NCBI GenBank assembly: GCA_036785375.1
Contig: JAWMAR010000006.1
Location: 6,696,001 to 6,760,000 of the forward strand
DNA length: 64,000 nucleotides
Source: Leucoraja ocellata
Taxonomy: Eukaryota
Direction: 5' to 3'
The position numbers and the translations under genes were made by a program. The stretch's first letter is position 1. Each line of letters opens with the position of its first letter. The notes beneath the pieces were generated by a model that was not told the DNA's origin, did not search any database, and was given only the letters and a program-made list of their open reading frames with translations. This document shows, piece after piece, positions 1 to 64,000 of the stretch.

Positions 1-3000
1 TGCCTGTGTCTGCGCTGCATTTCGAAGCGAAGCTATTGTCAATAAGATTAACAGTACATGGCGAGTGATCTCAAGGACACCTTATTAGACTGGGAGCAAA
101 CTATTATCATTTTGCACAGATACTAGCGAAGCTACTTTTGGAATGTCACATCAGTATTAAACATCCATCTTCAAGATGAGAATACAAAGAGGAAACTACA
201 GGATAATAGGATTTTTGAACTGGTGATTGCAAAGCATGAAGGGGGACTAACAGGTCCAAACTAGCTTTTTACTGACAAAACACTTTTAAAAACAAAGGTT
301 TTACAATTTGCAAAGTAAAATGATTGAATGTGATGCATGAATTATAATTAATTTTGGTAATGACATGGTAAGCAGGTGTATAAAATGAACAAGTTCAAAT
401 TCCTAAAGCATTGCAGGATTGAAGATATTGTCCCGATGTACTGAAACTACTGATTAAGCTGATAGTCTCTGGGAGCTTGTCATTCTTTAATATTAGTGTT
501 CCTGCCAAGGAATGGGTTGTCTAGTGCCAACTCAAAGATCAACTTTAAATCTATCCTGTAACTGAGCGGAAATAAATCAACAGCAGCAAGTTAGGTGTAC
601 TCTACAAAAGTTTCCTTCATTTTATGCCTTCATCTGGATCAACTTTTTGAAGCATTGGGATATCTTCCAGTTACATCAAAGATCATTTGCTGTCTTATGC
701 TTAGACATGCAAATCTCCTTCCCAGTTATGCAAAGAATTGCTGTACTCAACAAAACTGCTGTGGTAATGTTCACAATTTGGTTAATTTTGCAAATTTCTC
801 TAAACAATACATCTTAAATGTATTTAGTTGTGAACATAGCAGAGCATCTTAGAGAAATAAACTCAAGCCCACTGGTAAATGTTTATGGGCATCTCGAAAT
901 CCCAGGAATGGCCACGTGTGAGCAAGGTGCTCTGCGCATCTCCATTGCTGTGTGTTTCAGCTGTGTCAGTGTGGTTGCTGTAAGGCAAGAGGAAAAACTA
1001 GCATAAGGTCTTATTCAAGAGTGCACAAAGGCTGACTGTTGAGCAGAACATTCTGGTCTCTGGATGTACTGTACAGGATTATAATGAATTTATATATCAT
1101 TGATTAACTTATTGAATAAAACAAATCATCAAAAATTCCAGTGCACAACCTAGTCAATCGAGCCATCACAAACACTAATATTTTACTCAGCATGGGGCAC
1201 CAACTCAAATTCTACTTTTACACGTATTTCCCTTTCCTGTGCATCTTTGACAAGTAATTATCTGATTCATGGATTACATAACAGTGAAAACACACTTACA
1301 TTTAATTTCTAAACCAATGTTATTTTCTCACTTTCCTACAACTCCCCTTTGTGCTTATCTGAATTGTTTGCCACATACAGAATAATTCTTCAATATTTCA
1401 AGTTTTTCACCTTCAATATTTTCCGATTTTATTAAATATTTTTAGCATTTAAATCAATTGCAGAGAAATTTGTATTTTAACTCTGGGACCCACAGAACCA
1501 ATAGTGCCTTAACATCCCAAGTTCATCAACACAGTTATGGTCTCCAATGTTAAAAGGGAAGATCATCTCCATCAGGGTGGGACAACACAATCTGATTGCC
1601 CTGAAAAATTAAAAAACGGCAGATGCTGGAGGTTTAAAATAAAATCAGAACATGCTAGAAGTATTCAGCGGGTTAAGCAGCACCTGTGGAGGCAGAAATA
1701 GAGTTAATGTTTCCAGTCTGAAACATGACTGTTTTTCTTTCCACAGATGTTGCCTGACATGGATGATCAGCCATGATCATATTGAATAACAGTGCAGGCT
1801 CGAAGGGCCAAATGTTCTACTCCTGCACCTGTTTTCTATGTTTCTATGATCTGTTGAGTTTTTCCAACATTCTCTGGTTGTCCTGATGTTGTTAACATTT
1901 ACAGAATACCTTAATATTCTACATTCTGTGCAGTTATCTCAAGGCCGCTTAAGCGACCAGGCAAAAAGATTGTCCAGTTTGCTGCTTATTGCCTGTGTGA
2001 ATTGCTGTACAATTCGCCAACATTGCAACAATGACTGTACTTTAAAAGTAACTCATTGGAAGTGCAGGGTTTGCTGAGGACATAATCAAGTGATAATGAA
2101 AGTTTCATTTCTCCCTATCTTCATGGGCATGGTCCATATAATTTTCCTGAAAGTTGCAACCAGAACTGAACACTGTGTAATCGTCAGCAGAAATATCCAC
2201 GGGACTTCATGGATGGACGGAAGGTTATTGAGGAAGCAACGAGTTTACGAGTAGAATACAACTCTGGGAAACTCTGGCAATGATTTCCTGGGCCTCCAAC
2301 ACAAAATGCCTCTTATGGTTTGTTACTGGAGGGAAGTAATTGAGTGGTTCTCAGCTGCAGCTTCAAATAGCAGAGACTGATCACTGCATGACTCTTCCAT
2401 ATCAAGGTAGAAAAGATCATTTCAGATCATTGACTTCCTAAATGTCATTATGTTTGTTCAAAACAAACTATTTTACATTTCAACAGACTGTGTACACATG
2501 AATGCAACATCTTGGCTGTTGCGCTGAAAACTTGTGTAATTCAGAATTATAAATGCCTCTTGCCAAGTGGGTCTAATAAAGCTGCAACATTAACATTTTT
2601 TGGACAAAGTGAAACATTTTCCAGGTATGTATCCTCCATTAAAAATGGTACAAATTCAGTGCAACTAATTATTGACTCATGGATGTACTTTCAACTATCA
2701 ATAAACTATGGATGGCTTTGACTGAGCAAACAAGTGGCACTATTTCACCACAACCTGCTCAGCGGGACTGTTCAATTCCAAGTCAAATAATGATTTTGGG
2801 CCAAACATTGTGAAAGTCTGAATTCCAGAGGTGGCGTGCGAGTGGCTGCCCTTGACATCAAAGCAGTATTTGGCAAAATTTCTGATATCAACTGTATTTA
2901 AAGCCAACATGGATGAGTAGCCTGGACTATAATGCAGGATAAATTTGTCTGCATGCGTGGAAGGCCATCTATCTGTTGATCATTCCCTTAAACATCAAAT

Positions 3001-3739
3001 ACTTATGCTGTTGTTAATTTGACATTCAGAAAAAAGAGGAAAATTGTGTTTTGCAACATCGTACGTGGCAAGGAATAAAGTGGAACCATAGATCATGGCA
3101 GCTTTGAGATACAGTAGAGTGAATCTTTGTTATTACACAGAGGTCTGTTCCTTCGTTTCTCTTCCCATAGATGTGGCCTGACCCGCTGATTGGTTCTAGC
3201 ATTTTATGTTTCTGTTTTAGACAATGGAACATTATCTCCACAAGGACAACGTGGATGTCATCGCTGCTAATCCTGTGGCTGAAGGAAGCATGAGGTACCT
3301 TTGCTCAGGTTTGCTTGCTTGTGTTTAACCTGTTAACATGAGATTTCATGAAGTTCAATGACAGTGGAACTCCTTGTGGCACTCCTTCAGGGCTGTGTAT
3401 AACTGCGACATCACCTGCAGTAGGTCTGTCTGCATGAAACAGTATCCACCCAGTATGAATGTCAGACTAGTTCAGAAAGTTGGCTGGGAGTTGTGATATC
3501 TTTGAGATATGAAGTGACGGCAGCAGTCATAGCCCTTTAACCAAATATCACCCGGCTCTTCACAAGATGAAAAATAGCTTGCGAGAATTCATTTTGTATC
3601 ATATTCTTTCTCATAAAATGCATGAAGCACACATCTTTTGTTTCATATTCACCATCAACATTGTTCACTTCCACTGGTTCTTCATTTTCACCAAAAATTA
3701 CATTGGAATAATGCACGCACTCTTTCTCTTCTTAGACTG

Positions 3740-4630
3740 TCCCTAGGGGCAGTGAATGACTTGCTTCCACTCTTGCTTTGTAGAATGTGACATGGCTCTT
3801 GAGCCCAGTGTCAGGACCATTGGCTTTGCCACAGAAGGGATAGGAGCTGGTTGATGGAGCCAATGAGTGGAGCATTTGTGAGGCACCTTCTGCTCCTGCA
3901 GGGCTTCTATGTGCTCCTCCTCCATTGAGTGGTTATGGCCCAGAGCTTCCCAGCAGTGGCATTTCTAGAGAGGATGTTGCATTTTTTAAAAGAGGCTTTG
4001 ATCACATCCATGAATCCTTTTCACTATCTGACTGATAATCTCCCATGAGGGAGCTCAGGTAATTGAGAGGCAGGCTTTGGAAATCTGATGGCAGGCATGT
4101 GAACAATCTAGTCTGCCCAACTTAGTGGAATGACAGTAACCAGAACCTCAATGCTGGTAATGGTGGTCAAGGTGAAGACATCGATTTCCATGTCTTTCCA
4201 GTGAATTTAGAGGATGTTACAAGGACAGCATTGGTGATATTTTTCCTTGAAGTGGTTGCTGTGTGTAGGCCTTCTCAGGAGCCTGCAAAGCATTAGGAAT
4301 CACTGGCGATCTGTGTGTTTCGTGCTAGATCTGAGATCTTAATCTACAAAAACCTTTTTACTCAATTGACCATAGAATGTGCTTGAAGGTGGCTTCATTG
4401 TCAAAACCCCTTGAAGGTGGTTTCATTGTCAAAACCCCACTTTGCCTAGAGGTATGGAAAGTGGTCCATGTTTACCAGGCTCTCACTATTAACTTTTCCA
4501 ATAGGAAGGAAACATGGTGCAGGAGGGACAAGTTGGTAAGGGACATCGTTGAGTGTAACTCTCATACTTCAGTGATCACACAGAAACAGGTTGGGGTAGA
4601 GATTAGTCCATTTGGATGTGCAAAACAAAG
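3740..4630 (-). mobile_element. Degenerate RTE-clade LINE
   Basis: - strand reads LSWAD*IVHMPAIRFPKP...KGFMDVIKASFKKC, resembling the RTE motif LRWAGHVxRMPDxRLPK...KRFKDxLKxSLK. Confidence 0.7.
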
Positions 4631-5400
4631 TTCAAATTAATAAAGTTAAGTTCTAAGAAATAAAGAACCTTCGACCTGGAACGTTAACTCCGGTTCCCTT
4701 TTCACAACTGTCGACTGAACTATGAAGTGCTTTCTTCATTTCCTGTATATGCTGCATAAATGTATACAGTTCCATTAATGTCATGAAACTTGCAAGTATA
4801 TGCCTAATAGTAAGAAAAATGTGCCAGATCAGGGAGTAGGAAATTGAAGATGACGCCAAATACTTAGTCTTTAATAGATCTGAGGCTTTTTAAAGGTAGA
4901 GGGATGCAAGAAAGGAGATGCAAAAAGTAGACATGAGGTGCTGACGCATTGCCATGTATAAGCTTCTTAAAATTGAAGGTAAACATCAAAACCTCATTTT
5001 CAAAGCAAAAGTGGATGAATTAGTCAGATACTGGATGTTGGCTAAGAACTGACTTTTGCAAATTGCTTCCATTCTTGGGAAAAATAAAATGATTTAAAAT
5101 AAAATATAAAACTGTACTGAAATGCAGTACTGTTGTGGCAGAACCACTATTATTAAAATTATTAAATTATTAATGTAAAGATGAACTTCCCTTGTCCACC
5201 AGATCTTTACCTTGCCTTAAAATGACATTCACAGGTTCTTGCGGTTACTTGGCTCCATCTTAAGTGCACAGTTTGGCTTTCATCCATGCCAACTCAGAGC
5301 ATTTCATTCCTCACTAATTGTCTCACATTCCCATCACCTCCATCCCTCATCCACACACTAAGGGAAATTTACCATGGCCAATTAACCTACAAACCTGCAC

Positions 5401-5697
5401 ATAGAAAAATAGGTGCAGGAGTAGGCCAGTTGGCCCTTTGAGCCAGCACAGCCATTCAATATGATCATGGCTGATCATCTAAAATCAGTACCCTATTCCA
5501 GCTTTTTCCCCATATCCCTTGAATCCTTTAGCCCTAATAGCTAACTCACTCTTGAAAACATCCAGTGAATTGGCCTCTACTGCCTTCTGTGGCAGAGAAT
5601 TCCACAGATTCATAACGCTCTGGGTAAAAAAAATGGTTCCTCATCTCAGTCCTAAATGGCTACCCCTTATTCTTAAACTGTGACCTCTGGTTCTGGA
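5401..5697 (-). mobile_element. CR1 LINE 3' fragment interrupting a V-SINE
   Basis: Reverse complement of the CR1 3' end (ATAGAAAAATAGGTGCAGGAG...); V-SINE halves at ~5310-5400 and ~5700-5840. Confidence 0.85.
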
Positions 5698-8600
5698 ATA
5701 TTTGGGATATGGAAGGAAGTCAAACCCCCCTTGGGATACCTACTTGATCACAAGGAGAATGTACAAACTCCCAACATCCTGGTCAGGATTAACCAGGGAT
5801 TCTGGAGGTGTGAGGCAGCAGCTCCTCCAGCTGTGGCACCACATTAATATGTAAGGCTTTGTACTCTGATGTAACTGGCATCCTGTTGCATTTTTCACTT
5901 ATGACCACACAGAGTGTTAATTAACATGATTGCAAATGGAATCATTCATAACTTCTGCTTTCTTTGGTTATCCAGTTCGAGGGGAGAGATGGAAGGTGAG
6001 TCATGGTGAGTTGCTGCAGTACAGATGCAGAGCGAGAGAAAGTAGCGGATGGAGTGCCTATCTAGTGGACTGCTGTGTCTTGTATAATGTCTAGCTTCTT
6101 CAGTGCTGTTGATGTTGCACTCATCTAGGTAAGTGAAGAATATCCCATCACACTCCTGAGTTGAGCCTTGCAGATGGTGGATAGGGTTGGGGAGTTACGA
6201 TTTACTTTTTACACTTCTCCTAGCATTTGACCTGGTCTTGCAACCGCAATATGTATATGACTACTCCAGTTCAGTTTCCTGTAAATTGTAACCCCCAAAA
6301 TATTAATACTAATTCAATGATAGTAATGCCATGGAATGTCAGGGGGTGATAACTGGATTTTCTTTTGATGGACATTTGCATTGCATGACACATATGTGCC
6401 GTGAATATTACTTGAATATTATGCACATAACTTTGTGCCAGTGAATATTTCCAGGTCGTGGTAAAGGAATTTTGCCACCCAAAAATTGCCACCCATTTTG
6501 ACACCCCCCCCCCCCCCCCCCCCCCCCGCCGGGTTTGTACTCTGGGTTTTTGCTATGTTTCTGCCAACAGTTCAGAGAAAACCACAGAAGGAACATCAAT
6601 GTTCATTTTACCCTTTCATCTCTTTCTACTTCTAGTCATAAACGAATATTCATTTCTTATATCATTTACTGATAACCATATATCAGCCACATTATTTTAT
6701 TTCATACAAATGGGCAGATTAAAAAAAAAACCTTTGTACTGGATTATTCATCCAGACATCAAGATGAATAATCCAATTCAAATTTTCCTGCTACAATTAA
6801 AAAAGTTTGAATTCACTTTTATAAAAGATTGATACAATTTGGGGTGGCTATGAGATGTATTAGTTTGCTGTAAGATCTAAACAGGTTTACTGCTTCGTGA
6901 TGTAAAATACACAAGGGATTGACTACAAACAGTATTCTACCTGTGCAAAACCTAAATCAAAAGGCATTGTAGATGATTTGATTGATGATTTGCCTGAAAC
7001 ATTAGATTTCTTTAATAAATCTGTGCTTTCCTGACATCAGTATTAGAAGATATTATCCTTTTAAAGCCTATCCAGTAAGGACTATATACAAAGGTTCATT
7101 ACATGTAGGAAGCTACATATGTGTCACTGAATTATATAGACTGAAAATTCAGATTTAATCCTGGGATTCTTTTACTCATCTTTCAAAAAAAAAAGGGCCA
7201 TCCCAAAATCTTTCATGAACAGTTATGTCATTATTGCAAATGTAGTAAGTGCAGAACCAATTTCTGAACAACGAAGTATCCCTGATTGGTTTTATGGCAA
7301 ATAGGACCTGGGTCGGCTTCCAAAGATAACTCTTTCAGAAACACCCTGGATATTATGGGCTGAAACCTCTGATTCAAATGAAAATTTAAAAAAAGCTGGA
7401 GACACTCAGCAGGTCAGGCAATATCTATTGAAAGAGAAACATAGTTAACCTTAACTATGTTTAACTTTCCACAGATGTCGCTGAACCTGCTGAGTGTTGC
7501 CAACATATTCTTCTTTTATTTCATATTTCTGGCTGATAACTAACCCTTCCAGTTTGTTTTAGATTTCAGGAAATTATGTAAAAGAAAATACGCCCCTCGG
7601 ATATTGGCTACTTATTGACACAATTCGTTCACAAATAAACAGAAACACAGATTATTGACGTCATGTCAACTCTTGCGACGTTTGTGATAGAAAATAGAAC
7701 TAGATGATCCCTGATGTATTTCATAGACGTTCTGTTACTGAGTTTAACAACATGGCTTTGAGACCGTAAATTTCAGAGGATGCTTAAACATATCTTTGAG
7801 ATGGTTAATCAGTTAATGACAGTATAGTAATTACACGGCAAGTGTCAGTAATGGAAGCATTCGCTTTTGCTCCAAGGAGAATGTGAGACTGAGGATTCCA
7901 AATTCACCCGATTTCGTTTGAATCGACAGATTACATTGTAATGCAAACCTCCGTCTCTCGTTATCTTTGGGTGATACAAAATGCATTTATCGGTATGAAG
8001 TAAAGACGACAATGTTCACGTACCTGGCAACTCTTGCCTTTCGCTGCATCCCTGCATGCAATACCACTGCCATAATAAACTGGTGTGTATACCGGCGATG
8101 GACGCAGCTTCCTCTTCTTTAAGACGGACATATTTACCTATAGAAACGGCGTCGCATTAAGATTCCTAGGTCTCTCCCAGAGACGTTAGTGATTTGGAAA
8201 AAAAACAGCAAGGTGTCTCTCGTATTGAATTTACCCACCTTGGTTCAAATGTAATGGGTTTTTAGCAATAACAAAAATACAATGTTGCGCCAGATTTAAT
8301 AACCATTCACAAGCAAAGCTACGGTACTGCAGACACTTTTACTGCTACATTTAACCTTGGACAGATCAATCAATGATTGCGCCCCATAGAGTGATGTGAG
8401 TTTAAGATCGGACACCCGATTCTAAATCGTAGCGAGTAATGAAACCGATTTTAAACCGCCCATTACATTCGTTGCGAGTCACAGTACCATGCATTCAGTT
8501 CACAGACGTTAAAAAACTGCTTGGAAATTCACTTGCCGGAGACCGAATAGGAAACGCGCCTCACTCTGACTCACGTTCCAAAGTTTATCGGGATCGGTGT

Positions 8601-8842
8601 GCTGAACTTAAAACACAAACTCGCAAAACTATTCGACGTGTCAGCAAATTGTTTACTGACATTAAAAACGTGTGAACGGTAACACTCCCACGGGCATCTA
8701 ACTCCAGTTTTCACGTTTCCCAATGCACGATATTTACATGAAATTTCTAAATTCTAGATCAAGTTTCTTAGTGACTGTTTCTACCAGCGGTCTGCGGACT
8801 GACTTCCCATCATTTCACTGCTTAATTTGTTGAAAAGGTTAC

Positions 8843-9012
8843 CTGTATTTGTCGAACTTTGCGAATTGAAGCCACTCTGCTCGGTCACTTTTATACGATT
8901 CCATCAGAGTTTGCACCTCTTCCACGTTGACTTTGTCACTGGAGAATATGTCATGAAGTTCTCTGATCAGATCATCCAGACTCTCGGGAACGTGGATCTC
9001 CGTTTGGTTCAT
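8843..9012 (-). CDS. cdo1: Cysteine dioxygenase 1, coding exon 1 (partial gene)
   Basis: Translates MNQTEIHVPESLDDLIRELHDIFSSDKVNVEEVQTLMESYKSDRAEWLQFAKFDKY(R), matching the vertebrate CDO1 N-terminus (MEQTEVLKPRTLADLIRILHQLFAGDEVNVEEVQAIMEAYESDPTEWAMYAKFDQYR). The 170-bp exon ends at a GTAA donor. Exon 2 (YTRNLVD...) was not found in 1-8842. Confidence 0.93.
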
Positions 9013-9102
9013 GTCGTTGCCCACTTGATCCCTGCTCTCGACGAACTAAAGTTCGGCGGATCTGGCAAAATAAAGTAAAAATGATGTCGGGCAGCAGGAA
9101 AG

Positions 9103-9245
9103 TTTATAAACAGCCTGTAGAAAAACGTGGGCGGTCTTTGTGGCAGAGGGAGGAGCTGTAAGGAATGAAAGTGACACGAGTTAATCACCATATTACCACT
9201 GACAACAACTGACGCATGGACCCTGCATTGTGAGTCTATGACTCA
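9103..9245 (-). promoter_or_regulatory. cdo1 proximal promoter
   Basis: TATAAA on the - strand at 9103-9108, about 90 bp upstream of the ATG; GGGCGG at ~9129; TGACGCA at ~9210; TGACTCA (AP-1) at ~9239. CpG-enriched over ~7900-9250. Confidence 0.6.
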
Positions 9246-10287
9246 AAATATAAAGCAGCCTACTGGCTCGCTGATGCATGCATTGTAGCAAAGTAATCTT
9301 AAACTGTGCTAAAAACGCTTTGGATTTTTTTGTGTTGGAAGGAACTGCAGATGCTGGACACAAAGTGCTGGAGTAACTCAGCGGGTCAGGCAGCATCTCC
9401 AGGAAAAAAGAATAGGTGACGTTTCGGGTCGAGACCCTTCTTCGGTCATGTCGCTGTGACACTTGCATTTACAACAAGTTTTCAAGGACCGTGGTGAAAT
9501 ATTATAAATAATTTACATTCTCCAGGTTCTTGAGGTACATGGTGACGATGCACTCCACACGATGACACTCTATTAAAGATATTTCGCATGTTCTTTTACC
9601 GTGAAAGGATTGTGTGCTTCAGTTTCCCCCCAACTCTCTGCTTGGTTAATTAAAAAGGACATCAACAAGCTTCAGCACCTGGAATTTGGATTGTATTCAT
9701 TTCTGGCGCACTCAGTGCCGTGTACAACAAGAACATCCGCCAGTTATGCATGCAAAAACAAACCTCCCCATAAAATAGACCTAAAACATCTTCGTTTTAA
9801 ATCACGGGCTGATTTATACGCAGAATCGTTCATTAAGAAGGAATCTCGCTCCACTTTGTGCTCCCGAAATCACATTATGGCTGCTAGGGTAAGACAGAGG
9901 CTTCAAAGTGAGGTACAGAGTGTGCCTGGATTCAGTTAATGCGACACGAAGCATAACTGCACAATGTTTTCGCCAGTGGAGAAAGATGTCGGTGGAACAA
10001 TCTGGCCCTGCCTATTTGGGTGGGTTTAGAGAACAATTACATCGAGCCATGTCAGAAGTAACTTAATAAATTGATCAGCAATGTCAAGGTGACATAGGTT
10101 AATGCAAAAATACAAATCTTTCATGCCGACGTACATATATTCATACATACACACTTATTTGCATTTATTTACACTCACACAGGCTGCAACTTCATTTACA
10201 CTCTCCATTTTCTCCAATACAAACCCCACTCTGATCGCACCATTGCCAATCCACCCCTGGCATAATTCCTACATAGAGGCTAAGCAT

Positions 10288-10590
10288 GGGCGGCACAGTG
10301 GTGCAGCAGCAGAGTTGCTGCCTTACAGCACCAAATACCCAGGTTCATTCCTGGCCATGGGTGCTGTCTGTATGCATTTTGTAGGTTCTCCTTGTGACCG
10401 CGTGGGCTTTCTCCAGGTGCTCTGGTTTTCTCCCACAATCGAAAGACGTGCAGGTTTGTAGGTTAATAAGATTTTGGCAAATTGTCCCTAGCGTGTAGGA
10501 CAGAACTAGTGAGAAGGATGATCATGGTTGGCACGGACTCGGTTGGCCAAAGGGTCTATTTCCATGTTGCATCTCTGAACTAAACTAAAC
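10288..10590 (+). mobile_element. tRNA-derived V-SINE (HE1-like), full length
   Basis: GGGCGGCACAGTGGTGCAGC A box, GGTTCATTCC B box, V-domain (GTGGGCTTTCTCCAGGTGCTCTGGTTTTCTCCCAC), (TAAAC)n tail. Confidence 0.88.
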
Positions 10591-11325
10591 AGATGCTGGT
10601 TCACAAAAAAATGCTGAATTTCTCAGCAGATCAGTCAACATCACTAGAGTACATGGATAGGCAATGTTTCAGTATAATGTATTGAAATGTCACCTAGCCA
10701 TGTTCTCTATATATGCTGCCTGACCCCCTGGGTTACTCCTACGCGTTGTGTCTTATTTGTGTCCTTTCCATCCCTTTTTAATCCAGGGAGGGCAGCTGCT
10801 CTGTAGCCAAATCCTGCCACCTCAACTTCCCATGAGAGGGCCAGTGCTTCTTTTGAGAATGTGATGACATCACTCGGACTGAGGGGCAGACGACCATCTC
10901 GTCCTGGCGACGATCTCCCCTCTGATCTGATCAGTGGGTCCTCGTTGCCATTGACATTGTTACATCAACATGAAGCTCACCTGCGTAACTAGCCTCAGCC
11001 CCGTCCTTTCAGGGTCTAGAAGCAGTCCAGTCTGTCTCCAAATGGACCTGAGCAGAATAATCGATGGAAGGAACGGAGGAGCAGGAAGTGGAAGATAGGA
11101 ATGATGATGCCCACACTGTGTCAATGTGCCCGAAACACTAGCCCGCTCTCCAATCTTTGCCATCTGAGCCTTCGCCACATGGCAATGTGAATAAACCTGT
11201 TGTCACTGTTAAACTATTATTCAGACCACCTACATTCCCATCAAAGTTATTTTCAGTATTTATATTACAAACAACATAAATTGGATCCCAGCACCAATTC
11301 CTGTGGAACACCATTTATAATATCA

Positions 11326-11818
11326 CTAGACCAAATGGGACCCGTTGGGTCCCGTCCACCAACGCGGGGGGGGGGGGGGTCTAGCGGGAGGGGGAGGGGT
11401 AGAGAGGGAGAGGGTAGAGGGGGACGGGGTAGAGAAGGAGGGGGAGGGGTAGAGAGGGAGAGGGGCAGAGAGGGAGCCAGCTTGAGAGGCCATTGTTACC
11501 GTTGGCAACATCCCATTGTGATGTGATTGTGACAGTTGGCAGGCAGCTTGAGAGCCCATTGTGATTGGTGCACTGAGAGGCATTGTGACATCATCACAGG
11601 ACGCTCTCTGAGAAAGCGTTTTTTTTACTTTAAATCATGAATAACTTCAGAAATATAGGTCGGAATGCAACGGGAAGATGTTTATTGCTTCCACGGGGAA
11701 AATGTGAGTAGAATATGTGAAAATGGGAAGGCTGTGGCATAGTGTTTGGAAGAAGATAGGAAAAAGCAGAACAGAGTGACACATTGCCGGCACAAACAAC
11801 GAGTTTTAGTAATATAGA
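11326..11818 (-). mobile_element. Non-autonomous Helitron
   Basis: On the - strand it starts A|TCTATATTACTAAAACTC and ends with hairpin GGGACCCAACGGGTCCC, a short spacer and CTAG|T; inserted between A and T with no TSD. Confidence 0.8.
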
Positions 11819-13180
11819 TAAGACATAGGAGCAGAATGATAGATGATGTTTTGGGTTGGGACTCTTCTTCAAACTGAAAGGGATGAAGAATGGTAACTTT
11901 TTCATTCAGCTAGTCATTCAGCTCAACGAGTCTGCTCTGCTATTTAATCATGGCTGATCTAATTTTCCCTATCAACCTCATTCTCCTTCCTTCTCTCCCA
12001 TAACCTTTGATGCACTTACTAATCAAGAACCTATCAATCTCCACTTTAAAAATATCCAATGACTTGGCCTACACAACAGTCTGCCGCAATGAATTCCATA
12101 AATTCACCACCCTCTGGCAAAATAAATTCCTCTTCAAGTCAAGTCAAGTCAAGTCAAGTCAAGTCAAGTTTATTCGTCACATACACATACGAGATGTGCA
12201 GTGAAATGAAAAGTGGCAGTGCTCGTGGACTTTTGTGCAAAAAGACAAACAAACAAACAAACAACCAAACAAACTATAAACACAAAGGATCTTCCTCTTC
12301 ATTCTAAAGGCATGTCCCTTTATCTTGAGGCTTTGTCCTCTGGTCCTAGACTCTCCCACTACTGGAAACATCCTTTTCATATGCACTCTATCTTGGCCTT
12401 TATTTAGTAAGTTTCAATGAAAAACCTCTCATCCTTCCAGGGAGTATGGGTCCAGCATCATCAAATGCTCATCATACATTAATCTATCATCCCCAGGATC
12501 ATTTCTCATTATATTCTTCTGGACCCTCTCCAATGCCAGCGGATTCTTACTCAGATATTGGGCCCACGTACAGAATTCCAGCCAGAAAAAGTCCCAATAT
12601 CTTCATACAACTATAGCCCTCTATTTCAAGCAATATCCTGGTGGACCTCTTCTGCACTCTCATTGCAGCTACCACATGCTTCCTGGATTTTGCACAAAAC
12701 TCCAAATGTGGTCCAACAAAAGTTTTGTACAGCAGCAACATGATCTCCTGACTCTTAAACGCAATGCATTGTCTATGAAGTAAGCATACCACATTGCCTC
12801 CCTGCCCTATCCATCTGTGTCACCATTGTCAGGGATCAATGGACTTGTACTCCAAGATCTCTCTGCACATCAGCACTCCAAATATTCCTGCCATTTACTA
12901 TATATGTCCAACCTGAATTTGACTTCCCGAAGTGCCTTAACTCACACTAGTGTGGAACAAATTCCATCTACCACCGCTCTGCTCTACTCTTGAGCTCTTC
13001 TATACCCTGCTGTAGCCTTAGAAAACCACCTTCATTATCTACGACTCCACCAATTTCCCTGTTGTCACAAACCTACTAATCAGATCGCTTATCCCATCAT
13101 CTAAGTCATAGATATTGCAAAACAAATGTGCCAGCACAGATTCCTACAATCCACCACTTGTAACAGACTTCCAATCAGAA
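11819..13180 (-). mobile_element. Degenerate CR1 LINE fragments with a nested (TCAAG)n-tailed insertion
   Basis: - strand frames give FPVVGESRTRGQSLKIKG and LYKTFVGPHLEFC. The nested piece at ~12136-12291 is flanked by TTCCTCTTCA direct repeats. Confidence 0.8.
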
Positions 13181-13616
13181 AAAAAGTTCCCATTCTTCAT
13201 TCCTTTTCAGTTTGAAGAAGAGTCCCAACCCAAAACATCATCTATCATTTTTCTCCAGAGATGCTGCCTGACCCACTGAGTTACTACAGCACTCCAGTAT
13301 TAAATAGTTGTCAATGATGTGTTTGATGGGTCCCATTGCATGATTCTATGAGCATTTACTTGCCTGCAAAACAACTTGGGGTGACTTGCAGCAGGCAGGA
13401 AGACTTTGGATGATATTAGTGAAGGAGCCCATTCAGCAGTCATGCTCCAACCATGTCTTACTTGGTTCTATGCTTCACCTTCTTGATCCAGAATGCTGTG
13501 CCTATCAGATGGGTACATGCAGATCCAAGTAACTTTCCAAAGAAAATTGGATTGCAGTTTAAAAGTAAGGCACACAGAACAATGGGGGAAAGAAATCGGA
13601 GCAGAATTAATTGGTT

Positions 13617-13824
13617 AGAAGAAACTGCAGATGCTGGTCTAAACCGAAGCAAGACACAAAAAGCTGGAGTAACTCAGCGGGATAGGCAGCATCTCTGGGG
13701 AGAAGGAATGGGTAACATTTCGGGTTTAGACTGAAGAAAGGTCTTGACCCGAAACGTTACCCATTCCTTCTTTCCAGAGATGCTGTCTGTCTCGCTGAGT
13801 TACTCCAGCTTTTGTGTCTATCTT
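13617..13824. mobile_element. Palindromic (tail-to-tail) Penelope-derived element with a hammerhead core
   Basis: About 70-bp inverted arms around CTGAAGA...CCCGAAACGTT (13731-13758); AGAATTAATT(G/A)GT repeated on both flanks. Confidence 0.75.
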
Positions 13825-16254
13825 AGAATTAATTAGTAGCTCTTTCCGACTACGAGTTTTATGCATGATGAGCTAAATGAGTGACAGATTAAAAAAAGAG
13901 GTTTTAAACACAAGTAGGACAAATTTTGACATGATAAGATAGCAATTCACCACAGGAAGCTAGGTTGAATAAATAGTGGAATAAACCGAATGGGTGAACC
14001 ACGCAATTAAAAGTATTCAAAGAAATATTCTGTGCAGTACAAAACCAGTACATACCTTAAAAAGGCATTAAACAAATGAAGGAAGGGCGGTATCCAGCTA
14101 AAAATATATTTACTAAAATGGAAGAAAGAACAAAATCCAGTGCATTAGAGATGCTATAAAAAGCCTTGGATGGACACAAATAAAATATTTAGAGGAAGAA
14201 AAGCGATAAGTTGCAAAACCACTGCAGCATGTTAAATTAACAGCAGAGCTTTTTAATAAATTATTAGCAAAATGGGGTAGATAACCGGAAAGGTTAGCAG
14301 AGGTGAAATTTTATTGAAAATAAAGAATGGACTGATATTAAAAAAATGTTTTGAATTCTGCTTCACATTAAGGAACAAACATAAAAATGCAGTTCTTATA
14401 TGAAAGTCAAAATGAATCAAGTGAAAAAACGAACTGAATGAAAAATGAAAAATATGGTATGGGCTTGCATAGTGACAGTCAAGAGACAAATGTCCAGGTG
14501 CTGATAATTTAGTCCCATGGTCATGACTTGGAAAAAGTAAACAAATTGCACACAGATTAATAATTTTCCAATGTTCTTTCATAGACATTCAATTTGAAAA
14601 TTTGCTACTGTTACTCCATTGGTCAAGGAAAAATAACTAGATAAACGCAGATATGTCAGTTGTAAGAAAGTCACCAACATAGATCAGCGGAGATAAATGT
14701 AAGTTAAGCAGAGAAGTTCAGCGTAGATGTAAATAAGCTCCTCTAAGCTTCCCCCCCCAGTCTAGTTCAGTCAATAAAATACTGATTCAAGCACTGTAAC
14801 AACTAAACTTTATTTTTGGATAGCACAAAAAATCACCCTATCTGATAACTAAACCAATCGCGGGTTCGATCCTTGTATCTGCCTGGCCAAGCCCTTCAGC
14901 CTCGTGCAAGCAGAAACGCTCCAAAAGGTCATGCAGTCCCAAGCGTTCTTCCAGAAGATCGACAAAGGACCTTGTGGGAGCTGCCTTTTATAGGTCCCCA
15001 AACCTTGAGGGGCCGAACTACAGAGGGGTAGTCTGTTTACAATCCAATCAAACATAACAACTTACAACAATAAATTATTGACATTTACACAGACCAATAA
15101 CAGAATCTCCCTAACATTGTTGCAGGAGAGGCTTCCAGAAGAAGCTAACAGAGCTTAAATAATGCAACATTCACCCTGGAATCCAAACAGAGGCTTAACA
15201 CTTTAACCAATCAACACACAGCAGGGTAATTGTCTAGCAACATTATTTACAATATGCACACTTTGTTTGCATTGATCCAATTAACTTCATGCATTTTACA
15301 TTTCCTTGGATGTCCTCTGCAGAAATCCCATCCATCTGTCAATTGAATATGCAACACTGATCCGGACCCTAGACTTACTGGCACAATTCTGAAGCTTGTC
15401 TTATATCTGCAGAGCACACCAGACTTGACCAAAATGGCCTAGCAATACATGAGTCCTTACTAAATTTTGGGTACTATGGCTGCTTGGTGCAAATAAGTTC
15501 AAACAAATGCCTCAAAACTCATTGGCCGGCGATTCATTCTACAGCAAGACAATGATCCCAAACATACTGCTAAAGCAACAAAGGAGTTTTTCAAAGCTAA
15601 AAAATGGTAAATTCTTCAATGACCAAGTCAATCATCCGATCTGAACTCAATTGAGCATGCCTTTTATATGCTGAAGAGAAAACTGAAGGGGACAAGCCCT
15701 CAAAACAAGCATGAGCTAAAGATGGCTGCAATATAGGCCTGGCAGAGCATCACCAGAGAAGACACCTGGCAACTGGTGATGCTCATGAATCGCAGACTTC
15801 AAGCAATCATTGCATGCAAAGGATATGCAACAAAATACTAAACATGACTACTTTCATTGACATGACATTGCTGCGTCCCAAACATTATCAGGGCTGCCAA
15901 CTCTCACGCTTTGAGCGTGAGACTCACGCCCTCAAGCAAACTCTCACGCCCTCACGCTCATCAGAAATTTCTCACTCTCAGTGGTGAGAAATTTTGTGAT
16001 CAACGAAAATTTCAAAACTCGGATGGTCCGCGGGTGTTGGAGAGCCGGAGCTGCGGGAGGTATGGGAGCAGAACCAGCGGCGGGAACAGATGCGGGGAGC
16101 CGGGTCTTTCGAGTGTTTGCGGCGCTGTGAGTCGCTCGCTGCAGCTCTGGTCATGGAGCACTCCGGACAGTGCGAGTGTCCCGGGCCGCGGAGCCTTCGG
16201 AAGCGTTGTGTCGCTGCCGCAAGAGTCTCTGTGCCGAAGGGACAGACTCTCAAA

Positions 16255-17160
16255 GGGAGATGGAGAGAGAGGGGAAGGAGACAGCAAGACAGGGGGGAGA
16301 GAGAGAGGGGGGTGAGAGGAGAGAGAGGGGAGAGACAGGGGGGGGGGGGTTAATGGAGAGAGAGAAGAGGGAGAGGGGGGGAGAGAGAAGTAGGAGAGAC
16401 AGAGGGGGGAGAGTGAGGTGGGAGAGGGGGGAAGAGAGAGAGGGGTGAGAGGGAAGAAAGAGGGAAGAGAGAGGGGGTGGAGAGGGAGGAGAGGGTAGGA
16501 GAGAATGGGAGAGAGAGGGGGAAGAGAGAGGGGTGGTAAAAGAGAGAGGGAGAGAGGGGGAAAGAGAGAGAGATGGAGGGGCAAAGAGAAAGAGGAGATA
16601 GAGAGGAGAAAAAGAGAGGGGAGAAAGAGCCAGGGGGGAGTGAGGTGAGAGGGAGAAATGAGGGAGAGAGGAGAGAGATGGGAGAGGGAGAGGGGGAAGA
16701 GAGAGAGGAGAGACCGAGAGATAGGGGAGAATGTGTGGAGAGGGAGAGGGAGGGAGAGAGAGGGGGAGATAGGGAGAGAGAAAGAGAGAGAGGGGGAGAG
16801 AGGGAGAAGCGAGGGGGAGAGAGAGAGGGGGAAAGAGAGAGGGGAAAGAGAGGGGAGAGAGGGTTAGGGGAAAGAGAGGGGAGAGAGAGGGGAGAGAGAG
16901 AGGATAGGGGAGGGAGAGAGGGAGAGAGAGGAGAGAGAGGGGAAGAGAGGAGAGGAGGGAGAGAGAGGGGGGAAGAGAAGGGAGAGGGAAGAGCAGAGAG
17001 TGAGAGGGGAGACAGGGGAGAGAGAGGGGGGAGAGGAGAGACAGAGAGGGAGAGAGGAGAGAGAGAGGGGAAAGATAGGGGGAGGGGAGAGATAGAGGGG
17101 GAGAGAGAGGGGGGTTGAGAGAAGAGAGAGCGGAAGAGAGGGGGGAGAGAGAGAGAGAGT
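16255..17160. repeat. Polypurine (GA-rich) low-complexity tract
   Basis: About 900 bp consisting almost entirely of G and A. Confidence 0.97.
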
Positions 17161-17344
17161 CTCTGTGCCGAATTTGCCCAGGTGACCGGCATGGATCAGG
17201 CTATGGCTCGGTGTATCCTGGAGGACAACCAGTGGCTGCTGGAAGTAAGTACCAAGCACAGGGTAGAAACGGTAGAAGATAGTGGACTTCAAATGGGGGT
17301 GGTTGGAGAAAGCATCCTGCTTGCCTGCTAGATTTTCACTTACT

Positions 17345-17690
17345 GTAACTGCAGGAAAAATGTTCCCGATGTTGGGGGCGTTCAGAACTATGGGTCACAG
17401 TTTAAGAGTAAAGGGGGGAACAGTTAGGACTGAGATGAGAACAAACTTTCTTCACGCAGAGAGTTGTGAATCTGTGGAATTCTCTGCCACAGAACGCAGT
17501 GCAGGCCAATTCACTGGATGTTTTCAAGAGAGAGTTACATTTAGTTATTGGGGCTAACGACATCAAGAGATATGGGGAAAAACAGGAAAGAGGTACTGAT
17601 TTTAGATGAATAGCCATGATCATATTGAATGGCAGTGTTGGCTAGAAGGGCCGATGGCCTGTTCCTGCACCTATTTTCTATGTTTCTATG
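17345..17690 (+). mobile_element. CR1 LINE 3' fragment
   Basis: Homologous to 22970-23303, with the same tail. Confidence 0.9.
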
Positions 17691-18779
17691 CTTGACTATA
17701 TGGCAATAAAACTCGATCACTTGATTTTGAAGCATTCATGCATGGTGGAGGTATAATGTAGTCAGAGTGATACAGTGTAAAAACAGGCCTTCGGCACAAC
17801 TTGCCCACACCCACCAACATGTCCCAGCTACGCTACCTGCTTTTGGTCCATACCTCCAAACCTGTCCTATCCATGTATCAGTCTTTTTTCTTAAATGTTG
17901 GGATGGTCCCTGCCTCAACTACCTCCTCTGGCAGCTTGTTCCATACACCCATCACCCTTTGTGTGGATAAAGTTACCCCTTAAAAAGTTACCTCTTAAAA
18001 ATACTTCATACAAAAAACATTGCAATCATACTTCTACAGTGCACTAAAACATGATTTTAATACATCAAATTTCAAAATGTTCCTACCCAGGGAGGGGGGA
18101 CACCCTTCTTCCACACCCTCTCCCCACTCGGTTGCTCCACTCCCTCACCGGGTACCCCCAAGGCCAGTGATCAGTGATCGCACAGCCTCCCCCCTTTCAA
18201 AAATGCTCCAATTTAAAGCATATATATTGTATTCAAGTGTAAGTTAAAAGACTCGCTACAGTATGCATCATATTCCACAATTTCAAGCTGAAAAATGCGA
18301 ATGTTCCGTACCAATGGGAGTTGTCCAACCTCCCCCCCCCCCCTCCCCGGCCGCTATGCTCCCTCGGGCTTGGTCTCTTGCAATTTCTCACTCCCAACTC
18401 TCACCCAATGTTGGCAGTCCTGCATTATGGTGCCCTGAAATGGAGGGATGAAACATGTTGTAATTTCTACATGGTGAAATCAAAATGTATTAAAATGGCC
18501 TTTATTAAAATCTGATAATGTGCACTTTAATCACGTGATTTGTTTCTATTACAAATCTCAAATTGTGAAGTACAGAGGCAAATAAATAAATGATGGGTCT
18601 TTGTCCCAAACATTATGGAGGTCATATTGTAACATAACGGAATTATTTCAGGGTGCAACTGCCTGTGATTTGGGCCATGGTGAGGGTTTGGGGGGTTGCT
18701 CAGTGGGGGCAGTGTTGGAATGGAAATGGAGGACATGAATATAGTTGGCATGGATATATAGATATATTTTAAATAGACT

Positions 18780-19367
18780 TCAAGAAAATAAAAGTAAAAA
18801 TTTCGCACAAGAGATTACGTTGTTTTGCCCCCCCCCCGGTATAGTTTTGGTTACTCTGCTATAGGAAGGATTCGTTAAGTTAGGAAGAGTGCAGGATTTA
18901 CAAGGACTTGATGAGCCTTCATGTCCGAGACACTACATCTTGAAGATATTAGACTTGTCTTGGCAGAAAAACCAGATCATTTTTCGAAGACATGGATACC
19001 ATTCCTTGATTTATTACAAGGATAGTACGGTACAACACAACTTTGGATTTAAATGTAATTACGGGTTGGGTGAGGTGGGTGGGGCAGGTATATCACCACT
19101 TTTTTCTTTCTTTCTCTTTTTGTCCTTTTTTCTATTCCTCTCTTCTTTCTTTCATTTATTCACACTTTGGCTACTCCACTTTGGTAGTCTAGGGGTTCTA
19201 TCTTTGCACATCTCTTTTTCTCTTTCTTGCTTTTTCTTCTTTCTTTTCTTCCAACTATAGCTAAAAGTTAAAATTGAAGCTGTACAATAACTGTATTATT
19301 TTATGCCGTTGGTTCTATTTTTGTACATTTGCTTCTAATAAATAAAAATATAAATTAAAAAAAAAAG
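18780..19367 (+). mobile_element. Probable L1/Tx1-like 3' fragment with poly(A)
   Basis: Pyrimidine-rich 3' UTR, AATAAA and an A-tail at ~19336-19367; family assignment is tentative. Confidence 0.4.
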
Positions 19368-21467
19368 GTTTGGCAGTGACCACATCAACACTCGCAGCAG
19401 GGTGATCTCATGATGATCTAATTTATTTACAGTGGTAAGTAAGTCCTGGGCTGCATGGGGGCACTGTTCCTCACCGTCAGGGCGCATGTGTGGTGGCGCT
19501 TGAAATTTTGGACTTGTCCCGCAGCTCAGTCCGGGTTTCGAAGGAGTGGGCATGTTAATCTCAGGCTTCCACCTGTAGTTCACCCTTCCCTCAAGATCAT
19601 TGTCAGTGTTCCCCAGCCATGTTGAAATCATTCCCCGACTTTGGGAGATCAGAACTGGTTCTTGATGTGGACCTTCTGTTGGTAAAGCCGACTTTGAGCT
19701 TTTAAAAGCCAGACTCGCATCAACGGTCTGAGTTAAATATTTCCTGAGCAACCATGGTACGCTACACTACGTGTTAGGAACTCTCTTCAGTAATTCCCAA
19801 AACGTTGCCTTATTCACTCTCTATTAGTGACCCACAATATGGTGTGGGTAAACTGGTAAATTTGGTCAAGGAAATGTAAGAAAGGCATAAATAATGCTAT
19901 CAAATGATAGGGAGGTGAGACTACCAAAGTTATATTATCATCAGACCAGTGATATGCAGAGATGTAAAGTCCACTTTGACAATACATCCCGGGATTCCCT
20001 GCTACATGAGAGCCGGAAGTGGTTCAATGCTTTAATGAGTGGGCGGGTAACTGTATTGGCAACAATGTAAGAATGGGCTGCAGCAACTAAATTTTCAGAC
20101 TGCATCAAGCTGGCAGTAGGAGAATTTGCATTTCGTTGTCTCTGTACTGCACATGCATTTCGTTGTCTCTGTACTGTACACTGACAATGACAATTAAATT
20201 GAATCTGAATCTGAATCTGAATGCTGGCAAAGGTCAGATAATATGGAGGCCTGGCTGGTGGGTAAAAAAGCTGTCTGAACAAGGGCAGTTGGGATGCATC
20301 CTGTGCAAAAGCAAGAATGACGCCCTTCAGCGCCAAAAATAAATCCATGTTCTCTGATTTTATCATCAAAAACCTGGGGATAAGAGTGAAATGACATCAG
20401 AATTGCTTACTCTATTTAATGTTATGGAAGTGGGGTTCATCATTTACGAGCCCTTACTTGCTGTAAGACGTGTTGGTAAGAGTATCTTCTGTCAGATATT
20501 CTTAACTCTGGAGCTGTACTAATCCTGTTGCTTATTTGTGCAGGCTGAAAATGTTACTTATTAATTTCCTGGTTTCATGATTGCAGGTGCCTCGAAGAAC
20601 TTCTTCCTCAATCCAGCACAGGGTTGCACATACTGTGCTGCTGCCCAGTGGCTCTCTATTGAAACTGCAGGCAAACCTATTATAAATATTAAAGATCACG
20701 CAAAACTGCAGAAATGTATTAAAAAAAGGTCAAGGCCAAATAATTATTCCTTGATAAATGTTAATGTCCCACAGCAAGGACAATTCTATTCATACATTCT
20801 GACAATCCTTTGAGTTTTTTTAATAGCATTATAAACCGCAAATTTTGAAGTCCAATATTTGAGTTAAATTACTGGCCTTCAATTTTGAGCAGAAATAGAT
20901 AATACATTAAATTCTGATTCAAGAGTGTGGATGCGTATTTCTCCAATCCACCCCAGGGTAAATGGAGGTTGAGTTTCAGGCCTGGGGAACGATAGAAGGT
21001 TGGAGGCTGTGGAAGGGAGATCGCCAGAGGCAGTGAGATTAGAAATAGCTTGACAGATGATGGCCTGGTGTTCGTCTGTAGGGTCATTGTCAAGGGTTAA
21101 GTATGAGGAGGTGTCCGAGAGTTAGTGCCTGGCCTCAGCACAGTAGAAATCAGCCCACCAGACTACAAGACCATATAAGTCAGCCTGACGGACTACAATT
21201 TTCAGTGGGAGGCTGCAATACATTCTTACTGTATCTTACTACTAACCTTCGTGCCTTTTCTGCATGCCATGAAATTCATTCATACCAGCTATAGATGTAC
21301 TGGTTAAATTATCAGTGGGAGTACAGAGAACATTCCAGACAACTGAGTAAATAATACCACTGTGGCATCTCTGCAATTTAAATTCAATTAAGAATTTCAA
21401 ATAAACAATGATTAGTTTTTGGGGTGGTATCGTGACATAGCTGGCAGGGGGTTCTTCCTTACAGCTC

Positions 21468-23303
21468 CAGTACGAGGGGAAGCTGGCCAGGAATATAAAG
21501 AAGGACAGTAAAAGCTTCTTTAGATATGTTAAGGGGAAAAGAGTAGCAAAGTCAAATGTGGGTCCCTTGAAGGCAGACATGGGTGAAATTATTATGGGTA
21601 ACAAGGAAATGGCAGAAGAGTTGAACAGGTACTTCGGATCTGTCTTCACTAAGGAAGACACAAACAATCTCCCAGATGTACTGGAGGACAAAGGGGGTAG
21701 AGGAACTGAAATAAATTTTCATTAGGCGAGAAATAGTATTGGGTAGGCTAATGGGACTGAAGGATGATAAATCCCCTGGGCCGGATGGTCTGCATCCCAG
21801 GGTCCTCAGGGAGGTGGCTCTAGAAATAGTGGACGCATTGGTGATCATTTTCCAATGTTCAATAGATTCAGGATCAGTTCCTGTGGATTGGAGGATAGCT
21901 AATGCTATCCCACTTTTCAAGAAAGGAGCGAGAGAGAAAACAGGGGAATTACAGATCAGTTAGCCTGACTTCGGTGGTGGGAATGATACTGGAGTCAATT
22001 ATTAAAGAGGTAATAATGGGGCATTTGGATAGCAGTAAAAGGATTAGTCCAAGTCAACATGGATTTATGAAAGGGCAATCATGCTTGACTAATCTTCTGG
22101 ATTTTTTTGAGGATGTGACAAGTAAAATGGACGAAGGGGAGCCAATGCATGTAGTGTATCTAGACTTTCAGAAAGCTTTTGATAAGGTCCCGCACGGGAG
22201 ACTGGTGACTAAAATTAGAGCACGTGGTATTGGGGGTAGGGCGTTGACATGGATAGAAAATTGGTTGGCAGACAGGAAGCAAAGAGTAGGAGTGAACAGG
22301 TCCTTTTCAGAATGGCAGGCAGTGGTGAGTGGAGTGCCGCAAGGCTCGGTGTTGGGGCCGCAATTGTTTATCATGTATATTAATTATTTGGAAGAAGGAA
22401 TTAGGAGCAACACTAGCAAATTTGCAGATGACACAAAGCTGGGTGGCAGTGTGAACAGTGAGGAGGATGTTAGGAGGTTGCAGGGTGACCTGGACAGGTT
22501 GAGTGAGTGGGCAGATGCAGTATAATATAGATAAATGTGAGGCGGCAAAAAACAAGGGTGCAGATTATTATCTCAATGGGGTTAGGTTAGATAAGGGGGA
22601 CCTGGGTGTCATTGTACACCAGTTACTGAAAGTTGGCGTGCAGGTACAGCAGGCAATGAAGAAAGCTAATGGATGTTGGTCTTCATAACAACAGGATTTC
22701 AGTATAGGAGTAAAGAGGTTCTTCTGCAGTTGTATCTCTGGTAAGACCACATCTGGAGTATTGTGTACAGTTTTGGTCTCCAAATTTGAGGAAGGACATC
22801 CTTGTGATTGAGGCAGTGCAGCGTAGGTTCACGAGATTGATCCCTGGGATGGCAGGACTGTCATGTGGGCAAAGATTGAAAAGACTAGGCTTGTATTCAC
22901 TGGCGTTTAGAAGGATGAGGGGGATTCTTATAGAAACATATACAATTATAAAAGGACTGGACAAGCTGGATGCAGGAAAATGTTCCCAATGTTGGGCGAG
23001 TCCAGAACCAGGGGCCACAGTCTAAGAATAGTGGGGAGGTCGTTTAAGACTGAGAAAAAAGTTTTCACCCAGAGTTGTGAATTTGTGGAAATCCCTGCCA
23101 CAGAGGGCAGTGGAGGCCAAATCACTGGATGGATTTAAGAGAGAGTTAGTTAGAGCTCCAGGGGCTAGTGGAATCAAGGGATATGGGGAGAAGGCAGTCA
23201 CGGGTTATTAATCGGGGACGATCAGCCATGATCACAATGAATGGCGGTGCTGGCTCGAAGGGCCGAATGGTCTCCTCCTGCACCTATTTTCTATGTTTCT
23301 ATG
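21468..23303 (+). mobile_element. 5'-truncated CR1-clade LINE (RT ORF2 remnant with frameshifts)
   Basis: KSPGPDGLHPRVLRE, NYRSVSLTSV, YLDFQKAFDKVPH, GVPQGSVLGP, KFADDTKL motifs; 3' tail (TTCTATGT)n. Ends about 320 bp upstream of the rpl37 start. Confidence 0.96.
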
Positions 23304-23579
23304 TTAAGAGATCAATGTCAGGATTGTCCCCCTTGGTGGCAAAGCAGTACATGGACTCTCTCTCTCCTTGTTTTGGAAGCAGGCGAGGTGAGGGGGCTTT
23401 ACGAAGTTCGCTCTCTCCAGTTCCGTATTTCAACTAAGAAAAAATGTTCTGCAGGTTTACAAACTTGCTATTATATTTCCACTCGCAGGCAGGCCCGCGT
23501 ATGTTTTCTTGAGGTCGGAACTATTAGTTGCCATCAGTTGTTCAGCAACAGATTTGAAGGTGGGACTAGGGTCAGCAAC

Positions 23580-23651
23580 AAATCGCTTCCGATATCAGAG
23601 TATAAGTAGTTGCCGGAGGCTTATTTCCGGTCTTTCGAGCGCGCTGTGAAA
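23580..23651 (+). promoter_or_regulatory. rpl37 core promoter and 5' TOP-type start
   Basis: TTTCCGGTCTTTC pyrimidine start tract at ~23624-23636, preceded by ETS-like CTTCCG/CCGGA motifs and TATAAG; typical of ribosomal protein genes. Confidence 0.65.
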
Positions 23652-23654
23652 ATG
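23652..23654 (+). CDS. rpl37: 60S ribosomal protein L37, exon 1 (ATG only)
   Basis: ATG|GTGAGT donor directly after a short pyrimidine-rich leader, in a CpG island. Supplies the missing Met for exon 2. Confidence 0.9.
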
Positions 23655-25226
23655 GTGAGTGAGGCGCGGAGTTGGCGGCGCGCCGGGCAATCTGCGTCCA
23701 TCCTCACCCCGCCGGTCCACGGCCACGAACTGCTGCTCTCCATCAGCTCTCCACACGTTCGGGCTGATTTATAGCGCCGATATTGTGGGGTGGGGGCGGA
23801 TGGATCCCAGTGATACCCGGGAGTGAGATGTAGGCCCCGGAGCCCCGGGCTCTGCTCTGCTCTCCTCTGCTCCACACCTGTGGCTGGCGCTCGGTTCGGT
23901 CCAAGCCTCCTGTACCTTAAGCTCTTAACACCCACTGCACCATGCCCCGTGGTGCTTTCGCACGAATAAATACCATGGATGTATCGGGGAGAATAATGCG
24001 GGACACTGTCAGCAGAATCTTTAAATGTAGGGATTGTTGGTCAAACCGCCATCCTTGCATATTCTTCCTGCCTTCCTAGCCACAATTTAGCTTAACGCTA
24101 CTTGCATTTTTTGAGAACGATAAAGATTTATGTTTCTCAGTTTCAACAGATTTTTGATTAAAGGAAAGTTTGCAAATGCTCAGAAATAAAATTAGAAAAT
24201 GCTGTATATGTATAGCACCTTGGTCAGTGGAGAAAGAAACGATATTTAATCTGTCAATATTGATTCTGAGGCATTAGCTCAGTTTCTGCAGTGATGCTGG
24301 ATCTTTGTAATAATTCCAATGTTTTCTTATTCTTTGAACTGGTTATAGTATAAAGGATTATGACAAACTATTCTGGGGATGGTTTGGTTAGGAGGATCAA
24401 TAATGACTTGGAATATAAATGGTATTGTTAAGTTAGCACCAAACAAGATGATTTGATTAAATATTTAAATATATTATTTCAGAGGCGAGATACCCAGTAA
24501 AACCCACACGGTCACAGGGAGAACCTGCAAACTCCACACAGACAATACCCAAGGTCAGGATCGAACCTAGGTCTCTGGTGCTGTGAGGGTGCACCTATAC
24601 TAGCTGCCCTATCTTGATACACATCATGTATAAATGGGGTCCTGGAGACATCTCATTTGCCACAGGCTACCAAAGTGGAAAATATAGGGTTGAGTTGGAT
24701 GACCGATCCACATTCTGTCCCTTCCAAGACTGATCAATGTGATAGTTGTATCTAATAGTACTGCATTAGTTGATACCGCAGAGGTTAGTTAACTCAGCAC
24801 AATTTTAAAAAGATGAAGTTACATTTGGTATGACACAGGGTGAGCAGGTCTTGTGAGCCAGAAAATCAGTCTATTTAAAGCAGTTTTAGAGTTCTCTGCA
24901 TAGCAAGTACTGAATATGGCATTAAAGCAGGAGCCTTCTGCTTTCCTGTTGAAGATTCCGCATTTTGGTCACATTAGGTAGCTAGTAAATGACAGCTAAA
25001 TGAAAACACCTTTTGTGGTTAGTTGGGAACAGCTTGGAAATATTGTTGGAAAACTGGCTTGAACTGAGAAAAGTGCTTTTTTTTTATACCCAACCAAATC
25101 TGTTAATCTTGGAGCACAGGTATGTTAACCAAAGAACCATCTCTTACATTGGGTGACTCAAGTGCTAATTTTAAAACCTAATGTCTACATGCTTTTTTCA
25201 TTGTCATTATTATAATTCTATTTTAG

Positions 25227-25385
<159 letters not shown>

Positions 25386-25687
25386 TAGCTTCTCTTCTGT
25401 GTCCTCTGAGGTCAACTTGTTTGCTGATATATTGGCAAGGTTTTGATTCTGATGATTGATGTTTTAGATGAAGCTTTGTCAGTTAACACATTTGAATACT
25501 GATAATAATTTGTGACTGCAGAAAAGGTGAGAATGATTGTTTATAACTTACATGAGACATTCTGAATGGTACAATGTTTAATATTATTGCTTATATACAT
25601 GTAGCATTGAGAGGTAATTTCATTTGACTTATCAAATCCATGCTGGTAATTTTCGCCAAATAACTTACCATTAAGTCCATGAGATAC

Positions 25688-26305
25688 AAGGAACTACAGA
25701 TGCTAGTTTACAAAAGGCGCAAAGTGCGGGAGTAACTTGGCGGGACAGGCAGAATTTCATGGCAACATGGATAGGTGATGTTTCAGGTCGGGGCCCTTCT
25801 TCAGGCCCTACAGTGAGTTGGGAAGAAGCTGCAACAACAGTAGCAGTAACACCTGACCCTATACCTCCTCCTTCATCCATCCACAAGCCAGCAGTCCTTC
25901 TGGGTGAGACAGATTTCTGTGCACCTTCTATAACCTCGATTTGGCTGTTTTATCGTCGGCGAGATCAGGCGTAAACTCGGCATCCGTTTCCCCGAATCTT
26001 TTTCTGCTCTGTCCGCCAAAGCCTGCTGGATCGCTTGGTTACTAACCATTTCAATTCCCTTTCCTATACTAACCTTTCTGTCCTCGGCCTACATCATTAC
26101 TAGACTGATGCCACATGCAAACTGGAGGAACAGCACCTCGTATTCTTCTTAGGAAGCTTACAATTCACCACTATGAACATTGAATACTACATTTTTGTGT
26201 AACTTCCCTAGAAACAACTTTTTTTTCCTCCAGGGATGCTGCCGGACACGCTGAGTTACTCCAACACTGCCCTTTTTTTGTAAACCGGCATCTGCAGTTC
26301 CTTGT
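25688..26305 (+). mobile_element. Penelope-like element remnant (GIY-YIG region) flanked by oppositely oriented terminal modules
   Basis: 25960-26190 reads GEIRRKLGIRFPE...VTNHFNS...SVLGLHH...CKLEEQHLVFFLGSLQ...MNIE, resembling the Penelope endonuclease C-terminus. Flanked by the hammerhead-bearing repeat module. Confidence 0.75.
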
Positions 26306-26439
26306 CTCTGCCACCTATTGATCTTTTGATTACTAAGTATTGAGTGAAGTGAGCTCAAAGATGGTAAAAGTCAGCATAGTCAATCAAGTCTGTTGCACTG
26401 CTTTTTATTCAGCATTTTGTTTGGACATTTATTGCTTAA

Positions 26440-26562
<123 letters not shown>

Positions 26563-26713
26563 TAAGATGAAGGAAAATTGGTTGTGTTGATAGTGTAACG
26601 TGGGTTATGTCATGGTATCATTAGCATTTACTTAACAGTGCAAGATTAAATTTTCCAAATGGGAGAAAACATCAGTGGCTTATGTTTTTACTTGAGGTAG
26701 TGGACAAAATATG

Positions 26714-26774
26714 AATCTACAATGATGAGGTAGCATGCACCAAATTGTTGAGTGAAATGTTGTGAATGTAGATT
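26714..26774 (+). ncRNA. Candidate intronic box C/D snoRNA (imperfect D box)
   Basis: 8-bp terminal stem AATCTACA/TGTAGATT, C box ATGATGA (26722-26728), D'-like TTGA (26748-26751), D-like GTGA (26762-26765), in an intron of a ribosomal protein gene. Confidence 0.3.
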
Positions 26775-29009
26775 GGATTTGAGAAATTATCAGTGGTTAT
26801 TGTTTACATCATCGTGCTTTTTCTGTCTTTAAAGCCCGGCTTAATGTTGTCACATTTTTTTAGCCTTTCCATTTAAAATTCCAGTCTCTCGGGATATAGT
26901 GGAAACTGCCTTTATTGACATTGTCAATTGCATCTTTCTATTAGATGTAGTGAGTGTTGTCCTAAATTTCCTGAGACCACCATTCAGCCTCTCGTGTCCA
27001 TTTTTTGGGGGTGAGGGGTCAATTTAGACTATTCACACATACTGCACATAGTCCTGTAGATTATGGCAAATGGCACAATTAGGGACAGTGAAATCAGCGT
27101 GCACTATGCTATTTAGTTTGAAAATGCAACATACGTTTAAATGTTTATTTCACTTAATGTAGGTTTTTCTCCGACACAAATGTTATAATGAGGTCACAAT
27201 TCTTAAAGTTGTTGCAAGTTTCTGGTTTTGCGGTTCTTTCCGTTCCGGGCTATGACCACTTGGAGAAATCATTTTCTGATTCTCTCTTCCAAATCTTTTT
27301 ATGATAAATGTTCAATATATCTCCTCTGGTTATAGAACTCTGTGGCTGGAGGAATGGGCCTTCCTGTTTGTCTTGACTTATCCCACTTCAGTAGTACAGA
27401 ATAAATCTTCCCATGGTCTTCTTCCAAAGAAAACAAATCCAACCTATTCAGAATTGTCCCATAACTATAAGTCTGACACGGCAACATCCTTGTGAATCTC
27501 CTGTGCTCCTCTCCTTTCTTGGCATGTGCATTGTATGGATTTGTAATCAGCATGGTGAATTATACTCTTTTGTCAGTGGCCGGACTGATACTTCATGTAA
27601 TTACACATCCACTTGGTCAGCAAAGACAGATATCACATGCAGAACAAAAACAAGAAAATCTCAGTAAGTCGGGCAGCAACTGGAAAGAAAAACAGTTGCC
27701 ATTTTGACTGCCTCTGTTTGAACTGATGGGAATCCCATGAAAGTTTTAGTAAGAATCCCATGTGGATTCTTCATCTTCCCTAGTTGGCACCTTTAGTGAT
27801 CTTTTGATGTAAAATCTAAGATCCCGCTGTATGCTGTTCATTATTTTACACATTTCCATTTCTTAAATATACTTCCTCATATATTGTATTGAATTCAATC
27901 TACCTTTTCTTCTGTCCTTCAGACAAAACAATTGATACTTTGTAAAGTAGTCAAACGTTTTAATTTTTATTGTATGGTGTGGAGCTCTTCTCTGAAAGCA
28001 GCTGCCACACAGCTCCAATAACCCGGGTTCAATCTTGACCACTGGGGTGCCTATATGGAGTTTTCACACACTCCCTGTGACTGCATTGGTCTTCCAGGTG
28101 CTCCCAATTTCTTCCCACATAAAAGATGAGTGGGTTGGTAGGTTTCTTGGCGACTGTACATTGACAATGTGTAGGCGTGTGGTAGAATCTGAAGAAGTTG
28201 ATAGGAATTTGGGGTGAATAAGAATGTGAGTTGGTGTAAGATTCATGTAAATATGAGGCTGATGGTCAAGCATGGACTCTGTACTGGAGGCCCTTGTTTT
28301 CTGCTTTGTGACTGACAATAAAATCAAACTATTGATGGTACAGGAGGAATTGATGTCAGATGTTTCAGATGAGAGTGTAGGTAAAAAATTGAAATGTAAT
28401 TAAGGATTCCTATTTTATCTCGACTTCCCAGGTAGCAAGTAGATTCTGTTTTTGCAGATGATTTTGTCTGAATGTTGGAAAATACGCTAAAGTTACTTGA
28501 TATGATAACCAAACCTCTACAATATTGCAATAAGTAGCATTAAAAGCGCATAGGATCAATAAGAAAGAACAATTGCTAAAAGTGAAGAGAGGGGGAAGAT
28601 TGGTTCTGTCGTTTGTGGGAACGAATATGTGTGTGAACATTGGACGTGACTTTAATGCAGGGGTCAGCAACCTTGTTCTGCATAGGGGCCGGGTGGCATG
28701 GCGGGCCACATCTACCATGTGTTCACATGGATCCTGCCCCCATCCCGCCCCGGATGGCAGGCATCAAATCACGTGTTCACATAGATTCGGCCCCTTTGAA
28801 GACACCACCCATAAATAAAGGCACTGGCCCTTATTTACGGACGCTCACGAACATGGTGCACCTACGGTCCATTGCATTGGCTCTGTCCTGAAGGCGGTGG
28901 CTCATACTCGTACTCACTCGTCCCTGGCCTATTGACATCCCCGATCCCGACTGAAGCCCAGACACAGAAGGTGTGCAACAGTGCCGGGGGCTTTGCGCAG
29001 GATGCGGTA

Positions 29010-30707
29010 CAGGTGCACAACCTTTTATCCGAAAGCCTTGGGACCAGACACTTTTCGTAATTCGGAATTTTTCGGCTTTCGGAATGGAAGATTTTTAGCG
29101 TAGATTTTAACGGCTGGCTCAGTGGTAGAGTGCTCGGCTCATATCCGCAAGGTCGCGAGTTTGTGCCTCGATCCCGGCAGTTACTCGATCGCGAGTTTGA
29201 GTCTTCATTGTAGTTTTTTCTTGCAGAATAGGAGAGAATAAGGAGGGTTAGGCTGGGATCATTCTCTGCGAGATGATCTTAGTGCGGGAGACAAGTGTAG
29301 GAGAGGTGTACTGACTGTGTGGGCAGAACTTTGGAAGTGATTGCCCACCATTCTCAAAAGCCGCTCTGGCTCTCTGTCCCTGGGATAGCAGGGGGCGATC
29401 AAACAGCACAATACCCCCCTCCCCTTCCAACTCCAGAGGAATCCGCTCCCCGATGGGCCGCTACGGTGACAAGTGGCAGTTCGCCCACAGTCCGAGCTGC
29501 GCCACCCCAAGAACAAGACGTACCTTGCACACCATCAGCTTCTGCCCCTGCGTGTTCCTCTGGAGTTGGAGCGGGGCTGGGCTGGAGTTGCTGATCTGGG
29601 ATCTCCGTGCTTGCAGTGGGCCTGGGGGTCGGTGTCCCGATGAGGGGGCGCAGCTCGGGCTGTGGGCGAACTGCCACTTGTTGCCGTAGCGGCCCATCGG
29701 GGAGCGGCTTCTGGTGGTCCTGACGTCTCCGGCCACAAGTGGCAGTTCGCCCACAGCCCGAGCTGCGCCCCCTCATCCGCAACCCGGGTTCCTCTGGAGT
29801 TGGAACGGGGCTGGTGGCTAGAGTTGCTGCTGGCTGTGAGTCTCTGGGATCTCCGTGCTTGCAGTCGGTGTCCCGTTGGTCCTGACGTCTCCGGACACCC
29901 CCCTGGACAGGAGCTGAGACTGGGAACTGTACCGCCCTTGCCCCCTCCCTCTGCAACTGCAAACAACCCCACTCTCTTGCTCACCTGCAAGGGCGGTACA
30001 GTTCGCAGCCTCAGCTCCTGTACAGGGGGGTGGCCGGAGACGTCACAGCCCCCTCATCCGCAACCCCAAGAACAAGACGTACCTTGCACACCATCAGCTT
30101 CTGTCCCTACGGGGAGCGTGTTCCTCTGGAGTTGGAACGGGGCTGGGCTGCTGCTGGCTGTGGGTCTCTGGGATCTCTGTGCTTGCAGTGGGCCTGGGGG
30201 TCGGTGTCCCGTTGATCCTGACGTCTCCGGTGACTGGCACTGACCTGCTGGCATCGCCGACGTGAAGACAGTGCAAAGCCCCCGCGCAGGTGCAATGGGC
30301 GGGGAGCTGGAGAGGGGAGGGAAGGGGTCACAAACATGGCCGGGAAGCAGAGGGGTGTAGGTGGGGTGAAACTGCAGTGAGCGACAATCTGCTGCTGCCT
30401 GCCCGCTGAGTTAAAAAGTTCCCACGCAAGACTCACGATACACTGTGTATCGTGAGTCTACCGTGGGAACTTTTTTAACTCAGCGGGCAGGCAGCAGCAG
30501 ATTGTCAATTATTAACCCTCCCGCGCAATATACCCTCACCTTCTCTTTTATGAATGGGGATTTAGTTCCCCTTTCTTCGAGGACCGACCGGAGGTTCCGC
30601 TGTCACCTCTGCGGCCGCCCTCGGTGAACGTCTTCAAGGACCGAAAAAATGTCCGCTATTCGGAGCTTTTCGTTATTTGGAATTTCGGATAAAAGGTTGT
30701 GCACCTG
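29010..30707. mobile_element. Tc1/mariner-superfamily (Tigger/pogo-like) non-autonomous element
   Basis: Perfect 25-bp TIRs CAGGTGCACAACCTTTTATCCGAAA; TA on both sides (29008-29009, 30708-30709). Confidence 0.92.
29111..29179 (+). pseudogene. tRNA-like relic (Met/CAT-like) inside the DNA transposon
   Basis: TGGCTCAGTGGTAGAG D-arm/A box, CGG-CTCATAT-CCG anticodon arm, AGGTCGCGAGTTTG degenerate T-arm. The acceptor stem is broken. Confidence 0.5.
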
Positions 30708-32698
30708 TACAGCCAGAGCTCAGCAGTTCCGCAATTGCGGCCACCAGCGCAGGCTTTCTTGCGTCACCGTGCCTGGTCGCCTCGGGCCCGGGAGGTGCCG
30801 GAGATGAAGACAGTCATCAGGCCGAATGACTACGGAAAAAAAAAATACGCCTGCGGGCCGGATGATTTTGGGTTATGGGCTGCATTTGGCCCAGGGGGCT
30901 GTAGGTTGCCGACTCATTCATGTGTAGCAGGCATGGTATTCTTCCGATTTAAATCGGGATTCCATTTTTTGTGCCCGATTATTTGGCGGCCAATCAACCG
31001 CTGTCTCTAAGAGGGTTGCGTCCAATCATCCACTTCCCTTAAAATCCGCTTCGGCCTACAGTTCTCGAGTCAGCCGCTGTGTCCAAGGGCGTTCCATCAT
31101 CGACCACCTTCTCTTAAAATTCCCATCCAATCAACAAATCGGTCTGCCGTCCAATCAGCCACTGTCTCCAAGGGCGTTGCGTCCATTCACATAATGCACC
31201 GGTCACTCGGCGGCCAATCGGACGCAGTCTCCGAGGAGTGTTGTGGTCAATCACCCACCAGCTTCCCTTACTGAAGCAGACGATTTTGCAGCAAAAAGGA
31301 ACCTGTTAGCAGCTCAACGCTAGAAAGAATCACAGGGAAGCCATGTTGAGCAAGCTTACAAAAAGAAAATGTCAGGCAAAGAGGAAGTCAAATTAGAGTT
31401 TAGGTAATGTTACTAATGTCATAGGTTTATCAATTACCCTTTCTGTGCTGTTTGCACACAGTGCTAGGCAAAGGGACATTTCAGGTAACATTTTTTGTAA
31501 AGATTTTTTTAGTTGTATGAATTCATTTATTTAATGAAATATTTATCTTTTGGTGGTTATTTTACTGGTTATGTGTTAGAAAAATTCTAAGCTTCTGTTA
31601 TGTAAACCACCAGCAGAAAGCTTGGGAATCACTTTCAATTTATTGAAAATGTCCCTGTAACATCCCCTGACCCCGCCTGGGGCCCAACCATCCTCCTGGA
31701 CCCTTAGCCAATACTTCCTATACTGGTGGTGAATATCATGCCTGGTGTAGGGATGTTCATAAGTCTGGTAGACACAAAAAGCTGGAGAAACTCAGCGGGA
31801 CAGGCAGCTTCTCTGGAGAGAAGGAATGGGTGACGTTTTGGGTCGAGACCCTTCAGACTCATAAGTCTGGTGGCCCTGTAGTCACTGCTTGCAAACTTTC
31901 ATGTTTTAGGCAAGAGGGACAGATTTAGTGCCTGGCATGTATTCAGGTGGGTTCCCGATTGATGTATAAGCAATAAAGTTAGACAGTAATACATGAAATA
32001 ATTTACAACAATTTATTGGAAGACATAATTTTTTGTGCCGTCAAACATAGAGTGGGTAAAATTCCTTGCCAGAATGGATTCCACTTGTACTTACGAAATA
32101 GAACTCGAATTTGATAGATTAATACTGTGTTCAGCATAGGTTTGAGGTTTAAGTCAGATTGTGAATTTGGAACAGAATTTGCAAAGAATTGGAAGTTAGT
32201 TATGAACAGAAAACTGATCCTAAACTTAAGCAATTACAAAGTGATTAATGATATTCCACGGGGATTAATGGTGGGGCCACTGTATATTTATCTACACTAT
32301 TTGTGTTCCCTCTGGTTGTCATGTAGATGACTGGCTTTCAGAATATATGTTCAGCCATGTGACCCAATACAGGCAAACCCAGTGTTATGGGAGTGTATGT
32401 ACTTCGGAAAGCTCCATATTGTAGTTTTTCATACTACAAAGCCATGTCATTACATCGAGAAATGCAATTTGAAAAAGTTATGCTTTTTCCACAAATTTCG
32501 TGAGTGCAAATTTTATTCCGTGTCAAACTTTTGAGTGATGTTTTGTGAATACTGTAAGGGGAAATTTTCCATTAACCGAATTGCTGTGACCAAGTAAGTT
32601 CTTGGTCTACAGCTTATTTAAACGAGCAGAGATGGCAGCCAATTCCAGAACATCCTGTGACCCACCCAAGTATTCTGCTGTCCACATAGAACATCACC

Positions 32699-32835
32699 AA
32701 CTGAATCTCAGTCTGAAGAAGGGTCTCGGCCCGAAACGTCACCATTCCTTCTGCAGAGATGCTGCCTGTCCCGATGAGTTACTCCAGCATTTTGTCTATT
32801 TTTGGTGTAAACCAGCATCTACAGTTCCTTCCTAC
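32699..32835 (+). mobile_element. Short Penelope-derived element with a hammerhead ribozyme core
   Basis: CTGAAGA-A-GGGTCTCGGCCC-GAAAC-GTC at 32713-32740; ACATAGAACATCAC duplicated on both sides. Confidence 0.75.
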
Positions 32836-33606
32836 ATAGAACATCACTGAAGTAGACGATGATATTATTTATGTTTAAATAAATCTAAAATTATATTGAG
32901 GGAAATTAATAGCAACCTATGGTATTCAGAATTAATCTCCCACAGTGCAAAATTGCGGTAGAGGAACCAAATAACAGTACGGTGTAACTAGAGATAAGTT
33001 TTTAAATGGGCTTGTGTTACATTTTTGTGATCTGTATTAATTTGCCTCTGTCAACTTACCTTGCATGATCTAAGTTTTAGAAATGGCATGGGAAATTGTC
33101 CAATATTAATCAAAATATCAACATCTGGTCAAGACACAAATCGAGCATAATATGTAGCAAAGGCATTTCATCTTCGCCATTCTCAGGCAGCATTTGAAAT
33201 CAATAGCTTAGCAGATGCCAATGTTACAGATTCCCCTGCAACCCTCAATGTTGCATCGTAAGTTTCACGGTCAATTGGCCTGCTAGTACTCATTTAACGG
33301 GCCACTTGGAAGGGGGAATAACAGGGCTGGTGCATCAATGAAACAGGTAATCGTGGGAATTTTAGTGAGATGGATTGAAAGTTTTTAAATTGTTAATCTG
33401 TGATCCTAGTGGATGAGTATACGTTGTGTTATAGTTTGGAGAGAAAGGAGCAGGGCATTGGGTAATTATTTTTGTGGAGGAATTTTTAGAATACTAAGGT
33501 TTTTACAACACTTGCACGAGAAGCTGTGGTCTCCATTGACATTCAAATTAAGTCCTGGCCACCAAGTGTTGCACTGTCCTAACCACTTTCTTCCTCTTGC
33601 TTGCAG

Positions 33607-33676
33607 AAATGGATTCCGTGAAGGCACTACCCCAAAGCCCAGACGTGCTGCAATGGCTTCTTCCAGCACTGCATAA
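33607..33676 (+). CDS. rpl37: 60S ribosomal protein L37, exon 4
   Basis: TTGCAG acceptor; NGFREGTTPKPRRAAMASSSTA*. Exons total 3+136+85+70 = 294 nt = 97 aa plus stop. Confidence 0.97.
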
Positions 33677-33699
33677 ACTGTTGGTGTACCAATGTAACA

Positions 33700-33705
33700 A
33701 ATAAA
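33700..33705 (+). terminator. rpl37 polyadenylation signal
   Basis: AATAAA about 24 nt after the stop codon. Confidence 0.8.
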
Positions 33706-34477
33706 GCTATTATTTGGAAAGTTACCTTGCCTTCCCCATTATTTTTTTTGACTAATAGTATCTAACCTCAATCTGAAAATAAGGAAACTTCTCTACCAAC
33801 TTTTAATGCATGGGGACAGCACAGTTGTGTAGCTGATAGGCTGTTCAATCTGTGTAGAGTTGCATGTTCCCCCTGTGACCATGTGGGTTTCTTCCCACAT
33901 CACAAAGACGTGAATGTGGACAACATAGAACTATTGTGAACAGGTTGGCGTGGGCTGAAGCGACTGTTTCCATGCTGTATCTCTAAAATAAATATAGACA
34001 GTGGATGTGACTCCAGATCTGCCTGGTATCTCTTGTTAGACATGTCTGGCTTTGCCGTGTATTTCTACAGTTCTGTGTTAACGGGTGAGTATGGCAGAAT
34101 TGGCTGGTTCGGCTTACACACAGATTGGGTGGGGTGCCCCAGATGATGTCTTTATGGGGTAGTTTCCTGGGAGAATCTAAAACTAGGATTCACTGTTTAA
34201 AAATAAGTGATTTTTTTTCTGAGGATTGGGTGTCTACCTCAAGGACCAGTGGAAATAATGGATATTCTTATGGCAGGGGTAGGTTCTTAATAAATAAAGG
34301 GGGCAAAAGGTTACCTGGCGTATGAGCAATGTAGAGTTGAGGTTGCATTCAGGTCAGTCATGATATTAAATATCAGAACATGACCCTATAGATTGCATCA
34401 TAATTCATAACCATTTTCTCAAACCTGGTAAATTGAGTGAATGCTGCAGGATAATGCAGTTTGTAGTTCTTCTCAAC

Positions 34478-34542
34478 TATTCTGTATGAGGACTTATTTA
34501 GCCTCATAATAAGTGAGGCTAAATAAGTCCTCATACAGAATA
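34478..34542. repeat. Perfect inverted repeat (29-bp arms, 7-nt loop)
   Basis: TATTCTGTATGAGGACTTATTTAGCCTCA-taataag-TGAGGCTAAATAAGTCCTCATACAGAATA. Confidence 0.95.
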
Positions 34543-35714
34543 CAAGGCAGGAGGGAGAACACTAAGGTACGAGAGCCAGAACGTGATGTCACTCGAGATA
34601 GTAGTTGCAATGATCATGTTCTTGATATGCATCAGATTCTTCAATAAGGACTGTATTGAGGAGACGCAAGAGACTGGATACTGAAACCATGAGGGGGAAA
34701 ACTTGGATCTCGGGTTAGGCAACATCTATGGAGGGAAATGGGCAGACAACATTTTGGTTCGGGACCCTTCAAGACTCACTGGAAGACTGCTGAGTTAATT
34801 TCACAGAGGGTAGGGTGAATTATTATGTCTTGGACCACACCAGATGTTTTGGATACACTGAGATACTTGTAGATGTTTGCACAACTGGGAGCAAACGTTT
34901 TACTTGCCAATCCTCTCCATGTTAACATAATCACTGCTCCAGATTTCATATCCATTAGTAAGCCTATTGCCCATAGAAAATTGAAGTTTCCATTCATAAT
35001 ACCGTTAAATCTGACAACAGATTGTGAATTTTGTTTTCCAAGTTTCTAATTGCTCAATATTAGCTTCCAAAATTTTCCTGAGTATTGATGTCAGGCTAAA
35101 TGCCTAACGATTAATAATTCCACCCTCTTGTACTGTGGGGGTACATTTAATACTTTTCAATTCACTGCGATTTCTAGAACTGAGCCCAGTGCTGTCCTCT
35201 CGCACCCAACAATCAGGGATGTTGATAGCAAGCTGGAGTGGTGAAAACTGGCTGAGTTTTAACATGTAACGCCAGAGCAAGGTAGCTGGTTGTAACAGCA
35301 TTCTCCAGGAAGATCAATTGATCCATTCTGAAAAAGAACCAAAGCTTGGTCCTTCTTGATCTTGAGATATAAATACATGGATAGATGTACATGGATAGGA
35401 AAGGTTTAGATGGATATGGGTCAAATGCAGGCAAATGGAACTATCACATTAAAATACTTTAATTTAGTTAAACACTGACTCTACATCTCCAATGTATGTT
35501 CAAGTAGATTAAATGCTTTCACGTATTTGATACGTGATCAGTGAAACTCATCTTCATTGTGACATTTTTGATGCTATCATCACTGAATGTCCCATTGCTC
35601 AAATGTCTCAGTTTCTGTTCTCGCCAAGATGTTAACAATTCACAGATTTATTCCATGGTTTCATTTATCCATTTATGATGCAGTGTGCATTAGTTTCAAT
35701 TAGTAGTGCTATAT

Positions 35715-36360
35715 GGAACATAGAACAAACAGCATAGGAACAGGATCTTGGGCACACAATGTCTGTACCGAACATGATGCAAAGTTAATCTCTTCCAGCA
35801 CCTGATCCATATCCCTCCATTCCCTGCATATCTATGTATCCACGAAAGCTTAACAAGCGCCACAATTGTATTTGCTTCCTCCTCCACCCCAGGCATGCAT
35901 TCCAGGCACCCACCACACACTGCATAAAGAAACTCCCACAATTATTTCAAATTTACCCCTTTCACTTTAAAGCTACTTTGGGGAAAAAGTTTCTATTTGC
36001 ACTATCAATGCCCCTCATAATTTTATCTACTGTTGGTCTCCACTCAATCTCTGATGTTGCAGACAATACATTCCAGGTTTGCCTAACCTTTTAGACCTAA
36101 AACCCTGTAAACCAAGCAGCTTTCTGGCAAACATCATCTGTATTCTCAAGTATCCACATCTTGTAATAAAGCAAAGAACTGCACATGATATTCCAAATGC
36201 AGTCTAACCAATGTCATACAATGCTGCGTCATGATTTCCCGACTCAATGCCTTAACTAATGAAGGCAGGCACACCATATACCTTTACTGCTCCATTCACT
36301 TGTGTTGCCATTTTTAGAGAACTGTGGACTCTTATGATCTCTCTGCATATGAATGCATAT
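35715..36360 (-). mobile_element. Degenerate CR1/HER1-like LINE 3' part
   Basis: Reverse-strand tail ACATAGAACA...GCATAGGAACAGG and CR1-like C-terminal sequence. Confidence 0.7.
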
Positions 36361-37283
36361 TACCATTAACCAGGAATTGCAGATACGGGTTTACAATATA
36401 GGCACAAATTGCTGGAATGTCACTTCTGCTGAGTTACTGAGCAATTTGTGTCTTTGTATTAAGTCCTGGTCAATATTGAGGAAGTTAAAGTCGCCAACCA
36501 CGACAACCCTGTTGCTTTTGCATATTTCCGCAATTTATCTACGTTTCTGTTCCTCCAACTGCTGCCCATTGAGAAGCTAATAATAGAATACCAATAGAGT
36601 GATTGCACCTACGTATTTTTGAGCTCTATCCATATTGCCTTAATGGACAAACCAAATCTCCCCTCTTGAGTGCCACCATGACGTTCTCAATTCTCAGTGA
36701 TTAGTAAAGCAATAACCCCCCCCCCCCCTCCTTTTCCTCCCTCTATCACATTTGTAACATTGAAATTCTGGATTGTTGACCTGCTAATCCTGTCCTCACA
36801 ACCAAATCGCTATAAAGGCCACAACTTCATTGTTCCACGTTTTGCTCCAACTTGTCTTTGCGCCCAAAGATGTCTTTGCACCCAAAGGTTGTTTTAAAAT
36901 CTGCCTCTAAAAAAAAATCCTCCTGAAGAAGGAAATCAGGCGCCTGAAACCAGACTGTTACCCAATAAAACCAGACTTACCTCAAGTGGAGTAAATCAGT
37001 TGGAGATGTAATCAGTCTAACTGAACACTAAGGCACCCAAAGAGATTTTGGAGGATCAAAGAAAAGGATTCTGAAAAGATACAGATGGAGATGGAATTTG
37101 AGAGGAGGGATATTTTGGGGAGAGAATTTCAAAGATTCCCAGGATTTGGATGGCTGAAGGCATGGCAGTCAGTGGTGGGAGAAAGGCCAGTTGGACTGCC
37201 AGTGAGTTAAAACACGGGTCGCCAAAGCAGATATTGGGGTAATAAAGAAGACACACAAGGGAAGTGTTGAGTGGTGTGAGCTG

Positions 37284-37725
37284 AATCACCTGCAGCTCAA
37301 CATTGACAAGACTAAGGAGTTAGTGGTGAACTTTAGGAGGAGATGAACGCCCTTGTCCCCTGTCTCCATCAATAGTGTGGATGTGCAGTTTACCAAGGAG
37401 TACAAATACCTTTGAGTGTACCTGGACAATAAACTGGACTGGTCCAGGAAAGCTGAGGCTCCGTACAGGAAGGGACAGAGCTGGCTGTACTTTGTAGGGT
37501 GAAGGCCGCGGACACTCATCAGGAAGGCTGGCACCATCCTGGGGGTGAAGTTGTATTCATGGGAGGTGGTCTTGGAGGGGAGGATGCTTCTCAAACTGTG
37601 CAGCATCTTGGACCGTACAGCTCACCCCCCTCCATGACACACTGGGCAACCTGAGGAGTATCTTCAGCAACTGACTGGTTCCACCAAGATGTAGCACAGA
37701 ACGCCACAGGAGATCCTTCTTCCCT
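37284..37725 (+). mobile_element. Rex1/Babar-type LINE RT C-terminal fragment
   Basis: NHLQLNIDKTKELVVNFRR...EYKYL*VYLDNKLDWS...KGQSWLYF. Confidence 0.75.
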
Positions 37726-38344
37726 GGGAGCAGCTCCCCGCTGCTCACTCCACGTTGATCCCCACCGCTGGTCCCGCGGGGGGGGGGGGGGTTTCAGAGG
37801 ACTTGGACGGCGACACGAGTTTGCCACGAGTGTGATAAAAACACACAAAATAATCAGAAGAAAATAAAACCCAATAAACATGCGTGGAGTGGGCAAGATT
37901 TACTCTCTGACACCATGTAATGAGTCAACTCGAACCCACATCAAGATACAACACATATTTATTAAATCTACATACAGCAAGGATCTGCAATCATCACATC
38001 TCCGAGCTGCTGTTCATTCTAACTAGCGTAAGCAAGCTCTTGATAATATGAAGTACATAGGCAGAGTTACTAGTAACAAACACCATAATTGGCTAGTATG
38101 AAATAGCCAATCTACAGAATGTACTACACAGAAACTGGATTTTTGATAATCAGTATTTTGCATGCAACCTCATGTATTCTCAAATATCAGTATGGAATAC
38201 TGAAAATCAGTACTACTGAATTGTGAAACCTCTTTTGAAATGTGAATTTATAATTCTTGGTTTTGATTTAATAATATAAAAAATAAATAACATCTCTATA
38301 CTTATAAAACTCTGATCTTGGATGTGTGTGTGTGTGTGTGTGTG

Positions 38345-38752
38345 AATTTAGGAGATTGAGGGGGGATCTTATAGAAACTTACAAAATTCTTAAGGGGTTG
38401 GACAGGCTAGATGCAGGGAGATTGTTCCCGATGTTGGGGGAGTCCAGGACAAGGGGTCACAGTTTAAGGATAAAGGGGAAATCCTTTAGGACCAAGATGA
38501 GAAAAATATTTTTCACACAGAGAGTGGTGAATCTCTGGAACTCTCTGCCACAGAAGGTAGTTGAGGCCAGTTCATTGGCTATATTTAACAGGGAGTTAGA
38601 TGTGGCTCTGGTGGCTAAAGGGGTCAGGGGGTATGGAGAGAAGGCAGGTACAGGATACTGAGTTGGATGATCAGCCATGATCATATTAAATGGCAGTGCA
38701 GGCTCAAAGGGCCAAATGGCCTACTCCTGCACCTATTTTCTATGTTTCTATG
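38345..38752 (+). mobile_element. CR1 LINE 3' fragment inserted in a TG microsatellite
   Basis: RRLRGDLIETYKILKG...FFTQRVVNLWNSLP and the same CCTATTTTCTATGTTTCTATG tail. Confidence 0.93.
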
Positions 38753-39024
38753 TATGTGTATAATCACATCTTCTCGAAAACATGATGCGGTAACGGTAAC
38801 ATTTCTGACATATTCCGGTAGAGATTTTTTCTGTGGAGTCCAAAATCTCCTTATCTGAAAATTTCATGCTTTATTTCTCGAGTTATTAATGAAAATGTTC
38901 AAGATTCCGACAAAACTTTGAAATAAACTTTGAAACGACTCTTTCGCTGATAACGTCACGATGGGTCTGCGTCGTCTAGCTCATGCTGCGAATGATGCAG
39001 CTCTCCGCTGCTCACTCCACGCTG

Positions 39025-39425
39025 CTCCCCCCCGCTGCTCCCAGCCCCCCTCCCCTCCTCCTCTCCCCCCTCCCCTCCTCCTCTCCCCCCTCCTCCTCTC
39101 CCCCTCCTCCTCTCCCCCTCCTCCTCTCCCCCTCCTCTCCCTCCTCCTCTCCCCCCTCCTCTCCCCCCTCCTCCTCTCCCCCTCCTCCCCCTCCTCTCCC
39201 TCCTCCTCTCCCCCCTCCCCTCCTCCTCTCCCCCATCTCCTCTCCCCCTCCTCCTCTCCCCTCCTCTCCCTCCTCCTCTCCCCATCTCTTCTTCCCGCCC
39301 TCCTCTCACCCCCTCCCCTCTCCCCTCCTCCTCTCACCCCCCTCTTCTCTCACCCCTCCTATCTCCCCCTCCTCTCTCCCCGGCCTCTCCCCCCCCCCCC
39401 CCCGTCTCTCTCCTCTCTCCCCCCA
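39025..39425. repeat. Polypyrimidine (CCTCCTCTCCC-like) low-complexity tract
   Basis: About 400 bp consisting almost entirely of C and T. Confidence 0.95.
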
Positions 39426-39820
39426 ATTTCCTCCCACACTTCAAAGACGTAGGTTAATTGGATTGGTATAATTGTAAATTGTCCGTAGTGTGTGTGGGAT
39501 AATGGTAGTGTGCAGGGGTCGCTGGTCGGTGCTGACTTGGTGGGCTGAAGGGCCTGATCCCTCGTTGTATCTCTAAACTAAACTAAATAAGCTCTGTTGG
39601 AAAGAACTGCAGATGCTGGGTTTTTTTTAAACTCGAAGGTAGACATAAAATGCTGGAGTATCTCAGCGGGACAGGCAGCACCTCTGGAGAGAAGGAATGA
39701 CGTTTTGTGTCGAGACCTTCTTCAGCTCCTACCCAACAGCCATCGACCTCTTGAACACTACAAACACTAACTAAACTAAGAACAACGAACCGTCTTGGTT
39801 ACACTAAGGACTTTGGGGCT

Positions 39821-40119
39821 TTTTAGACTTTAGAGATACAGGGCGGAAACTGGCCCTTCGGCCCACCGAGTCCGTGCCGACCAGCGATCACCCCATGCAC
39901 TAGCACTATCCTACACACTAGGGACAATTTTACAACTTACTGAAGACAATTAACCTACAAGTCTTTGGAGTGTGGGAGGAAACCAGAGCACCCGGATAAA
40001 ATCCATGCAGTCCCAGGGACAATGTACAAACTCCACACAGACAGCACCCGTAATCAGGATCAAACCCGGGTCTTTGGCGCTGTGAGGGTGCAACTCTATC
40101 GCTGCACCACTGCGTCGCT
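39821..40119 (-). mobile_element. V-SINE (HE1-like), full length
   Basis: Reverse-complement homolog of 10288-10590. Partial copies also at ~24480-24610 (-), 27985-28320 (+), 33812-33990 (+) and 39428-39588 (+). Confidence 0.88.
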
Positions 40120-41791
40120 CAAAATAATGTTTATTAAGGTATTACTGTTTTTTGTTTATTGTGTTATCTATGAATAGATCTAGCTGTGAATAGATAATTG
40201 TTATATGAATGGATATTGTATTATCTATGAATACTGTTCTTGCAGACTTGTTGTTCTGCGGCAGGTAATGATTTCATTGTTGCGTTTTTTGGTGCATATA
40301 CAATTAAACACTCTTCTTGCCCCTCGCAGCAGGCAACAGAGTCTAAACCCAAGGAGTGGGCCCGCATCGTGGGGAGAGGGGGAGGCGAGGGCCCGCGGTT
40401 GGGGGAGAGGAGAGGGCCTGCGGCGGGGGGAAGTAAGGCGTGGGCCCAGCGGGGGTTGCATGAACCCGGCGGGGGTGGCATGGGCCCAATGGGAGGTGGC
40501 GTGGACCAAGCGGGGGGGGGGGGGGGGGAGTGAAGGTGGCGTGGGCCAGGCGGTGGGGGAGACAAGGACCCGTGCGGAGCGGCGTCTGGTGTTGGGGTCA
40601 CGGCGGCTGCCAGGACTGCCAGGTTCAGATTCAGTTGTTCCCGCTCCCATTTCACACCGTCCTCTTTCTTCCATGGGCAACCCTTGTGAGACCAAGACTG
40701 GTTGGGTCCCATTCTCACATGGGATGGCTAGTCCCCAAACGCAATATTGCACCTCTCCACCAATTCCAATATTGGTGGCCAGTGGGGGTGGGGGTGCTTT
40801 CTGGCGATGAATGGTGTTGTGGGCCAAAGGGACTGGTTTCTAGAGGGCTAGTATGGACATTGTGAGCCGAATAGATTCTTGGACTCACAGTTCAGTCACT
40901 CATGGATGGTGGACTCACAGTTCAATCGAATGTGGGAAATCCGTTGTGGTGGATGTTATGTCAACTTTTATGTAGTTGTGTGTATTGTTGCTTTTTAGTA
41001 TGGCTGTACGGTAATACGAATATCACTGTACCTTAATTGGTACACGTGACAATAAAATATATTTGAAACCTTTGAATTCCTAGACTTAACCCCGTCCACC
41101 GACGTGCAATGTGGTTGGGGAGGGGGGGGGGGGGGGGGGGTAGAGGTGCCGGAGGGATCTGGCGGGTGGGGAGGGGGAGAAGTTAGGGAGGGTGAGGATT
41201 CTGCACCTGAGAAGTGTTGATGAACTGATGAGAAACCAATCCCCGCCCACGCCCTGTCACCCACCAGCCCACACCAGACGCTACAGCCTCGACAACTGGG
41301 ACCCCCCCCCCACCCCCAGCGACTCACTCATTTCTCCTCCCCTCTCCCTCTCCGGCCAGTCTGTCCCTAGACTCCTATACCCGGTCACCAACACAAATTC
41401 GGGTTTCAACGCTACGATCCAGTCTAGAACTCTCCCATTTCAGACAACCAGTCCTTCCAGTTTGTGTCAGAAGTGGTCTGTTCTGTTCAATGGCCCGCAA
41501 TGTAACTTCTACTTAAACGCTCTCTGCCGATACTGTCTGACCACCTGAATACTCCCAACCCTTCACTTGTCATGCTTTACAGTATCCCAGCAATGGAACT
41601 TCCACCCGGTCTTCCCTGATATCCCATGTCCAAGGCTGCCGCGAAGGAGCGCTTTCCTCTCACTTCACGGAACAAAGGACACGAACCGGAACAGAGAGAC
41701 GAGTCTCCTCCCTCCTCCCACCCGGTGTCAGATTGGGAAGAGATTCCAAGTTAACGACACACACAGGGAAATAATTCCAACACTGATCATC

Positions 41792-41797
41792 TTTATT
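41792..41797 (-). terminator. Ig light chain polyadenylation signal (putative)
   Basis: AATAAA on the - strand about 350 nt after the C stop codon, followed by TG-rich sequence. Confidence 0.6.
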
Positions 41798-42143
41798 GGT
41801 AGTTTGACGTCGTTGCAGACCGTCAGTCTGATACTGATGAAAAATTACAAACATATATTATTTCTATTAGTCAGATCCATGCCTGTTGCCAGAGAAAACA
41901 ATTCATGTTGAAATTGCTGATGAAGCCAAGTTACTGACCACTTTAACCCGTGTCGCCTAGAGGTGGGAGAAACAGAACAACAATAAACACAAGTACAAAT
42001 GTTTCAATAACACGGTGGAAACAGGAGAAAGCGGATCGGAAGCAGGGAATACAGAGAACAGCGGGCGCACACAGTGGGAGGAAGATCAGATGCAGTGATC
42101 TCCCGGTAATCCGGGAGCAAACACGCCCGGAGCCGCGCTCACT

Positions 42144-42466
42144 TTAACAGCTGGATTGTGTGATTGTGGCGGATATTTTCGAGGCTGCTCCTTGCTGAAC
42201 TGTGCAGGAGTACAACTTCCCACTGCTCCAGTCTGCGCCGAGCACCGCCAGGTAGCTGCTGAGACTGAAGGTGTTGTCCGTGTCCCGCCTCACCGCGCTG
42301 GTTTGCACCTCACTGCTCGGCGGACTCCCGTCCACTGTCCAGCTGACGGCGGGGAAGCCCGCGGACAGTTTACTGACCAGGCAAACTAAGGTGCCCGCTC
42401 CTTTAGCGGACATCTCCTCGTCTGACGGCCCCAGCAGTTTCACTGAAGGGTCTGGGAGCTGCGAAG
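42144..42466 (-). CDS. Ig light chain constant exon
   Basis: TTGCAG acceptor, phase 1; (A)SQLPDPSVKLLGPSDEEMSAKGAGTLVCLVSKLSAGFPAVSWTVDG...DNTFSLSSYL...WSSGKLYSCTVQQ...TITQSSC*. C1-set Cys/Trp/Cys plus the C-terminal Cys for the heavy-light disulfide. Confidence 0.97.
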
Positions 42467-43584
42467 CTGCAATTGGAACAAGAGAAGACATGTTTCAGGT
42501 GACGGAAGAGCTCGGTCATCTCAGCGTTTGACAGAAGCGCGAGTGAGAGGTTGCAGCTTCCTCTAGTGGGGACCCGAGTCTCGCTGAGGGACGGAGCGGT
42601 GCCCATGGAGGTCGCCGCATGGGGAACTCCGGGGAACTAGAGATGTGAGGCCAAGTTCTTGTTTTAGGAAAGATGGACACAAAATGCTAGAACAGGAGGT
42701 TTCAGGTCGGGGCCCTTCTTTAGGCTGAATGTATCGGGGAATGAACTGGAAGCAAGAAAAGACCAGCACACAGGGTGGCTCTGTTTGTTGGCGAGGGACA
42801 ATGAGATCCCGGGAGGGATATATCGTTGCGAACTGTGGAGCTGATTATCCGACTTTTGATGGAGGAGATGCGGGGAGGTGGGGTGCGCGGAGACTTTGCC
42901 TTAGTTCATGCCACTGGGTTGGACTGGGGAACGGGAGAGGTGCCTTTATTGGGCGGGTGTCTGCGGGAGAGTTCCGTCGCCACTGGCAGGATTAGAGGTT
43001 CCGTGAAATTCCGGGGGAGATTCCGCTGTGGGATCCTCATACAATAGTGAAACGTATAGTTCCACTGCCTCAACAACCCCGGGCTGTCTCCAGTCGCCAA
43101 TGTCCTCTCCCCACTGTGACACCGGGCTCCACTTTAGGCAGCTGGGACCCCTCACGTTCACTTGGATCAAACCGGCACAAAGCGGATAAACTAACGGGAG
43201 TAACTCCGCGCAAACTCAGAGATGAAGTTAGTCTCAGACAGACAATTTTCACAAGCACATGCAGAGACAGAGCAACTGCACCACAAAGAGAATGATTAAT
43301 GCCCGAGCCGGCTGCCTGCCCCTTTTCTGTGGTTACCGCCGCACCCGGGTGATACTCGAGAGGGATTACGCGGGCGCCCTGGGGGATTTCCGGGAATGTT
43401 GGGCTCTGCGTGGGGTGGAAGTCATTCTCAATAAGGATTGTACTATAGTTGTATAGTATAGTATTTAGTATATTTGTTTGCCTTGAATTATGGCGGTGGG
43501 TTTTGTTTTGATTTATTTCGTACTGTAAATATTATTGTAAATAATTGATTAAATACTTTTTGGTTCAAAACCGATTAACCGAGA

Positions 43585-43942
43585 GTGCACCTTTTTGAAT
43601 CAAACAAACTTCACGAAAAAGAGAAGTGTGGTCAATAAAAGACAGTGACAAAAATATCTAAACACAACAACATTTAGTTGAATTGGCGCTGGGCACAGAA
43701 CTCAAATTAATTGAAAAATCAACATCCTCTCTGTGAAATTAGCCTGGAAATAATAAAGGTTAAAGTGTACCTTTTTGAAATATCAAACAAGCCTCACGAA
43801 ATAGAGAATGTGGTCATTAAAATACAGTAACAATTCACTGAACACAACTATATTTATTGGAACTGGTGCTGGACACTGAACTTAAATGGATTGCAAAATA
43901 AAAATTCTCGATAAAATTAGCCAGATAATAATAAAGGTTAAA
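43585..43942. repeat. Diverged ~180-bp tandem duplication in the J-C intron
   Basis: GTG(C/T)ACCTTTTTGAA...TCAAACAA...TCACGAAA...TAATAAAGGTTAAA occurs at ~43585-43764 and ~43765-43942. Confidence 0.85.
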
Positions 43943-44008
43943 ATATTAGTTGCCAACTGACCGTATTCTCGCGGTTAGTAATTGCGGGATGATTTCCCAG
44001 ACACTTAC

Positions 44009-44046
44009 CTGTAACAAAGAGCTTGGTCCCTGGGCCGAACACCCCC
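44009..44046 (-). CDS. Ig light chain J segment
   Basis: GVFGPGTKLFVT (FGxG motif) followed by a GTAAG donor, phase 1; 38 bp. Confidence 0.96.
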
Positions 44047-44084
44047 CACAGTGTGTGGTTCCGGCTTCAGCCCTGACAGTTATC
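44047..44084 (+). other. 22/23-spacer recombination signal sequence of J
   Basis: Perfect CACAGTG at 44047-44053 abutting J, 22-bp spacer, then a degenerate nonamer ACAGTTATC (5/9 to ACAAAAACC). Confidence 0.8.
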
Positions 44085-44399
44085 CCGGGCCCTGGAATCA
44101 GACAGAAAACACGGGCAGACGCTCCAGTTTCCGCATGAAAGTCGACTTCACACATCCCGAGTGTCCCTCCCGGTGTGGGGAGAGAAGGGATGAACTCACA
44201 GCCGCATCGCCAGGTTTGAAATTAAACGGCATCGAATCCCGGCAGTGGGCGGTGGGACTGTGAAACTTCATAAAAAATGAAATATTGAAATTGGAAAATA
44301 CTGTATAAAGGATAAAATTAAAGCGACTTTGTGAAGAATGAAAGATTAGAATGTTTTCATCGTTTCAAAGATGTAAAGTGCATCATGTTTGTTGCCTCC

Positions 44400-44427
44400 A
44401 GTTTTTGTTCGACCCTTTCTCACTGTG
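44400..44427 (-). other. 12-spacer recombination signal sequence of V
   Basis: CACAGTG (44427-44421), 12-bp spacer, ACAAAAACT (44408-44400). Confidence 0.96.
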
Positions 44428-44751
44428 TGTAAGTACTGCTCGCTGAAACCCACTTCATACAGTAATAGACGGCAGCGTCATTCACCTCCGCCTTGCTTAT
44501 GATCAACTGGTAAACGGTGCCGGCGCTGTTGGTTTTCGATGTGAAACGGTCGCTGCTGAACCCAGACCCATAGGTCGGGGCGGCCTGTCCGTGATAATAC
44601 CGGAGAACCCATTGAGGAGTTGTTCCCAACGTCTGCTTGTACCAATGAACGTAATTGTTATCATCTGTCCCGATGTTGCATTCCAGCGTGGCCGTGACCC
44701 CTGGATTCACCGACACGGTCGCAGGTTGAGTCAGAGTCTGACACTCTCCGG
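44428..44751 (-). CDS. Ig light chain V segment, germline and unrearranged, probably sigma isotype
   Basis: TTTACAG acceptor; (S)GECQTLTQPATVSVNPGVTATLECNIGTDDNNYVHWYKQTLGTTPQWVLRYYHGQAAPTYGSGFSSDRFTSKTNSAGTVYQLIISKAEVNDAAVYYCMKWVSASSTY. Has the conserved Cys, WYKQ and DAAVYYC. The long CDR2 and YGSGFSSxRFTS motif resemble IgL sigma. Confidence 0.93.
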
Positions 44752-44840
44752 CTGTAAAGTAGAAGGAATTCAATTTTAACTATTTAATGTAACCCCCAAG
44801 AGCCCACATCACTGCCCGCACATTTGCCACCTGTACTTAC

Positions 44841-44886
44841 AGCCCAGCCACAGTACCAGAGACGACAAAAAGCACAGCGTTTTCAT
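44841..44886 (-). CDS. Ig light chain leader exon
   Basis: MKTLCFLSSLVLWLG plus 1 nt, then a GTAAGT donor; 46 bp, phase 1; hydrophobic signal peptide; 89-bp intron to the V exon. Confidence 0.92.
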
Positions 44887-44957
44887 GGTTACTGCTCTCA
44901 GTTTCCTGCCTCACTCCAGCCGCTGTATTTGTGAGACTGCGCTCCCGATGGAACCCA

Positions 44958-44999
44958 CTTATAGAGCCATTGACACAGGACGGAAATCCGTGCAAATCA
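44958..44999 (-). promoter_or_regulatory. Ig light chain promoter: octamer/decamer variant plus TATA
   Basis: TGATTTGCAC (44999-44990; light-chain decamer TNATTTGCAT with one change) and TATAAG (44963-44958), about 70-110 bp upstream of the leader ATG. Confidence 0.75.
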
Positions 45000-45409
45000 G
45001 GGCGGGTCACATCTGAAACCCTCCCATTCGCCATCAGACACGGTCGGGTTGAAGCGGTGACAATGTCAGCCACTGACTGCTCTGTTAAACACAACCCGTG
45101 AATGAACAGGTCGTTTGTTGTCTGATATTCCCCACCTTCTCCAACCATTCCCCCGAGTCAGTGGTTGTAACACTTCATCCCTCAGTCCAGAGATGCTCCT
45201 CGCACCTCAATACACAACACGGTGGGACAGTGCAGGCTTCAGGCACAAGGGGTTGGAGATGTCCGGTCGGGACCCTACTTCAATCTTGGCCCAAAACGCG
45301 GTCTGTGTAATTTCCTCCACAGATGATTCTTTAAACCCGAAGTTCCTCAGTCAGTTTGTTTTTTCGTACTAATTTAGACTTTAAGTTGAAACCCACCGCG
45401 ACAATTGAG

Positions 45410-46192
45410 AATCCAACATTGGCTTGGTGGTAAGACAGAGAGGGTGATAGTAGAGCATTGCTTCTCAAGTTCGTCTGTGACCAGTGGTGCCACAGGGACT
45501 GGTGTTAGGGCCAATGTTGCTTGTCACATATATTCATGATTTGGATGAGAATGAAGGTGGCATGATTATTAAATCTGTATATGACGCAAGAATTGGGGTA
45601 TAGTGGACACGTGGAAAATACTGTCCACGTTTGCAACCAAACTTTAACTGGGAAAGTAGGAAAATGAATGGGAAAAATATATTTGACTCAGACAGTGTTG
45701 CAGGACCGAGGGGCCCTTGTTTAGGCTGCACTTGGCATATTGTGCTCAGTTCCTGCCATGCTCAAAGAATATATGTTGGATCTAGAAACAGTTCAGATCA
45801 GGTGCACAAGCTTAGTTTGGAGGGTTTGATTCATAAGGAGAGATTGTAAAGGCTTGAACTTTAGTCCCTGGAGTGGAGGAAGGCTAGAGGTGACCTTTCT
45901 AGAAGCTTATAAAGTGTGCGGGATATAGATAAGGTAGATAGTCACAGTCTAATACAAGAGGGCATCGTTTGAAGGTGAGAGGAGAAAAATTAAGATGTGC
46001 TATGGGTCAGGTTTTTCACACAAAGGGGATGGGTATATGGAATGAGCTGTCAGAGGAGCAAGCATTTAGAGTGCATGGATAGGAATAGTTTACAGGTGTG
46101 TCAAATGCCGGGAAATGGGATTATTTGTGATTGGCATCCTGGTTGGAATGGACAACGTGTGCCAAATGACCTGTTTCAATGCTGTATCATTT
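45410..46192 (+). mobile_element. Degenerate CR1/HER1-like LINE
   Basis: Remnants of SGVPQGxVLGP and YDAR (ADD motif), plus a CR1-like 3' region. Confidence 0.75.
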
Positions 46193-49100
46193 AAGGAATC
46201 CCTAAACCTACGAATGCAATCTAAGCGTGAGGATGGAAATTGGTCTTAGTCACAATGAATTGTTGATGGCCTGAAACACCAGAAGACTCATTAACTCCCA
46301 TGCTTCCCTGTGAATGTTTCCAGTCCCACAGCCTGCCTCAGAAGTTTCCCAGCAACCCAGTCAGTTGTCTACAACCACCAATAGAAGGGCCTCAGCCATT
46401 AATGTGTCCAGGCACCACTGGAATGGCAACAACTGGCTTTGCCAGTGGCATCCGTATTCCAAGAATGTGGAAAATTAAAGCTTGATCAGTCCCAGGGTCT
46501 AGTGAAATACTTTGTGTAAACATAGAGCAGGAGACAGGGTCCCAGTGAGTTACACAAGCAATTGTCTTCAACAAAGACCCAGGGAATTAAATACGTTTGT
46601 TTGGTTGAAGTTGGGCAAAGGTCCATTGAATAGTCATTGTGTTTTGATTGAATTCTTTATTCATTGAGAGGGACTCTCTCATGGGAGGGAATCTCTAAGC
46701 CATGGAAATGGGCACACAGTGGGGCCTGGGAACTTACAATGCTTCCTGATTCCTGGAAGCTCAGATAAAGGAAGTGATGCCAGTTAGATCAGCTCAAGCT
46801 CTGCGTTTGGAGCTCGAGCACCAACAGTCCATGCTCAAATGGACCTTGATCCCAAGGCTGATTGTTTCATGTGCAGCAGGTTTCAGGAGGTGGTCATCCT
46901 CCACCTAAAGTGAGTGCTGGCAGTGGGGGAGCGGGAAACCACTAGAGAGACAAAGAAGTGGCAGATGGGTCAGGGCATCTGTGTGGCACCCTGCTCTCTC
47001 TGCCCTTCCTTTACTCCATCTGATTGTTGTGGCACTGTGATATCATCTGCAAATGGTAAACAAAGTTAAAGCAGAATTTGGCCACACAGTTGTGAGTGTA
47101 TTGGGAGCACAATAAGTGTCTGAGAACAATGCCTTGCAGGGCAACAGTGTTGAGAAATACCATGGAGTAGGAGTTGTCAGACATCCTTACTGATTACTGT
47201 GGGTCAGGAAGTGGAGGATCCAGTTGCAGAATGGGCACATCCAAGGCCTGCACGATTCTTCCTCAAAGACCTAGAAGGAGCCACATCATGGATAGTGTAG
47301 CTGGAGAAAGAGGAGAGGTTTAAGATGGTTTGGCAGAGAATGAACTCAGGAAAGTAGCATTGTAAAGAAGATGAAAAAGAGCATGTGATATAGTGGCAAT
47401 GGGGTATAATTAATGAAGGGCAATGAAGGACTAAATATTCCTCCATACATGGTAGGGTAGGGGAGCAATGAGAGGAGGGTGAATGAGGGAAGGGTGAATG
47501 TGGTGTGAATCTTCTAAGACAATCCCTAGGGACGGAGGGTGAATTCCAGTTTTGTTGGACATGAACTGGCCAATGAGGATAATGTGGAATCACAGACCCT
47601 TCAGTATGAGGGTGTGTAGTTAGTGAGCTGGTCCACTCCCTCCATCACAGATGGGTTTGTCTGTGTTGCTGACACATGACCTCAACAAGTACAAGTTTCA
47701 AAGCCGAATGCTCCATTTCGACCTGAATGCTCATGGGCCATAGAGTCCCTGGAGTTAGTGGTAATGTTGCATTACTTCAAACGGCTTTGAACATGCCTAT
47801 AAATCAGGTCCATGGTCCTCCTGGTCTGAAAGATCAGTATGGGAAAGGGAACGTGAGTTAAAAGGACAGGAACTGGGAGATCCAGCAGACCTTGGTGGAC
47901 AGAGTGCAAGTATTTGGCAAAATGGTTGTCTACAAAATGCTTGGTCTCACTGATGTAAAAGAGGCCACATAAGGAGCTCCAAATGCAATAGAGGAGGTTT
48001 ATATTTCATCCTTCCTCTGCGCTCCGTAACTGACAAGCTTTTGTGCCCTTTTAGTCTCCAGCCTTTGTCACTTAGTCCACCCATCTGCCAATCACAACCA
48101 CTCATCTGACACAGACTTATCAGTATTTTTCCCAACCCCACCCCACTTCTTCAGCTTTCATTCTCCTCTACTACATCAGTCAGACGAGGAGCCACAACCC
48201 ATGGGTCCCACTGCATTTTACTGTTTTGCTGCCATGTGAGACCTTGTCAGAAGTTCAGAAGTTAAAAGATTGTGTCGTCATTATCGTATAAAGCAAGAGA
48301 GAGTGAAATGGAAGGGAAGAGGCAGAGGGGAAGGGAAAGAGGGACAGATAATAGGAAAATGGGGACATGGGGATGGGAGATGAGTGAAGGGGTGGAGCAG
48401 GGTGAGTGGGGCAGATGTAGGGAGAATTAGATGCATACCCAGGTGGTAGAGGAGGCATAGAAACGAGAGAAGGGTTATATGGGGAAATTAGTTGAATTGA
48501 CTTCATACTGTCGGGTTGTAAACTACAATATGAGGAGCTGATCCTCCAGTTTGCGTGTGGCCTCACCCATGACAGAACTTATAATAGTCTATGTGTTGCA
48601 AGAGTACGGACAAGGGTATGCGAACAAATCAATCTGCACAACACAGGCAACTAGACAAGACTAGGGCCACAGAACGGGTGATGTTTATCTTGGAGTGGAC
48701 AATGGCATTGTATCACTGGTGTCTACAATGAATTTGATGGATTCCATGGAGATACTGTTGGCGGTTCTTCTGCAGTGTCATGTGATGCCTGTTGTAGCAA
48801 GTTCAGTTGTCAGAAACAGATAGGAAGCAGGAATTACAGTTCCCCGGTAGACCATGGGTTTGTGCCAGTGCTGCAGTCTTGGTCTTCAAATACTATTTCC
48901 CCCAAAATGTGTGCTGACACATTTAATGCAATGGTGAAAGGCACGTCATAGTAGCATCATCTCCATGAGGAGTTTGACTACTAAGGTTTGGCTAACTTTC
49001 TGTCTGGATTGCTGTTACCAGAGGTTTAACAATTTCCCATTAGCTTTCCATTCCCAGATGATTCCCATCATCTCCACTCCCAATTTGATGCAACATGCAG

Positions 49101-52100
49101 CAAGAAACATTGAGAAAAATGTTTGTGCAACTGGGCACCTTCATTCACCACTGGTTTTCAGAACGAATGATTCTGTTGTAGAAAATTTGCAGAATAAACA
49201 TAAACTGGAAATGTATTTCATTGGGAGCCAAACTTGAGGAGGGTATTCAACAATCGCTCACGATTGAGAGTCAAAGGTTTGGTGAGATGGACAATCTCCT
49301 CCTTGGCCTCCTCACTGCTTGCCTTCAGCAACTGGCGTACAACAACATCCAGGTCTCCACTTTGCCAACCTATCTGCACTGAGATAATAATCTCTTAGCC
49401 ACTTATCTGGTTCAGCCGCTGCTGAAAGTCACATTCTATCAACTTATGTTGACTTTGTCCAATATATAAATTAACAAAGAAGAATGGTGGGAGTTACTGT
49501 TTGGTAGAAGGAATCTGAAAGTGCAATACAAAGCAGAGTGTACAAATATAAAAACAGTGCAAGAACAGAGCTATCTAGAGGTGTATGTGCATGTTTTAAT
49601 GAAAAGCATAAGTCAAGGTGACACAGGTCCTCATCAGCAGAGACAGAGCAACAGTAAGTAAGTCATGATAGGAACTTTGAGAAAACACTGATTCGGCCAA
49701 AACTGGCGTTTTCTGTTGAGCTCTGGGCTGTTGAACTCATACATATTGAGTTCATAATTATTCAGCAATCCCAGGGTATAATATTCATCTATTTTACCAG
49801 ATACATCCTCAGACATCCAATTGATCAGTAAAGTGTGATTTCCACAAATCTGTGTTGATTCTGCTTAATCATGTAATTATTTCCTAGGAGGCCTGATCTC
49901 ACACCCTTGATTGTAGGTTTCAGCAACTATTGATGCCAGTCTAACAGATTGGTAGTGAGCAGTTTTCTTCTATCTTATACAATGGGATTGGCTCAATGGA
50001 AGTCCCGCTCGCACACATCATACAGCGTATCTAGGCAATGTTGAAACATGGGCAGATAAGTGGCAAGTAATGTCCACAATATAGAAATGCCAGACCATGG
50101 CCATGTCTAACAAATGTAAGTCTAACCACCTACCTTTGACATTCAATGCCATCACTATCTCTGAGCCTCCTCCACACCATGATCAATTTCCTGAGGATCA
50201 GCTTGAGCATAAATTCAACTAGACCAGTTGTGAATTCTCCACGAACAGAAAGGCCAAATGCAGCATATGTTGAATTGATTGATCTAACTCCCGATACCGC
50301 AGAAACTTTCACCATTTACAAGGTCCAAGTGCTCTTGATTGGAATACTCTTCATCCAGCGAGATGAACACATCTCCAACAACATTCCTAATGTTTAACAC
50401 TGTTTCAGACAAGGCATAGACAAGACAAGCCATTGGATGGCTGCTTAACCACCAGCCTGAAGATTTATTACTTCTAACACTGGAGTACAATATCGGCACT
50501 GTGTCCAATCTACAAATGCTCTCGAGTTACTTCCCCAGGTTACAACGATAACACGTACAAAACTGTCTACCAAGAACACATGGCAGAAGATGCATGGTTG
50601 TACCACCACGGTTGTATGGTCACTTCTAAGCTTCAATAGCATCCTGTATTGGAAATATATTGATAGACCTTTATTGTTAATGAGTATAAATCCTGGATCT
50701 CCCTATCCACCCACACTCTTGGAGCACCTTCACCAGTAGGAATGTAAACATTCCAGAAGACAGGTCACTACCACTTTCCCATGGGCAGATAGGACAAATA
50801 AAGCTTGACAGAGAAATTAAAATGTAACTAAAATGTGATTGACTTTGGTTGTGTGGATTGTCTTGTTCAGATAATGGAAATCTCACAGTAGTATTTAAAA
50901 GCTTATAAGGAATCGACAGAGTAGAAAGGAAGAGACTATTTACATCGGTAGAGGGCAAAGAATCAGGGGGAATGGAATAAAAGGGAATGGAAAAGTGACT
51001 TTAAGAACATTTATGTATATGGAGAGTGCTGTGAAGAAGAAGAGTGAAGGAACTTTTATTGTCACAAGTCGCAAAATGGAATGATGACATTTTTACTTGC
51101 AGCAGTGCAACAGAGAGCACAATATAATGCAATACTAGTGGAGCATCAATGCAATGTGCAGAAAGGAATTGGACATGTACAGTATCTGAATCTGCAGGGC
51201 TGTGGGGAGAGGACTGGGGGTTGGGATGCTGGACTTCTCTTACATAGGAGTGGTTTGGAGTCAACAAGCTGAAAGGCACCTTTCCGTGATGTAACCATTC
51301 TGCGAGTCTGTGATTCTTACCCTCCAATGTTGAACTCTGATGCTGAGACAGTGACACCAATGCGAGCAGCTCTATTCCAGTTGAGCATCTCCTGACTTGG
51401 AGCGGTTAGTAAGGTAGTTATTAGTAATGGCAGTTATTTCCTAGTGTCCTGCTTTGTTTCTGCCCTGTCCAGTCACGGAGATGAAATGGCAGCTCGTGGC
51501 TCCAGCAAACACCTTCCTTTGTCAGATCCAGTGCTTCCAAAGCCATGACTCTCTCATTTGTTTAGAATCCTTTAACCCCGAGAACAATAATGCATGTTAA
51601 GTCGCATTGTTGGTAGCTGTTAACCACACAAAGTGTCTGAAATTTTCTCCTTACAACAGAATCCTCACAGCAAAATGTTAAAAATGGAGACTTGATGGAA
51701 AATGGAAGTTAACTGTTCAGTTTTTGTTCAGCCAACATTACTGAGTACACAAGGAACTGCAGATAGACACTGGAGTAACTCAGCGGGACAGGCAGCATCT
51801 GTGGAGTGAAGGAATGGGTGATGATTTGGGTCGAGACCCTTCTACAGACTGCAGGAACTGCAGATGCTGGTTTACAAAAAAACCCACAAAGTGCTGGAGT
51901 AACTCAATAGGTCAAGCAAGATCTCTGGAGAACATGGATAGGTGACATTTTGTGTCGGGACCTTTGTGTGTTTGTTTCTATTTTTCATCTGTGAATAATT
52001 CTGTTTCACTCCATAGAACTGATATTATAAATAGAGCTATCTGAAGAAGGGTCTCAACCCGAAACTTCTCTCCAGAGACACTGCTTCACCCGTTGAATTA

Positions 52101-52229
52101 CTCTAGCATTTTGTGTCTACCTTATAAATAGAGCTGATGGACTCATGCCGTTGTCAGTTGAATTTTAATATGCTATCAGTGAACAGTAGTGCCTTGTTGG
52201 TCATATATTCTACTCATGCATTCAATTGA

Positions 52230-55200
52230 TCAGTGTGATAAATCTAATTGAAATAAAATCAGGATATTGAAGTCAACTGTGTTAATTTTAATAGAGAAAT
52301 TGTATTCATTGAGCCACGGCTGCAGAGAGTTAGTACTACACCAATCAGTTTACATTATTTCAGATCAGCTTCAGCACATGGTTTATATTGTGATGAGTGA
52401 GGTCTGTGACTTGATCTAGTGGGAGAGAACTCCATGGGATATTCCGGCATTATTGAGCAGTGTAAATGTGGAAGAAGCATTCTTTTCAATGCTCCAACTT
52501 TTTTAATGAAAATGTGCTTGTCGTTTAAAGAAAGAGGTCTGGTACAGTTGATATCAGCTGCACCCTGGGTGTGAAAATAACAAACATCTGCGGCCCCAGC
52601 AGGAAACGAGCTGCTATTTTAAGGAGCGGGGCTGCCCAGAACTGAGGCAAGATGTTTAGATTGTGCCTTTTTTACCATATTATCCAAATATCATAGTTTC
52701 TCTTCTATCATAGATGTTACTTTGAGTATTAATCAGGCACTTGACTGTTTAAAGGGACATATTCTCTGGCGCTCTCATTGAGTTGTGACAGTTAGAACAA
52801 GAATTGCTTCAGAAATTCTGGCATGTTGTTTTCCTGAATAACTTCACTCCATAGATTTTTCTCTGAATTCTCTGGGATGAAATGTTAATTCATGTTGATG
52901 GTTTACATTACGACAGCGAGTCCACCTCCATTACATTGAAAAAGCTTGGTTTCCTTTCCACTGAAATCAGAGAAATTCATGTAGTTCGATGCAGAATGCA
53001 ACATCAATTCAATGTCACCCACTTTACATCCATCCAACTGATCCTCTGTATATCTGTGTCCTCATGATGTTATTTTATTATTTTTCTTTGATGAATTGAT
53101 CGCTTTGTTTTTGAAATCTGTGAATCAGCCTGGTCTGTGCATCAACAGCGTAGGTCCCACTGCCCCATTGGCCTCTCTTCCATTGAGAAGCCGGACATTG
53201 CGTGTGGAGAGACAAGTTCAAGTGAAACTAATGGCATCGTGCCCCCTCCTCTCACACCCAGCAATCGGGGGCAATGAGGGTGAGCAGGAATTAGGAAATA
53301 CTGGCTGAGTTCTGCTGTGTGTTGCAGGACATCTAGAGAAAGATGACCTTGCATTGCCAAGACCGTTGCCAATAAGCTGGTGCACCTTCCTAGACGGTAC
53401 ACCCTCCCACTACAGTCAAATGTTTATTCAATTTTCACATCCCAAGGGGTTGACCCTCTCCCAGTGCACCGAGGACCTAATTGAGCCTTCAAATAGTCAG
53501 ATCCAGGAAAGGTTGGAAGATTAGAAAGTGAGGATGCTTGGAGGCTACTAGAGTTCTGGCTGATGTGCGGTGTTTGAATGTGAGATTTTGCATGATCAGT
53601 ATCTTCGATCATTCTTTTCTTTTTAAAGCCTGTCCATTCGAAATTCTCTTTTGAAATGTGAATTATTGTGTTTTAGGTTTCCCTGCACGTTTGACCCTTG
53701 AGAATGATGTGTGTGACTGATCTGTGAGATTAGAGCATTGCAGAGTTATGGGATTTTTTGAAATCAGTTTGCTTTGCACAAAGGGAGTAAGAACAAGGGA
53801 TCGAGAGACATAGCAAGTGAGAAACAGTGAAAGAAAGAGGGAGAGAGAGCGAGTGTGATAGAGAGAGAGAGAGAGAGAGAGGAACTTAAAATGCTGTTCT
53901 GTACAAGGAGGAAGTTGAATGTATTGTTTTTATGACTCAAAGAATTGGATGAGACTGAGGGAAAGATTCTGTGTAATTTCATGGGAAAGTAAATTGCAGG
54001 ACCTCTTACATTTTAGGAGGCAATGCCACAATGTGACTGAGCTGCACTAAGGAGAGAACTCTTTAAGCTTCTGCCCACACATTCTCTCTTCCTCCATTTT
54101 GCCATGAGTGATAAAGATTTAACAGATTGTAGCATTTAATTTTTTTAAATGTTTAATGTTTAATGTGGCCTCAGACTGAAGAAGGGACCCAACCTGAAAC
54201 GTCACCCATCTTTTTTCTCCAGAGATGTTGCCTGACCCACTTTGTTACTCCAGCACTTTGTGCCTATCTTCAATTGTTACTTGCATTGGCATACTCAGTG
54301 TGAGTTGGTGACATGATTTTCCTTTCCCTTCCATAGGCTGATTACTCGGGGAAGAGCTGACTTGTAGTTACTGGCATTGAGGCATTCCAGGGATCCTTGT
54401 GAAGGTAGCGTGTTTTATTTTGTTACACAGACAGAATAACCGGCATCAAGTTTGAGTCCACCCTGGCAGAACCAGTCCACCTCCTTTACCCCTTCTACTC
54501 TTGCTACATAAATCAATGATACATCAAAGTGCACCAATTGTTTCATCTTCAGTACCCCAAGATGATCAAATTGTATGGTAGGACACCATCCCTTCTTTAA
54601 TCCCCTTAAATAATATGAAGATCCTTTCAAAGCACATTGTATGGGGAACATTCTTTAATCTTGGCAGCTCAGATGAAGCAGCTTGAGCTATTGAGCTAGA
54701 AAAATGCAAAGCTATGACCAATCCACAAAACTAAGGACAAATTTAATGTGGCTAAGTACCAATCAATCATCTGTAAAGTGATGCAAGCTGTTGTCAACAG
54801 TGGCACTCATTCTAAAGTGACCAACTCACTGATGCTCAGTTTGGATTTCCCCCAGGAACTTGCTATCTTCATAAACTCGGGATTAAAAACACAGTCCAAA
54901 CAATTGAATTCCAGGGAATCTCAAACTGTTTTAACCTGTAACCAAATTAAAACCAACGTATTATTTTCAGAACTCTATTTAGTGATGATGAGTCATTTGT
55001 TGGCAACTGCAGTTTTTAAATCTTTGTAGCTGAAACAGATCCGTGGAATACAAATTCTGAATGCCTTACATGGGCATTGAAGAAAATCACTTTTTTCAAA
55101 GTTGAACGCTGAATATAGACACAAAATGCTGGAGTAACTCAACGGGACAGGCAGCATCTCTGGAGAAAAGCAATGGGTGACATTTCAGGTTGAGACCATT

Positions 55201-58200
55201 CTTCAGCCTATGTTGAATGTTGTGTTTGTTCCAGACATTTATGCTTTTAGTTGAACACACGCACATTTGAAAAACTGAAATATGGTTAGAAATGCAAAAA
55301 GCATAGTAAATATCAAGACTAGACTTTCGAGGATAAAGTATTTGCAATTGGAAATCAATATTTGAGATTTCACCCAACTGTCCCAAGTTATTTCCCAAAG
55401 GAGTAATTCGGATTCAAGGATATTTAGTAATATACTAGACCAAGTGCAGACTGCTCCCCCAACGCAGCCGTTCGCTACATAAACATGACGAAATTTAATG
55501 AGGAGTGGATACTTGGAATGAAAAGTGAAATCTCTACCGAAATGGAAAAAATCTGGGCGCTTGTGGGTCTGGTGTTGGCGTAGCAACGAATCAAAGGCTG
55601 GCACCCACAGGCTGGCAACCACAAGTCAGGCAGATACAGAGCCAGTCAGCAGCCACAGAGTATTAATGTTATATAGAAGATAGATAGATATAAATAAAGA
55701 TAGATACTTTAGATGTTCAGATAATAAATGAAGAAAAAGAAAAGAGAGGGAAGGAAAAAACACCCTTTTAAAATGGGAAATAAAAACAAATCCCTCCTTT
55801 AGTTTTCCTTTATTGGGATTCTTAAGGAATAAATAAAGGATAAAATATTTTAAAGATCTCCAGTAAAATACATCTTTAACACTCATTCCAAAGACTAGAG
55901 GAAGAGGGTATCAGTGGGTGGAAGCTGAGACAGCTCTCTTCCTCACACAATGCATTTTCACGGTGACAGTGCCTCCTAAAATGTAAGAGATCCTGCAACT
56001 TAAATTTATGATTAAATTGCACAAAATCTTTCTCTCAGTCACATCCAACCGCGGACATAACAAATACCGCAACTTCCTCCCAGTGCGGAACAGTTAAAAT
56101 CAACAACCCTTTAGCTTTCCCTCTCTCTCTCTTTCTCTCTCCTACATTTTATTCTCTTTGTGTAAATTAAATTGACTTTAAATATTCCCAAATTTCTGCA
56201 ATACTGAGAAGCCGGACATTGAGTGTGGAGAGACAAGTTCAAGTGAAACTACTGGCATTGTGCTGCCCTCCTCCCACACCCAGCAATCGGGGGCAATGTG
56301 TGTTGCAGGACATCGAGAGAATTAATTCAATTTACTTCAAATATCCCCGAATTTCTGCAATACTTCAAATTCACAGATCATTCATTCACATCATTCTCAA
56401 GTGTAAGGAGTCTTGTAATTCCGTTTCTGATTAAATTGCACAACATTTCTCCATCAATCACATCTAATTCTGTGGGACAAAATAACATTTACCTCATCTT
56501 TCCCTGAGCAGAGAACAGCAAAATTAAACATTGTTATATTTCTCAAGGTCTCAGTCCTTTTTGCACTGGGATAGTATCATTTTGCCTGTGACCCCTTTCC
56601 CTTTGAGAGTTTGTTTGCCTCTTGCTTCATGTGACCCTCTTACCCCAGTTATAACGTTACCCCAGGTTTGTGCTTTGACTCCAACATGACTTTTCCCTTC
56701 CTGCCAGCAGCTCTTCACTTTTACCCTCTCCAGCCCACACACTCACCCCTTGGGATACCACATGGCTTTATGAACCTGCCCCACATTGAACACAAAGTGA
56801 TTTACTTTAATTTCAAACACGTGGTGTGATTGTTAATCTCTGGGTCAAAATCCGGAAAATGTTCTTGTAGTTTTTCCAATTTTGTAATGGTATTTTTTAA
56901 TGCAGGTTGCTGTTGTTGAGCGTGAAGAACCATGAAAAGTGAAGCGATTGCTGAATATGTCATGGATGTCAAATCTGTAGACCTGTGCTTGAGCCATTTC
57001 ACTCTCCAGCAGATAACAAGGCAGAGTGCTCCAATTTTGAGTACATCACTGAATTGTGTTGCCTTTTAGTTTTGGTCATACGTTAGATAACATTGACGTA
57101 AGGTTTAGACTTGACTGTTTTGTGGTCTCGTGGGCACCCTCCTATCCTTCAGCTCCACAGCTCTCAAGTGCCCATTATGCTGCTTATCCTGGCACAGATT
57201 ATACACTGTTCCAATGCTATAATTTAAGGTACGGGATGTGGCCTTTTGTCTTTATTTTAGCTTTTGTCTTTATTCCTAGGGAGACATTTTTCTTGTGTGT
57301 CTTTATAAACATTATATGTAGATACAGACATGAGCAATTGACTATCTCTGCGTGAAATAGCTTTGACTGTGGTGGGAGCGTGTGGTGAATAGGAAGGTGC
57401 ATGGTCTAATGCCATGAGATCTTCCTTGAGATGACCAGGATTACAGATCAGACGCACTTAGGATTTGTCCACCTGCTCACCATCAGTGTTCCTGAGCGGT
57501 GGGTGTGAGAGGACGGCAGAGCACTGTACAGTGACCCAAGGGAGGAGTGGTCACTGGATCAGTGAGACTGATGTTGCTGATGCACAGACCAGGCTGATTC
57601 ACAGATTTTAGACTTGGAGGGTAGATTTGACCAAAAATAATAATAAATGGAAGGTCATGAGAATGGAAGGACACACAAGGGCAGTTTAACTTTGTGTGGA
57701 TTAAATATGTCGATTGAATTCAAGCCCCATTGTGCAACTCACTTCATTTCTCAATTTGAAGGTAGACACAAAATGCTGGAGTAACTCAGTGGGTCAGGCA
57801 GCATCTCTGAAGAGAAAGAATGGGTGACGTTTTGAGTCAAGACCCTTCTCCCATTCTTTCTCTCCAGATTTAAACCAGCATCTGCAGTTCTTTCCTATCA
57901 CTTCTCAATTCCTTTGAATACAGTGGAAAATAAACCAGGCGTTGACTATGTAATGGGGATGAATTAACTTTCAGCCCTCTAAGCCATCAGCAATAATTAC
58001 ATTTTCCTCCCCCCAGAATTCACTGAAAAGTCAGTGGGTTGAAATTAATCAGCCAACCAACATGGCAAAATATCTAAAGCAATTCTTGTGCTGACTGTTA
58101 TAGCTCAAAGAGAGTACCAGAGGTAATGTCCCTTTAAATAGTCAAGTACCTGATAGATGCTCAAAGCAACGTTGCGGGTGGAACAGAGACTGTGATATTT

Positions 58201-58640
58201 GGATAAAGTGGTATAAAAGGCAGATCTAAACGTCTTGTTTCAGTTCTGGACAGCCCCTCTCCTTAAAATAACAGCTCGTTTCCTGCTCAGCCCACAGATG
58301 TTTGTTATTTTCACACTCAGGCGGCAGCTGATTTAAACACTTCTTTCTCTGAACGAAGTAGCATTTATTATTTACAATGATGGAGCATGAGAAATGTTAG
58401 TTTCCCTCGTATTAACACAAGGGAATATTGTCCAATATCCCAAGGAGTTATTTCCCACTGGATTAGATGACAATCCTCCTCCATTCATAACCTACTCAAG
58501 CTTGATGAAGCCAATTTGAAATACTGGAAACTGATTGGTACAGTACCAACTCTCTGCAACCTTGCCTCCTCCAATCTAATTTCTGCATTAAAATTAGTTC
58601 AATTCATTATTAATATCCTGATTTCTAGCAGACCCACATT
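52230..58640. repeat. Old inverted segmental duplication (degenerate palindrome)
   Basis: 52230-53430 is the reverse complement of ~57350-58640, and 53860-54095 of ~55897-56140, with a third partial copy at 56400-56530. Confidence 0.85.
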
Positions 58641-58964
58641 AACTTTGAGTAGCATATATGGTCTTAATATTCTGCTTTTTATTAATAGCAAATTGGAATA
58701 CAATATTCAGATAGCATTAGTCTATCAGCACTGTAGAACATATAACACAGATCATAGAACATTGAACAGTACAGCACAAGAAGAGGCCCTTCAGCCAATA
58801 ATGTCTGTACCCAACATGCTGCAAACACCAACTGTCACCTGCCTGCACATGATCCATATCTCTCCACTTCCAGAAAGTGCCTATCTAAAATTATCTTAAA
58901 TGCCACTATCATATTTGCCTCCACCACCATTCCAGGCAGCATGTTCCGCGCACTTACCACCAAG

Positions 58965-59973
58965 TGGGGGCCGCCATCTTGGGGCACGGCTGCCTAGCTT
59001 GCAGCTGTCCGTTTTTTCCACTCTTTTCTTTAATTTTTAGTGAGTTTTGTATTTTGTCTTAGGAGGTCTAGACTTTTTTATGTGGGGGGAGGGGGAAACT
59101 ACTTTCTAGGTCCCTACCTGGTCGGAGAGGCAGCTTTTCTCCGGGCTGCAGTTTCGACCCGTCCTCGCGGCCTACCAGCGGGCCTGGAGCGGCGTTTCCT
59201 GTCGGGGACCGCCCAGCACCTTCTGCTTTGGTGGCGGCACAGTGCTGGAGCGCTATCGCGGAGCGGAGCGGGCGATGCCTTGCCTGGGTCGCCGCGCTGG
59301 ATCGCCCCGAGGAAAACATCGCGGAGCTGCGGGTCTGCGGAGCGACCAGCTGCGGGCGGCGCCGCTGATTTGAACATCGGGAGCCTGAGATCTCTCGATG
59401 AGATCGCCAGTGGTGGAGCTCCAACCGTCGCGGCTTTGTCGGCTTCGGAAGCTGCGGTCTCTGGTAAGGAAGCGGCCGTTCCAGGTGTCCCAAACCGCTG
59501 TGAGGACTCTCCCGATGCCGGACCAACATCACCCGGTGAGAACGTCCTGGAACATCGGGCCTCCGTAGAGGCAACTGTGGTGGCCTCAATAGGCCCGACT
59601 ATAGGTGAACTGGGGTTGGGGACTGGACATTGTGCCTTCACTCATAATGGTAACCATTGTGGGGGGATGTTTCTATGTTAAATGATTCTTAATTTGTTCC
59701 GTTTCCAAGATGGCTGCCGGAAGGGAGAGTGAACGCTGGCGCAATTAGCTGCCGCTGCTCTCCCTTTGAATCGTGTCTTTGAATCGTGTCTTTGAATCGT
59801 GTCTTTGAATTGTGTATTGTTGATGTCTTTATTATTATTTTTTTTTTTTGTCGTTATTTTTTTATTTTGTTTCATTCTACTTACATGTTTTTTATTCTGT
59901 TACTAACTTTTGTAAGATGTCCTTGAGACTCTTGAAATGCGCCCATAAATAAAATTTAGTATTATTATTATTA
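58965..59973 (+). mobile_element. GC-rich composite repeat ending in an L2-type SINE/LINE tail
   Basis: Ends TGTAAGATGTCCTTGAG...GAAATGCGCCCATAAATAAA...(ATT)n; interrupts a CR1/HER1-like 3' fragment at ~58735-58963 and 59974-60080. Confidence 0.5.
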
Positions 59974-60399
59974 AGTGTATAAAATACATCTCATGCATAT
60001 TGCTGTAAACATTACCCCACTCACCTTAAAGTTATGGCCCCTAGTGTTTGATATTTCCATCCTGGAAAAAAGTTCTGACTGTCCAATGTTGGCGGGAATT
60101 AATATTCCAGATGGTGGATGAGGTACAAATGATTTGAGTGGCTTTGTCCTGGATAATGGTGAGCTTCTGGAATGTTATTGGACCTGTGCTCATCTCAACA
60201 AGTGGAGAGTATTCTGGCCTTGCAAATGGTGAAAGGCGCTGTGCCGTCAGAGGGCGAGTCATTCACCTAGGGCTGATCCAGCCTTTGGTTTGCTCGTTAC
60301 TGTACAATTCATATGTCTGGTCCATATTAAATGATGGTAAATGGTGGCCTCATTGCCACATATCAGCCAATGTCTGGATGTTGTCTTGGTCATGCCGCA

Positions 60400-60553
60400 N
60401 NNNNNNNNNNNNNNNNNNNNNNNNNNNNNNNNNNNNNNNNNNNNNNNNNNNNNNNNNNNNNNNNNNNNNNNNNNNNNNNNNNNNNNNNNNNNNNNNNNNN
60501 NNNNNNNNNNNNNNNNNNNNNNNNNNNNNNNNNNNNNNNNNNNNNNNNNNNNN
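60400..60553. other. Assembly gap (154 N)
   Basis: Run of N. Confidence 1.
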
Positions 60554-62989
60554 TACATGTACAATGAGATTAAAAGCAGCTCGTACTCAGTGCATACATA
60601 TAATTTAGTACAAAAAACAAGAAACAGAAAACAAAACAAAAGGGGGAGGGGGCGGGATAGGTGCACAATTCTGCGGCGCTATATACATATCTATAAAGGC
60701 AAAATGGTGAAGGATGAATAGGTAGTATTCTTAGGCAGATGTTTAAAGATTATATTAAATATATTTTTTTTTTAATTAAAAATATTAAAAATTACAGTTA
60801 CAATACAGTAGTTATGGACTCGTTCATTTGCTGAGGAGCTGCAATCACAAGTGTACAACACCACTTCTGACTTTGTGAAAGAAGGAATGTTATTGATTCC
60901 ATCCTTTGGTGTATTTTCATCTCGATGCACATTGACTTTAATGTAACCAGGACAGCTTGATAGAAGGGTTTCGGCCCGAAACGTTGCCTATTTCCTTTGC
61001 TCCATAGATGCTGCTGCACCCGCTGAGTTTCTCCAGCTTTTCTGTGTAACCTCCAGCTTGATATCACACTTGGTCAAATGTTGCCTTGGTGTCACGGCCA
61101 CCCACTCTCTCCTCACCATTGGAATTCAGCTCTCTGGTCTAGTTACAGAATTATAGAATTGTCCATCATAGAAACAGGCCCTCTTGCACCTAAAATCCTC
61201 ATAAAATCCTTTCAGTTTCTCCATCATCTTTAAAAAAAAGATATGGATGGATACAGGCACTTCAGCCCACCACATCCACGCCGACTATTGGTCACCCGTT
61301 CGCACTAGATCTATGTTGTCATATCCCAGTGATGTTTCAAGGCTCTTCAATGCCCTACAAATATATTTTTTAACCAATATATATGCTCTTCAATGGACTC
61401 TCCCATTTTCAGTCACTTGTATCAGCCATATACTGCTTTCCTTTCTTCAAACTCTCAATATCATTTGATATCTAGGATTCCTTTAACCTTGCCATCCAAA
61501 TGAGAACATGTTTTCCCTGAACACTCACCCTCTCTCTTTTGAAAAAAAATTTGACTGGTTGGATTGTTGTGGTACCCACAAGCCGCTGCTCCCTGCCAAC
61601 TTTCTCCAGCTCCTGGCTTATGCTATGGAAACAGCCTTCCCCTAGTTTTGGATATGAACTTCCAGAGTATTTCTACCATTTTCCACAACTGCCTTGAATC
61701 TTGCAGAATTGCAATCCCTATCCTCAAAATGTTCCTCACTGACGCTTGCACTACTTGCTGAACCTCATTCCCAAAATACGTTCTAGTACAGACAGGCACT
61801 AGTCTATGTATTGGCTAAAAATACTCTGCTGGATGCTTGTCATGAATTCGACCCCATCTAAGCTCTTCATACTTCAGTAATCCCAATCAATATTGGGGGA
61901 ATTACATCCCATTGCAGTAACTGTTCCTCTTACACCAGTCTGTGATTTGTCTGCATTTCTGCTCCTCTACCTCCTGCTATCTGATCTGGAGATCTCAGGC
62001 AAGTGACCAGAGATTCAAAGATTTGCACAGAACAGCAACAGGCCCTTTCACCCATCTCATCCATGCCCACATTCGTGTCCATCTACACAATCCCATGTAC
62101 CCAAGCTAGGTCTGTATTTTATGCCTTGCCGTTTAAGTGCCTGCTTCAACCTTATCTTTAGCACTCACGGAGTAGGTTGCATAATGGTTGAGGACAGGGA
62201 TGTGTTTGGAGCCTCTTTCACCGGTTACCTGTTTAAATTGTCTTCCATCATTTCTGACCCAGCATGGCTGACTTTTGGGCTTTGATCTGGTCCATTAGTT
62301 GTTAGGTTATGCCATTCCACACTGAGTTTATTGCTAAATGTGCCAGCAATCCTCTGCTGCAGCTTCACTAAGCTGACACCACTTGTTCAAGTATGTGTGG
62401 TACTTGTCCCAACATGAGCATCCACGTTCCTCACTGAACGCGTGTTATTCCTCTGGCTTTATAGTAATGGTGAGGTGAGGGATATGCTGGGCAATGAGGT
62501 TATTTTTCTGGCGGACATTTCTGCTGCCGATGGCCCAGCACATCTCAAGTACACCCAGTTTCAAGCTGTCTACTTTGTTCTGAATCTATCCAAGTTAGCA
62601 TGTTTGCCAAAGCCACAGATCACGATGGAAGGTGTCCTTAGTGTGAAGATAACACTTTGCCTTCACAAGGACTGTGCACATGTTCAACCAATGTTGTCAT
62701 GGATGGGTGCATCTGCCACAGGTAGAGTGGTGCAGATGTGGTCACGTACGTTCATCACTACCTGCTGATTACTCAGTTTTGTCGGCTATCTTCTTCAGTA
62801 CAGTGTCACCTTATATTGATTGGGCAGCCAAGCTACTTTCAGTGTTTGGGAGGAAGCCTTTGTTACAAGTCATCCTCACTGTTTATGAAGCAAGTGAACT
62901 GGGAAATGCAAACCAATTAGCCTGACATAAGCAGTTAATGGAATGCATAATCAAGCACGTGTGATGACTGTAAGTTACCAAGAAAATAA

Positions 62990-63920
62990 TTACATTATTG
63001 AACATGGTCAGCATGGATTTGTGAAAAAAGTAATATTTGACTGCTCAATTGGAGGTCATGAGTGTGTATCCAGTGGAGTGGATGAGGGTGATCCCGTGGG
63101 AATGCTGAATCAGTAAATCAGGTGAGTTTTTACCACATTTCATTAGAATTCTGAGTCAACCGATTTGGTTTCTTATTTCGAATTGCAACTTATTAACTGA
63201 ATTTAGATTCCACAGCTGCTGGGTTTCAGGGGTTATGGTTGTGGGTGGGGTGTGCGAATTTGTGGGGAGGATGCAAACAAATTCCAATGTGATTTGGGCA
63301 AGTGGGATAAGTGGGCAAATGTGTGGGAGATGTAGTTCACTGTCGATAAATGTGAGATTATTCACTTTGGTTTCATAAACAGAAAAAGGAATTATTATCT
63401 GAATATAGATAAGGGGAAAAGGGATGGTGCAGCAAGACCTGGATATTATTGTACATCAGTAACGGATAATCTCCTGCAACTAGACAAGGCTTTGGTGAGA
63501 GTCCATTTGGAATTTTGTGCACAGTTTTGGTCTCCTCATCTGAGGAAGGATGTTGGTGCCGTTAAGGGAGTGCGACAATGGTTTATTGAACTGATTCCTG
63601 TGTTGGCAGGACTGATGTATGGGCAGCGAATGAGTCGATTAGGCCTATATTCACCAGAGTAGAAGATAGTAAGAGTGGGTCTCATAGATAATAATAATGT
63701 TCGGAAGGATTGAACAGACCTGTTCCCAGGAAGATATCACAAATTACTGAAGAGTCCAAAACCAGGGCTCATGCCCTCAGGATTCAGAGGATGCCTTTTA
63801 GTACAAGAACAGGAGGAATTTTTCCACTCCGAGTGTGTTGAATCCTTGGGGATTTTCTACACAGAAGGCAGTGGAGGCCAATATATATTAAATACGTTCA
63901 AGAATGAGGTGGATATCTGT
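62990..63920 (+). mobile_element. Degenerate CR1 LINE
   Basis: Similar to 22040-23150 (CAGCATGGATTTGTG; GTGCACAGTTTTGGTCTCC; CACAGAAGGCAGTGGAGGCCAA). Confidence 0.8.
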
Positions 63921-64000
63921 AGAGCAACTGACACATACTCAAAGTGAAGATCCAACAAGTTTATTGGCATATAAGAAAGTTACACAGCATGTTGGCATCA

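Follow-up and report, generated by a model that had tools for sequence, protein, structure and literature searches.

The short hammerhead-bearing copies scattered through this 64-kb window, the whole stretch of DNA analysed, are copies of the terminal repeat (pLTR, 95–135 nt; here called the module) of an endonuclease-bearing Penelope-like element (PLE). We propose that most likely they are dead by-products of the full-length element's machinery, made when copying is primed internally at the 5′ module of the element's RNA and runs off where that RNA begins. The claim of the first-pass annotation that a hammerhead-bearing Penelope-like terminal module has been inserted many times with its own target site duplications (TSDs) is borne out. 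Its further claim, that this module has spread by itself in the manner of a retrozyme, is not: the copies sampled include no stub-specific variant and no tandem array with a core in every unit, and their ends are unrelated to the ribozyme cut. As a class of ribozyme and element these short copies, or stubs, are ordinary, single dispersed PLE hammerheads having been described already in 2014.

A module profile built from 29 copies matches 27 times in the window, where more than a dozen copies had been claimed, and 191 times in 463 kb, with no match in reversed sequence. The motif is present at all 13 positions first cited, on the strand then given or on the opposite one. By extrapolation the whole assembly holds ~1.5 million matches, and module DNA makes up ~4% of sampled bases. 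Counting positions from C3 of the hammerhead core as 0, the 3′ ends fall in two narrow peaks, at ~+93 (short) and ~+130 (tail), which hold 110 and 128 of 367 matches.

The parent unit is ~3.9 kb long, has the module at both ends and encodes a reverse transcriptase (RT) and a GIY-YIG endonuclease (EN), with the order module-RT-GIY-YIG-module in 13 of the 16 long copies fetched. One long copy keeps a 1,202-aa stop-free frame with DKG, YIDD, CX4CxxC and CxxC..YIGET, and Pfam places RVT_1 above the cut-off on the parent ORF and GIY-YIG below it (E 0.003). The first in-frame ATG was seen ~35 nt past the tail, and a sense EN end lies within 700 nt upstream of 26 of the 311 sampled modules. The parent has a CCHH motif, a CxxC between GIY and YIG, and the DKG (as defined in PMC8557442); its pLTRs arise from partial tandems, and it shows inverted 5′ copies and a 30–40 bp tail. 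Its CX4CxxC linker between RT and EN is of the CX2-5CxxC type, which the same paper gives as common to Neptune and Nematis and absent from Penelope/Poseidon. Judged by these motifs, the parent is an EN+ PLE with a Neptune/Nematis-type linker. An assignment to Poseidon was dropped because of that linker. The best named matches are in two sharks, at 59–62%; others are nameless or 'uncharacterized'.

Within the window the parent is represented by decayed pieces. A broken copy at 25680..26306 consists of a minus-strand module (25680-25814), a plus-strand body with the endonuclease C-terminus, and a plus-strand module without a core (26222-26306); it was tested for a TSD and none was found. Its GIY-YIG C-terminal coding stretch (25975..26202, plus strand) has one internal stop and matches a long copy with 62% identity across 26 aa (E 5e-9; tblastn E 1.9e-10). 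A separate decayed fragment at 20972..21199 (minus strand) comes from the N-terminal region of the same element's RT (56% aa, E 1e-15). The element whose remnant lies at 25688-26305 had been named as the presumed mobiliser; that remnant is itself a broken, 5′-inverted old copy and cannot serve as such, and mobilisation falls to full-length elements elsewhere.

All five TSDs cited earlier were verified as exact or nearly so, and a sixth surrounds an inverted pair; nine other window insertions tested had none (10 of 11 tested were negative). Over 863 kb, TSD candidates flank 49 of 164 copies versus 12 of 328 mismatched-flank controls; they are 10–18 bp long (median 13 bp) and 68% AT. One of the cited cases is a direct stub with a tail end at 32698..32833 (plus strand), which starts 15 nt before its core and lies between 14-bp TSDs (32684-32697 / 32834-32847). 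Three further stubs have TSDs: 31770..31858 (minus strand; direct, short 3′ end, core box shortened; 13 bp, 31757-31769 / 31859-31871), 52039..52121 (plus strand; direct, short 3′ end, cut site lost by internal deletion; 14 bp, 52025-52038 / 52122-52135) and 60963..61053 (plus strand; youngest subfamily, beginning 5 nt inside the core; 10 bp, 60953-60962 / 61054-61063). Two insertions with TSDs are inverted. One, head-to-head at 57757..57897, joins a minus arm with a short end to a plus arm with a tail end between 13-bp TSDs that differ by one mismatch (57744-57756 / 57898-57910). The other, at 13616..13824, joins a minus arm from +10 to +129 (tail) to a plus arm from the core to ~+95 (short) between 13-bp TSDs (13603-13615 / 13825-13837).

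The window holds further copies. Stubs lie on the minus strand at 9331..9454 (tail end, U4 position mutated), 39594..39729 (tail end, core damaged), 55107..55217 (short 3′ end) and 42669..42731 (internal deletion). Others are a degenerate old stub at 34711..34777 (minus strand), a tail-end fragment at 36367..36418 (minus strand), an old fragment lacking the core at 3161..3224 (plus strand), an old inverted pair at 10589..10758 with the core start missing from both arms, and two very old inverted pairs of module fragments, at 1612..1758 and 7390..7509. An older-subfamily stub at 54166..54278 (plus strand) has intact boxes and a damaged helix II. The old stub at 13203..13293 (plus strand) shares private changes and its 5′ flank with 11828..11880 (minus strand), a partial copy of that stub including the flank (71 of 76 nt identical). 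Finally, two modules lie head-to-tail at 51748..51966 (minus strand); they belong to different subfamilies (73% identical) and do not form a retrozyme-like array.

Three cores had been called intact. The one at 32713..32740 (plus strand) passes the full minimal descriptor (boxes, 4-bp helix II and 15.2-16.2 pair) and is thereby the window's single complete minimal type I hammerhead core, whereas those at 13731 and 54176 keep the boxes with helix II damaged. Cleavage of the intact core would presumably fall after 32740, by the NUH rule. On dimer cleavage, a review (PMC6765202) cites Lunse et al. 2017. The exact 28-nt core occurs 62,033 times genome-wide (reversed control, 0), and subfamily majority sequences carry CUGANGA, the extra base, helix II, GAAA, the palindromic 15.2-16.2 and NUH. 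The extra A after the CUGAAGA box, earlier offered as a caveat on activity, is conserved among PLE hammerheads and is no defect (PMC4209133). Rfam hammerhead models gave no match to the motif at E ≤ 1; the miRNA-like Rfam matches proved to be inverted pairs and palindromes. In the older clusters the core has diverged less than the sequence downstream (5.0 vs 8.7%, p=1e-4; 11.7 vs 21.1%), which may reflect mixed subfamilies and A-richness or, against the by-product reading, selection on stubs; in the youngest cluster the values are 3.8 vs 5.3% (p=0.27).

Stubs are ~10 times commoner than ORF-linked copies, have defined ends and TSDs, and retain an intact minimal core in 35 of 233 core-spanning copies. 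These features would suit a non-autonomous element that spreads on its own like a retrozyme or a SINE, mobilised in trans after transcription from its own internal promoter or excision by dimeric hammerheads. The abundance of module RNA in related species and a report of one chondrichthyan with tandem PLE-derived retrozymes (bioRxiv 10.64898/2026.07.22.740005) point the same way. We nevertheless regard such an element as very unlikely. No stub-specific lineage emerged from 84 stubs and 35 long copies (lowest p among 884 column tests 0.018; limited power), so that master lineages of their own, as for SINEs, are not seen within that power. ORF-linked members occur in each of the three large subfamilies (3/53, 10/94 and 10/43), stub fractions being similar, and a stub's nearest neighbour is another stub in 38% (84 cases) versus 70% under shuffled labels, a comparison that would be skewed were the long copies younger. 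No tandem array with a core in each unit occurs in 863 kb, where the sole near-identical array among 53 same-strand neighbour pairs lacks the core; this is 0.025% of the assembly, and rare arrays could therefore still exist. The insert boundaries, at −3 and +93/+130, are not set by the ribozyme cut at +27 as they are in non-LTR retrozymes. In the three copies folded, the monomer hammerhead fold lies 7–10 kcal/mol above the minimum. Module RNA reads fall on both strands alike in two bulk runs, and 83–95% continue into unrelated sequence: this is passenger-like transcription. Nor do read ends pile up at the hammerhead cut site in four RNA runs of related species, a weak test with fragmented short reads.

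The stubs have a sharp 5′ edge. Among young copies that reach +5, 20 of 43 stop at −5..+5, the front edge of the hammerhead; of the remaining 23, only 2 stop in the next 95 nt and the rest run hundreds of bases into UTR and ORF. (The count began from 60 loci, of which 1 had no match and 7 were dropped for a common flank, one perhaps wrongly; 1 second arm was also dropped, and one duplicate pair of long copies is still included.) The outermost base is the A (−3) of an initiator-like TCAGT that nearly all ORF-linked copies keep. Genome-wide, exact junction-like counts are 3,165 at −1, 7,423 at −2 and 4,992 at −3, and V-CAGT occurs 4,329 times; 33 of 100 among the matches listed are not the T-to-C variant, giving ~1,430 against ~970 to be expected from chance extension, which sets the edge at −3. 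A beginning at −5..+2 is seen in 4 of 30 ORF-start loci as well, 3 of these being independent. Most long copies reach far upstream of −3, and read-through RNAs thus also serve as templates.

The same edge could instead mark a stall of the RT, or a processing site, before a protein-bound hammerhead fold in the 3′ module, and the stubs would still be cis by-products. The edge and the 5′ strand of helix I fall at the same place, and no transcript-start pile-up was seen anywhere on the module in the four RNA runs of related species (again a weak test with fragmented short reads). Nor is the cap signature clear: G precedes −3 in 24 of 100 (28% expected) and −2 in 57 of 100 (30% expected), and 20 loci of the latter kind proved mixed on inspection: 6 are inverted junctions and 3 are re-primed repeats, in 2 the G lies within the TSD, in 3 it looks untemplated, and 6 have no cause assigned. 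Microhomology of 2–3 nt between the target and GT/GTC at the junction is common (8 of 40 loci). However, an RT that stops here has by then copied through helix II and the core, and structure-induced RT stops are expected at a helix's 3′ side. The limit also falls on the conserved A of TCAGT, and the near 1:1 ratio of stubs to long copies in the young set fits two modules per RNA. We therefore give a stall only a small chance. Smaller still, to the point of being barely credible, is the chance that the edge is a 3′ splice site and the stubs derive from spliced RNA. The UTR of ORF-linked copies is pyrimidine-rich and ends in CAG before the core, and in D. virilis Penelope an intron end abuts helix I (PMC4209133). 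Yet TSDs lie 0–9 nt from the edge with no common exon sequence between, ORF-end motifs are fused to the core in 0 of 80 cases, the candidate donor is not conserved, and four RNA runs hold no GT..AG joint there, with only ~19 nt beyond the site to make this weak test.

Inverted pairs combine a short with a tail arm in 35 of 39 classifiable cases (19.4 expected, p=1.5e-7); the arms belong to the same subfamily in 33 of 35 and overlap by at least 20 nt in 50 of 54. The earlier view that the copies are not all random 5′ truncations holds for the sharp 5′ edge and the two 3′ ends, but not for a self-spreading family.

On run-off from the 5′ module, the reading that we prefer, the endonuclease would make a staggered double cut and the RT would begin internally at one of two module sites, as the anole PAc element does in vitro. 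The unit RNA would start at the A of TCAGT and hold the module twice; priming at its 3′ module copy would therefore yield ordinary 5′-truncated elements, and priming at its 5′ copy run-off stubs of 95 or 133 nt. Priming of both cut strands, with one site used on each, would generate the inverted pairs. The hammerhead would travel uncleaved, being maintained in master elements and decaying in stubs. Without the stretch beyond the tail, which PAc needs, stubs would probably not serve as templates in their turn. Published work on PAc describes two sites at which RT starts internally, cutting of both DNA strands, and hammerhead cleavage that can be dispensed with (PMC11167929); for D. virilis Penelope an internal Inr promoter has been described (PMC2377424). 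PAc is a Poseidon element, so that carrying its biochemistry over to a Neptune/Nematis-type clade is an extension by analogy.

More tentatively, and with somewhat less than even confidence, we suggest that about a million natural Penelope-type reaction products here record an undescribed step: an mRNA start at an initiator overlapping helix I, an RT landing module at both ends, both cut strands primed with a fixed split (+93 on one strand, +130 on the other), and about half of events ending as 95/133-nt run-off stubs, with ~4% of the genome as module DNA. A search of mainly open literature, outside Repbase and Dfam and too narrow to establish absence from print, gave no account specific to skates or sharks and, for PLEs, no mention of solo pLTR run-off or of twin priming. 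The stubs record PLE integration on a very large scale; this mechanism has been only partly reconstituted so far, and the strict short-plus-tail pairing and sharp −3 edge lead to direct predictions on transcription start, priming and inversion. The module also matters for annotation because of its share of sampled bases and because it is a common passenger in the transcriptomes of related species.

The hammerhead agrees with the metazoan PLE pLTR min-HHRs of Cervera and de la Pena 2014 (PMC4209133) in type I order, palindromic 15.2-16.2, absence of the helix III loop, an extra base between A9 and 10.1, and G10.1-C11.1. There too, thousands of single dispersed motifs, taken as truncated PLEs, and nearby opposite-strand pairs were found. 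The present motif has a 4-bp helix II and a 2-bp helix I, compared with 7–8 and 4–5 bp in Schistosoma and a 2-bp helix I in D. virilis; the 62,033 exact cores compare with 4,000–9,000 motifs in coelacanth and Xenopus, counted by different search methods. The C-terminal EN+ PLEs of Neptune/Nematis type in Craig et al. 2021 (PMC8557442) share the RT-linker-GIY-YIG order and the DKG and CCHH motifs; their pLTRs are likewise partial tandems, and 5′ truncation is heavy, with an inverted 5′ copy and a one-end 30–40 bp tail. The extreme module-only excess and sharp 5′ limit set the present family apart. Animal non-LTR retrozymes (bioRxiv 10.64898/2026.07.22.740005; PMC7229834) likewise have a PLE-related type I hammerhead and noncoding short copies, but are defined by tandem units with a full hammerhead in each, of which there are none in 863 kb here; unlike them, the stubs occur singly or as inverted pairs, and what they match is the ends of coding elements. 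PAc, the Poseidon of Anolis carolinensis (Frangieh et al. 2024, PMC11167929), differs in lacking the linker clade trait and in an ORF that starts inside the hammerhead, whereas the parent's first ATG lies past the tail. It shares with the present family a pair of 3′ ends, both beyond the hammerhead and ~35 nt from each other, as well as AT-rich targets and products that span the uncut ribozyme site.

The module, a hammerhead-bearing terminal repeat (pLTR) of 95–135 nt, is present at all 13 sites cited for it in the first-pass annotation, and a profile built from 29 near-complete copies matches the window 27 times and the reversed sequence not once. In a sample of 862,846 bases (the window, 200 kb of its flanks and 60 scattered 10-kb stretches from large contigs), 367 matches hold 4.1% of the sampled bases (reversed control, 0), and extrapolation from this sample to the 3.44-Gb assembly gives about 1.5 million matches, a figure exceeding the insertion events per haploid genome because inverted pairs count double and some loci are duplicated in the assembly. 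Exact search with a degenerate 28-nt pattern of the core gives 62,033 genome matches (control, 0). All five TSDs cited earlier are real, a sixth was detected in the window, and in the genome sample candidates accompany 49/164 copies vs 12/328 controls.

Other features share the window. A 121-nt near-perfect palindrome (30384-30504), which occurs once in the 863-kb sample, has arms containing a stretch that resembles module positions +50..+73 (counted from core C3 = 0); an Rfam miRNA match there is spurious and arises from the palindrome. At 29439-29777 lies a MITE-like hairpin that is GC-rich and has long inverted arms; a partial copy is close by. Another abundant repeat is present as fragments at 1754-1848, 5406-5668, 17350-17654, 22970-23303, 38412-38752 and 21245-22522, has an RT-like frame at 21899-22522 and resembles the CR1-type LINE of sharks and rays. 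The arms of a large inverted repeat (52283-52876 and 58010-58596; 77–87% complementary, 5–6 kb apart) are without an obvious long frame.

That the module is the terminal part of a Penelope-type element, as first suggested, is borne out by its parent. Window positions 25975-26202 encode a decayed GIY-YIG C-terminus, and searching the genome with this sequence and an RT fragment returned many copies ordered endonuclease end, pyrimidine-rich UTR (100–320 nt), module. Full-length elements were reached with sequence downstream of a 5′ module as query: 13 of the 16 fetched read module-RT-endonuclease-module, with modules about 3.9 kb apart, and one has a stop-free frame of 1,202 aa. The protein carries DKG, YIDD, a CX4CxxC linker and CxxC ahead of YIGET, a layout that PMC8557442 gives for Neptune/Nematis, unlike Penelope/Poseidon; its nearest named relatives are from sharks, with one fragment within a skate protein, by which the host would be a cartilaginous fish. 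This order and layout are those of an ordinary EN+ Penelope-like element (PLE), with the module as its pLTR end. The window remnant (25680-26306) is rejected as the source once proposed, being another broken, 5′-inverted product. Two very young copies less than 65 kb from the window (G000:C6:6634495-6636333 and 6673448-6674298, on an assembly contig; 97–99% aa identity to another copy) imply recent activity of the family. At locus L103 (contig G000:C93, 2370-2720), a variable tandem repeat of ~27 nt lies in the long N-terminal ORF part and makes element length differ between copies. A long host frame, presumably sulfite oxidase-like, adjoins a Penelope remnant at locus L018 (471-3190).

Module ends are regular. 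The 3′ ends cluster at +90..98 (110/367, the short end) and +123..131 (128/367, the tail end). Head-to-head pairs outnumber tail-to-tail pairs 87 to 18, and in 35 of 39 tight inverted pairs one arm has the short end and the other the tail end. Both arms belong to the same subfamily in 33/35 inverted pairs and their sequences overlap, so that such pairs need two module copies or fold-back. Among young copies, 5′ ends fall into two groups: 20/43 stop at -5..+5, and of the other 23 two end in the following 95 nt, the remainder running from -119 to beyond -1,400; the copies are not purely random 5′ truncations. Genome-wide junction counts (letters tallied among the 100 matches listed per junction pattern) fall steeply past -3, the A of TCAGT, which by its consensus we take to be initiator-like. 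An internal promoter containing an Inr is demonstrated for D. virilis Penelope in PMC2377424, and rotifer pLTRs are described as carrying an Inr-like motif (PMC3846280). At loci L248, L250 and L254 the first 8–10 nt of the core are directly repeated ahead of the stub (a short module-only insertion) at the 5′ junction, which suggests re-priming following run-off. A minority class of chimeric junctions (L165/L166, L191, L213) joins module parts from different subfamilies.

The hammerhead has type I order and lacks a helix III loop; helix II is 4 bp long and helix I 2 bp, and A9 is followed by an extra A. Its full descriptor is passed by 35/233 core-spanning copies; of the window cores first called intact, the one at 32713-32740 (+) stands, as the only window copy to pass. 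In three copies the predicted monomer hammerhead fold lies 6.9–9.8 kcal/mol above the minimum. For PLE hammerheads, PMC4209133 describes monomers that do not cleave and dimers that cleave at a low level, and the anole motif is reported to require protein for cleavage and to be dispensable for insertion (PMC11167929). The helix II loop and its closing pair vary between subfamilies and the core boxes stay constant, a sequence pattern that points to maintenance of the hammerhead in master elements. Core positions of the youngest subfamily decay like others (15/394 vs 126/2370, p=0.27). Older clusters, which are more mixed, keep the core modestly better than the remaining positions, a result that speaks against pure neutrality and is not fully explained away.

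The earlier proposal that the module spreads alone, in retrozyme fashion, is unsupported. All three large subfamilies comprise stubs, inverted copies and copies linked to the ORF or extended into the UTR, and the proportions are similar. When 84 stubs were compared with 35 long copies (module linked to UTR or ORF), the nearest neighbour of a stub in sequence was another stub in 38% of cases vs 70% with shuffled labels, and we found no stub-diagnostic variant. No tandem array with a core in each unit occurs among 53 same-strand neighbour pairs, and insert ends do not coincide with the predicted hammerhead cut at +27. At locus L078 (contig G000:C1, 5407-5908) a 67-nt module piece without the core (+19..+86) is locally repeated in tandem, its units 94–98% identical. 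Stub copies at 11828-11902 (-) and 13181-13256 (+), 1.3 kb apart, are identical at 71/76 nt and have private mutations and ~25 nt of 5′ flank in common; the pair reflects local copying of an already aged stub and not a fresh insertion.

Based on the parent structure, two 3′ ends, pairing rule, 5′ edge and TSDs observed here, we propose that a staggered double cut would span 10–18 bp and that an RNA starting at -3 would carry two module copies, on which the RT would prime internally. Priming in the 3′ module would yield long truncated copies and priming in the 5′ module run-off stubs, in about equal numbers. A real rival is that the sharp 5′ edge marks a stall at the ribozyme front, and no RNA start is seen at -3 in raw reads from four runs of related species, whose libraries are fragmented; nor do the bases ahead of the edge give a clear cap signature. 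In these reads depth on the module is 20–100x that on the ORF start, both strands are equally represented (two bulk runs), 83–95% of module reads continue into unrelated sequence, and starts or ends do not pile up on the module; module RNA is passenger transcription, with the caveat of fragmentation. Under our run-off proposal, inverted products would reflect priming on both strands; fold-back self-priming with endonuclease trimming, as outlined in PMC3846280 and PMC8557442, is a rival. Stubs would be inert, since they lack the sequence beyond the tail, which PAc (Poseidon of Anolis carolinensis) requires.

The library searched yielded, within its limits, no literature on run-off stubs, nor any that treats this PLE family in skates. 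The stubs are PLE terminal fragments bearing a minimal hammerhead, a kind already known: single dispersed PLE hammerheads, thousands per genome, are read as probable truncated PLEs in PMC4209133, which also lists an extra base and palindromic 15.2-16.2 as conserved traits, the module's extra A among them. Its two 3′ end peaks likewise correspond to the optional tail known from PLE ends (PMC8557442; PMC3846280), ascribed in PMC11167929 to two internal RT start sites. Retrozymes, in contrast, are defined by tandem units, as stated in bioRxiv 10.64898/2026.07.22.740005, and stubs differ from them in that the sole near-identical array among the 53 same-strand neighbour pairs is without the core.
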